Positions 1-64,000 of a stretch of 64,000 nt of DNA are shown piece after piece (within the stretch, counting starts at the first letter, position 1; each line of letters begins with the position of its first letter). Origin of the DNA: Hypanus sabinus. Taxonomy: Eukaryota. The notes under the pieces are model-generated. The model did not search any database. It was not told the origin of the DNA and saw only the letters and a program-made list of their open reading frames with translations. The stretch spans positions 110,670,001 through 110,734,000 of the forward strand of contig NC_082718.1 in NCBI RefSeq assembly GCF_030144855.1, written 5' to 3'. Made by a program: the position numbers and the translations under genes.

Positions 1-1049
1 ACTACAGAATTACTGGGTTACTATGGTGAGAGAGGTGGAGTTATTTGATGGACAATGAATACCAGTTCGTGGCTTGTTTTGACAAGCAAGGTCAGATGAC
101 TTTCACATAGACACATATAGTCAGATTGGAGATGGTTCCGGTCAATGAAAGACACCAGTCAGTTGGGTTGCTGGTTTAAACTTTCAGTAGCCCAGAGGGA
201 GTGAGTTGAGATCGATCCAGAGTATTGATAAATGACTCTCACAAGTGCTACAACTAGAAGAAGTTTGCAGAGAGAGAGGAGAGGAAGGTTTGAAACAGAA
301 GAAACCTGGTGACAAAGAGATCATTGTTTGGACTCTCTCTCCAAGTAGCCTGCAAGGGTGAGTTTGATTCCATTTGAACACGAAAATGTGATTGTCACAT
401 AGTTAATCCACAGGAGTGGGTTCTCTGGTGAGGGGAAACCTTTGTGAATACCACGTGTGTGTTTAACTTTGTCTGAGTGTGGTATTTCACTGAAGAAGGC
501 ACCCCTGTGGCAAATCACTGTTGGAGTTATTTCGTATGTTGTGGAACTAGATAAGTGCCTATCACGTTGTGTGGTTGGATAACCTTGTGGAATCTACCGG
601 TGTGTCTACCCTTTCCTGGGTGGTAGTTTTCCCTGGAAGAGGGTCCCCTTTGTGATAAGCTACTGTTGGTGATAATCCATACACGGATTCTGTTTGAGTA
701 TCCTGTGGCCACCACTTTGGGATGTCCCGTAGCTGAATTCGGGTGTGGTACTACTTGTGTTGAAAGGACATTCGTTGAAGATCACTGTCAGTGATACTTC
801 GTGTGTGGAGTGGAACAACTTCAGAGATAAAACCTACTGCTATTGTTATCTTGTAATGCTGTTGTGGGATCTGTGAAATATCGACCTAATTGCCTTCTCA
901 CAACATTTGCTTTGGATTACAAATATCTCACATTAATTAACCTGGGTTTTGAACTGAACTTTCTTACATACCATCGTAAGACTATACCTCTTACCACCTG
1001 AGTTTGAATGAGTTTGCTGATACTGTTACAAGGTTATGTGTATGTAACA
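1..1049. mobile_element. Probable LTR-retrotransposon LTR (solo, left end outside window)
   Basis: About 1 kb non-coding block with internal degenerate repeats (atcactgt..g.tat/cttcgt at ~513 and ~781). Ends in TGTTACA/TGTAACA (1024-1049), directly followed by a CR1 3' end. No PBS, PPT or TSD visible. Confidence 0.35.
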
Positions 1050-1150
1050 GGGGTGAGGGTCAGATTGATTTTAGAGTAGGTTAAGATGTTGGCTCAACAT
1101 TATGGGCCTAAGGGCCTGTACTGTGCTGTAGTGTTTTATGTTCTATGTCT
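1050..1150 (+). mobile_element. CR1 LINE 3' terminus
   Basis: gattgattttagagtagg...gggcctaagggcctgtactgtgctgtagtg..tatgttctatg matches the 3' ends of the RT-bearing CR1 copies in this window (e.g. 17950-18047). Confidence 0.75.
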
Positions 1151-1590
1151 ACATGAAATACTGAGATAGACAGAGAAGTGCTTTTGATTTGCTTTATTTT
1201 TGATCACCCATAGAGTGATAATATTATTGTACAAGCTCCAAAAATCATTAAGTGTTGAAAACAATGCCCGCAGGAAGATCACTAGTTTCACAAACTGTTT
1301 GGTAATAAAAAGTGAACAGGTGCTGGGAAGCTTTAATTTTTTTTTATCTCCCATCTGGTATGCTAGGCATTGCCAATGTGTAATTGCCTCAAAACTATTT
1401 TTCCGTTTGAAGCTTCATTGAAGCTAAAAGTTTAAGACCGACCACCTGGAATGTATCACAGAAATAATGTTAGAAATATTGTAATATTAAAGGTTGTATC
1501 AGACAGGTGACACAGATACCAGGTGGGGAGGGGATCTTCAGGTGAGGAGAGACAAATGCAAAGTCTCAGATCAAAGCAGTAAGAATAACT

Positions 1591-2256
1591 ATCATCCTTC
1601 AACAACCACTCCTGTCTCAGTCCACCAATCATCCCTCATCCGTTTCATCACTCAACATCCCCTCCTGCTTCTGTCCACCAATCATCCCTCATCCATTTCA
1701 TCCCTCAACATCCCCTCCTGCTTCAGTCCACCAATCATCCCTCAACATCCCCTCCTGCTTCAGTCCACCAATCATCCCTCAACATCCCCTCCTGCTTCAG
1801 TCCACCAATCATCCCTCAACATCCCCTCCTGCTTCAGTCCACCAATCATCCCTCATCTGCTTCATCACTCAACATCCCCTCCTGCTTCTGTCCACCAATC
1901 ATTCCTCATCTGTTTCATCACTCAACATCCCCTCCTGCTTCAGTCCACCAATCATCCCTCAACATCCCCTCCTGCTTCAGTCCACCAATCATCCCTCATC
2001 CGTTTCATCACTCAACATCCCCTCCTGCTTCAGTCCACCAATCATCCCTCAACATCCCCTCCTGCTTCAGTCCACCAATCATCCCTCATCTGTTTCATCA
2101 CTCAACATCCCCTCCTGCTTCAGTCCACCAATCATCCCTCATCTGTTTCATCACTCAACATCCCCTCCTGCTTCAGTCCACCAATCATCCCTCATCCGTT
2201 TCATCACTCAACATCCCCTCCTGCTTCAGTCCACCAATCATCCCTCATCTGTTTCA
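1591..2256. repeat. Two-unit minisatellite: six 37-bp and eight 53-bp units plus a partial unit
   Basis: 37-mer atcatccctcaacatcccctcctgcttcagtccacca; the 53-mer adds tcatc(c/t)gtttcatcac. Unit order S L L S S S L L S L S L L L. Confidence 0.97.
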
Positions 2257-2261
2257 AACAT

Positions 2262-2555
2262 TAGCTTTATTTATCACATGCACATTGAAACATACATTGA
2301 AATGTGTCAATTTGCTTCAATGACCAACCCAATGATCCTTGCAAATGATACCAACAAGGATGTGCTGGGGACAGCCCACGAGTGTTGGCATGCTTTCAGC
2401 ATGCACACAACTTATTAACCCTAACCCCTTCAACGTTGGAATGCAAAAGATAACTGGGGCACCCGAAGGATAACTGGGGAGAACAAACAGGCAGCTGCAA
2501 GAATTGAACCTCAATCACTGGTGCTGTACAGTGTTGTGCTAACTGATATGATAGT
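2262..2555 (-). mobile_element. Degenerate V-SINE-type element
   Basis: Resembles the clearer copy at 47870-48190 (tttatt.atcacatg.aca..gaaacata; ggaatg..gg.acccgaagga..; gaattgaacc B-box complement). Confidence 0.55.
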
Positions 2556-2726
2556 GTATTTCCTTTTGCCAATTTATATTGGCTATCTCCTCTCCACTAC
2601 CAGTCCCAATGTTGAGTTTCAACCCAAAATGTCAACAGTTCCTTTTACTTATCAGATGCTGCTTGACTTGCTATGTGCCGCAGTAAGAATGCCCTGGTCA
2701 GACAACTTTCAAATCATTACCAAGTT

Positions 2727-2973
2727 GATGATGATGACGCCAACTCAGGCCAGAGAGGCCAGCGTCGGGCATTTTCCTGCCTTACAAGGCGCGGAACGAA
2801 AGATTGTGTGGCGCGTCACTCCTCACACGGTCATTTCACAGTATTTTTCTTTATTTTACTCAACACTCAACCCGGCATGGAGGAAAGCGTACTCGGGAAT
2901 GGCCTGATTGGATTTGAACCCGGGAACCTCCGTTCCGGAGTCCGGCTCTGATGTCAATGCACCACCAGCTGGC
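2727..2973 (-). mobile_element. Young tRNA-derived SINE with (CAT)n tail
   Basis: Minus strand starts gccagctggtggtgcattg, has B box gggttcaaatcc, and ends ggcgtcatcatcatc. CpG-rich. Degenerate TSD taccaagtt/taaccaggtt. Confidence 0.75.
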
Positions 2974-3444
2974 CTAACCAGGTTCCTAATAATAAATTAC
3001 AGCTATTTTCAGAAGATACCTAGCTTTTAGTTCCCTTCTTTCTGTCTCTGTCCCTTTATTTGGATTCTGAGACTATATTTGCAACCTTGCAATCCAAGGG
3101 GACCCAGGGATTCCTAGCACTGACTGATCAGTTTGGACGGTCTTGAAGAAACCATAAATGAAAGTGGCTTCCAGTGACTAGAGAAACTGCATTATTGATG
3201 TGATATGCAGTCAAAGAAGAGGTTATGGATCAAAGACATTTTTATAAAGTTAGGCAGCAATGAAGGAAAACAACTAAAGTGAAAGATTTAAAAAATATCA
3301 AATATCAGGATTATAAAAACAACCTGTGTATCAGCCACCTACCACTTCTTGATGAAAGACCCAGGTCCGTAAGCCTATCCTCATGGCCAAGAGCCCTTTG
3401 GTTGAGAATTATTTTGCTGTCTTTCTTCCATAAGGCCCCAAGTT

Positions 3445-3670
3445 GAGACATAGAATAAACATTAGGCCATTTGGCCCATTGACAATGACTGCTCCATCAT
3501 TTATTCCCTCCCACCTTCTCTCCATAATGCTTAACTCCCTTACCAGTAAAGAACCTGTCAATCTCTGCCTTAAATACATCCAATGACCTAGACTCCACAG
3601 CCCTCTAAGCCAACAGATTTACCACCATTTTGTTGAAGAAATTCCTTTTCATCTCTGTTCTACAGGTAAA
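3445..3670 (-). mobile_element. CR1 3' fragment
   Basis: ggccatttggccc...ctctgccttaaatacatccaatgacc...gaagaaattcc; same family as the 3' end of 26912-28170. Confidence 0.7.
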
Positions 3671-4409
3671 TCTCCTGATATCCAGCAAATTTCCTAATCC
3701 TCAAGCACTTGTTGTCAAGAGGTGGTTGTGTGTATTCACAGGAGATGAAGGTGAATAGAACGCCCAGAGTAATCATTCTAAACAGTACTGTGGCTCATCT
3801 AATATTTCACTATTAGCATCATGATAATGACTTGATTATTCTTGCATTGACCACTTGAGTGAGTAAACAATGCATAAACCAGCTATTGACTTTCCAACAT
3901 ATTGCTTTGGGTCATCATAACACACAGGAGTAGAACTCACTCATTTGGCTTACTGTGTCTGCTCAGCCATTCAGTCATGGCTGATTTATTCTGACTTAAA
4001 TCAAAGGATAAATTTAAACATTCATAATATAGCTTTAATTATGCATGGACCAAATCTAAGTCTATTTTCTGGAAATCTCAATACCTAGCAGAGCTACTTG
4101 CAATGATTTTGACTTGCGCATCTCTGTGTTTTCATCCAGAATAAACTTGCCATTCTTCTTTGTGGGTAGTTGCTGGACTAAAAGCTGGCAGGAGTGTGGT
4201 TGCCAAAAAGCCTCCTTCGATGCTGTTATAATTTTCTGATTCTATAATTCAGATCCAAGCAAACTGGTGATAAATATGAAGAGAAGGGAATCATAGTTTG
4301 ATCTGAACCTGAGTAAAAGAGTTTGGAAAAATTAAGAGCTTCACCATGGAACAAATTGTAGCCCAAGCAAATGCCATGTTTCCAAGTTACATGCTATAAA
4401 TTGAGCTTC

Positions 4410-4690
4410 AAATCTGCCTTGTGTTTTATTTCAGACTGCCTCGAGAGCTCCAGGTCTGTTTCGGATTTTGTAGCCCTGCCCCAAATGATCTGCCTCGTGC
4501 TTTTTCAGATTTGCCTTGGGAACATCAGAACTGCTCTGGATTTCCCAGAACTGCCTTGAACTCCAGGCCTGCCTTGTGTTTTTTTGGACTGGCCTTGGTA
4601 ACACCAGATCTGTTCTGGAGTTTCTAGTGCTGCTTCAAGCTCGAGGTCTGCTTTGTGTTTTTCAGACCTGCCTCAAGTGCTCCTGGGGGC
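4410..4690. repeat. Degenerate tandem repeat, ~76-80 bp period, ~3.5 copies
   Basis: ctgc(c/t)t(t/c)gtg(t/c)tttt recurs at ~4412, 4488, 4568 and 4647, each followed by related sequence. Confidence 0.7.
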
Positions 4691-5955
4691 TTGGAGAGGT
4701 GGGGGAGGAATTTACTGCCATGAGCCCTGTGGCTTGCCATAGAGGGTTGAGCTTCTGGAGTTTCTAAGCACATATATTTACTAAACAATATCTTAACTAG
4801 AATTGTTAAGCCCTTGTGATTTTGTTTAATCTTGTCAAGTTAAATGTAACAGGCATATGTTTTCTGCATTCTATGATTATTTAAAGATGTCACATTCAGT
4901 ACCTCGGTGGGGTCATTGTATCAGAGAGGATGAATTACCTCTTGGTGTCACTCTGTCACTCTTCTGAGGCTCTGATTTCAGTGCTTAGCCTCTTGTTACC
5001 GTTTCTTCCTGGGGACTGTGCCGTTTCTCCACACCTGGGTCTAATCCTTTGTGAGTGCACCATGACACACTCAGCTCACAGCTTTGTGGGTTGGAGCAAT
5101 CCAAGAGCTCAAACAGGTAATGATTCAAAGCATTTTCAGGAAGTGATTTCCCACCACCCTCCAGGTGTGTCTAACTTTCTTCTAGCCCTTCTCATTTCTT
5201 TCCAATTGCCTGAAGAACTTGTCTCCTAATTATTGATGCAGATAAATCAGCCCATACATCGAAGTAGTAATAAGTAAGCAGAATACAGAATATAGTGTAG
5301 CAGCAGCAGAAAATGAAGTATGGTAAAGAAATGAAATACAAAGTTCTTGATGTGCTGAATTAGGAAATCAAGAGTAATAAGCTAGAGAGAGAATGACTGG
5401 ATTGTGTGGGGTATTTGATTATGCTGCCTGGTTTACTGAGGCAGTGAGAAGTACAGTATAGATAAAATCAATGGCTGGTTTGTGTGATGGACTGGGCTGT
5501 GGTCACAACTCCCTGCAATTTCTTACAGTCAATGTTAAAATAATAAGATTAATTTAAAAAAAAACATTTGCATAAAGTAATTTATTTACTGCAGTAAAAG
5601 TAGCTGAAAGCGATCGATCAAAAAATAAAGTCATAGATAGCACCCAAACTCAGGATTTAACCAGGAACACTGGGGCTTTGAGTCAGCAGGATTGGCAACA
5701 TCTGCTCAACGACCTCATCAGCATACAACCTCATCAGAAACGGTCTCCCAGTCTGAATAGGGTCTAACCAATATATAGAAGGCCACACCGGGAGCACCGG
5801 ACGCAGTGAGACCCGACGCAGACTGGGAGACCATTTTGCTGAACACCTACGCTCTGTCCACCACAGAAAGCAGGGTCTCCCAGTGGCAATACATTTTAAG
5901 TCCATGTCCCATGCCCATTCTGATATGTCTATCCATGGCCTCCTCTACTGTCAAG

Positions 5956-6906
5956 TTAAGTTGGTTTTTATTGTCATTTCAACCATAACTGCTGGTACAG
6001 TACACAGTAAAAACGAGACAACCTTTTTTAGGACCATGGTGCTACATGAACAATACAAAATCTGCACTGAACTACGTAAACCAACACAAAAACTACACTA
6101 GACTACAGACCTACCCAGGACTGCATAAAGTACACAGAACTGTGCAAGCATTACAATAAATAATAAACAAGACAATAGGCACAGCAGAGGTCAGTAGGGC
6201 GGTAGTTTGATGGCTTGGGGGAAAAACTGTTACATAAATAATCAGCTAAATGGCGGTGTCTGGGATTCCGTCCGTTTCTGTACTCCCACCGAGTATTTCG
6301 TTGCCACAGATGTGGTCCAATTTAATGTCCATTTGAGAGCAGAATAGACGGGAGAGCCGGCCGGCTAGGGCTTGCTATTTTCCGGCATGGACTCCTGCCC
6401 ACTTGCCTCACTTCCGCTTCCTTGCACGCCGCTTACGCAGTTCCCACCTCCGGCCACCGGCATGAGGCGACTCTGAGGACTGCAGGCCCGATTCCCTCAG
6501 CAGGCAGACATTGGAGAGCAGAATGGACGGGAGAGTTGGCCGGCTAGGGCTTACTTTTTTCCTGCCATGGACTCCTGCCCGCTCGCCTCGCTTCCGCTTC
6601 CTCACACACCGCCTACGACGTCCCCAACTCCAGCTACCAGCATCAAGCGACTCCGAGGACTGCAGGCCCAATTCCCTGAGCAAGCCGAGGTCGCACAATC
6701 TACCCAGCAGATTTTCCTGAAGGTTTGTTTTTGGTCGAACTCTGTATCGTAGCAGTGACTGGCGTTGGTAGATAGTCACTCTGTTATCAATTGCCCTAAA
6801 CCCTAATTGTGCCTTAAAATAAAATTTTAATTTAAGATTAAATTTTAAAAACTAAATTAAAGTAGTACCTGATCTGAAAGGCCGTTGCTGCCGTGTGCCG
6901 CGCTGC
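5956..6906 (-). mobile_element. Non-autonomous, internally deleted Rex1/Babar-type LINE (5' end plus 3' end)
   Basis: TSD ctactgtcaag (5945-5955) / ctaatgtcaag (6907-6917). Encodes RKRKRGERAGVHGRKKVSPSRPTLPSILLSNV, the N-terminus typical of Rex1 ORFs. 3' end aataaaaaccaacttaa. Internal 179-bp duplication. Confidence 0.8.
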
Positions 6907-7345
6907 CTAATGTCAAGATGAAGCCACGCTCAGGAATACACTCTTATATTCCGCCTGGGTAGCCTCCAACCTGATGGCATGAACATTGATTTCTCTAACT
7001 TCCGTTAATGCTCCTCCTCCCCTTCTTATCTCATCCCTTATTTATCTATCTATCTACTTATTTATTGTTTCTCCCCCTCCCCTTTTTTTCTTTCCTTTTC
7101 TTTTCTCTGTCCCTCTCACAATCACTCTTTGCCTGTTCTCCATCTCCCTCTGGTGCTCCCCTCCCCCTTTCCTTCTCCCTAGGCCTCCAGTCCCATGATC
7201 ATTTCCCTCCTCCAGCTGTGTATCCCTTTTGCCAATCAACTTTCCAGCTCTTACCTTTCTCCCTCCCCCTCCTGTCTTCTCCTGTCATTTTGGATTTCCC
7301 CCTCCAGCTCCCGCTTTCAAATCTCTTACTATCTTTCCTTTCAGT

Positions 7346-7383
7346 TAGTCCTGACGAAGGGTCTCGGCCCGAAACGTCGACTG
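7346..7383 (+). ncRNA. Minimal type-I hammerhead ribozyme of a Penelope-like element
   Basis: tagtc CTGACGA a gggt ctcg gccc GAAA C GTC gactg. Helix I tagtc/gactg; helix II gggt/gccc; loopless palindromic helix III (ACGT); GUC cleavage triplet ending at 7378. Confidence 0.75.
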
Positions 7384-7486
7384 TACTTCTTCCTATAGAT
7401 GCTGCCTGGCCTGCTGTGTTCCACCAGCATTTTGTGTGTTGCTTAAATTTCCAGCATCTGCAGATTTCCTGGTGTTTGCATTTTTA

Positions 7487-8495
7487 AATCCAATGCCATG
7501 TTTAAGATTGTTGATGACACCACTGTTGTAGGCTGAATCAAAGACAGTAACAAATCAGAAGATAAAAGGAAGATTGAAAATCTGGCTGAGTGTTGACACA
7601 ACAACAACCACTCACGCAATGTCAACAAAACCAGGGAGCTGATTATTGACTTCAGGAGAGCGAAACTGAAGGTCCATGAGCCAGTTGTCATTGGAAGATC
7701 AGAAGTGGAGAGGTTCACCAACTTTAAATTCCTCTGTGTTATAATTTCAGAGGACCTATCCTGGGCCCCAGCAATGTAAGTGCAATTACAAAAAAGCACA
7801 GCAGTGCTTCTACTTCCTTAGAAGTTTGTGAAGATTCAGAATATCATCTACAACTTTGACAAGTTTCTACAGATGTGTGGTGGAGAGTACCTTGACTAGT
7901 TGCATCATGACCTGGTATGGAAACACCAATACCTTTGAATGGAAAATCCTATAGAAAGTATCGGACAGGGTCCAGTCCACTACAGTTAATCCCCTCCCCA
8001 CCACTGAATACATCTAAAAGGAATGCTGTTGTAGGAAAACAGCATCCAACATCAGGGACCACTAACACCCAGGCCATGCTGTCATCTCACTCCTGCCATC
8101 AGGAAGCAGGTACTGGAGTCTCAGGGCACACATACAACCAGGCTGAGGAACAGTTATTGCTCCTCAACCAATGGGAATAACCACACTCAACTTCACTTGC
8201 CCCATCACTGAACTATTCCCACAATCTATAGACCTATTTCAAGGACTCTTCATCTTGAGTTCTTGATATTTATTGCTTGCTTGTTTATCTATCTATCTAT
8301 CTATCCATCCATCTACTTATTGATTATTTTCTCTTATTTGAACAGTTTGTTGTCTTTTGCACATTGGTTCTTTGCCTATCATGTTAGGTGTGGTCTTTCA
8401 TTGATTCTACACTACTTCTTGGATTTATTGAGTACACCTGCAAGAAAATGATTCTCAGAGTTGACTATGGTGACATAAATATACTTCGATAATAA
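7487..8495 (+). mobile_element. Rex1/Babar-type LINE, degraded RT 3' half and 3' UTR
   Basis: Broken reading FKIVDDTTVVG..., NVNKTRELIIDFR, VERFTNFKFL; homologous to 58256-59248. Confidence 0.8.
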
Positions 8496-8554
8496 ATTCA
8501 AAATTAATAAACTAGAATAAACTAAAAAATATTTCAGCTTTATACAGTATATTT

Positions 8555-8965
8555 TGGACTATCTATACCTCTTGCTGCCTCAGTAAAGCAGCCAGCATAA
8601 TCCAGACCTCACCCACCTCCAGCATTCTCTCTTCTCTCTCTAATTCACCAGAAGATACAATAGCTTGAAAGCACCCACCATCAGGCTCTAGGACAGCTTC
8701 GATCTCACTGTTACCAGATCCTTGAATGGATCTCTTGTGTGATAAGATAAACTTTTGGCCTCATAATCTACTTTGTTGTGATTTTTACACTTTATCATTT
8801 AACTGCACTGCACTTTTTCAGTGGCTTTACACTTTATGCTGCTTAACTATAGTTAAACTTTATTCTAGCTTAATGCATTGTGTAATGATTTGATTTCCAT
8901 GTACAGTATGCAAGACAAGCTTTTCAATGTTCCTAGATACATGCGACAATAATCAACCAATACCA
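8555..8965 (+). mobile_element. Rex1-type 3' fragment
   Basis: aagcagccagcataat...ggacagcttc...gcaagacaagcttttca...caataatcaaccaatacc; same tail at 34150-34460. Confidence 0.6.
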
Positions 8966-9744
8966 AAACATACAAGTGAACATTTAGGAGACCAGCCTAT
9001 TGGTTTTGTCAGCTACAGGCATCTTTTCCATGTGGGAACTCACTTCACAGTCGCATTTCCACTTGCTTATTGTTAATGTTACAAACAGCACTCAGGAATG
9101 GCACCCTATTGTAACCTGGGGAAACTCCTTATGTCCAATCCCAATGGAATATTTCAATTCCAGACCCATTCATAACTTTCTAAAACTTTTCAGTTTTCTC
9201 TAATCTTTCTTCTCACTTTGCAATCTTTTTCAAATTTTCAGCTGTTTAAGTAAAGAATCTGAGTGCTAAGTGCCAGCACAGTCAGGAAAAATCTGCTTCC
9301 CTTGACACAGATTTGCCTGATGAATTATGCAAACTAACAATCTTCAGTCTATTCCCCACTGGCAACCTGAAGCTGCAAATCTTTCAGCACCTGTGCCCGG
9401 ATCTGCATTCTGCAAGATTTTGGACACATACAGCCAACTGAATCAGTGCCTGGCTGCTGGCAGAACGGTCAGAGCCTGAGCACACATTCTACCAAACTCT
9501 CACATTCCAGCCACTAATTATACCCTCACTGCACCATACCAAGCCCTGCTTGGAGGAATGGATTCTGCAGGAGGTTCAACATGAAATGAAATGTTCCTTT
9601 ACTGATATGCACTTGGAAGATTAATATCCCACTCTCTAAGACTTTCCTAATGGTTTATCTAAGAACTGGAAAGAACTCAAATAATGGAATCCAACACAAA
9701 CTGCTGATAGAGCCAAATAAATTTTAAATGGAAAGAAACCAATC

Positions 9745-11445
9745 ACGAACAAGATAAAATCCGCAGATGCTGTAAATCCAAGCAACACACATAAAATGCT
9801 GGAGGAACTCAGCATCAATGGAGTAGAGTAAACATTCAATGTTTTGGGCCAAGACCCTTCAGCAGTACTGGAGAATGAAAAGATGTGGAGTCAATTAGAG
9901 GGTGAGGGTGAAGGGACAGGGAAGGGAGAAACACAAGGTGATAAGTGAAACCTGGAATGGGAGGGGAAAGGATAAAGCAAAGAGCTGGGAAGTTGATTGG
10001 TAAGAGAGATACAGGCCTGGAGAAGGGGGAATCTAACAAGACAGAACAGAAGGCCATGGAAGAAAGAAAAAGGGGAAGAGTACCAGATGGAGGTGATGGA
10101 CAGGCAAGGAGACCAGGTGAAAGGGAGAAAAGGGGATGGGAAATAGTGAAGGGGCAGGGAGGCGTTACTGGAAATTTGAGAAATTGATGTTAATACCATC
10201 AGGTTGGAGGCTATCCAAATGTAATACAAGGTGGTGCTCCTCCAACATGCCTAAGTGTAGCCTCATCGCAACAGTAGATGTAGCCATGGATTGACTTCAC
10301 AGAATGGGAAGTAGAATTAAAATGGTTGCAAGTGGAACAAGTGCTATACCTGCCTCCACACCTCCTCCCTCACTACCATTCAGGGCCCCAAATATTCCTT
10401 CCATGGGCTCCTCCCATTCAGTTCTTCCAGGTGAGGCAATACTTCATCTATGAGTCTATTGGGGTCATCTACTGTATCTGGTGCACTTGCTGTGGCCTCC
10501 TGTATATCAGTGACACCTGGCATAGATTAGGAGACCATTTTGCCAAGCACCTATACTCCATCCACCAAAAAAAGCAGGATCTCCCAGTGGCCATTCATTT
10601 TAATTCTTTGACCCATTCCGACAAGTCAATCCATGGTCCCTCTATTGCTCCGATGAAGCCACACTCAGGTTGGAGGAGCAACACCTTATATTCTATCTCC
10701 AACCTGATGGCATGAACATTGATTCCTCGAGCTTCTGTAATAGACTCTCTTCCCTTCTGTTCCCATTCCTCTTTCTGTCTCTTACCTCATCTCCTTGCCT
10801 ACCCATCACCTCCCTCTGGTACTCTCCCCCCCCCTCTTCTTCCTTCCATGGCCTTCTGTCCTCTCTTATTAGATTACCCTTTCCAGACTCGTATCTCTCT
10901 CACGAATCAACTTCCTAGATTCCCAGTCCTTTACTTCATCTCTCTCCCTCTATGCTTCACTTATCACCTTGTTTCTCTCTCCCACCCACCCACCCACCTT
11001 CTAAATAGAAACATAGAAAATAGGTGCAGGAGTAGGCCATTTGGCCCTTTGAGCCTGCACCACCATTCAGTATGATCATGGCTGATCATCCAACTCAGAA
11101 CCCTGTACCTGCTTTCTCTCCATACTCTCGACCCCTTTAGCCACAAGGGCCATATCTAATTTCCTCTTAAATATAGCCAATGAACCGGCCTCAACTGTTT
11201 CCTGTGGCAGAGAATTCCACAGGTCCACCACTCTCTGTGTGAAGAAGTTTTTCCTCATCTCAGTCCTAAAAGGCTTCCCTTTATCCTTAAACTGTGACCC
11301 CTCGTTCTGGACTTAAGTAAATCCGACTCATCTTTTTCCTCTAGTCCTGCTAAAGGGTCTTGGCCTGAAATATCGACCATACTCTTTTCCATAGATGTTG
11401 CCAGGCCTGCTGAGTTCCTCCAGCATTTTGTGTGTGTTACTTCAA
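9745..11445. mobile_element. Inverted (tail-out) pair of Penelope-like fragments: minus 9745-10327, plus 10327-11445
   Basis: Plus arm encodes CKWNKCYTC and GVIYCIWCTCCGLLYISDTWHRLGDHFAKHL (Cys-rich region plus GIY-YIG). Minus arm is the reverse complement of the same 3' region. Decayed hammerheads at ~9834-9871 (-) and ~11341-11380 (+). Confidence 0.85.
11005..11314 (-). mobile_element. CR1 3' fragment inserted in the PLE
   Basis: ORF MRKNFFTQRVVDLWNSLPQETVEAGSLAIFKRKLD (CR1 ORF2 C-terminus); (ttctatgt) tail; short taaat duplication. Confidence 0.9.
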
Positions 11446-13029
11446 ATAGAAAGATGCATTTTTAGAGAGTCTGAATTACTGAAATGTTAGTCAGCTACTG
11501 CTCTGACCAATACACTCTGCATTTTTATTACATTCATTTATTTAAATGATATTTTGAATGGTGTGTTGTGTGCTTTTTGTTCAAAATATATTTAAACAAA
11601 TAAAATAAAAGTATCTTGTCCCAAAATGTAAACTGTTTATTCATTTCCATTGATGCCACCTGACTTGCTGAGCTCCTCCGGCTTTCTTGCCTCTGTTCCT
11701 CTGTGTTCCAGCATCTGCAGAACTTCTTGTGGTTGTAAAAATTAGTTTTATTTTGTTGTTAAGGTAACTGGGAGGATAGCCTTGTGAGCCACAAACTAGA
11801 TGGTTTGAATGCCCTGAAGCTGTTAGGTTCCATATAATTATACAAATGTATTCCACAGGAGAATCTCCAGGTCCAGTGAGGTCCAGTGAGGTACAGATTA
11901 TGGAAAGACTTACTTGCCGCAGCATCACGGGCATACAGGTTCAGACAACATTCAGAAAATTATTATACACAAGTTGTACCAAGACAGCAAAAAGAAAGAG
12001 ACGGTGTGCATAACAAGACATTAGAGTCACAGAGGCATAGTTATACAGAATAGAAACTGTCTCTTTGACCCAACTGGTCCATGCTGACAAAAATGCCCCA
12101 TCCATGTTAGTCTTATTCATCAGCATTTGGCCAATAACATTCTAAGCTTTTGTTATCCACGTACCTGTCCATCTGTCTTTTAAATGTTATTATGATATCT
12201 GCCTCAACCCTCAGGTTTACCCTGCAAACATCTGGCTGTTGAACTAACGTGGATATACTTACTCACTTCAATGCTGAACTGATTCCATAACCTACAGACT
12301 CACTTTCAAGGACTCCACAACTCATGTTCTCAGTATAATTTATTTATTTTATTTTAGTTATTTGCATGATTTGTCTTCTGCAATGGTTGTTTGTCAGTCT
12401 TTGTTACTTCTAGGTTTTTTTTTTCATAAATGCTATTGTATTTCTTTATTTTCCTATAAATGCCTTCAGTGAAACGAATCTCAAGGTAGTGTATGATGAC
12501 ATATAAATACTTTGGTAATAAGCTTACTTTGAAGTTTTTAAACCATTTCTTCTCACAGGTAGCACCCTTTGTGTAAAAAGCTTGTACCTCTGGTTCCTAT
12601 TAAATCTTTCCCTCTTATTGAAACTTCCAGCTTCTGATTCCCCAACCTTGGGGAAAAGACAGGGTGAATGCACCCTGTCTATATACGCTAAAGATTTTAT
12701 ACCCCTCTGTAAGTTCAGTCCTCTGTCTCCTACACCCTAAGGTATAGAATCCTAGCCTATCTGATCTCTTCCTATAACCCAGTCCCTCAAGATTTGCTAG
12801 AATCTTGAACAGTGACTATAAAGAGTATTCACTACCACACCCCCCCCCACCCCCCCAAACTTGGAAGTTTTCATGCTTTATTGTTTTACAATTTGGCTTT
12901 TTGACACCGATCAACAGAAAACATTCTTTCGTGTCAAAGTGAAAACAAATTTCTACAAATTGGTCTAAATTTATTACAATGATTAAATACAAAATATTTG
13001 ATTGTGTAATTACTCACCCCTTTCAAGTC

Positions 13030-14035
13030 ATTATTTAGTAGTTGCACCTTTAGCAGCAATTACAGCCTTGAGTCTGTGTGGATAGGTCTCTATCAGCTTT
13101 GCACATCTGGAAACTACAATTTTTTCCCCATTCTTCTTTACAAAACTGCTCAAGCTCAGTCAGATTGCATAAGGATCATGAGTGAACAGTCCTTCTCAAG
13201 ATCAGCCACAAATTCTCAATTGGATTGAGGTCTGGACTTGAGCTCTGACTTGTCCAGTGCAGGACATTAACTTTGTTGTTCTTGAGCCATTCCAGTGTAG
13301 CTTTGGCTTTATGTTTGCGATCATCAACTTACTGGTAAAACAAATCTTCTCCCAAGTTGCAATTCTCTCACTGATGCATTAGGTTTTCCTCCAGGATTTC
13401 CCTGTATTTATCTGCATTCATTTTACCCCTTACCTTCACAAGCCTTCCAGGGCCTGCTGCAGTGAAGCATCCCCACAGCATGATGTAACCACCACCATGC
13501 TTCATGGTAGAGATGGTGAGCGATGTTTAGCTTACATCAAACATAGTGCTTAGTCTGACAGCCAAAAATTTTGGTTTCATCAGACCATGGAACTTTCTTC
13601 CAGCTAACCTTGGAGTCTCCCACATATCTTCTGGCAAATAGTAGTGGAGATTTCATATGTTTTTTTTCAATAGTGGCTTTCCCTTTGCTAGTCTCCCATA
13701 AAGCTGCGGCTGGTGAAATATTTGGGCAACAGTTGTATGCACGTTCTCTCCCATCTCAGCCACTAAAGCTTGTAACTCCTCCAGAGTTGTCATGGGCCTC
13801 TTGGTAGCCTCCCTCACTAGTCCTCTTCTTGCATAGTCACTTAGTTTTTGAGGACAGCCTGCTCTAGGGAGATTCACAGCTGTGTCATATTCTTTCAATT
13901 TCTTGATGATTGTCTTAACTGTATTCCAAGGGATATTTAGTGACTTGGAATTTTTCTTATATCTATCTCCTGACTTGTGCTTTTCAATAATCTGTTTGTG
14001 GAGTTGCTTGGAGTGTTCTTTTGTCTTTATGGTGT
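13030..14035 (-). pseudogene. Tc1 transposase pseudogene
   Basis: ORF 13653..14114 contains KTKEHSKQLHKQIIEKHKSGDRYKKNSKSLNIPWNTVKTIIKK...LPRAGCPQKLSD..RRGLVREATKRPMTTLEELQ (paired-like HTH). Downstream WSDETK, KHGGGYIMLWGCF and [11 protein letters not shown] motifs occur with frameshifts. Confidence 0.88.
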
Positions 14036-14168
14036 AGTTTTTGCCAGGATACAGACTCCAAGTAGTTGGACCTTCCAGATACAGGTGTGTTTTTACTATA
14101 ATGAAATGAAACACCTTGAATGCACACAGGTGATCCCCATTTAACTAACTACATGACCTCTAAAACTG

Positions 14169-14706
14169 TAAAGTGCTCCCAGTGGCATGCATCTCTAACA
14201 GCCTTGGACAACCAAATCCAATTCTTAGCCTTCATGTGTGGCTTAGCTACAAGACCCGGTAGAACATTTCTACTGATAAGAGAACGGGCATAGGTGAACC
14301 AGTGGTGCCTCAAAACTGGTTGCTTTGGGCAGATGAGGCTTGTCAGCCTTGGATGGCAGCCTGCCTAGGAGAAGGAAAACTGATTTTAAATCACCGCTGC
14401 CTTGCGACCACAGCCACCCATGAGAAAGGCTTCGGGAGTAATCCCCTGAGAAAGAAGTCCAGAGCCGGGGACTCTAAGGCAGTTTGATGTTGTTTACAAC
14501 TTCACTCTAGCAACGACACTGGAGCCAAGCTGTATCGGCGCTTTCCCTTCCCTTGGACTACATCAGTGACATGGAGAGGGGGAACCCACTGCATAAGCAA
14601 CAGCCGGTTTTTCAAATCTTCCCGCCTAGGCTTGCGCCCTGGAGAGGACACAGTCCACCAGAGGCGCAAACCCATCATCCCCTGGGATTGATGGCTGCCT
14701 ACTATT
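14169..14706 (+). mobile_element. Non-autonomous RTE-type element (5' UTR fused to 3' tail) inserted in the Tc1
   Basis: ggcagcctgcctaggagaaggaaaactg...gctgccttgcg...gaaaggcttcgggagtaa resembles RTE 5' UTRs. Ends cagaggcgcaaacccatcatcccctgggattgatggctgcctacta, an RTE-like stem-loop tail. No ORF. Confidence 0.6.
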
Positions 14707-15149
14707 AAGGGAGTGAATACTTATACAATCAATTATTTTGTCTTTTATATTTGTAATTAATTTAGATCTCTGTACAGATCTGTTTTCACTTTGACACGAG
14801 TTTTTTTTTCTGTTAATCAGTGTCAAAAAAGCCAAATGAAGTCCACTGTGATTTGATGTGGTAAGACTATAAAACATTAAAACTTCCACTGTGGGGTGAA
14901 CACTACCTTTAGGCACTGTAAATCTTTCCTGCACCCTTTTCAGTTTAATAATATTGAAACATTAGTGCAAAAACAAAAGAGGTGTGAGAAACAGAAATGT
15001 TTGTATAGTTGAAAAGCAGAGGATGATTCCTTATGTTTTTAAATTCCTGCCTGTAATATATTTATTAATTGGACAGATGGAAGATCCAGGGGTGGAGATG
15101 TTTAAGATAATTAAATGAGCTATTAGACTATGCTGGTTGGAGAGCAGTT

Positions 15150-15420
15150 AGATTTCTGGACTGGTAACAGAGAGACTTGTACTAACAATCCAGAGACTTG
15201 AGTCGAAACCCACAGTGACAGCTATGGAATTTAAATTCAGTTATCCTTCTGGAACTTTTCCTTGTAAGCTATCATTAGTAATGATGGCTGCAAAAGTAAC
15301 AGTTTGTTGTAAAAACTCAGCTGACTCACTAATGTCCTTCAAGAAAGAAAATTTGTAATCCTTGCCCAGTCTGGCCTGCAATTAACTCCACATCCAATAA
15401 TGCAGTTGATTATTAAATGG
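15150..15420 (+). mobile_element. Old tRNA-derived chondrichthyan-type SINE
   Basis: gagtcgaaaccc B-box-like motif; ggaatttaaattcag; ttgttgtaaaaac...ctcactaatgtcctt. A related copy lies at 60060-60365 (-). Confidence 0.55.
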
Positions 15421-15423
15421 AGA

Positions 15424-15555
15424 GTAACACACACACAATGCTGAAGGAACTCAGTAGGTCAGGCAGCATCTATGAAGAGGAATAATCAGTTGACATTTCA
15501 GGCTGAGACTTTTCATCAGGACAGTTGAAGGATCTTGGCCTGAAATGTCGATTGT
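15424..15555. mobile_element. PLE terminal fragment in fold-back arrangement (two decayed hammerheads back to back)
   Basis: gttgacatttcaggctgagacttttcatcagg (-) followed by gaaggatcttggcctgaaatgtcgattg (+). Confidence 0.7.
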
Positions 15556-15719
15556 TAACAAACTTGGAATTATGACATTCAGACCCAACAAAATTGATAT
15601 AGGGCCAAGCACATCAGTGACTTGAGCAGAAAATGCCAGGTTGACACTGTTCAGCACAGAGAAAAATACAATGACAAGCATTTTCTGTTGTCTAAATCAA
15701 TGTTCTCTCATTTAAAAAA

Positions 15720-15882
15720 GGATCTAGAGCTTTCCCAGCGTATATGACAAATAAACTCTACTCGGGCTTCCAGCCGGGACCAAGTATTGATTTTAACCAA
15801 TGTTTCGATGACAAATTCCACCATCAGTGCGTCATTTAAAATGGATGCCTGTATCTGGCTGGAAGTCCCAGAAGAGTTTATT
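15720..15882. mobile_element. Inverted pair of termini of a second PLE-like family
   Basis: aataaactctactcgggcttccagccggg ... tctggctggaagtcccagaagagtttatt. Minus strand carries ctgatggtggaatttgtcatcgaaacattgg, a broken hammerhead-like motif. Confidence 0.55.
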
Positions 15883-16070
15883 CTCTCCTGTGTCCTGACC
15901 AATATTCATCCTTCAATCCATATCAACAAAACAGGTTACCTGTTAATTGTCTTGTGTGCTCCATTTCTAATGTTACAATGGTCATTGCAGATGAAATACA
16001 ATATGAAAAATATCTAGCTGTATATTTTAATATACAAATCACAATCAGGATGCGTTTAAGACAGTGTGTG
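15883..16070 (+). mobile_element. Ancient Deu-domain SINE remnant
   Basis: tgtcctgaccaatattcatccttcaatccatatcaacaaaacaggtta resembles the Deu core (tgtcctggccaatatttatccctcaaccaacatc). Confidence 0.55.
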
Positions 16071-16284
16071 ATGGGTAATGTCAATGGGTAAAGTCCTTGT
16101 TACACATTTGTCTCTGGAACATCCTGACATGTGAAAGGTGATAGATGCTTCTTTTCTTTTATTGCATCTGCTTTCTTATCTCCACACATGACAGAACAAT
16201 CAATACCTCTGCCTCAAGCCTGTCTCATGACCTCTGCACCATCTGCCTTCCCAACTTCTCAAGCTTGGAGTCACCTTACTTCTG

Positions 16285-16620
16285 TCCTAGAGTCCTATAG
16301 CAGGGAAATTGGCCCCATGGCTTAATGAGTCTGTGATGACCATCAAGTCCTACAACAATCTAACTTTTATTCTCCCCATATTAATTCCCCTCACCAGATT
16401 CCTCCCCCTCCATACACACACATTCAGGGAAACTTACAGTGGCCAATTAATCTACTGACCTGCATGGTTTTAGAATGTGGGAGGAAAATGGAACATCTAG
16501 TAGGAAACCCATGCAGTCCCCAGGAAGAATGTGAAAACGCCACATGGATAGCTCCCAAGTTCAGGAACAAACCCTATGTATTGGGGCATAGAGGAAGTAT
16601 CTCTACAAACTGCACAACAC
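16285..16620 (-). mobile_element. V-SINE
   Basis: gaatgtgggaggaaaatggaacatctagtaggaaacccatgcagtcc is the reverse complement of the V-domain. Confidence 0.7.
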
Positions 16621-16714
16621 ACCTTTGCATTATCTGATCTGGCATTGTCTGGTTCTTGTATTGTCTCATGCTTTTTAACCTTGGTCCTGAACTCCATTAT
16701 TCAATAGAAACATG

Positions 16715-17093
16715 CACTCAGTAGCCATGTTGTTAGGTACCTCCTGTATCTAATAAAGTAGCCACAGAGTGTATATTTTTGGTGTTCTGCTGCTGCAGTC
16801 CATCTACTTCAAGGTTCAACATGATCTGCACACAGCAGTTGTAATGCACTGTGATTTGAACTACTGTCACTCTCCTGTCAGATTGAACCATTCTGGCCAT
16901 TTTCCTCCGAAGTCTCTCATCTACAAAGCATTTTCACCCACACTTAGATCACGTCTTCCCTATTCTGATGTTTGCCCTGAGACTTTTGATAGTGCCTGCA
17001 TATTTTCTTTTGCATTGAGTTGCTGCCACATGATCAGCTGATTATTTATTTGCATTAACGAGCAGGTGTACCTAATAAAGTGGTCACTGACTG
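16715..17093. mobile_element. Tc1/mariner-type MITE with three TIR copies
   Basis: cactcagtagccatgttgttaggtac...; internal inverted copy ending 16771; terminal gtacctaataaagtggtcactgactg followed by TA. Confidence 0.75.
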
Positions 17094-17584
17094 TATATCC
17101 TATAATGATGTAAAAAGTCTAACTGATAACCTGAATTTGGACCAGGGTGAAGATCATTAATCATGAAGTGGCACATAGTGATGTTGCTTGGCCCAGTGAC
17201 TCAGCCTTCACTTTATTGTTCCCTAGTGTGAACACATTGTCCCATGATGTAAAGCTGTGACAAATGATAAGAACTGATTTAATTTAGATACAAGACTGAG
17301 AAGTGGCTTTAAGGGGAAGATTCTGTGAAGATGTTTTATCCCCTGAGTGGGTGAATCTAAAACCAAGGGAAATGTCTCAAGATAAGGGGATAATAGATGT
17401 AAGACAATGAGCAGCAATTTCTTTTCAGAGGTTGTGAATCTTTGGTATTCCCCACCCCAGGGAACCATGATTTTGGATTCATTAAATATGTTCAAGGTTG
17501 TTGTTTTTTTGGACTACAGGATGGCCAAAGGTTATTAAAAATAGGGGAAAATGGAAATAAAATTTTGGTCAACTCATAAACTGA

Positions 17585-18047
17585 AATTTACATGGATGTT
17601 GCCTGGATTGGGGAGCATGCCTTATGAGAATAGGTTGAGTGAACTCGGCCTTTTCTCCTTGGAGCGAAGGAGGATGAGAGGTGACCTGACAGAGGTGTAC
17701 AAGATGATGAGAGGCATTGATTGTGTGGATGGTCAGAGGCTTTTTCAAAGGGCTGAAATGGTTGCCACAAGAGGACACAGGTTTAAGTTGCTGGGAAGAA
17801 GGTACAGAGGAGATGTCAGGGGTAAGTTTTTTACTCAGAGAGTAATGAGTGCGTGGAATGGGCTGCTGGCAATGATGGAGGAGGCGGATACAATAGGGTC
17901 TTTTAAGAGGCTTTTAGATAGGTACATGGAGCTTAGTAAAATAGAGGGCTATAGGTAAGCCTAGTCATTTCTAAGGTAGGGATATGTTCAGCACAACTTT
18001 GTGGGCTGAAGGGCCTGTATTGTGCCTTAGGTTTTCTATGCTTCTAT
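17585..18047 (+). mobile_element. CR1 3' fragment
   Basis: ORF 17551..17958 (MLPGLGSMPYENRLSELGLFSLERRRMRGDL...FFTQRV) plus 3' UTR and tail. Confidence 0.95.
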
Positions 18048-18049
18048 GT

Positions 18050-19000
18050 AAAGTTGATTTTATTGTCATATATACAAGTACATGTATGCACAGATGCGAT
18101 GGAAAACCTATTGCAGAAACATCACAGGCACATGGCATTAAAGATAAAACATTCTCAACAAAAACATAGATTAACATGAAATGTACAAAAAAGAACTTAA
18201 TCAGAACAAAAGAAAAGTCTATTTTAGTGCAAAGTGATCAAAATGGTCAAGGTGTTGTTAAACTGTAGTGATTAGTGTTGTGCCAATTGATTCAAGGACT
18301 GAATGGTTGAAGTGAAGAAGCTGTACCTGAACCTGATGGTATGAAACATCAGACTTCCGTACCATCTGCTTGATGGTATGGAACATCAGACTTCTGTACC
18401 TCCTGCCTGATGGTATGGAACATCAGACTTCCGTACCTGAACCTGATGGTAGGAAACATCAGACTTCCGTACCTGAACCTGATGATATGAAACATCAGAC
18501 TTCCGTACCATCTGCTTGATGGTATGGAACATCAGACTTCTGTACCACCTGCTTGATGGTATGGAACATCAGACTTCTGTACCTCCTGCCTGATGGTATG
18601 GAACATCAGACTTCCGTACCTGAACCTGATGGTATGGAACATTAGACTTCTGTACCTCCTGCCTGATGGTATGGAACGTCAGACTTCCATACCTGAACCT
18701 GATGATATGGAACATCAGACTTCCGTACCCGAACCAGATTGTATGGACCATTAGACTTCCGTACCTCCTTGGTATGGAACATCAGATCAGACTGTTGTAC
18801 CTCCTGCTTGATGGAATATGGAATATCAGACATCAGTACCTAAAGCTGATGCTATGGAATATCAGATTTCCGTACCTCCTGCTTGATGGTATGGAATATC
18901 AGACATCTGTACCTAAAGCTGATGGTATGGAACATCAGACTTCTGTACCTCCTGTCAGATGGTAGTTTTGAGAAGATGATCGGGATCTTTGATGAATTTT
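18050..19000 (-). mobile_element. Rex1-type 3' end containing an expanded minisatellite
   Basis: Minus-strand LPSDRRYRSL..HTI.FR motif of the Rex1 C-terminus, followed by 3' UTR ending gacaataaaatcaacttt. Confidence 0.7.
18321..18965. repeat. 36-38 bp minisatellite, ~17 units
   Basis: Units acctgaacctgatggtatggaacatcagacttccgt and acctcctgcctgatggtatggaacatcagacttctgt, with variants. Confidence 0.95.
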
Positions 19001-20566
19001 TCCTTCTCAAAATGCATGTGGACGGGTACTTAGACAGGAAAGGCATAGAGGGTTATGGGCTTTTTATAGGCAAATAGGATTGGTGTAAGCAGAAACCAGG
19101 GTTGTAATGCAAAACGGCCTTTTTCTGTGCTGTTTGAATCTATGATCCTCACTGATTTTAGAAATAACTCTATTGAATAGTGAGCAGGCTCGAGGAGCTG
19201 TATGGCCTATTCTTTCTATACTTCTCCAGATTTATTTTTGATGATGGACTTCCCACTCCTCTGGCAAGATTTCACTCTTCAAGTATTTATAGAATTCCAT
19301 TTCCATGGCTTCCATTGAGCTTCTATCAGCTACTGCATTCCAAATGCTAACCACATGTCGTGTAACAATACTTTTCCTTGTGTCCCCTCCTGTCCTTTTT
19401 GCCAATTACTTTAAATCCCCTGACTATTGAAATTCCATCCACTGGAAACAGTTTCTTTTCTAATATTTAAACACTGCAGATGTTCGCTTTGTCTTTACAC
19501 TTAACTTCACCACTGCAAGATTAATAACCCAGGATTGGAAATGAATTAGGTATCAGTTGACAAGCTGGCAGACCCACAATATAAAGTCTCCGTAATTCCC
19601 TGTTCTCAGGTATTAACAAGGATCACCATGAAGGCAGTTAATTTGTCAGAGTGCACACTGGTGGGCTGTGTACTAAATTTCAGCCTCCACAAGCAATCAA
19701 CGCAGCCATAGATCACACTGTTCAGTCTCACACAGGCACAAGTTCCTTTAAACATATTCCGAAGTTTCATTACTGATGCTATGTTCAGTGTAGTGTCCTG
19801 ACCTAATCTTTTTCTCATTGTTCAAGTCCCTGAAAATCTCTGCTAAATGGATTATCACAAGGTGGATGAATGTCAATGCTTGAGATTTCAAATCCCACAG
19901 GTCTTCCGTTTCCCATGGATAGTCTGCTACAAGAAGATACTCAGGATTAATGCCCTTAAACCAACTCTATTAAGTTGCCTTAACATGTCATATCATGACT
20001 TTCAGTTGCAGCAGTCATTGTGATGTGTGCTTACCCTGGATGTGCATTTCTATGTAAGGCCGATAAATGTAAGTTTGGTCGGAGTTTGCATTAAAGGCTT
20101 TATGTGCTTTTATGCTTTTGTATTATAATAATTATTAAAATATTTTAATAATTTCATTGATATTTAATAGGTTTTAGATGTCAGAGAGATTGAATATTAT
20201 TGATATACTTGACAGCTGGCTAAGCATCTGAGTGACTGCCAAATATTTTCTGATTGTTTCTTGATCTAGCCAAGCAGGCTGAAGTTGGCCGTGGAGACCC
20301 ATCTCATTACGACAGATCCTCAAAAGATATGACTGTATTTCCCTTTGTGTTTGCTGGCAAGTAGAGGTGGCTCAGCCCCATCATTGTGTTGCAATCACTC
20401 AATGATTAATCCAGTAATTAATAGTACAGGGACTCTTCAGGTTATGAAAAACCTGATTTACCAAAACCAACTATGCAAATTCTTCCAGAGATTTTAAAAG
20501 AAATTTTCAAGGTAGTAATAATAATCATATGATAATTGGTATATTTCAACAATTGAACATAATATA

Positions 20567-20623
20567 CACTCAGTGGCCTCTTTATTGGGTACCTCCTGTA
20601 CCTAATAAAGTGGCCACAGGGTG
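20567..20623. mobile_element. 57-bp TIR-only Tc1-type MITE flanked by TA
   Basis: ta|cactcagtggcctctttattgggtacctcctgtacctaataaagtggccacagggtg|ta. Confidence 0.75.
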
Positions 20624-21244
20624 TATTTTTCAAATTAGTAACTGTGAATGCTTGTATTTTTAGACATATCGATCGCATTTATTAAAAGAAATACCCACCA
20701 ATTTTTTTGTTGTCTACAGGAGTTAAAAACACTCGGTGGCACACTGTTTAGAAACATTCAGTAATGTGAACTCTCCCTACATAGCATCTACCATCAGGGA
20801 ACCGCCACTATCCAGGTCATGATCTTTTCCTGTTGCTGCCATTAGGCAGGAGGTAGAGGCATCTGAAGACTCACACCTCAAGGTTCAACAACAGCTTCTT
20901 CCCCACTGTCATTTGGTTCTTGAATCTACCTCAAAAGCTCTAATTCTACCTTGGACTATATTTCTCTCAATTTACACATGTTGTTGTGAAGATTTTTGTT
21001 TTATTTTGCAAATTTCTGCTGAACACTGATAAATACATATGTTTATGATACATCTTAATAATTATTCTTCACTTCACTTCAAGGTTCAAGGGTTAGTCAA
21101 ACTGATTTTCTCAACCCTTGTTAAAAAGGTCTAAAACAGAAGAATGTTTTAGCACAGAGAGTTTACCACTGGATTTGATCATAAATGGCCAATATCAAAT
21201 TGTTGTCTTATGTCAGATTGGTACAGGGTCTAGGGAAGATTATG

Positions 21245-21785
21245 GAACGTAGAATATAGCATAGAACATATAACATAGAACATTACTGTATAGTATAAGC
21301 TTTTGTGCTGACCTTTTAACCTACTTTAAGATCAATCTACCCTCCCACATAGACCTCCATTTTTCTATCATCCACGAGTTTTTTTTAAATGCTTCTGATG
21401 TAACTGTGCCTACCAGCCCTGGCAGTGTGTTCCATGCACCCACCACTCTCTGTATTTTTTTAAAAAATCTCTCATATAAAATTATGCCTCCTTGTATGGC
21501 CATTTCTACTCAGGGGAGGTGGTGGGGGGGGGTTCTTTGGCTCTCCATTCAGTCTATGCCTCATATCACCCTGTTACCCTCTATCAAATCACTTCTCATT
21601 CTTTCATTCCAAAGAGAAATTCCTGAGCTTGTTCAACCTTACCTCAGAAAACATGCTCTCTACCCCAAACAGCATCCTGGTAAATCTCCTCTTCACCCTC
21701 TCTAAAGTCTCTACATCCTTCCTATAATGACTGAACACAATACTCCAATATACCAGGGCTTTATAGAGCTACAACATTACCTTGT
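21245..21785 (-). mobile_element. CR1 3' fragment
   Basis: (catagaa)n tail; ORF fragment QRVVGAWNTLPG. Confidence 0.85.
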
Positions 21786-23270
21786 GGAAACAATTTTAAT
21801 CAGAAGTAATTTTAACCCATTCAGCTTGTTTCCTTGTGAACTTTGCACTTTGATAATAAATATATTTTGAACATCGAACTTTGATTGTTTTATCTCCACA
21901 AGGCTTCAGCCCAACATTACCTTCAAAAGACGTCAGTTCCTTCCTCACCAACAGTGCAGTTTTACTCAGATATATTGCCATCAAGTCTCTAAATCAAGAC
22001 AACCTTGTGGCCAAGGATGTTTACTCAGCTGGCCACAGGTTCAATCCTGAGGGATTCCCTCTCCGTTGGGCAACAGGGACTGAATGAATAGGAAGCACTC
22101 CAGGATGTGAATCAGAACTGAACAATTAATCGTGAGTAAATCAATGTGAGAACAGCAATATCAAACTTGAACTAAGCCATTTTAGTTGCTTGGAGAGAAG
22201 AAAATCCATTCACTGCAATGAAAATACAAGCATAGGTGAATTAAAGCAACACATACAAAATGCTGGAGGAACTCAGCAGGCCAGGCAGCATCTATGGAGA
22301 AAAGTATAGTTGACATTTCAGGCCGAGATGAATTAAAAGCTTTCCTTATCCTGTTTAAGAACAGAGTTGTTAACCTATCACTCACCAACAACCACTGAGG
22401 GGTGCCTTGGCACTGACAGCACCAAGGAGATGCCAATCACATTAATAAGTAACCTTCAAAAGTGATGAACCTCGTTCTTATTTTTGGAAGGGAAATGTTA
22501 TGGCTGGAGGGAAGAGTCACATTGCCCAGAGGTTGCATTGTGGACAACTTTAACTGCATGACCTGCTTGTCTGGTGAGCAAAATACAAAAGTCTTATTGC
22601 CACTAAAGCATGATTCTGAAGGGAAATAAAGAGGAGGGAGTATACACTGATTTATTTGACACTATAGTTTTGTAGAACAATAAGGTTGTTGTGGTAACCC
22701 CTATCGCCTCTACAGTTGGGGTAGAAGTTTGGGGGTTGGTCTTCTTCTTCCACTGCTTATGCAGGGCTCCTGTGTTCTCCTGTAGCTTTGAGATATTCAA
22801 CATTATTCTGAATTCTCCCTCTCCATTGTGAGCAGTCATGGCCAGGAGCCAGAGAGGATTTGGAACACATCCTTGAATCTTTTCCTCTCTCCACCAGATA
22901 TATTCTTCCCACGAAAGATTTGAAATAGAATGTTTTGTGTTTCAGACATGCAAAAACTTGTTTTACTCTTTCAACCTTATTTACATCTTTCCTGTAGGTA
23001 GATGACCAAAAGTGCACACGCCTCACCAATGTCTTCTACAACTTCAACATAATATCCCATCTCCTGTATTCAGTACTTTGATTTATAAAGGCCAATGTGT
23101 CAAAAGCTTTCTTTATGATGCTTTCAACCTATAATGCCACTTTCAATGAATTGTGTACCTGTATTCCCAGATCCCTTTGTTCCACCACACTCCTCAGTGC
23201 CCTACCATTCACTGTGTAAGACCTACCCTGGTTGGTCCTACCGAAGTGCAGCATCTCAGTAGTCTGCATT

Positions 23271-24221
23271 ACTCTTCCTGATTTTTATAAATGACCTGGA
23301 TGAGGAAGTGGAGGGATGGGTTAGTAAATTTGCTGATGACACAAAGGTTGGGTGTGTTGTGGATAGTGTGGAGGGCTGTCAAAGGTTACAGCGGGACATT
23401 GATAGGATGCAAAACTGGGCTGAGAAGTGGCAGATGGAGTTCAACCCAGCTAAGTGCGAGGTGGTTCATTTGGTAGGTCAAATATGATGACAGAATATAG
23501 TATTACTGGTAAGACTCTTGGTGGTGTGGAGAATCAAAGGGATCTTGAGGAATGAGTCCATAGGACACTCAACACTACTGCGCAGGTTGACTCTGTGGTT
23601 AAGAAAGCGTATGGTATACTGGCCTTCACCAAACGTGGGAATGAATTTAGGAGCCAAGAGGTAATGTTGCAGTTGTATAGGACCTTGATCAGACCCCACT
23701 TGGAGTACTGTGCTCAGTTCTGATTGCCTCACTATAGGAAGGATGTGGAAACCATAGAAAGGGTGCAGAGGAGATTTATAAGGATGTTGCCTGGTTTGGG
23801 GACCATGCCCTTATGAGTGAAACTGGTAATTTTTCCTTGGAATGACGGAGTGTGAGAGGTGACCTGATAGAGGTGTATAAGATGATGAGAGGTATTGATC
23901 ATGTGGATAGTCAGAGGCTTTTTCCCAAGGCTGAAATGGCTACCACAAGAAGGCACAGTTTTAAGGTGCTTGGAAGCAGGGACAGAGGAGATTTCAGGGG
24001 TAAGTTTTTTTACTCAGGAAGTGCATGGAATGGGCTGCCAAGAATGGTGGTGGAGGCAGATACGATAGGGTCTTTTTTAAGAGACTCCTGGACAGGTACG
24101 TAGAGCTCATAAAAATAGAGGGCTATGGGTAACCTTAGGTAATTTCTAAGGTAAGGACATGTTTGGTACAGCTTTGTGGGCTGAAGGGCCTGTATTGTGC
24201 TGTACGGTTGTCTATGTTTCT
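23271..24221 (+). mobile_element. CR1 3' ~950 bp nested in the older CR1
   Basis: FINDLDEEVEGWVSKFADDTK...; MRGDLIEVYKMMRG; tail tctatgtttc. Confidence 0.92.
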
Positions 24222-25857
24222 AAATTCCATCTGCCATTTTTCAGCCCATTTTTCCAGCTGATCTGAATCTCAATGCAAGCCATGATAGTCTTCCTCACTG
24301 TCCACTACACCCTTCAATCTTGGTGTCACCTGCAAATTTGCTGATCCAGCTAACCACATTATCATCCAGATCATTGAGATAGATGACAAACAGCAATGGA
24401 CCCAGCACTGGTCTGTGCTGCACTCTACTAGTCACAGTCATACAGTCAAAGTGGCAATGATTTATTACCCCTCTCTGGCTTCTCCCACAAATTACTACCT
24501 CATCTTGAATGCTGAACAACATAACCTCCTTGACCAACTTCCCATATAGGATGTTGTCAAATGCCTTGCTAAAGTGCATGTATACATCCACTGACTTGCC
24601 TTCATCTGCTTTCCTGGTAGCTTCCTTGAAAACTCTACAAGATTGGTTAGACATGACCTACTACACATGAAGCAATGCTGACTATCCTTAATCAGTCCAT
24701 GTCTATCATATATCCAGTCCTTTAGAATACCTTCCAATAACTTTCCCACTACTTATGTCAGGCTGACTGGCCTATAATTTCATGGTTTACTTTTTGAGCC
24801 TTTCTTAAACAGCAGAACAACATTAGCTATCCTCCAATCCTCCAGCACCTCAACTGTCACTAAGAATGATTTAAATATCTCTGCTAGGGCCCTAGTAATT
24901 TCTGCACTTACCTTCCACAGGGTCTGAGGAATCACCTTGTCAGACCTCAAGGCAGCAAACATATCCTTCTCTATAATCTGTAAAGAGACCATGAAGTTGA
25001 TGTCAATTAGCCTCACTCCTATAGACTCTCTGTCTGTATTCTGAGTGAATACAGATGCAAAAAAAAAGCATTTACAATCTCTCCCATCTCTTCAGGCTCC
25101 ACACATGGTTTACCATTCTGATCTTCCAGAGGACCAATTTTGTTCCTTGCAATCTTTTTGCTCTTAACCTATCAGTAGAATACCTTAGGATTCTCCTTCT
25201 CCTTGTATGCTAAGGCAACTTCATGCCTCCTTTTAACCCTCCTGATTTCTTCCTTAAATGTTCTCTTGCATTTCTTATACTCCATAAGCACCTTATTTGT
25301 TCCTACCTGCCTATACCTGCAACGCATCTTTTTTTCTTCACCAGGGCCTCAATTTTGCTTGTAACCCATGGTTTCCTATGCCTGTTTCTTTATCTGTTAT
25401 TCTGACAGGCACAATCAAATTTGTCTTTTGAAAGTGTCCCACCTTTGTACACCTTTGCCAGAAAACAGCCTGTCCCAATCCACACTTGCCAGATCTTTTC
25501 TGATACCATCAAAATTAGCCTTTCCCCAGTTTAGAACCAGACCTATCTTTTTGCATATTTACCTTGAAACTAATGGCATTGTGATCACTAGATGCAAGGT
25601 GTTCACCTAAACAAATTACTGTCAATGCACACAAAATGCTGGAGGAACTCTGCAGGCCATTCACCACCTTTGGTCACCTGCCCTGTCCCATTCCCTAATA
25701 GCAGATCAAGTTTCACACACTCTGTCATTGGGACTTCTATGCACTGATTAAGAAAACTTACCTGAACATATGCAACAATCTCTATCCCATCTAGTCCTTT
25801 TACAGTGTGGGAGTCCCAGTCAATATGTAGAAAGTTAAAATCACTGACGATAACAAC

Positions 25858-25985
25858 TTCTGAAGGGTGTTGGCCTGAACTGTCAACTGTACTCTTTTCC
25901 ATAGATGCTGCTTGGTTTGCTGAGTTCCTCCACCATTTTGTGTGTGTTGCTCGGATTTCCGGCATCTGAGGATTTTCTCTTGTTT
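25858..25985 (+). mobile_element. Short PLE terminal element with TSD
   Basis: gaagggtgttggcctgaactgtcaactg...ggcatctgaggattttctc; flanked by ataacaactt / atgacaactt. Confidence 0.7.
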
Positions 25986-26911
25986 ACTATGACAACTTTA
26001 TGTTTCTCACAACAGTCTGTGGTCTCTCTACAAACTTGATCCTCTAAATCCCTCGGACTGTTTGGTGGTCTGTAATATAGCCTTATTGGCATGGTCATAC
26101 ATTTTTTATTACTCATTTCCACCAATAACACCTTACTAGATGAGTCCGTCCTGACTGAGCAGTGCCGTGACATCTTCCTTGAGTAGTAATGCCACCCTTC
26201 ATCCTTTAATCCCTCCTCCCTCCTGCTCTGTTGTGTCTAAAACACCAGAACCCTGGAATACAGACCTGCCAGTCCTGCCTCTCCTGTAACCAAGTCTCAC
26301 TAATGACTACTATATCATAATTCCATGTGTTGATCCATGCTCTGAGCTCACCTGCCTTTTTTATGATATGCCTTGCATTGAAATATGTAGCTCAGACCAT
26401 TAGCTGCACCATGCTCTACCTCATGCTCAACATTATCCATAGGCTCATGGGGGATTTGGGTTGTTGGAGGCAGGGGAGTGAAGGACCATGGCCTAGCATT
26501 GGACCCCAACCTTATGTGAGACTGAATCAATGAGTTTGGAGCTAACCATTCCAGTATATATGTGCACAGATGATGTAGCACACAACAGGTCAGTGTGATC
26601 TTGGTTCTAAATTATGGATGAGGTTGAATAATTTCCCATATTTTGCCAGGAAAGTTGTTTCAAATGAGGTGCAGTGCCACAGAGAGAAAGACTGAGAACA
26701 GGGCTGGTGCAAGAACAGGACCTTACTTGACTCCAGCCTGCACTTGTACTTGTGGACCCATTCTGAATATCATGGCTACCATGGCATCCTATGGCAGATG
26801 GGAAAGGTTTTGAATTATTGAGGACAACCGATGTTGACAAGGGACCTCCATAACTGCTCACAATTAAGGGAGGCCATAAACACAATCTTTATCATAGTTC
26901 TTGAACTCGGC

Positions 26912-28170
26912 ACATAAGACCATAAGACAAAGTAGCAGAAGTCGGCCATTTGGCCCATCGAGTCTGCTCCGCCATATCATGATGAGCTTATCTAATCTCC
27001 CCTTTAGTCCCATTACCCCGCCTTCTCACCATAACCTTTGATGCCCTTACTACTCATATATCAATCAATCTCTGCCTTAAGAACACCCAATGACTTGGCC
27101 TCCACTGCTGCCCGTGGCAACAAATACCATAGATTCACCACCCTCTGGCTAGAAAATTTTTTTCACATCTCTGTTCTGAATGGGCGCTCTGCAATCCTCA
27201 AGTCATGTCCTCTCATACTAGACTCCCGGACCATGGTAAACAACTTTGCTACATCCACTCTCTCCATGCCTTTCAACATTCGAAATGTTTCTATGAGGTC
27301 CCCCCTCATTCTTCTAAACTCCAAGGAGTACAGTCCAAGAGTGGTCAAACGTTCCTCATATTATTAACCCCCTCATTCCTGGAATCCTTCTAGTGAATCT
27401 TCTCTGAACCCTCTCTAACGTCAGCACATCCTTTCTTAAATAAGGAGCCCAAAACTGCACACAGTATTCCAAGTGAGGTCTTACCAGTGCCTTATAGAGC
27501 CTCAACATCACACCTCTGCTGCTATACTCTATTCCTCTAGAAATGAATGCCAACATTGCTTTCGCCTTATTCACCACCAACTCAACCTCTAGGTTAACCT
27601 TAAGGGCATCCTGCACAAGGACTCCCAAGTCCCGTTGCATCTCAGAACTTTGAATTCTCTCCCTACTTAAATAATAGTCTGCCCGTTTATTTCTTATACC
27701 AAAGTGCATGACCATACACTTTCTGACATTGTAATTCATTTGCCACTTCTTTGCCCATTCCCCCAATCTATCCAAGTCTCTCTGCAGACTCTCTGTTTCC
27801 TCAGCACTACCGGCCCCTCCACCAATCTTTGTATCATCAGCAAACTTAGCCACAAAGCTATCTATTCCATAATCCAAATAATTCATATACAATGTAAAAA
27901 GAAGCGGCCCCAACACGGACCCCTGTGGAAAACCACTGGTAACCGGCAGCCAACCAGAATGGGATCCCTTTATTCCCACTCTCTTTTTCCTGCCAATCAA
28001 CCAACACTCTATCCACGTATGTAACTTTCCCGTAATTCCATGGGCTCTTATCTTGTTTAGCAGCCTCATGTGCGGCACCTTGTCAAAGGCCTTCTGAAAA
28101 TCCAAATATACAACATCCACTGCATCTCCCTTGTCTAGCCTACTTGTAATTTCCTCAAAAAATTGCATTA
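26912..28170 (-). mobile_element. 5'-truncated CR1 LINE with RT domain
   Basis: ORF 27356..28270 has VYLDFQKAFDKVPH, GFPQGSVLGPLLF and FADDTK. It is frameshifted into LGLYSLEFRRMRGDL; (tcttatgg) tail. Confidence 0.95.
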
Positions 28171-28469
28171 GTTGAAGTGCAACTAGGTTGCACTTAGGTT
28201 GGATATTGCAACTAGGTTGGACATGGTGAAGGTCATGTCTCCGAATGGACAAAAACAGTATTTGTCCCAACAGAGTAGAACCCTAGAGATATTTTTCCAT
28301 GTAGCAGATGACAGAGAGACCCTTCAATATTTATCACAGTTGAACTTATTTTCTTGAAAATTGTTTTCTTAAAAATATTTAAAGATCTTTGAAAGATCAG
28401 TCTATTTGTCACATGTATATAGCAACTCCTTATCCTTTCCACTGCTGACCTGGGAAGTGGTAAATGTGT

Positions 28470-28665
28470 GGAACACCCAGGGGTAGCTGTAGCGGTAGAT
28501 ACATTAAGGGCAATTAAGAAATTCTTAGATAGGCACATGGATGATAGAAAAATGGAGGGCTATGTAGGAACGAAGGGTTAGATTGATCTTAGAGTAGATT
28601 AAAATCTCTGCACAACATTGTGGGTTGCAGGGAACCGTACTGTGCTGTACTGTTCTAAGTTTTGT
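28470..28665 (+). mobile_element. CR1 3' fragment
   Basis: gatacattaagggcaattaagaaattcttagataggcacatgg...gtactgtgctgtactgttcta. Confidence 0.75.
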
Positions 28666-28922
28666 TACTGCTAAACCTGGACAGATTTTTTGATGAATAA
28701 AGAAATGATAATCCTATTCAATATCAAACTTCTTCACCTGAAACCTGCCAGATGCAAAGTACAGTAAATCGCATGGATAGAAACCAGAGAGAATACCAAA
28801 AAGGTCTGTCGAACCGCCTGACAGCTCAATGCCTGGCTTGATCAAAAGCTTTTCCTTTCCAACCATTTGTTATTCTTGAATCCAGCAACAAAGCTGTTAG
28901 TCAGGCCATAAGGTAACAGGGT

Positions 28923-29080
28923 AAATCCACCACCACCGCTCTGATTGGGTGATCCCGGTTCTGTAAGTGATTGTGATCGACTTTCTGTTGCTCTGGAGAA
29001 ATCCACCACCACCACCCCTCTGATTGGGCGATCCCAGTGCTGTAAGTGACTGTAATCGACTCTCTGTATCCTGGAGAAAT
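28923..29080. repeat. Tandem duplication of a ~76-78 bp unit
   Basis: aaatccaccaccacc..ctctgattggg.gatccc.gt.ctgtaagtga.tgt.atcgact.tctgt...ctggag occurs twice. Confidence 0.9.
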
Positions 29081-29159
29081 TACTCCACTTGTACTGGGGG
29101 GAGTCGCTGCAATTTTTACCTTCATTCTTTAAATTAGACTGTTTTCTGAATAAACTAAA

Positions 29160-29375
29160 GTCATAGAACATAAAAAATTTGCCCTTCTTATCCATGCTGA
29201 ACTATTATTCTGCTTTGTCCCATTTACTTGCATCTGGCCCATAGCCCTCGAGATCTCTTCCATCCATGTAACTATCCATATTTTTCTTAGATGTTGAAAT
29301 CCAATCCACATCCACAGTTCCACTGGCAGCTTGTTCCAAACCTTCACCCTCTGGGAGTGAAGATGTTCACCCTCA
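29160..29375 (-). mobile_element. CR1 3' fragment
   Basis: ORF fragment SQRVKVWNKLP; catagaacata tail. Confidence 0.7.
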
Positions 29376-29474
29376 TTTTCCACTAAAACTGATTTTGTTT
29401 GGAGCACAGTTTATGAGACTTCCTCCTGTGATATCTCTGTCTCACTGGTTGAAGCAGTGATGACAATAAAACAA

Positions 29475-30763
29475 AGAACAAAGAATGATACAGCACAGGC
29501 CATTCAGCACATAATGTTGTGCTGACCCTTAAACCCTGCCTCCCATATAACCCTCCACCTTAAATTCCTCCATATACCTGTGTAGTAGTCTCTTAAATTT
29601 CATTAGTATAACTGCTTCCAGCACTGACTCAGGCAGTACATTCCATGCACCAACCACTCTCTGAATAAAAAACCTTCCTCTAATATCTCCCTTGAACTTT
29701 CCTCTCTTTACCTCAAAGCCATGTCCTCTTGTACTGAGCAGTGGTGCCCTGAGGAAGAGGTGCTGGCTGTCCACTCTGTCTATTCCTGTTAATATCTTGT
29801 ATACCTCTATCATGTCTCCTCTCATCCTCCTTCTCTCCAGAGAGTAAAGTCCTAGCTCCCTTAATCTCTGATCATAATGCAAACTCTCCAACCCAGGTAG
29901 AATCCTGGTAAATATCCTCTGTACCCTTTCCAATGCTTCCACATCCTTCCTATAGTGAGACAACCAGAACTGGACACAATACTCCAAGTGTGGCCTAACC
30001 AGAGTTCTATAGAGCTGCATCATTACCCCATGACTCTTAAACTCTATCCCTTGACTTATGAAAGCTAACACTCCATAAGCTTTCTTAACTACCCTATCTA
30101 CCTGTGAGGCAACTTTCAGGGATCTGTGGACATGTACCCCCAGATCCCTCTGCTCCTCCACACTCCCAAGTATCCTGCCATTTACTTTGAACTCTGCCTT
30201 GGAGTTTGTCCTTCCAAAGTGTACCATGTCACACTTCTCCAGGTTGAACTCCATCTGCCACTTCTCAGCCCACTTCTGCATCCTATCAATGTCTCTCTCC
30301 AATCTTCGACAATTCTCAACACTATCCACAGCACCACCAACCTTTGTGTCATTTCCAAACCTACCAATCCACCCTTCTACCCCCACATCCAGGTCGTTAA
30401 CAAAAATCACGTAAAGTAGAGGTCCCAGAACCGATCCTTGTGGGACACCACTAGTCACAACCCTAACCAATCCGAATGTACTCCCTCCACCATGACCCTC
30501 TTTTTTCTGCTGGCAAGCCAATTCTGAATCCACCTGGCCAAACTTCCCTGGATCCCATGCCTTCTGACTTTCTGAATAAGCCTACCATGTGGAACCTTGT
30601 CAAATGCCTTACTAAAATCCATGTAGATCACATCCACTGCACTACTCTCATCTATATGCCTGGTCACCTCCTCAAAAACACTCTGTCAGGCTTGTTAGAC
30701 ACGATCCACCCTTCACAAAACCATGCTGACTGTCCCTGATCAGACCATGATTCTCTAAATGCC
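29475..30763 (-). mobile_element. 5'-truncated CR1 LINE with RT domain (inactive)
   Basis: ORFs 30455..30667 (YMDFSKAFDKVPH) and 29529..30533 (SGVPQGSVLGPLL; catalytic motif mutated to FGNDTK). Frameshift between them. Confidence 0.95.
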
Positions 30764-31784
30764 AATTCGTTGTTTTTATATCTAAATATAAATTCTTCAA
30801 ATTGTCTTGGCAAGATTTGAATCTATTGTATCATGACTCCAGGGACATGAACATTATTCACCTGCATCTTGTATATTTTTGGTGTCTTCGTTGTGTAAGG
30901 TTTATATTTTAGTAATCGAGTCTGATTTTCTGAAGCCTGGCTCTGCATTATTAATACTTGCTCCAGTGTCACAGGGTCTGAGTGGAAGCGGAAGCGGAAT
31001 CAATGGAATGACTACTCAAGCTTTCTCACATTGAAAAATGTTACGAGTAATGATCTGCTACTTGAATGTACCTTTCATCACCCATCGGTGCCTGATCCTT
31101 ATTTTATAAAGAAACTGGAACTCATATGTGAAAAAAATAAAGAAATCAAAGACTTTCCTTCATTTAGCACCTTGCCAAATGTATTATATTTCCAAAAAAC
31201 ATATCTTATTCATAAACTATATTGTGGTACTCCAGGAGACAGTGCATTGTCTTTCAACACCGTACCAAGCCAATCATGACGTTCAAGATCAAAATTCAAG
31301 CTGTGGGACAAGTTCAATGGTAATTGGCATTTGTGAAGGCAGAGGGGAAGGGCAACACTCTGAGTCAAGAAACTGCATGAAAATTGAGGTTATTAAAATT
31401 TAGCTTTATTTCTCACATTTACGTCAAGATATGCACAATTTGAGGATGTGCTGTGAGCAGCCTGCAAGAGTTTCCATGCTTTTGATACCAACATAGCATG
31501 CCCACTGCCTACTACAGGAGCATCTGGAGGAAACCCACATGGTGATAGGGAGAAAGTACAAACTCTTTGAAAACAGACATTGGGCTTTTATTTTAATTTG
31601 ATATCATTAAAAAACAAGGTGGAGGTCCTATCTGGAAGTGGATGTAAAAAAACCCAGCAGATTATGAGCAACGAACACCCAAAAAGGACTTGTGGCTACT
31701 GTAGCGAGGCTGGTTGAGCACATAGTTGGAAAGCAGCAGAGATCACAGACAGGGAGCAGTGAGAGAGGGTTCCTGGGAACTTGT

Positions 31785-31950
31785 CACCTATCACCTGCCA
31801 GCCTGTATTCAATCCCCTAACTTCAATTTCTTATTCTGGCTTCCTTTCCCATCCTGATGAAGGGTCTTAGCCCAAAGGATCAACCATTTATTTCTTGCCA
31901 TTGATATTGCCTGACCTGCTGAATTCCTCCAGCATTTTTGTGTGTATTGT
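31785..31950 (+). mobile_element. PLE terminal fragment
   Basis: cacctatcacctgccagcc...cctgatgaagggtcttagcccaaag...gcctgacctgctgaattcctccagcatt. Confidence 0.75.
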
Positions 31951-33689
31951 TGAGAGATCAAGTGTTTTTCTTTATCAGAGCAAAAGTTCATTCAAGGGTC
32001 TTACGAGCCTGGTGGTACTCAGCAAAGTGGTACCCGTGACCAATGGCAACATCTTACAGACAGCTTGCAAAACTACCAGAAACTCTTCTTCTGCTAGATG
32101 TACTTCCTCTTTTGAATGGCAATCGATTGCAGCCTGTGAATTCAATTTTAAGAATGCATTTTTGTGCCGATTGAACAACCTGGTACTTCTGCAATCTCCT
32201 GGGGGAATTCGGTGTGGATGAGATTTTGTGTCGATTCCTAATAGTGGAACACGAACCCATGGCCAGCTCCATTACTCTCCGCTGATTAAGGTGTCAAGCA
32301 AGATTAAAATTGTCAAGGATGAGAACAGAAAACAAACAAGCATTCTGCACTATCTGCCTACGTTTGATCGGTTTCTCCTGCTCCTGCCAGTGGGCAGAAG
32401 GTGCAGGAGATTTGGTTCGGGAGCAGTTGCTGCCTGCAATCATTGAGCTTCTGGACAGACACACCTCAGTGCTGAACGTGCTCTGCAGTTGTGGACTTGC
32501 TTCGGGGATTCTGCAGTTCTTGCTCCTTGTGTTATTTAACTATTTGCATGATTTGACTGAAATGCTTCAGCCCTGAACTAACTCTGTACCAGTACAATGA
32601 AGAGGGTTCACTTTTGGGCACTCTGGATACTGTTTGCATGATTTGTTCTTTTATCTCGCATTGGGTACTTAATGGTCTTGTTGTGTGGGGTTTTTATTTG
32701 AACGTGTTCTATTGTGTTTGTTTTGTGGCTGCCTGCAAGAAGATGAATCTCAAGGTTGTATGCTGTATACATACTTTGATAATATGTGTATGTTCAACTT
32801 TGAACCTGTGCGGACCACAGTAAGATGCTGCAAACTGGAATTGAAATTCTAGTGTTTAAAATACCTCCACTTAGCAGTAACCTGTTTTGGATCATTTTTT
32901 TTGTCCACAGAAACTCTCAAATTATACAAGCTCTCACTTCATTCAAAAGAAGTAACCCTCAGCTCAGACTAATCACACCTTCCCTGAACTGCTAATTCTA
33001 TGGCAAAAAAACTCATGAGGATAAAGATCTGGTGCCTCCTCACATTGGTGTGTGAGCAGGACTGCCAGAGCCAGGCTGGCTAGGTCAGTCCCTGAGCTAC
33101 TAGCCCCAGAAGAAATCAAGGAAAGATTAATTGATCCTGTTAGTAACTGCTGATTGAAATTCCAGCCAATTAATCAATTGTAATTAATTAATTGACAGCC
33201 CTGACTGTAACATTTTTTGTCATAGCTGCTTTAATATCACAATTCCAAGTTGTGTTCAAGACTGAATTGATCTGATGCAGCCAAATTAGAAACTATGCCC
33301 AGGGATAAAGCTGCAATATTTCCTTTATAGAACATCTCTTCTCTTCATACTTTCCAAACTATATGAATTCACAATAACCAATAAGAGAATTTTTCATTCA
33401 TAAATCTTTTAACAAGGCAGAAAGATTCGATTGTTCATGGTAGGAATGTTCTTAAACAAAATTTAACATCTCTGCCTCTGGCCTAAAATGATTCCTGAAG
33501 CACACATCTTTGGAAACATTAAGAATATTTTTTTCTGAACTCTGTGACATTGTCCTTTGGTCACAGAATTAAGTGATACACAAGAACTAGCCCTTTGGTC
33601 CACATATTCGCATTGACCACCAAGGACCCATCTGCACTAACTCCATTCTATTTTCCCAATATTCTCACCAACTCCCCCATCTCCCAATT

Positions 33690-34460
33690 TTCTCTTCTCC
33701 TCTCCTCCAACAGGCAGAAGAAACATAAATCTGAAAGTGCATACCACCAGGATAAAGGACAATTTCTACCCCACTATTATCAGAATGGTGAACAGACCTG
33801 TTGGACGCTGAGCCTCATGATCTACCTTGTTATGAACTTGCGCTTTTCCTGTAGCCTCTATATTTATTTATTTAGAGAAACAGCGCAGAGCAGACCTCCC
33901 CGCTGAACGAGCCATGCTGCCTACCAGCCACCTATTTAACCCTAGCCTAATCACAGAATAATTTACAATGACCAATTAACCTACCAAGAGGTACACCGTT
34001 GGACTGTGGGGGGAAATGGAGCACTGAGAGGAAACACACACTTTCCCTGAGAGGAATGACATCAGAATTGAACACCGAACTCCAATGCCTTAAGCTGTAA
34101 TATTGCCGTGCTAACCACTACACTACTGTAGCGCCTTTATTCTTCATCATTATTGTTTTACCTTGTTCTACCTCAATACACAGTGCAACAAATTGATCTG
34201 TATGAACATTATGCAAGACAAGCTTTTCACTGTATCTCAGTCCATGTGACACTAATAAACCAATATCAATATCAATATTGTGACCTCGCAATCTACCTCA
34301 TTATGATTGATTCCCTGCACTGTAATTTCTCTGTAGTTGTTACTCTGTATATTGTAATTGTTTTACCTTCATGCACTGTGTAATGATCTGATCTGTATGA
34401 ACAAGCTTTTCACTGTATCTTGGACATGTGACATTAATAAACCAAAACCAATTCCAATTC
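33690..34460 (+). mobile_element. Two tandem Rex1-type 3' tails, the first interrupted by a minus-strand V-SINE (~33860-34135)
   Basis: Duplicated gatctgtatgaac..aagcttttcactgtatct..gtgaca.taataaaccaa at ~34195 and ~34390. Confidence 0.6.
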
Positions 34461-35664
34461 CGCTGCTCACCTACACCTGGGACAATTCAGTCACCAACTA
34501 ATGCACCAGTTGCTTATTCATGGTGTGTGGGAAGAAACCAGAGCACCCAGAGGAAACCCATAAGCGCATGAGGAGATCAGGGAAACTACACACAGGCAGT
34601 GGTAAGAAACATGATAGGATTAGACCACTGGGACTCTTAGGCAACCGCCCCACATACCATCTAGGCAATCCATCAGAGGTGCAAAGACTGCCAGCTGAGT
34701 TTTTGCTTAATATAGCTGTGATATTTCTGTTAAAATGAAGAAAGGGTTTATGATTATTTCCAGAAGCACAGGCCTTGATGGATATGATTTCACAATCAAA
34801 CATTCTACGTGAAAAGACTGCAGAAGTAAGTGAAGGACAATTAGCATAGTAACTGTCTGGTGAGATGGGTTACCATTCCAGGAGTAATTATATTTCTGAA
34901 TAAAGCTGTTGAACAGCCTCAGACAATAATGTCAGGTAGTGTAACAGCTCCCCTGCTTCCACTCCTTGAAAGGACTTGTACTTCTATCATGACTTTATAA
35001 CTCCAAATCATTGTCAAAAGCTTTGCATCCATTGAGGTTCTCTCCTTTTTGAGGAGTACTTGCTGCTACAATGTAGGAAAATTAATCTTAGATCACATTA
35101 TTAGAGAATGGAGTTATACCACAGGCATTGACTAGGATAAGTTTTCAACAGATTAAGGATCATGAATCAACTTTATTCACCATATGCATTTACGTGTATT
35201 GGGTATTTGCTGTGTTGTGTTGGTCAGGGTTCAACATACAACAAAAAACACCAACACTTCAACAATTATAAAGAATTATATAAAAAATAAAGTTACAGGT
35301 TAATATATGTGTATCAAACAAGCAGCCAGAGGAAATGCTGAGGCAAGTACAGCATTTAAGATGCACTTGGATAGGTACATGGATAGGAAGAGTTCAGAGG
35401 GATTTAGGCCAAATGTGGGTAAATGGGACTAGTTCAGCTGGGAATTTTGGTCAGCATGGACCTGAAGGGCTGAAGGGTCTTTTTCCACAATGTATGACTC
35501 TATAGGTTCAGCGGTGTGTTGATCATCTGGTTCCCCAGTTGAGTTAAAGGAATTCAATGGTTGTTTCCCAGTGTGAAGTGTTGGGTCATTGATGCCTTGT
35601 GTCCCATATACGTTCAGCGAAAAGGGGGCTTTCATTTAATTTGATCCTATCCTGAGCCGATTGA

Positions 35665-35667
<3 letters not shown>

Positions 35668-35738
<71 letters not shown>

Positions 35739-35747
35739 TTTTTTTTT
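35668..35747. repeat. Compound microsatellite (CT)n(CCT)n followed by C and T runs
   Basis: Direct inspection. Confidence 0.97.
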
Positions 35748-36769
35748 AACCCAACCTCTCTATCTGCAGATTAGATGTAAAGGAGTAGGCTGTGTTAACT
35801 TGTCTGATCCTGGGATCAAACATGTGAACCTCCAAAGGAAGTTTATAGGAAATAAAGTAAGAAATTGCAGTGATTTTAGTGTTTGCTTAATGACAAACAG
35901 TTCACAATTGTTGCATTAACACTTCCCCAATGTTAGCAGAGTAATAGCATTAAATAAAGCTGGAAAATTAGCAGCGATGGAGTAAATGGAAGGAGAAGAT
36001 AATTTAATAGCTATCATTTACTTTAATTGGTAAGGAAAGAGGATGCAATATAAATTCAACACATCATGACACTATAAATGGGAAGCAGCAACAGCTCACT
36101 TAACTTTATAGCTTTCATGTAAAGACAGTGTTGTACTAGAAAGCATCTCCAGTGAAATGTCTATTTAATACCTTCATCCATTTTACTTTACATAGTTTTG
36201 CAAAAAGCTACAAAAGCCATGAATAAATTACCTTACATGGAGGATTTGGGAAGCAGCATCTGCGAATAACTACTCAAAAGTTTAATGGAAGGCCTATCAC
36301 CAAACTAATATTGCCTATTAATGTGGCAGATAGTGATGAAGACAAACATATAACAAGGCATATGTAATTAACTAGTTCACTGGCAATTACAGTGAGGACC
36401 ATACATCAGAACATTACACCATAAATGTCCTTCCATCATCGTGACCCTCTCTGTCTCATCCACCCCTATGTTTCTCAAAGAAAGCCTTCTGGCTTCCTGA
36501 ATTCCTGTGACCATACCATCACCATTTCAACTCTGCACTCCCCTTTCTAGACCTGTCTTCTTCTAAAAGGTACTTCCAAGATACTAGCTCTGTGATCAAG
36601 TATTTACTCTACAAATCTTCCCCTGTTGGAATGGAGATATTAAGACAGGAAATTAAATAACACGTAATGAGAACCAGCAACAGCTAAGCTAATGAAACAC
36701 AGGCAAGGGGACTACCTCAGAATGGATGAGTTGAGCCGAAGGACCTGTTTTCCAATCTATATGAAGCTG

Positions 36770-37230
36770 TAGAGAATCATGGTCTCAGCTCAATATTTCA
36801 TGGGAACATCCCTCCCCACCAACAGCAGAATCTACATGAAGCGTTTCTTCAAAAAGCCAGCACTTATCATCAATGATCCCCACCAGACCATTTACTTACT
36901 ATTATTATTAATGGGTAGGAGGTACAGAAGCCTAAAATCCCACGCAAGAACAGCTACTTCCCTTCAACCATGAGACTGCTTGAATCAAACTGCACAATCC
37001 TTATCACTACCTCAGTATAGAAACAACCATTTCCTCTGCAATTGACATTTTTCTGTTGTAATTGCCCTTTTTTCTTGTAAAATCTGTCTTCTGTGTATAA
37101 TTTATTTTTGTTTTTCTTATGAATGATATTTATCTGATGCTCTGCACCTGTGATGCTGCTGCAAGTGTTTTATATTGCACCTGTTTATACATGGACTTGT
37201 GCATATGACTCAACATTAACTTTAACTTTA
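36770..37230 (+). mobile_element. Rex1-type 3' fragment
   Basis: ORF fragment IINDPH...GRRYRSLKSHART, then 3' UTR. Confidence 0.65.
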
Positions 37231-37314
37231 TGACTCCAATGTTTTACTGTAACCACGTTGCTGCAAACTCAAAACAAGTAAATGATGTTGTTATACTTCT
37301 CCTTCTCCCTCAGT

Positions 37315-37945
37315 TGGCTCAAGCTTTCCTCATAACACATGCTCTCTAATCCAGGTATCATCCTGGTAAATCTCCTCTCTAAAGCTTCCACATCTTTCCA
37401 ATACTGCAAGCAAAAATGGATATAATACTCTGTCTGAATACAAAAGACAATAGACAATAGGTGCAGAAGTAGACCATTCAGCCCTTCGAGCCTGTACTGC
37501 CATTCTGAGATCGTGACTGATCATCTACTATCAATACCCGGTTCCTGCCTTGTCTCCATATCCCTTGATTCCCCTATTCATAAGATACCTATCTAGTTCC
37601 TTCTTGAAAGCATCTAGAGAATTGGCCTCCACTGCCTTCTGAGGCAGTGCATTCCAGACCCCCACAAATCTCTGGGAGAAGACGTTTTTCCTTAACTCTG
37701 TCCTAAATGACCTACCCCTTATTCTTAAACCATGCCCTCTGGTACTGGACTCTCCCAGCATCTGGAACATATTTCCTGCCTCTATCTATAATACTCAAAT
37801 ACAACACTCAAACTGAATACAAGATATTCTAACCGTAATTTTATAGAGTTGCAATATTACCTCATGGTTCTTGAACTCAATCCTTGACTAATAAAGCCCA
37901 ACACACCATACACTTTCTTAGCCACCCAATCATCTGCATGTGCCA
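37315..37945 (-). mobile_element. CR1 fragment with a younger CR1 3' end (~37443-37788) nested inside
   Basis: Inner ORF MFQMLGESSTRGHGLRIRGRSFRTELRKNVFSQRFVGVWNALPQ with (tctattg) tail; outer ORF KDVEALERRFTRMIPGL. Confidence 0.8.
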
Positions 37946-39914
37946 CTTCACCCAGCTCCACATCCTGTCTATATCCTATTGTGACCCATAACTACCTTCT
38001 GCATGTTTGCATTCGTCACCACCTTCTCGAGGACACTAATGTCTGGGGAATAAATGCAGGGCTTTTTCTCAATGCCTGGATACTTCACCCCAACCCTTCT
38101 GCCAAAAAAAAACATCTGTGTTGTTGTCCCTGTAATCTAACTCTGTTTGCCAAGGCAGTGTTCAAGATAGTTCCTTTGAAGAAAGGCAGCTCTGTGGATT
38201 AAATTCCCTTTGCACAAATGATTGACGGACTGTTCTTGCAACAGGATCTCTGGCAAAATGAGCTTGTCATGTTGTTTCTCAATAGAAATATCAGCTGGGG
38301 TCACAGAAGCACACCGTAATTGATTAACCTCACTGTAACAATAGTACAGGAACTGAGATGTTATCGGATGATACCATACGGCAGTTGACTCAGATCACAA
38401 GCTTGCCACATAAATTTATGGACTGAAAGCTGCCATCACACACTTTCTCAGGTGCTCCCAGGCACTGCTGGTGGCTGTCAACTCCTGAGCCACTGCTGTT
38501 GATAAATTTCATCAATAAAAACCCTTCTGGTGACTTGTGCAGGTTTGGAGTGGCTTATAGAAGACTGTTGCTATATTTCACATTGCAGAACAGGTAAAAC
38601 TGAAAGCTTGCCAATTTTGTAGCAGCTTTCAGATCTTGCATACAAAGAAAAATATTTTGTTTACGTATAGTTGCTGCAATACTGTAGGAATCATGCCAGA
38701 CAGAGATCTCCAACAAATAAGAGTATAATAAATGCCAGATACATTAGTCTGTTTCAAGTGGAAGCAAGTTATTCTTGATCCAGAGGGACTATATAAGAAG
38801 TCAGGCACTTAGAATCATAACATTGTATGGAATGGAAAAAAAGGCACCTCTGCCCATTCTTGTCTATTGCAAGTGTGTATTTAAGCTAATCCCATTTCCT
38901 AGCACCTGGCACATATCCCTCTAAGATATCCAAATACCTGTCCAAATATCTCTTCTGTGTATATTACTGTGCAAAAGTCTTGGGAACATATACATAGCAA
39001 GGGTGCCAAAGATTTTTGCACAGTTCTGTACAGGAAGAAATAAGAGCACTTAGCTCTGTATTAGCTCAGTAGTATTGTGTGATTTGGTAACTGGGAAGAT
39101 AATATACAGTTCTGTACCATAGCTATATGTATGTGGCTAAGACTTTTAGACAGTTCTGTACCTAATATACCTACCTGAATCACTTCCTCCGGCAACTGGC
39201 TCCATACATCTGCCACCTGCTGTGTAAAAATGTTGTGCTTATTAAACCATTCACCTCTAAACTTAAAACTATGTGAGTGATCGTTTTCCCAGGGTTGGGG
39301 ATTCGAAAACCAGATTACATACAAAGTGGGCTAGCACTCCAGTGAGAGGGACAGAAGGAATGTTACACTGTGACTGATCTTTCATTTCAGATGAGTTCTA
39401 AAACAAGGCATTATTTGCTCCCTTGGTCCTGGGATTGATGCTGAGTAGTGAGGCCTGAGAGTCAATCGGAAGTTGAGGAAGGATGGCCAGAGCACCTGAG
39501 TTTGTGAATCTCTGTGAGTCCACCAGGGAAGTCAAAAACCAATGTCTGTGAGCCCGAGTTTGAGTCTGCAGTGAGCTGGAGGCTGCAAACTGGTGGCCAA
39601 AGGTGACCTTTCCTGAGATGGGAGGACTCTGTGCATGAATGTGTGAGTGGGAGGGAGGAACAGAGCTTGTTTTCCTGTTGTTTTGTTGTGTCCTGTATTG
39701 TTCAGCCAAGCATTGTGTAACAAAATTTGCAGGCTGCCCCTAGCACATCCTTGGGTTTATTGGTTGTTAACACAAATGACACATTCACAGGAAGTGCAAT
39801 ATACACCTGATAAAAAAAACTTGAATCTTGAATCAAGGATGGATGTAGGAGATCTCATGGAACCAGCAAAGGATTTATCAAGGGATCCAGTCTTTGCTTA
39901 ATCCACACATAGGC

Positions 39915-40408
39915 ATTGACCTGCCCACCACTGAGTACATCTACAAAGTTTGTACAAGGAGCACTGACTCAAGAAATTAGCATCCATCAGCAAGGACTGC
40001 CACCATACAGATCATGCACACATCTTGCAGCTGCAATCAGAAAGGAGGTACAGGAGCCTTAGGTCCCACACCACCGTGTCAGGAACAATTATTAGCCTTC
40101 AAGCACTAGGCTTCTGAATCAATGTGGATAACTTCACTCACCTCTAAACTAAGCTAATTCCACAGCCCATGGACTCACTTTCAAGGATTCTACAACTCAT
40201 ATTCTTAGAACTATTTATTTGTTTATTTTTTATTTGCACTTTCTGCCTTCTTTTGCACATTGGTTGTCAGTCTGCATTGTTTTTCATTGATTCTACTGTA
40301 TATCTTAGTTTTACTGTGAATGTCTGCAAGAAGATGAATCTCAAGGTAGTATATAGTAATATGCACAGAACATAATGTGATAATAAGTTTACACTTTGAA
40401 CTTTGAAC
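39915..40408 (+). mobile_element. Rex1-type 3' fragment
   Basis: aggaggtacaggagccttaggtcccacaccacc...tgcaagaagatgaatctcaaggtagt...(actttga) tail. Confidence 0.7.
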
Positions 40409-40967
40409 AATATTATTCAGAAAACTAACAGTTGTTAACTTATTATTGTTGGTGAGAACTTGCTGCTTAGAAGCAGGTGGCTATGCTTCTACTGTAGTAT
40501 TAAACCAGTAGCTGTAATTAATTAGCTGCAAGATGCACCAAATTTGTGAAAGACACTAAATAAATGCCAACTTGACCTTCTGGTTGTTGGTTGTGGTCAA
40601 ACCTTTGTTTATATTGTGAAAGATAAACTTTAATAGCCACTACTCAAAACTTAGTGAACTTTGAGATAGTTCAGTCAGATTATTCTGAAGAAAAATAAGC
40701 GGTTTCAGATTTGGACAAAATGATGGATTATAATTGGCCCTGACCATCATGGGTATATTAATCTTTAGGATATGGTGATGAGCTGCATACTACATTAAAT
40801 GTCTCATTAAACTCTACATGAAAAAGCCTGGAGCCAAAATCCACTCCACTGTTTATGGCTGAACTATTAGTGAGAAACTTGGTCAGAGAATTGGAAGAAA
40901 CTAAAATGTATTTTTCCAATTAATTATTTAATAATTTTAGAAAATTGAACATGCCATTCAGCCATAA

Positions 40968-41300
40968 ATACACAAAATGCTGGGGGAACTCAGCAAGTCA
41001 GGTAGCATCTATGGAGAGGAATGAAGAGTTGACATTTCGGGCTGAAACCCTTCAATAGGAATTTTAGCCACTCAGAATATGCCATTTTGTCATTGGGCCT
41101 ATTTTGCCATTCAGAATTCTTTTCATCAAAACACCCTGACTCTATGTACACATGCCAGCTGTGGGTGAGGGACTGATGAAGGGTCTTAGTTCGAAACATC
41201 AACTGTTTCTTCCCCTCAATAGATGCTGCCAGACTCGCTCAGTTCTTCCAGCATCTTGTGTGTGTTGCTCAAGACTTCCAGCATTTGCAGAATCTTATGT
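40968..41300. mobile_element. Two PLE terminal fragments: minus 40968-41060, plus 41172-41300
   Basis: Both carry hammerhead remnants and the gatgct..ctga..tgctgagtt..ccagcatt tail. Confidence 0.75.
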
Positions 41301-42167
41301 ATTTATACAAACAAATACAATATGCTTGCCCTTTGCTGCTGATGATTAAGGGTGTGTGTTTGGGAATATTGAAGCAACATTAACTTCTGAAACGGTCCTG
41401 TAAAATGAATTGTATGTACAGAGCACTGTGAATATTGGTGAGTGCAACACTAATTCATATACATCCTTGCATTTTCCCCTCCTGTAAGCAAGCAGTCTTA
41501 AGATCAGAAACCACCAGCAGCCTTATTGTAAAATCCTTTGTCATTTCCCTTAATAAGTTCCACCCTAGAACAGAGGCCACTACTTTCACCAGTCTGAATA
41601 GCAGGTTGCCTGCTGAGAGACAGCACTCTGCTTCGGAATTGTCTTTTTCATAGCTTGGCAGGGCCATTTCCTGCTGTCGCCCAGGATGATATCTTGCCTT
41701 TCAGAACCACTGCAATGCCTTGTCTTGATGACTCAAGTTCTCATGTTGTATAATGACTCTCATCTTCCACCGATGGTGGTGATGAATGTGTCAGACATTC
41801 CTGGTACTGAGGATATTTGTTTTTATTTTCTCAACTATACAGTCACAAAATCAAGGATAAAGTAAGATTATTTGTGAAAATAATTTTTTTTTGACTTGCC
41901 AATTTTTATTAATGCACTACAAAAAGCATCCTATCTGGACACATCACAGCTTGGTATGGTAACTGCTCTTGCAATATACTACAAGAAACTGAAAAGAGTT
42001 ATAGACACAGATTAGCACAGCACAATCAATTGTTTAAATTGATGCAATTCTATCAATTACAATAGTTAAAGCTTTACACTGATCAACAGGAATTATTAGA
42101 CAAAGGGGATGGGACTGATGATCCAGTGTTGCACAAATAGATGACAGAAAATTGCTTTCCTTTGTTT

Positions 42168-43365
42168 AAGACCATAAATCTATAGAGATAGGAGCAGAAT
42201 AAGGTAATTTGGCCCATCAAGCCTGCTCTGCCATTTCATCGCAAGACCATAAGACATAGGAGCAGAATTAAGCCATTTGGCTCATCTAGTCTACTCTGTC
42301 ACTCAATCATGGCTTATTTTTTCCCTTTCCTCAGTCCCACTCCCCAGCCTTCTCCCCATAACCTTTGATGCTGTGGCCAAACAAGAAGCTATCAATCTCT
42401 GCCTTAAATACACCCACCAACCTGGCCTCCACAGCTGCCTGTGGTAACAAATTACACAAATTCACCATTCTCTAGCTCAAGAAATTTCTCCACAACTCTG
42501 TTTTAAATGGATGCCCCTCTATCCCTAAGCTGTGCCCTCTTGTCCTAGACTCCCCTACTATGGGAAACATCCTTTCCACATCTATCTGTCTAGGCCTTTC
42601 AACACTCCTTCTGCAGCCGACGTATTTTAATGAGATCTCCCCGTCATCCTTCTAAATTCCAGTGAGTACAGGTGCAAAGCCATTCAATGTTCATCACTGG
42701 TTAAACCTTTCATTCCCACTATTGCTCTTGAGACCCTCTCAGAATCCTCTCCAATGCCAGCACATCTTTTTGTGGATAAGAAGCCCAAAACTGTTCACAA
42801 TACTCAAGGTGAGGCCTCACCAGTGCCTTATACAGTGTTAGCATCATATCCCTGTTCTTATATTCTAGACCACTTGACCTACTAACATTGCATTTGCCTT
42901 CTTTACCATTGATTCAACCTGCAAGTTAACCTTTAGGGTGTTCTGCACAAAGACTCCCAAGTCCCTTTGCATCTCAGATTTTTTGATTTTTTTCCCTGGT
43001 TAGAAAATAGTCTGCACATTTATTTCTACTACCAAAGTGGATGTCCATGCATTTTTCAATATTGTATTTCATTTGTCACTCTCTCGCCCACTCTCCTAAT
43101 CTGTCTAACTCCTTCTGCAGCCTACATGTTTCCTCAAAACTACCTGCTCTTCCACCAATTTTCATATCATCTGCAAACTTGGCTAAGTAATCTATTCCAT
43201 CATCTAATTCATTGATATACGGCATAAAAGGAAATTGTTCCAACCCCTGCAGAACACCATTAGACACTGGCAGCCAACCAGAAAAGGATCCTTTTATTCC
43301 CACTTGCTGTCTCCTACCAATCAGCCACTGCTCTAAAAATGTCAGTAACTTTCCTGTTATACCAT
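42168..43365 (-). mobile_element. 5'-truncated CR1 (RT C-terminal half)
   Basis: ORF 43076..43303 INELDDGIDYLAKFADDMKIGG; same subfamily as 26912-28170. Confidence 0.88.
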
Positions 43366-43669
43366 TCTCACTAAACTACTATGCCCAAATAGACCAGGAA
43401 TGGATAACTAAGAACAAAAGGCCTAAGCCTAATGAGCCAAAGCCACTCCAAACACTGACCTACTCACAACAATGGTGGAATGATGGATAATCTGGAGAAT
43501 TAATGATTCTGTGTTTTCAATGTGCAGATTTCTGTGTCAATAATAGATGGATGAGTCTATGATCATTCTGTTCTCTTGCCTCTATTCATTTTCAAGAGAA
43601 AGTGTAAAAATGTCCCTGACTCAACTTAAAAACAGCCCAAAGAACTTTACAACCAGTGACATACTTTGG

Positions 43670-45490
43670 AAAGCTAGAAATGATGAGATAGCCTACAGAA
43701 ATGAGGTGGAAGGGCTCGAGGCATGATGCCAGGCAAATAACCTTTTCCTTAATGTCAACAAGATAAAGGAATGGTATCAAATTCAGAACTTGCACCACTC
43801 TCAGCCCCCCCCCTTTTAAATCGGCGGACAGCAATGGAAACTGCAAGCAGCTTCATACTCCGAGGAGTGCACATCACACACAAACTCGGCCCCAGAAGAC
43901 ATCCTACATGGTCAAGAAAGTTCACCAAAACCTCTACTTTCTGAGGAGGCTGAAGAGAGACGGACTTTGTACATCGATACCCACAACCTTCTACAAATGT
44001 GCGGTAGAAAGCACCTAACAATCTGCATCACTGCATAGTATGGAAAATGCACTGTGGAGGACAGGAAGTCTCTACAATGAGTCGAGCCACTATCAAAGTT
44101 CAAAGATCATACATATATTAAACAACCTTGAGATTTGTCTCCTTACAAACAGCCACAAAACAAAGAAACCCCAAAAGAACTCAGCTCACAAAAGACTAAC
44201 AAACAACCAACGTGCAGAAAAAGAGAGAAAAATAAACAATAAAAGTAAGCAAATAACACAGAACTGAAGCTTTACAAAAGACACAAAGCCAAGTAGCACT
44301 GCAGCTGCAATAGGCCACAGCTTCAGGTCAACTCAGGTCTGAGAAAACATCACTGAGCAGTGAGCAGAACCGAGCAGAACCAGTCCATCTCTTGCTCTGG
44401 TCCCAACACCCTGACCTTTTCAATCTGGCGCCACAGTTAAATCATCCAAACATCAGGTTGTTTTTTGTTTTCGGACAGCTCTGGGACCTGGAATGTGCCA
44501 CCAAAATTTGGCCTGTACTTGATCTTTCCAAGTCAGCTCAGCACTTAAATCAATCAGATGTCAGGACTTCCTCTGCTCCCAACTTCACCTCCACTTGCCA
44601 CTGCCATGTCTCACCTTTGCCTCCGCCGCCACTCAGCTGTTCACCTCTCTATTGTTAGCAGTGAATGTTATTAATAACATTTTATTGGCAAAGTGTTTTG
44701 TAGCTTTCTTTGTTTTGCATTTTGCTGCCAATAAGTAGTCACTGAGCATCACCAGTGCCATCTTAAACTGAATATATATCAAGGACATATATACAGAACA
44801 GTGCTGGAAAACAGTCAGTAACATCGTGAAGGATCCCACAAATCCTCTTCATGGACTGTTTTTCTCATGAAGAGGATTTGTGGAAGAAGGCTATGTAGCA
44901 TCCATGCCAAGACCAAAAATTAGTTACTTTCCTCAAGCTGTAAGGCTGATCAACACCTTCACCCACACCTTCCACCACTAGACTCACGAAGTTACAGAGT
45001 CATAGAACACTACAGCACAGAAACAGACCCTTCTATTCATCTAGTCTATGCTGAACCTGCCTCATTCTATCAATCTGCACCTGGACCATAATCCTCCATA
45101 TCTTTCCCATCTATGTACCTATCCAAATTTCGTTTGAATGTTGAAATTGACCCCTGTCCACCACTTGTGGACAGGGGTCATTCCACACTGAGTGAAGAAG
45201 TTCCCCTCATGTTCCCCTTAAACACTTCACCTTTCACCCCAAACCCATGATCTCTAGTTGTAGGGTCACCTTATTATTTCACGTCAGTCACCTTATGTAC
45301 AGCCTCGCATCACTTTATGGACATACAATCTATGTATATAGTTATGTATTTATATTTATTGTGTCTTTTTTATTATTGTTATTGTGTTCTTTATCTTTGT
45401 ATCTTCTTCTGTGCTACTTCGAATCCAGAATCACAATTATTTTGTTCTCCTGACACTTGTGTACAGGAAAAGACAAAAAATAATCTTAAA
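43670..45490 (+). mobile_element. Rex1/Babar-type RT 3' part, split by insertions (~44090-44790 and CR1 ~44995-45262)
   Basis: NDEIAYRNEVEGL, LNVNKIKE, LYFLRRLKR, SITA.YGKC; resumes at ~44800. Confidence 0.65.
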
Positions 45491-45564
45491 GTGAAGGAAA
45501 AAATAAAAGCCAATTTGCATTCTGCAAGTTCCCAAGAAAGGAACTATGGCCATAATTGAGTAAG

Positions 45565-46520
45565 ATACTGAAAATGCTGGAGAAACTTAGCAGCATAGGC
45601 AGCATCTATGAAAATGAATAAGTGTTGACATTTTGTGCTGACACCCTTCATCAGGACTGGAAAGGAAGGTGGAAAATGCCAGAATAAGAAGGCGGGAGTA
45701 GTGGGAGAGGAAGGAGGAAAAGCTAGAAGGCGATAGGTGAAGCCAAGTGGGTGGGGGAGGGGGGGGATGAAGTAAGAAGTTGGAAGGTGATAGGTGGAAA
45801 AGGTAAAGAGACGGAGAAGAAGCAATTTGATAGGAAAGAAAAGTGGTCCATGGGAGAAAGGGAAGGAGGAAACAGAAAAACCTACAGCACAATACAGGCC
45901 CTTTGGCCCACAAAGTTATGCCGAACATGTCCCTACCCTAAAAATTACTAGGGTTACCATGTACCTATCCAAAAGTCTCTAAAAAAACCCTATCGTATCC
46001 GCCTCCACCACTGTTGCCGGCAGCCCATTCCACACACTCACCACTCTCTGCATAAAAGACTTACCCCTGACATCTCCTCTGTACCTACTCCCCAGCACAT
46101 TAAACCTGTATCCTCTTGCAGCAACCATTTCAGCCCTGGGAAAAAGCCTCGGACTATCAAAAAGCCTCTGACTAGCGTCTGAGGAAGGGCACCAGAGGGA
46201 GGTGATTGGTAGGTGAGGAAAAGAGGTAAGAGACCAGTGTGGAGAATTGAAGAAGAGGGAGGGGGAGGGGGGAAATTGCCAAGTTGGAAAAATTGATGTC
46301 ATGCTATCAGGTTCATGACTAAATGATCCACCATTAGTCATTATCATTCCCTTCTCTTCACGGTTCAATACTGGCTATCCTTCCTCTATCTTTCAATCCA
46401 GATGAAAGGGTCTCAATTTAAAATACAACCTCCTTCCACAGATGCTGCCTGACTCATTGAGTTCTTCCAGCATCATGTGTCCCCCCCCAAGATTCTAGCA
46501 TCTTGTAGTCTCTTGTGTCT
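45565..46520. mobile_element. PLE fragments (minus 45565-46320, plus ~46340-46520) interrupted by a CR1 3' end (~45870-46165, minus)
   Basis: Purine-rich PLE region with decayed hammerhead at ~45622-45660. CR1 ORF fragment LFPRAEMVAARGYRF..FMQRVVSVWNGLP. Confidence 0.75.
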
Positions 46521-47739
46521 CTACCTGTAGTGAGGAGAGTTGAGAGATAAATATTGGACAGAGAGTTCTTATTTAGCAACTCAACTAACAAATTGCACTC
46601 CCACTCCTACATTTCTAAACTGGTGATTCCTGACAATCTGGTTTTGGTTTAGCAACTTGATGGAAATTTGACACCCCACCAGTACTGGTGCATCCCACAG
46701 CACTGGACTGAGGACTCCTGGCAAATCTGGGATGTGACTGTCACCAAAGAAAGGAATCAAGTGGAAAAGTTGAAGATTTGCCAAGAAAATTCAAAGCCCA
46801 AGTAAATATATTTAAAAGTATGTATATGGCTCCATACACTACCTTGAAATTTATTTCTTGCAGGCATTTACTGGAAAATAAAGAAATACAATTGAATTTA
46901 CAAAAAATATGCATAGAGAATGACAACCAATGTGCTAAAGAAGACAAACTGTGCAAATAAATAAAATTATAAATAAATAATTCCTAAAACATGGATTGTA
47001 CAGATCTTGAAGGTGAGTCTGTAATTAATGGTTAAGATGAGAAATTTGAGCATAATTGTATCACTTAGCTGATCTAATGCTGGAAAGATAGGGGAATTCA
47101 CTGATAGGCAAAGCCTGTGAGACAATAAGGACATTGCCACAACATGTTAGGCTTACAGACAAAGAAACTATAGAAATAAAGGATCAAATCACTGAAAATC
47201 CACAGAACACTGTCAGAAAAAAAATGTGATTATAAGCAAGCCACATGCAAATTACAAGAAAAATTACAATTTAGACAATGCACTAGCTGATCTAATTAGG
47301 TTGAGTAGCATATGTAGCCTGTGTAGCCTATAAGCATTTTTACTTTTAACCAAAAAGATTGTATTCATTTTAAAGCCATATGCTGCAACCTTTGTCTCAG
47401 GCATTTGCCCAATGTTACTAGAATGTGTAACCTTAAAATAGGGTCCTTAAAATTGCTTTGTGTCATTTTTCCTTTATCGGTGGCACAGCACTATGGCTCA
47501 ACCCAAAATAACTAGTGAAAGTCAGATAAAGAGCAAAAGCTTCTGATGTGCAGTTTTCAGAGCAGCACAGTTGAGTCTCCCTATGTAATCCAGTGCTGAA
47601 ACTGATGTTGGTAAAGCAAGTTCTCACAGCTGCCAGCATGTAACCTAGCAGGTGCAGTCTCAGCAGCCAGCTCTCACAGGACACACTGCAAAACAACATT
47701 TCCTGCGGAGTGAGTGTTGCTGATGAATGAATGAAATTA

Positions 47740-47870
47740 AAGTCCTGATAAAGGGTCTTCTTGGCCTGAAAAGTTGACCGTTTATTCCTTTCCATATATA
47801 CTGCCTGATGACCTCTAGCATTTTGTGTGTGTGACTCTGGATTTCCAGCATATGTAGAATTGTTTGTGCT
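47740..47870 (+). mobile_element. PLE terminal fragment
   Basis: agtcctgataaagggtcttcttggcctgaaaag...ggatttccagcat. Confidence 0.7.
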
Positions 47871-48190
47871 TAAAGTTTAAAGATTACCTTTATTTGTCAC
47901 ATGTACTATATGTTGAAACATACAGACAAATAACATACAAACAAACAACACTGTCTGAGGGTGGAGCTGGGGGAAGTTTGCAAGCGTTGCTACCCCACTG
48001 GTGCTGACATAGCGTGCCCACACTCATTAACCCTAACAGTACATCTTTGGAATGTGGGAAGAAACCAGAGCACCCAGAGGAAACCCGTGCAGTCATTGAG
48101 AGAACATACAAACTCCTTATAGACAGAGGTGGGAGTCAAACCTGGTCAATAATTATTGGCATAGTAAAGCAATTGTGCTAACAGCTTTGT
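47870..48190 (-). mobile_element. V-SINE
   Basis: ggaatgtgggaagaaaccagagcacccagaggaaacccgtgcagtcattgagagaacatacaaactcc is the V-domain reverse complement. Confidence 0.8.
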
Positions 48191-49054
48191 TGAGTTAGCA
48201 CTGGATGGGTGCTGTAATAACTAAAGAAGAATGGGAGAAGGCTCCTGGGGAGTCACGGGAACCAGAATAGGCTGGCTCAGAACAGCACCATAGAAAAATG
48301 GTGATAAGTGGAAGGGGCATGGGAGGGACTGTCAAGGGGCAAGAACAGATCATTTTGGCAGGAGATTTAGCAGGGACATGAATAAAGTTTGTGAAGGTCA
48401 CTTGTCTGGGGAAAGGTACAATATAAGGAAATGTCTGTGTCTACTATGGCTGCCCTGTAGGTGGTAGATAAAGTAGATGAAGTCTTCTTGAGGGTGGTTG
48501 TCTTGGCTTTCCTGCTGTAACAAGCTGTGAGATGGGGCAGGGGTTAGAGGCCTGGTGAGATCCTGGGACATAGTCATGGTAACCCTGGCCTTCATGTCCA
48601 AAGGTGAGTTTAAGGTCTTAGATCACAGATCTGTGTTGGGACAAACACAGTTTGACTGTAGTCCCTTTAAATAGAACACTTCCAAAGATACAGAGTTAAT
48701 AAAGCCCACTTGTTCTTTGAGGATAGGAAAATTAATGTCTGTCAGAACAGTGTGGCTGAAAATATCACTGCAACTGAGTTTTACATCCAACACTACCTCT
48801 GACATCATTTGAGGGAGCTTCACACCAAATGACTGTGACAAAAGCACCACTGACAGGGATGCCCAAAACCTGCCTCCATCCTGAACAGCATCTCTTCCTG
48901 AGAACATAATCAAAGCCTGTCAGGACATATTCACGTCAATTTTAGAAACAGATTAATTGTATAAGGCACATCGCATGTGGCCTGAAACAGAAGATGCAAC
49001 ATGTAGATTTACCCTGGCTCACAATAATTATTTTCCATTTGTGTGTTAGGAACA

Positions 49055-49400
49055 TTCAATAGATACATTTAATGTCTTAGAAATGTATAAAATATAAATC
49101 TTGAAATTATTTTTCTTTGCAAACATCCATGAATACAAAGGAGTGCCCCAAAGAATGAATGACAGTTAAATGTTAGAACCCCAAAGCCACCTCCAAATCC
49201 CCCTCCCACACATAAGTAGCAGCAAAGCAACGACCATCCCCTCCCTCACCAGCAAAAAGGTATTGGCACCCTCCACCAAGTCTCAGGTGTGCAGCAAAGC
49301 ATCAATAAAGACACAGACTTGCAGTACCTCAAAGACAACACATTCACCCAGTATTCTCTCTCTCCCTAATACAAGTAAAAGAGTCTCTGTTTCCATGTTC
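49055..49400 (-). mobile_element. Dispersed non-coding retroposon (3 copies: also 52890-53630 minus and 57860-59945 plus)
   Basis: Shared gacagttaaatgttagaacccc, gcagcaaagcatcaataaagacacagacttgcag. Confidence 0.7.
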
Positions 49401-49854
49401 TAATTTAAATTATCATGGTAAGTCGAGTTACTTTTCAGAGAGGAGGTTAATCATTTACTTTCTTTCAAAAGCTGTGCAGAGTCTTTTTTGATTTCCTTTA
49501 TTCATGTCTGGAGTGCTGCTGAATGAATGGTTACACTTTGGGTTTAATTTCCTTGCGAGAGGCTGGCAAAGTGCAGAGGTGGGGACAGTGGGAAAGGATA
49601 TTCTAAAAAAAGAACCATTAAAGCACTTTGGTAGTCACATCAATTATCACTTGATCACCCTGTTCTAATTCCATAGGAAATTACACAGAGGAAGTATAAA
49701 CATGATACAAATAATTGAACCAGTGGAACCAGCCAACACTCTGTGTCAACTTTGTGAACATGAGGGATCTTGTTTTTTTTGAAAGTGGGATAGCAACTCT
49801 TTGACTTGAATGAAGATGACGAGGTATGCCAACAGCCAAATGAGAATTGTCCAT

Positions 49855-50310
49855 GGAACCATTAAACCATAAAACATAGGAGTAGAATTAAGCCATTTGG
49901 CTTATCAAGTTAACTCCAACATTCAATCATGGCTAACTTATTTTGTTTCTCTCAGCCCCATTCTCCAGCTTTCTCCCCACAACTTTTGACACCCTTACTA
50001 ATCAAGTACCTTTCAAACTCCTCTTTAAATATACCCAATGACTTGGCCTCCATGGCTGTCTGTGCAATGAATTCCACAGTTTCACCAGACACTGGTTAAA
50101 GAAATATCTTCTCATCTTTCCCTGAAAGGATGTCCTTCTCTTCTGAGGCTGTTCCTTCAGCTATTAGACTCTTCCATTATTGGAAACATCCTCTCCACAT
50201 CAAATCTATTAAGGCCTTTCACTATTGGGTAGGTTTCAATGATATCCCCACTCATTCTTCTAAACTGCAATGAGTACAGACCCAGAGCAATCAAATGCAT
50301 CTCATACGGG
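49855..50310 (-). mobile_element. CR1 3' fragment
   Basis: Same subfamily as the 3' part of 42168-43365. Confidence 0.8.
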
Positions 50311-50354
50311 GATCATTCTCATATCTTCAAGGTCTTCATAATAAGAAGGACTTT

Positions 50355-51130
50355 AATGGAATTTAATGTATTTAAGTGTGAGGTGTTGCACTTTGGGAGG
50401 ACAAACCAGGGTAGGACTTACATGGTGAGTGGCAGGGTATGGGTGAGTGCAGTAGCACAGAGGGATCTGGGAATACAGTTCCAAAATTCACTGATAGTGG
50501 TGTCACATGTAGATAGGGTTGTAAAGAAAACATTTGGTACATTGGCCTTCATAAAGCAAAGTACTGAGTACAGGAGTTGGTAGATTATGTTGAAGTTGTA
50601 TGTGAGGTCTAATTTGGAGTGCAGTTGTGCATTCTGTGCAGTTTTGGTCACCTACCTGCAGGAAAGATAGAAAGAGTACAGAGAAAATTGACAAGGATGT
50701 TGCTAGGACTTGAGGACCTGAGTAATAGGGAAAACTTGAATAGGCTAGGACTATATTCCCTAGAGTTTAGTAGAATGAGAGGAGATTTGATAGAGGTAAC
50801 AGAATTATGAGGAGTATAGATAGATTAAAGGCAAGCAGACTTTTTCCGCTGAGGTTGGGTGAGTGGAGGAGTTGAGATCATAGGTTAAGATGAAGGGTGA
50901 AATGTTTAAGAGGAACATGAGGGGGAACTTCTTCAGTCAGAAAATGGTGAGAGTGTGGAATGAGTTGCCAACACAAGTGGTGGGTGAGTGGTTGATTTCA
51001 ACATTTAATAGAGATTTGGATAGGTACATGGGTGGGAGGGGTATGGTTGGCTATAATCTGGGTGCAATTCGATGGGACTAGGGAGATTAAAGGATCTGTT
51101 TCTGAGTTGTGGTGTTCTATGATACTATGG
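50355..51130 (+). mobile_element. CR1 3' fragment
   Basis: MEFNVFKCEVLHFGRTNQGRTY..., LGLYSLEFSRMRGDLIEV, FFSQKMVRVWNELP. Confidence 0.9.
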
Positions 51131-51583
51131 CTGTAAGGTCTAAAATGGCCTTTTGTCTTTTATAAAATAAATATAATATATAATTAATGAACAAGCTTCT
51201 AAAAAATTAATAAGATAAAAGCCAGAAATAGGGAATCAAAATGGAAAAGAAAGATAAAACTAACAGAACATTGTAGTTAACAGAACGAAAAGACACATTA
51301 ATTTTGATGAATTGAATGCCTTGTTTCCATGATGTAATTTCATGCAGCCTCACAGCTGTCATCAGTAATATGACATAGTTAATTAGGGAGAGGACAGATA
51401 AAATATGTTTGGCCTGTCCTGTAGTATCCAATGAATATCTTATCTTTCAGCAGCTGCCAAGCAGTTCAAGATCATATTCCTTCTCTGGAGAGAGGGTTAA
51501 ATTTGTAAATCAAAAAAAAGGATAAATATTTAAAGGAAAAATAATTTACAGAGCAATGGGAATGAGCAGGGAGAGTATAAAAT

Positions 51584-51845
51584 ATAGTGGATTCTGGTTA
51601 ATTGGGACCCATCAGGTCCAGTACATTTTGGCCCAAACAAGCATTTGCCTCAATTAGCCAAAGTTTCATGGAAACAGTTAAAAAGGTATAAAAAAGACAA
51701 TGTCATTTAACTGAGTAACAAATCATGTACTTAAATGAAATACAGAGCAAATTAGAACATTACCAATACTAATACAGTACGATTAAACTGTGTATTAGCT
51801 CCTAATAGTTATCAACAAAGAAATTCACATGGAATATGCTATCAT
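51584..51845. mobile_element. One end of a pogo/Tigger-like MITE
   Basis: ta.agtggattctggttaattgggac... resembles a CAGT-type TIR after TA; partner TIR not found. Confidence 0.35.
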
Positions 51846-52119
51846 GAACGGGGAGGTGGAGCATCTCTGGTGAAGGGGGTTCTTGTGTCCACTCTGAATA
51901 CTGAGAAATTTATTCTGATGCAAGATCTGGGGCAAATTAGTCAGTGATAGGAACTATCCCTCCAAAATTAAATGCAAACATGTGCATCCCATTCTAACTC
52001 CTGCCAAAGTGAAAATGGTAAACATATGGTTTTTGAACTTGAGCTACTTTCCTTAGCTAAACACTCCTCTTTGAGGCCACCAATGAAATAGCCATCTTTG
52101 ATAGCCAACTATTCTTCTT

Positions 52120-52588
52120 GAAGGGTTGTCACCTTGATAGTTCCTCAGATTCTGAGAGTGATGCCATCTGGAGTTTAGCCATCTGGTGATTAACTCTTTG
52201 TAGGGTTACCCATGGTGGTATGGTCAAAGGCAAGCTCCAACCAAAAAGTGTTCCAACCAAGACTTCAATGGTAGAGCTGGCAGACAATGTTGACATATCA
52301 CAATGGCAGTGAAGGAGCAGGAAGGCTGTAGCAGTGAGAGGTCCCCAGTGAATTTGCATTCCATGCCACTGGACCCTGATCCCAATCTGTCAAGGACCTA
52401 TGGTGGCTCCCTGTGCATCAGTCTCCCCATGTTAAACAAAGTCACACACAGATATTTTCTATTTAGGGAATATACCCCAACATCCTGGATATGTGGATCC
52501 TGGCCTCTATAGCCGCCTGAAGATCTACCAACAGAGAACTCCTTAGGATCACATCACACTGATCTCGAGTGATCACACTACTACTACA
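52120..52588 (+). mobile_element. Possible second non-autonomous RTE/Expander-type element
   Basis: tagggttacccatgg...ccaaccaagacttcaatggtagagctggc resembles an RTE 5' UTR; ends gatctcgagtgatcacactactactac, a (TAC)n tail. Confidence 0.4.
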
Positions 52589-53010
52589 TGTAAGAATATT
52601 AGTGGTAAAACCTATGGGTTACTGATGGGAACGTGGGGAGAATAAAATGGAATTAATAACCGACTGGTGCAAATGAGTGTTTGAAGTGTCACTGGTTAAT
52701 TTATTCTGTACCTTACAATATTTAATTTATGCATTTTACTTTGCTTATTTATGGGTAATTCATCTATAGATTTTATTCTTATTTTCCCAAGTTATTGTCT
52801 GTTATATGTGTGTTATGTGTATTACACCTTGGTCTGGAGAAATATTGTCTTGTTTGAAGGTATACATGTAGATAGTTAAATTTAAAGCTTTCTAAGGGAC
52901 ATGTAATGTCAAAGAAATATATTAAAATATATATCCTGAAATGCATTTTCTTCGTAACCATCCACAAAAACAGAGGAGTGCCACCAAAGAATGAGTGACA
53001 GTTAAATGTT

Positions 53011-53363
53011 GAGAGGCATTGATTGTGTGGATAGTCAGAGGCTTTCTCCCAGGGCTGAAATGGTTGCCACAAGAGGACATAGGTTTAAGGTGCTGGGGAG
53101 TAGGTATGGAGGAGATGTCAGTGGTAAGTTTTTTACTCAGAGAGTGATGAATGTGTGGGATGGGCTGCCGGCAAAGCTGGTGGAGGTGGATATAATAGGG
53201 TCTTTTAAGAGACTTTTGGATAGGTACATGGATCTTAGAAAAATAGAGGGCTATAGGTAAGCCTAGTCATTTCTAGGGTAGGGACATATTCGGCACAACA
53301 TTGTGGGCCAAAGGGCCTATATTGTGCTGTAAGTTTTCTATGTTTCTATGTTTCCTATGTTTC
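53011..53363 (+). mobile_element. CR1 3' fragment with 8-bp TSD
   Basis: taaatgtt at 53003-53010 and 53364-53371; ORF RGIDCVDSQRLSPRAEMVATRGHRFK. Confidence 0.93.
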
Positions 53364-54534
53364 TAAATGTTAGAACCCCAAGATCACTCCCAGCTCCCCT
53401 CCCTCCCGTACATAAGTGGTAGCAAGCAACAATTCTCCCTCTCCCACCAGCAAAAAAAGCATCAGCACCCACCACTGAGCACTGAAATGTGAGCAAAGCA
53501 ACAGCAAAGACACAGACTTGCAGCACCCCAAAGACTAATTGTTCACCCAGTATTTGACACACCACAGGCTCTCCCTCTCCCTAATAGAGGAAAAAAAGGT
53601 GTCTCCATTTCACAGCGAGAGGGGAGACAATAAACTTTACCTGTCTTGACTTGACTAGATGGTAAGCATGAATTCGATGGGCAGAAGGATCTGTTCCCAT
53701 GCTGTTTGAGTTTATGACTGCTTTTCTATTCAATAAATGAGAACAAGAAAAAACTTTCCCTGAAAGGAGCATTTTAAAGTGCAGGAAAGTAATTACACAG
53801 ACCTTCCCTAGACAGACCAAACAACTTCCTTCAGTGATGTTAACCATATCTAAATATCAGTCAGGTCACTCCTCTTTGAACTAAAGCCTTGGTATCAATT
53901 ACATTTGCTTCAGTGGAATGGCATGTCTGACATATAGTGTCTTTGATAAAGCAACACTCCTGTTACTATACCAGAATGTCATCCTTGATTATTTGCTCAG
54001 GGTCTCTGTAGCATATGTGGAGTGGCAAATAATTAAATGTAGAAAACTACATGTATATATTAGTACTTGAAAAATAGAACAACATGAGCGGAACCCAGTG
54101 TGGTCATCTACTGATGTAGTCCATCCACTTCAAGACTCAATGTTTTATGTATTCAGAGGTGCTCTTCTGCACACCACTGTTGTAACACGTAGAAGGGCTG
54201 AGATGGCCTGTTTCCATGCTGTAATTGTAATCATGGCCAGGGCATGAAGGGATACAAGGAGAAGGCAGAAGATTGGGGCTGCCAGGAAAATTGATGAAAT
54301 GGCGGAACAGGCATGATGGGCCAAATGGCCTAATTCTGCTCCTATATCTTGTAGTTTTATTTGTGTTACTGTCATCTTCCTGTCAGCTTGAGCCAGTCTG
54401 GCCATTCTCCTCTGACAACTCTAATTAACATGGCATTTTTGCCCGCAGAACTGCCACTCAATTAATTTTTTAAATTTTTTGCACCATTCCTGGTGAACTC
54501 TACAGACTGTTGTGTTCCACAAGCATGGTGGTTC

Positions 54535-56310
54535 TGTCCCAGATCTGCTCATGAGATCTGGAACATCTAGCCATCAAGTGGTCTCCATTTAACCTGTCTT
54601 GAAAGTTTTCTGCCATCATCTTGGTAGCGGTGTACATTCCGCCACTGGCCATTATCAAACAGGACAGACAAATTAAGTGATGTAATCAACAGGCATGAAA
54701 CAAGAATGAAACAGTCGGATGCTTTCCCCATCATTTTGGGGGGATTTTAACCAGACCAGCTTGAAAAAGACTTATCACCAACATATCAGTCATGGGACCA
54801 GAGGGGCCAGCACAATGGACTCTCTTTACACTGCCATCAAGAACACCTACTATGCCATCCCACTCCCACACTTTGGAAAGACTGATCACCTTAATATAGG
54901 CAGAGACTGAGAACTGCAGTTGGGAGGACCAAGAGAGGCATAGGAGTGTTTTACAGGAATGCTTTGAGTCAGTGGACTGGATAGTATTCAGGGATTTATC
55001 TTTGGGTCGTATGAATACATCACAGTTGTCACTGATTTCATTAAAATCTACATGGAAGAGTGTGTGTCTATGAGAATATGTCGTACATACCTGAATCAGA
55101 AGTCATGGACCAACCAGGAGATTTGTAGTCTGCTGAGGGCTTGATCTATGGCATCCAAGTCTGGTGATCAAGGACTACAAAAAAAGGCTAGGTACAACTT
55201 ATGGAGGGCTATCATTTAGTAGCACTCATATCCACAGTGACAAAACGCATTGAGAGATGGCTAGAACCTTCCTAAGCAAGGACCTGGACACACTGCAATT
55301 TACCTATTGTCTCAATAGATCCAGAGCAGATGCAATCTTATTGGCTCTTCATACAGCCTTGGATCACCTGGACAACACTAATACTGACATCAGGCTGCTG
55401 TTTATTGACCACGACTCATTGTTTAACATAAACATTCCTACAGTTCTGATCAAAAAGCTTTAAAACCTGGGGCTCTGTACCTCCCTCTGCAACTAGATCC
55501 TTGACTTCGTCACCAGAAGACCACAATTGGTTCGGATTGGAAGTAACATCTCCATCTCATTTATAATCAACAATGTGTGCTTGGCCCACTTCTTCACTTT
55601 CTCTCTACACCCATTACTTTGTAGCTAGGTATAGCTCAAATACCATCTAAAAATTTGCTGACCATATAACTGAATTTGGCAGAATTTCAGATGGTGACAA
55701 GAAGGTTTACAGGAGTGAGATAGATCAGCTGGTTGAATGATGTTGCAGCAACAACCCTGCATTCAACATCAGTAAGACCAAAGAACTGATTATAGACTTC
55801 AGAAAGGGCAAGATGAAGAAAAAACACACCAGTCCCCTTTGAGGGATGAGAAGTGGAAAAGTTGAGCAACTTTAAGTTCCTGGGAGTCAATATCTCTGAG
55901 GATCTATCCAGGGCCTAACACATTAATGCAATTACAAAGGCGGCACAACAGCAGTTATTCTTTGAGGAGCTTTGGTATGTCACCAGAAACACTCAAAGAT
56001 GTACTGTGAAGAGCATCCTAATTGAGTGCATCACTGTCTGGTATGGGGGGAGGGGAGGGAACAGGATCAAAATAAACGGCAGAAAATTGTAAACTCAGTC
56101 AGCTCCATTATGGGCCCTAGCCTCCATAGTATCCAGGACATCTTCAAGGAGTGATGCATTCATCATTAAGAACTCCCATCACCCAGGACACGCCCCTAAT
56201 TGTTACTAGCATTAGGGAGGAGGCACAGGATCCAGAACACACACTCTCAATGATTCATGAATAGCTTCTTACCCTCTGCTATCAGATTTCTGAATGGTCA
56301 TTGAATCCAT
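54535..56310 (+). mobile_element. Degraded Rex1/Babar LINE (APE through RT to 3' end, with deletions)
   Basis: VAVYIPP, GDFNQTSL, LPHFGKTDH, DLDTLQFTY...DAILLALHTALDHLD..IRLLFID. Confidence 0.85.
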
Positions 56311-58100
56311 ATATAAAATATCTTGGTTTAAAGCCATGCTTTATTTTATTAATACAGTTATGTTGTTGGGCATTTATTTTTTGCAGATCTCAAATGGTAA
56401 TCTACGTAAAAAGTATTTCTTTATATTATATAATCACATATTTTTTATTTTTGCTGTTTAAAATAAAATATCAGTTCTTGATAAGTTAGGCTAGTTGAAT
56501 GAGCTAATAAGATTTTTCTTGTTACCATTTTCGCCAAGAAGGTGCCCAGGAGAAGAACCTGTAGCCATTTTGTTTCAATAGAAAGCGTGGGATCGATGGA
56601 GTTTCAAGGAACAGGCTAAAAGATGGAGAATGGAAATAGACAATGAAAATAGTGGAAGAACATGGTGAAACACTCACAGACCCCAATTTGGAAGGACAGA
56701 TACAGATATCAGAAAATCTTCATGCAGACTATGGTTTCACGGTTAATGTGCAGATAACAATGTTGGAGAAAGTTTGACGCCTTTTTCTTGGGTTGTTGTA
56801 TGAATATTTATTCATGTTTCACTTGGACTGGTTTTTCAGCACAAAACTATTTCGGTACCATGAGTTAATGAAGTGAAGCAAACTGGATTGGTTACACAAC
56901 ACTGAGCTCCAACAATTGCCTGCAGACTATAGACTGTTAGAAATGTGATGGGCCCTTTTATTTATTTTGCTGTTATTGTTTAAATTATTTTAATACAATT
57001 TCTCTCTAAGTTTATAATGGTGTGAGCTAAATTATAAACAGTAAATTTGTATGGGTGTGTCAGTAGTCATACAGGTAATTTGTCTTATTTTCCCCTAGAA
57101 GAAACATTCAAACTTCTATCTTTTGTTTTTACCCAAATGATATCCATCCTAGACCTATTAACTTACTGGAAATGACCCTTTCATTGTCATTCTTCATGCA
57201 CTGTAGAGTTAATTGCTGTTAGTTTGCATTCACAGTAATGACTAACTCATTACGAGGTTACAGTGAGAGGGTTATATATTTACTCCTTACTGTAATTTAA
57301 AATTTTTATTATGTACTGTAATGTACTGTAGCTGCAAAACAACACATTTCACAACTTATACCAACAATATCAAATATGATCCTATAAAAATCCCTTCTGA
57401 AATATTCAAACCACTCCATCTGGTGCCAACAATCCTTCAACGGCCAAAGTTACTTAGATCACATTTCTTCCTCATTCTGATGTTTGGTCTGAACAACAAC
57501 TGAAACCCTTCAGCATGCCTGTATGCTTTTATTATTAGGTTGCCTCCATATGATTGGCTAATTACAAATGTTTGTAGATATTTGCATTAACGATCAGGTG
57601 TGCAAGTGTACCTAATAAAATGGTCACTGATTGTTCATGTGTAGTGGTGAATAATTAAATGCAGAAAGCTAGATGTATATATAAATACTTGAAAAGTGGA
57701 ACAGCAATGGGACCATCTCCTAATGTAAAGCAAAACTGTAATAAACACTTTATCAGTCAGTGGAAGTATAATAAGTTACTCTATAAAAAGTTCTTTGGGC
57801 ACAGAGCTTGGAAAAAGGACCACAACATACATTTATCACCATAAATCTGTGAATTGTTTGTTATGTCTCCCCTCTCAACTTGAAATGGAGACATCGTTTT
57901 TTCCCTTATTAGAGAGAGAGAGCCTGTGGTATGTAGAATACCGGGTGAACGAGTAGCCTTTGGGGTACTGCAAGTTTGTGTCTTTATTGATGCTTTGCTG
58001 CATGCTTGAGTGCTTGGTGAGGGGTGTCGATGCTTTTTACCGGTGGGGGGGGGGGCGAGTGGCATCATTGTTTTGCTACTGCTAATGCGTGGGAGGGGGG

Positions 58101-59797
58101 AGACAGACAGACATACTTTTTTGATCCCGAGGGAAATTGGATTTCATTATAGCCGCACCAACCAAGAATAGTAAAGAAATATAGCAATATAAAATCATAC
58201 ATAATTAAATAATAATAAGTTAATCATACCAATTGGAAATAAGTCCAGGACCAGCCTATTGGCTCAGGGTGTCTGACACCCTGAGGGAGGAGTTGTAAAG
58301 TTTGATGGCCATAGGCAGGAATGACTTCCTATGATGCTCAGTGTTACATCTCAGTGGAATGAGTCTCTGGCTGAATGTACTCCTGTGCCTAACCAGTACA
58401 TTATGGAGTGGATGGGAGTCATTGTCCAAGATGACATGTAACTTGGATAGCGTCCTCTTTTCAGACACCACCGTCAGAGAGTCCAGTTCCACCCCCACAA
58501 CATCACTGGCCTTAAGAATGAGTTTGTTGATTTTGTTGGTGTCTGCTACCCTCAGCCTGCTGCCCCAGCACACAACAGCAAACATGATAGCACTGGCCAC
58601 CACAGACTCGTAGAACATCCTCAGCAACATCCGGCAGATGTTAAAGGACCTCAGTCTCCTCAGGAAATAGAGATGGCTCTGACCCTTCTTGTAGACAGCC
58701 TCAGTGTTCTTTGACCAGTCCAGTTTATTATCAATTCGTATCGCCAGGTATTTGTAATCCTCCACTATGTCCACACTGACCCCTTGGATGGAAACAGGGG
58801 TCACCGGTGCCTTAGCCCTCCTCAGGTCCACCACCAGCTCCTTAGCCTTTTTCACATTAAGCTGCAGATGATTCTGCTCACACCATGTGACAAAGTTTCC
58901 CACCGTAGCCCTGTAATCAGCCTCATCTCCCTTGCTGATGCTTCCAACTAAGGCAGAGTCATCAGAAAACTTCTGAAGATGGCAAGACTCTGTGCAGTAG
59001 TTGAAGTCCGAGGTGTAGATGGTAAAGAGAAAGGGAGACAGGACAGTCCCCTGTGGAGCCCCAGTGCTGCTGACCACTCTGTCTGACACACAGTGTTGCA
59101 AGCGCACGTACTGTGGTCTGCCAGTCAGGTAATCAATACTCCATGACACCAGGGAAGCATCCACCTGCATCACTGTCAGCTTCTCACCCAGCAGAGCAGG
59201 GTGGATGGTGTTGAATGCACTGGGGAAGTCAAAAAACATGACCCTCACAGTGCTCGCCGGCTTGTCCAGGTGGGCATAGACATGGTTCAGCAGATAGATG
59301 ATGGCATCCTCAACTCCTAGTCAGGGTTGGTAGGTGAATTGGGGGGGGGGGGGTCTAAGTGTGGCCTAACCATAGGCTGGAGCTGCTCTAGAACAAGTCT
59401 CTCCAGGGTCTTCATGATGTGGGAGGTCAATGCCACCGGTCTGTAGTCATTGGAGCCACTGGGGCACGGTGTCTTCGGTACAGGAACGAGGCAGGACGTC
59501 TTCCACAGCACAGGAACCCTCTGGAGACTCAGGCTCAGGTTGAAGACATGGTGAAGTACTCCACATAACTGGGGGACACAGACTTTGAGCACCCTGGGTC
59601 TGACACCATCCGGGCCTGCAGCCTTGCTTGGATGGAGACATTTCAGCTGTCTTCTTACCTGTTCAGCTGTGAAGCCCACCGTGGTGGTTTCAGGTGAGGG
59701 AGGGGTGTAGTCACGAGAGCAGGGTGGGGAGCAGTGAGGAGGGGTAGGAGGGGAGAGTGGAGTATGTGTTGGTTGGGGGCCGACAACAGATGAATCA
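58101..59797 (-). mobile_element. 5'-truncated Rex1/Babar LINE, relatively young
   Basis: ORFs 59317..59679 (KAAGPDG, NDYRPVALTS) and 58256..59248 (FFDFPSAFNTI, GAPQGTVLSPFLF, FSDDS); (GTCT)n tail; inserted in the 57860-59945 repeat. Confidence 0.95.
58256..59679 (-). pseudogene. Rex1/Babar reverse transcriptase pseudogene
   Basis: Two ORFs separated by a homopolymer-run frameshift (G run ~59341-59353) and a premature TGA. Confidence 0.9.
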
Positions 59798-60059
59798 GTT
59801 GGGGGGGCTTTGGGGTTCTAACATTTAACTGTCATTTTTTCTTTAGGGCACTCCTCTGTTTTTATGAATGTTTGCAAAGAAAAAGGATTTCAGGATGTAT
59901 ATTGTATACGTTTCTCTGACATTAAATGTACCTAATGAAACCTATTAATAAATGTAAGTACTTACTAGTATCATTAATCCCTGAAGGTATCTTTTTAAGT
60001 AAGTGCCATCATCTCCCATTACCTGACTTTTTAAAAATTTTCAGGATCTGGTATGGAAA

Positions 60060-60365
60060 TATCACCATTTATTGCCCATTGCTAAATTACCATCCAAAGG
60101 TCCTGCTTGCAGGATTATTTCCAAGGGCTTCTGAGAATCAACCCTCAGTTCTTGATGGTTCTGGAAACATGTATCAAGAGATGCATAAGTGTGACCGATT
60201 TCCTCACTGTGACAATAAGGAGCTAGAGACAATTTTATAAAGATCTGGTAGTTTTGTGTCACTTATCTTATTTCTTAACATTTGATTATTAACAGAAATT
60301 AAATGTCACTGCTGCTGTGGGGGATTCGAACTTGGGTCTGTGACCAGAGGTCAAGTCATTTAACC
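60060..60365 (-). mobile_element. Old tRNA-derived SINE
   Basis: B box gttcgaatccc on the minus strand (~60320-60335); catttattgcccat 3' end; related to 15150-15420. Confidence 0.5.
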
Positions 60366-60727
60366 ACAGAGAACTGTTACTGTATGTAAACATGAGTTAC
60401 ATTATAGAACTAATCTTATCTGCCCACATTAATGCTGTTGTACATGTTTTGCCTGTTTAAATAGCTGGATTATATGCCTTTTAAAGATTCAAATTCATTT
60501 ATCACATGTACATTAAGACAATCATTTGCACTAACAGCCAGCACAATCTGAGGATGTGCTGAGGGCTGCTCACAAGAGTTACCGTGCTTCCAGTGCCAAC
60601 ACAGCATGCCCACAATGTTCAATGGAACAAATCAAGCAACAGAACTAAACAAGCCTGTTTCGCACTAGAACACATTAAATACATAATGATTGCATCTGAT
60701 TCTACCATGACCTCTGGGACTGCGCTC

Positions 60728-61040
60728 ATAGAATCATAGAAAAGTACAGCACAGAAACAGCCCTTTGGCCTATCTAGTCTGTGCTGAACCATTTAAACTG
60801 CCTACTCCCATCTACTTGCAACAGGACCAGAGCCCTCCATACCCCTACCATACATTTACCCATCCAAGCTTCTCTTAAAAGTTGAAATCAAGCTCGTATG
60901 CAGCCTATATCAACCACTCTGTGTAAAAAAAAATACTCCTCAGATTCCTTTTAAAAAATCCTTCCTTTCATGTTAAATGTTTGCCCTCTTGCTTTTGTTT
61001 CTCACTACCTACCCTATTTCTTTCATAATCTTACACACTT
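60728..61040 (-). mobile_element. CR1 3' fragment
   Basis: catagaatcatagaaaagtacagcacagaaacagccc... Confidence 0.75.
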
Positions 61041-61744
61041 CTAGTATATATCTTGAAAAATATATGAAAAAAGTGTCATCATTGCAAATATATAAATGCA
61101 AGTTGACAAGTTATCAATTAATTTCAATCACTACAAGAAATTGTGATGGATTCACTCAACTCCTGGCACAAAGCAGATAATTGGAGATTTTGCAGAAAAT
61201 AAAATTCTGCAGAATAACTTGACAATGGGCTGCAGCATATTCTATATAAATGTTTACATTTCAATTGAGTCCCAATGTGTTTCTACAGAAACGTTTATTG
61301 CATTTGAAGCAGATAGTTATCGACCCTAGAAACTCCAAAGCAGCTAGGTTTATATAATGGAACTGGTCTGACAAAGGCTGATAAAAGATAACTAGCAATC
61401 AATATATCTGGAAAGCACTATTAAAAGCTGTGTCACCTGCTCAGGGAGTGAGGTGGTGCTGAGTTCATCGGTCAGAAAGGAATGTAATTATTTCATATTT
61501 CTGATCCTGGTAAAGCATTCGACGAATCAATAGTCATCACTTAGTAGATCTGTTACGTCCTTCAATGCTGAGAAGGGAGACACGGAGATTTTCCTGCCTT
61601 CATTATTTCTTGAAGAGACTGTAAGTAAGTGCATGATGAAAGTAACAGGCAGATGGGATTTTCCTCTGACAGGGCCAAATCAGCAGGGAGCTTTGCACAT
61701 GTACATCATCACATCTGCAAGATGAGATCATCACCTTTAGGCTG

Positions 61745-62140
61745 GTTCATTTCCACTACTGTCTGTAAAGAGTTTGCTTGTTTTCCCTGTGACCCTGTGG
61801 AGTTCTTCCAGGTATTCTGGTTTCCTCCCATGTTCCATAAACATACAGGTTAGTAGATTAAATGGTCATATTGTAGCGGTGTGCTACACGCAGCGCTAAA
61901 ATTACGACACGGAGTCGGTAACTGCAGTCGAAGGAAAAACTTTATTCGAAATCCTCAGCCTCGCTTTTTAAGCCTCCCTCAACCTGCCCCCATGGCGCAG
62001 AGGCTCCAAAGCTCTGTGCTCGCAAACCCCCGTAGGCTATCTAATTGTGAGCCGGTTCGGATGTGCTAGGAAATGGGTCACCACAACATGGGTGTAATTG
62101 GGCAGTGCGAGTTCATTGGGCAAGAGGGTTGTATCTCTAA
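61745..62140 (+). mobile_element. V-SINE interrupted by a solo LTR
   Basis: gagtttgcttgttttccctgtgacc...tctggtttcctccca...ggtca[LTR]acatgggtgtaattgggcag. Confidence 0.7.
61872..62085 (-). mobile_element. 214-bp solo LTR (Gypsy-like)
   Basis: TGT...ACA termini; AATAAA on the minus strand (~61940); 4-bp TSD atat/acat; CpG-rich. Confidence 0.8.
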
Positions 62141-62629
62141 GTAAGATATAATAAAATCTACACAGACAGCACAGAAGTCAGGATTGAACCCAGGCTGCTG
62201 AACCAGTGAGGCAGTGGCTCTACCTGCCATCACCATGTGGAGTTGAAGAGGTGGAAGATGCCTGTGCATGAACCCATTAAAATGAGGTTGTCCTCACATA
62301 TCTCCACAGGATGAGATCTTTATCCAGAGGCAAGGAGGCTCCAGACAGATAGAGGTTAGGGTTTGTTACAGAGAACAAATACATGTGCATGTATGCACAC
62401 ACATCAAACCACAAACACACACATCATGTACACAAGGACTTGTTATGAGAACTATGGAAGGCAAATTGACAAGTATAGAGTGAGTACAATTTAGAAAGAT
62501 GTCAATTGCTGCAAAGTATATTCATACAGCCTGAAACCATGAAAGATGCTACAGAAATACAGGCTTTCCCTTTCCAAAGATTTTATTAACAATTCAGTCA
62601 GAGTGCCACATTACTTAGTGTTTATGGGG

Positions 62630-62912
62630 ATGGAGGAGGAGAGAGGGAAGGAGAATGAGGGAAATTAGAGAAAGAAAGAAAGGAAGAGAGACTCACATAC
62701 AGGCACAGGGAAGGGTAGAAGAGTGGAGAGAGAGGAGTGGAGAAAGAAAGAGGAGAAGGGGAGAGAGACAGGATAAGAGAGGGGGAGAGACAGGGAAAGA
62801 AGGAGATCAGAGAAAGAGAGGCAGAGACAAAGAAAGAGAGAGGAAGAGATAGAAAGAGAGAAAGAAGGAGAAATCGATATTAAGTCAGAGACAGAGGAAA
62901 AGAGAGAACAGA
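62630..62912. repeat. GA-rich polypurine low-complexity tract
   Basis: Direct inspection. Confidence 0.9.
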
Positions 62913-63589
62913 GTTTGATAGAGATTGTCACAGGGTCCCCAAGCCTCACACACAATAAATGTGTGACCACTGGCCAAAAGGTTCCATCTTTAGTGATCCA
63001 GGAAAGACCCTGCAGGACACAAGTTCATGTGTGATAACTCCCAACATCACCATCGTTATGAAAGCCTCAAATACCTTTGGACATTTGCCTTTGGTGATTA
63101 GCTTACAGTCAATGGAGAGTTTGCTGCCATTAACTCTGGTACACTCTGCTCAGTCTGGTGTGATTCGTGCACCACACAGACAAACAGCATCTGCAGATTG
63201 CCCAGCAGAAAGGTTCCCCGGGGCAGCATCCTCATGCATGGACACGTACAGGAAATGATGACAGGAAGAGTACAGCCACATCTTGCCCTCCTGTCAAGCA
63301 CCCAGTGAACTGTGCAACTTCAGTATGAAGGGAAACTTCAAATGGGTGCAATAATTGCAAACCACCCGGCTTTTAAACACTGCTTCTTCACTAGTGCATC
63401 AAAACTTTTCCAAACCTCGATGACAGATTTCACTGTCTCTCCGTGCATTCTGCTGCTTATCTGCTCTTCAGCCTTGTTGAACAATGTATTTTGATTTCCC
63501 TAAATACCATAGCAACATAATTGGTATTGACGTTGGCGTCTGCATCAACATTCATGGCTCTGGCTATACTGTTGCTGATTGCAAAGCTG

Positions 63590-63975
63590 TCATGATAGTC
63601 ATGGTAACAGAAAAGCCTACAGAAAGTAATGGATACAGCCCAGTCCATTACAGGAAAAACCCTCCCCTCCATTGAGCACATTTACAAGGAGCATTGCCTT
63701 CAGGAAAGCAACAGCCACCATTAAGGACTCTACCATCCAGCCCATGCTGATTTTTTTTCTCACTACCATCAGGAAGGAGATACAAAAGCCTTCAGTTTCA
63801 CACCACTTGGTTCAGGAAATCACTACCAAGGACTCCACAACTCACATTTATTTACTTATATGTATTTGCACATTGGTCATCTGTCAGTCTCTGTGGGTAG
63901 TTTTTCATTGATTTTATTTTATTTCTTGTTTCTATCGAGAATACCTGCAAGAAAATGGTGCTCAGTGTAGTAGTA
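63590..63975 (+). mobile_element. Rex1-type 3' fragment
   Basis: aagcctacagaaagtaatggatacagcccagtcc...ctaccatcaggaaggagatac..; same family as 7930-8495. Confidence 0.75.
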
Positions 63976-64000
63976 TATCTCCATCTGGTACGAAAGCAGC

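Follow-up and report, generated by a model that had tools for sequence, protein, structure and literature searches.

Hammerhead-bearing ends of a Penelope-like element in Hypanus sabinus and a preferred 5' edge at the ribozyme

The window is a stretch of 64,000 nt from the Hypanus sabinus assembly GCF_030144855.1 (contig NC_082718.1, positions 110,670,001 to 110,734,000, forward strand), and all positions below refer to it. A preliminary description had placed a short module containing a hammerhead ribozyme motif at 7346 and at 11 other places. A profile search recovered the module at every one of them and gave 16 matches in total, with those at 2600, 11609, 15516 and 25621-25673 being additional. 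The features are as follows.

2600..2679, plus strand: highly decayed module copy outside 7346..47870, found by profile search
5737..5954, two pieces of the long copy that ends at 7478: a GIY-YIG coding fragment (5806-5954, plus strand; tblastn, and blastn against full-length copies) and a short inverted piece (5737-5807, minus strand)
6907..7478, plus strand: 3' end of a young (subfamily F1) Penelope-like element (PLE) with endonuclease C-terminus, pyrimidine-rich region, hammerhead and tail, 91% to the subfamily profile
7346..7383, plus strand: intact minimal type I hammerhead motif, a putative ribozyme
9740..10310, minus strand: left arm of a head-to-head insertion (F2) with endonuclease end, 3' region and long-tail module
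10326..11448, plus strand: right arm with endonuclease residues 841-973, 3' region (interrupted by another repeat at 11003-11326) and short-end module
11609..11736, plus strand: decayed module copy, absent from the first list
15416..15557, no single strand: short head-to-head pair, a minus copy from -3 and a 42-nt plus piece
22238..22328, minus strand: short copy starting inside helix II (+11), with a 9-bp duplication
25621..25673, minus strand: tail-only fragment without ribozyme
25858..25986, plus strand: short copy with long tail and a 13-bp duplication (11/13 matching)
31784..31953, plus strand: copy (F0) with about 80 nt of upstream region
40966..41062, minus strand: short copy starting at -2
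41170..41306, plus strand: short copy from about C3, with long tail
45557..46267, minus strand: longer copy (F0); the gap in the match at 45871-46180 is another repeat
46361..46515, plus strand: decayed copy, head to head with the preceding one
47739..47872, plus strand: short copy from -4, with long tail and a 7-bp duplication

Many of the 12 copies first listed lack coding sequence, as had been stated, but three (7346, 9834, 11341) retain GIY-YIG coding sequence upstream. Another three (31851, 45622, 46395) include part of the pyrimidine-rich 3' region, five (15487, 25860, 41027, 41172, 47741) start at or adjoining the ribozyme edge, and one (22305) starts within helix II. The copies at 9834 and 11341 are not independent, being the two arms of a single head-to-head insertion flanked by an 11-bp duplication (10/11 matching). 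The target site duplication (TSD) that had been claimed for 25858-25985 is the 13-bp duplication given above; without it, this copy starts at about +3 and lacks C3-G5. The data support the view that copies are separate PLE-driven insertions with TSDs, in line with the mobilisation by PLE machinery proposed before.

The sequence of the motif, with CUGANGA, one extra A, a GGGU/GCCC helix II and GAA-ACGU-C, fits a minimal type I hammerhead. The core nucleotides, the G10.1-C11.1 pair, a palindromic helix III and a helix I of 3-5 bp were found in subfamilies F0-F3, while in subfamily E helix I is unpaired. At 7346, C3 lies at 7351, helix I is TAGTC/GACTG, and cleavage is predicted after 7378. Further variants at the level of master copies are A6C in part of F2 and U17 in F3. 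No hammerhead model matched at E<=1 in an Rfam scan, and an unconstrained fold, which predicts another hairpin, gives no support.

The parent element was recognised in a copy (L172) with a single open reading frame of 974 amino acids, which carries reverse transcriptase (RT) motifs as well as a GIY-YIG endonuclease (EN) at its C-terminus, the latter with a domain match of E 0.012, below the Pfam cut-off. Relatives carry RVT_1 and some of them GIY-YIG; the best, from bamboo shark, reaches 68%. A PDB sequence search with the open reading frame gave no match. Between RT and EN lies CKWNKCYTC, an instance of the CX2-5CxxC linker that, according to the part of PMC8557442 covered, is common to Neptune and Nematis. 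Two full-length copies (L175, L185) have the module at both ends, running on into the 5' part of the open reading frame. Pseudo-LTRs or partial tandems, inverted 5' copies (31 head-to-head pairs versus one tail-to-tail), an optional tail and TSDs were all observed, which are features of EN+ PLEs.

Outside the window, the profile search yielded 182 module matches in 1.4 Mb of sampled sequence and none in reversed control blocks, which extrapolates to a rough genome-wide number of about 5x10^5. The module terminates every examined long copy that has one, and in full-length copies it also lies 5' of the open reading frame. Copies favour two 3' ends, which lie about 35 nt from each other. TSDs flank 8 of the 26 short copies and 9 of the 35 longer ones, versus 0.4% in controls. 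The repeats are the terminal repeat end of an autonomous PLE with RT and GIY-YIG domains, and a separate SINE is not supported. As a repeat family they are ordinary, and so is their CpG decay.

The recurrent core changes are indeed CpG transitions, as noted before. These occur about 5-fold above other transitions, but equally in core and tail (rate 0.29 in both). Their share of the changes is 50% when 16 core and closing sites are counted and 24% at the 11 invariant sites. Among 75 copies broken at the invariant positions, 18 have CpG changes only and 44 non-CpG changes only. The idea that the ribozymes were disabled mainly by CpG decay holds only for less diverged subfamilies or a wide definition of the core, but not at the invariant sites; CpG loss is neutral decay and not the main killer of old copies. 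The non-CpG rate is lower in the core (8.1%) than in the tail (11.8%). This difference reaches significance in F0 alone, and we attribute it to variation among masters rather than selection on copies.

The 5' ends are far from uniform. Among young copies, 26 of 70 start within -6..+2 of C3, where the hazard of ending is 0.064 per nt versus 0.0025 beyond (ratio about 26). In unselected blocks 38 of 141 copies start in the same interval. The hazard there is 0.052 at the edge, as against 0.002-0.011 at other positions, with 0.007 for the cleavage site. The start rate at the edge is roughly 5-30 times that elsewhere, and about a third of the repeats start there; these short copies are called stubs below. 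Solo copies show the pile as well (21/88), and template-jump joints (L321, L322) fall on -2..-5. Exact genome-wide counts showed that 2333 of 4119 F1 cores retain 5 upstream bases. In subfamily E, which has neither an AG acceptor nor a paired helix I, 427 of 787 cores are retained at -5 and 336 of these 427 across the next 5 bases, a test that presupposes a single upstream master sequence. Of 20 long copies, none is full-length from -4, and in the three extending as far as the 5' module, further sequence lies upstream. The pile lies about 30 nt upstream of the predicted cleavage site, which itself has no peak, and is therefore not produced by self-cleavage.

We propose, with a probability of roughly 0.6, that the repeats are 3'-terminal insertion products of autonomous EN+ PLEs, and that starts at the edge reflect the start of the RNA and run-off after probable internal priming. 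The 5' end of element RNA would coincide with the hammerhead's front edge, with the upstream pyrimidine-rich region acting as a promoter that has an initiator-like YYANWYY centred on -4. Reverse transcription would be primed internally, 90-130 nt downstream, and would then run off the RNA end. Such a transcript would carry two copies of the priming module. Ordinary 5'-truncated insertions would result when priming occurs at the downstream copy, and stubs of 95 or 135 bp when it occurs at the 5' copy. An occasional jump from the RNA end to the priming site would yield tandem modules, and inserted copies would then decay neutrally, CpG first. For an anole PLE, priming within the RNA at two sites on either side of the tail has been described in vitro, and ribozyme mutations leave insertion unaffected there (PMC11167929, in the parts covered). 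The sharp edge, the lack of one at the cut site and the amplification of subfamily E with an unpaired helix I speak against a template defined by cleavage. The 5' edge bears on the copying mechanism of PLEs and the role of their hammerheads, and the pile yields an exact prediction of the RNA start.

Several findings count against run-off, among them the lack of a full-length copy from -4. The modal end of young copies is at -2/-3 and not at the -4 predicted from the initiator motif, which needs trimming of 1-2 nt. In four subfamilies the same letters make a textbook 3' splice acceptor. CCAAT boxes occur in only three of four subfamilies. In Penelope from D. virilis the transcript start precedes by 46 bp an intron (PMC2377424) whose end maps to helix I (PMC4209133; both covered in part); this precedent places an intron end here, not a start site. 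Among 15 of 60 joints in contigs of four presumed-RNA runs from other organisms, no sense-strand joint ends at the acceptor, a neutral result, as contigs cannot show starts. The acceptor gives rise to another explanation. Factors of the U2AF/PTB type sit on polypyrimidine tracts and the AG, so that RT copying unspliced RNA could halt at them before helix I, or where purine-rich cDNA begins. The poly(Y)-YAG immediately 5' of TCCTGA in F0-F3, the Penelope intron and the clean TSD cases, in which the duplication abuts a start at -2/-3, the first exon base, speak for such a roadblock. On the other hand, subfamily E has CAC in place of an AG and yet shows the same drop, the hazard within the tract is low (0.002-0.008 per nt), and element-derived exon sequence precedes none of 26 stubs, although exons under about 14 nt would escape detection. 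We regard a roadblock as unlikely. We give still less credence to an obligate strong-stop transfer, by which all synthesis starts at the 5' module, proceeds to the start of the RNA and jumps to a terminal redundancy that ribozyme cleavage creates at the RNA 3' end, with the stubs as failed jumps. It would account for copy 3' ends about 100 nt beyond the cleavage site, and jump joints do occur. However, subfamily chimeras across the ribozyme are absent from 155 long copies, linkage across it is not lowered (mean D' 0.44 vs 0.46), only two gap openings fall at -10..0, and subfamily E was amplified without a paired helix I. The chimera, linkage and gap-opening data lead us to reject intermolecular strand transfer, while a strictly intramolecular jump is conceivable.

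The stubs had been described as a ribozyme-headed, non-autonomous SINE-like family, which would have its own master copies. They are in fact short, non-coding, dispersed and very numerous, with fixed 5' and 3' ends and their own TSDs, and truncated copies bearing the promoter could supply RNAs in trans. But short copies occur in all five subfamilies, and they have haplotypes and both 3' ends in common with long ones. On a weak, poorly resolved tree (two starred branches), the short and long labels require 18 changes versus 20.4 when shuffled, with 74 of 500 shuffles as low. A search of four subfamily profiles for the consensus Pol III A and B boxes gave no match with up to one mismatch. We consider a separate family quite improbable, although small masters are conceivable given the poor resolution of the tree. 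Copying of the stubs from ribozyme-cleaved linear or circular RNA, as proposed for PLEs and retrozymes (PMC4209133; PMC7229834; both covered in part), is largely refuted for the bulk and very unlikely overall: only 4 of 141 ends lie at +26..+30, the long tail present in 13 of 26 young stubs is missing from the 99-nt unit, and the five long-tail tandem joints are all different. For the 99-bp arrays described below, whose existence speaks for it, such copying is conceivable. As regards plain random 5' truncation, with the pile as an alignment artefact at a low-complexity boundary, ends past the edge do spread as in ordinary truncation. Yet the hazard ratio, the exact genome counts and the TSDs abutting the start disagree with it, and no false peak arose when 423 random cuts were simulated (true 9, inferred 6). 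We regard it as refuted in these samples, in line with the preliminary description, which had named random 5' ends as the outcome that would speak against it.

Elsewhere in the genome we observed a clonal 99-bp tandem, a retrozyme-like family built of the module. Its head-to-tail units contain the hammerhead, with 121 junction matches at a 99-bp period in runs of up to seven junctions, and at the new junction helix I grows from 3 to 5 bp. The arrays occupy roughly 40 loci, and for one of them a head-to-head partner was observed (C499). Flanks were seen for a single array (L182), and the arrays cluster on few contigs, compatible with segmental spread. They are probably a non-autonomous derivative. 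No short-end tandem junction was found in the window, and its copies are not retrozyme-like tandems. A 133-bp retrozyme was ruled out by five unlike joints, one of which (L323) looks like a chance match. A more far-reaching reading, which we offer only tentatively, is that RNA starting at the hammerhead, primed about 95 or 130 nt in and copied by run-off, gives strong-stop-like cDNA and on the order of 10^5 stubs, and that one jump from the RNA start to the priming site founded a 99-nt retrozyme now spreading as multimers. If true, one could follow at base resolution how a ribozyme circle arose from a retrotransposon.

The known systems are compared here as far as the parts of the sources covered allow. 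EN+ PLEs with the Neptune-type linker (Craig et al. 2021, PMC8557442; Arkhipova et al. 2013, PMC3846280) share RT with a C-terminal GIY-YIG, the Cys linker, partial tandems that form pseudo-LTRs, extensive 5' truncation, inverted 5' copies, an optional tail of 30-40 bp, TSDs and a hammerhead in the terminal repeat. The passages covered do not describe 5' ends sharply concentrated at the ribozyme edge, and the copy number here is roughly 5x10^5. Nor did the titles, abstracts and passages of the literature searched describe such a pile. Short dispersed hammerhead repeats in Schistosoma, which are SINE-like, carry a promoter before the ribozyme (PMC6765202, in part), whereas none was found inside the stubs. 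Metazoan PLEs have minimal type I hammerheads (Cervera and de la Pena 2014, PMC4209133) that are alike in core, extra nucleotide between 9 and 10.1, G10.1-C11.1 and palindromic 15.2-16.2, and that occur mostly as single, dispersed motifs taken for truncated PLEs; helix II here has 4 bp and there are master-level variants. Within-genome variability, which the portion of that study covered found hard to explain by DNA mutation, is here explained in large part by CpG decay and subfamilies. In Anolis, insertions of the PAc Poseidon element also end at two tail-bounding sites downstream of the hammerhead, and none stop at the cleavage site (Frangieh et al. 2024, PMC11167929). The site is described there as AC-rich, while the sense sequence here is UG-rich, and a genomic 5'-end pile is unreported in the parts covered. 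Like animal non-LTR retrozymes (Cervera and de la Pena 2020, PMC7229834; Li et al. 2026, 10.64898/2026.07.22.740005), the 99-bp arrays consist of type I hammerhead repeats that run head to tail and stem from a PLE terminal repeat, and the bioRxiv retrozyme tables may list this family. In contrast, the window copies are solo or head-to-head. The arrays differ from these retrozymes in that their hammerhead is minimal and their junction can be traced to the priming site and the 5' pile; they suggest a concrete path by which the end of a PLE may become a retrozyme.

The ~130-bp repeat, a minimal type I hammerhead motif with its tail, is present at every place in the window listed by the preliminary description. 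A search profile made from the window copies, with one round of refinement, gave 16 matches in the window and 182 across a genome sample made up of one 100-kb block, at a fixed coordinate, from each of 14 large contigs (1-24 matches per block), and 0 matches on reversed sequence. Extrapolation yields, roughly, ~5x10^5 modules in the 4.04-Gb assembly. One exact 31-nt core of the young subfamily F1 (the labels F0-F3 and E are our own) has 4119 occurrences in the genome, against none for the same core read backwards. CpG is scarce in the window (observed/expected 0.19); block G000:C27:50000001-50100000 is unlike all other blocks in its CpG ratio of 0.90, GC content of 48% and single module match.

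Positions are relative to C3 of the hammerhead (0), with predicted cleavage between +27 and +28. The young set comprises the first 70 of the 4119 exact cores along contig C1; it is blind to ends inside the core, and two of its loci (L308/L309) are apparently one duplicated locus. Twenty-six of these copies begin within 0-6 nt of C3, with the mode at -2/-3 (24 were assigned by script, L270 and L275 moved there by eye), and the remaining starts are scattered from 12 to >700 nt; the hazard is 0.064 per nt at the edge versus 0.0025 beyond it. In the unselected blocks 141 of the 182 matches were scored, 41 being left out for a low score or an alignment missing the module. Here, 38/141 ends fall at -6 to +2 (0.052 per nt), 4 at the cleavage site (+26 to +30; 0.007 per nt), and all other bins reach 0.002-0.011 per nt; 423 simulated random cuts produced no false peak. 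The 5′ ends are not randomly truncated, in line with the preliminary description. The pile is seen in each of F0-F3 and in solo (21/88) as well as paired copies (17/53), and bases -5 to -1 are retained in 2333 of the 4119 F1 cores. Target site duplications (score >=9) flank 8/26 short and 9/35 longer copies, 9 very long ones being omitted, compared with 0.4% among 482 mismatched controls; where the signal is cleanest, the duplicated sequence directly adjoins -2.

Upstream of the module, long copies carry a pyrimidine-rich region of 330-400 nt and a GIY-YIG C-terminus. Walking further upstream led to copies whose open frames, 967 and 974 aa long, contain an endonuclease, a CX4CX2C linker and RT motifs, which we take to be of the DKG, GxxMG and YIDD types. 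Among database proteins the nearest relative comes from a bamboo shark (68%), which makes a cartilaginous fish the likely host. Two loci (L175, L185) have a module at both ends, the upstream one running on into the 5′ part of the ORF. The N-terminal part of the ORF includes a varying number of 96-bp (32-aa) units in tandem (L171:3247-3819, L175, L185). Head-to-head pairs account for 62/182 block matches, tail-to-tail for 1 pair. In the window, the following copies illustrate these arrangements:

7346: module copy terminating a long copy
9740-11448: single head-to-head insertion, coding sequence in both arms, 11-bp duplication
45557-46515: second pair of facing copies

The preliminary description had interpreted the short copies as a separate SINE-like family. 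Its observation stands, its interpretation only in part. Among young copies, short and long ones have haplotypes in common, and both 3′ ends occur in each group (long tail in 13 and short end in 12 of 26 short copies; 27 and 15 among 44 long ones). A search of the subfamily profiles found no A or B box. On a tree of 67/70 rows, with only 2 well-supported branches, the short/long label changes 18 times versus 20.4 when shuffled. Most plausibly, the stubs are dead-end products that the autonomous subfamilies gave rise to.

In all four profiled subfamilies the upstream region finishes in poly(Y)-YAG-TCC, which fits a splice acceptor and equally an initiator YYANWYY centred on -4. Two points count against an RNA start here: at the corresponding place D. 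virilis is described as having an intron end (PMC4209133; PMC2377424), and the modal copy start lies 1-2 nt short of -4. In subfamily E (at least 3648 copies), CAC replaces CAG and helix I is unpaired, and its members in blocks C17, C18, C28 and C1 keep the full catalytic core with a helix I unable to pair. Nevertheless, 46% of E cores are lost over -5 to -1 versus 21% over -10 to -6 (787 to 427 to 336; p 1e-17). Because the drop persists without AG or a paired helix I, an RNA start is favoured over an acceptor or helix effect, provided that E has one upstream master. The element RNA would accordingly begin near -4, an end deduced from genomic copies. Three modules in a row with differing haplotypes (L321:1240-1690) and an F1 tail fused to an E module at -2 (L322) show template jumps departing from the edge. 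An obligate jump between RNAs is unsupported: in a set that includes loci picked by similarity searches, none of the 155 long copies that could be classified is a chimera, and in 122 F1 copies the two sides of the ribozyme remain linked.

A search pattern that joins the short 3′ end to the ribozyme edge has 121 genome matches, 98 of the 100 listed sharing one junction. Many lie inside 99-bp arrays with up to 7 junctions each (~40 loci among the matches listed, concentrated on a few contigs), for example these clonal arrays with the shared junction:

C81:884420-885043
C499:111717-112497
C44:515478-516002
C72:545955-546479
L182:2265-2560 (three units, ahead of a near-complete ORF)

The array junction, not found within the window, gives a 5-bp helix I (CUGUC/GACAG), whereas the F1 form seen most often has 3 bp; the window's F1 copy also has 5 bp, through a different variant. 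Judged by sequence, the arrays are probably a retrozyme-like non-autonomous offshoot, which may have spread by retrotransposition or by duplication; they cannot account for most stubs.

For CpG decay, 137 block copies were tallied after removal of 4 E-like ones; CpGs were assigned according to the master state inferred for each subfamily, and position 6 of F2 was left out. The per-site frequency of CpG transitions is 0.29 both for the invariant core and for the tail, and 0.33 for the remaining ribozyme positions; for non-CpG transitions it lies at 0.05-0.07. Methylation-type decay, with methylation itself inferred, thus hits first, at the genome-wide rate and without ribozyme specificity. F1 has 5 CpGs within the ribozyme, and F0, F2 and F3 have 4 each; they involve G12, G1.1, helix III and the closing pair of helix II, plus G8 in F1 and F3. 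In the 97 copies that cover the core, 160/317 changes at 16 sites (core plus closing positions) are CpG transitions, as are 32/136 at the 11 invariant sites. The proposal that the ribozyme was disabled mainly by CpG decay holds for the 16 positions in F1 and F3 (62-64% of changes), but not for the invariant sites, where 44 copies are non-CpG-only versus 18 CpG-only (13 mixed, 22 intact). Master-level core variants are A6C in part of F2 and U17 in F3.

Other repeats in the window are:

58256-59817 (-): little-decayed LINE fragment with RT (RVT_1 match)
27356-28282 and 29529-30581 (-): LINE RT fragments (RVT_1 matches), presumably CR1/L2-like
13653-14144 (-): Tc1/Sleeping Beauty-type transposase fragment
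20562-20628 and 16710-16776: palindromic MITE-like repeats (Rfam mir-9256 match under gathering score)
1555-2300 (16/37/53-bp period) and 18296-18953 (36/37-bp period): minisatellites

The repeat belongs to an element class already known, the Penelope-like elements, but bears a mechanistic footprint, the 5′ pile at the ribozyme edge, of which the literature searched yielded no description. Its copies end at about +85 to +104 or +120 to +135, and these two 3′ ends match the optional tail of Penelope-like elements (PMC8557442) and the two internal priming sites reported for an anole Penelope-like element (PMC11167929).
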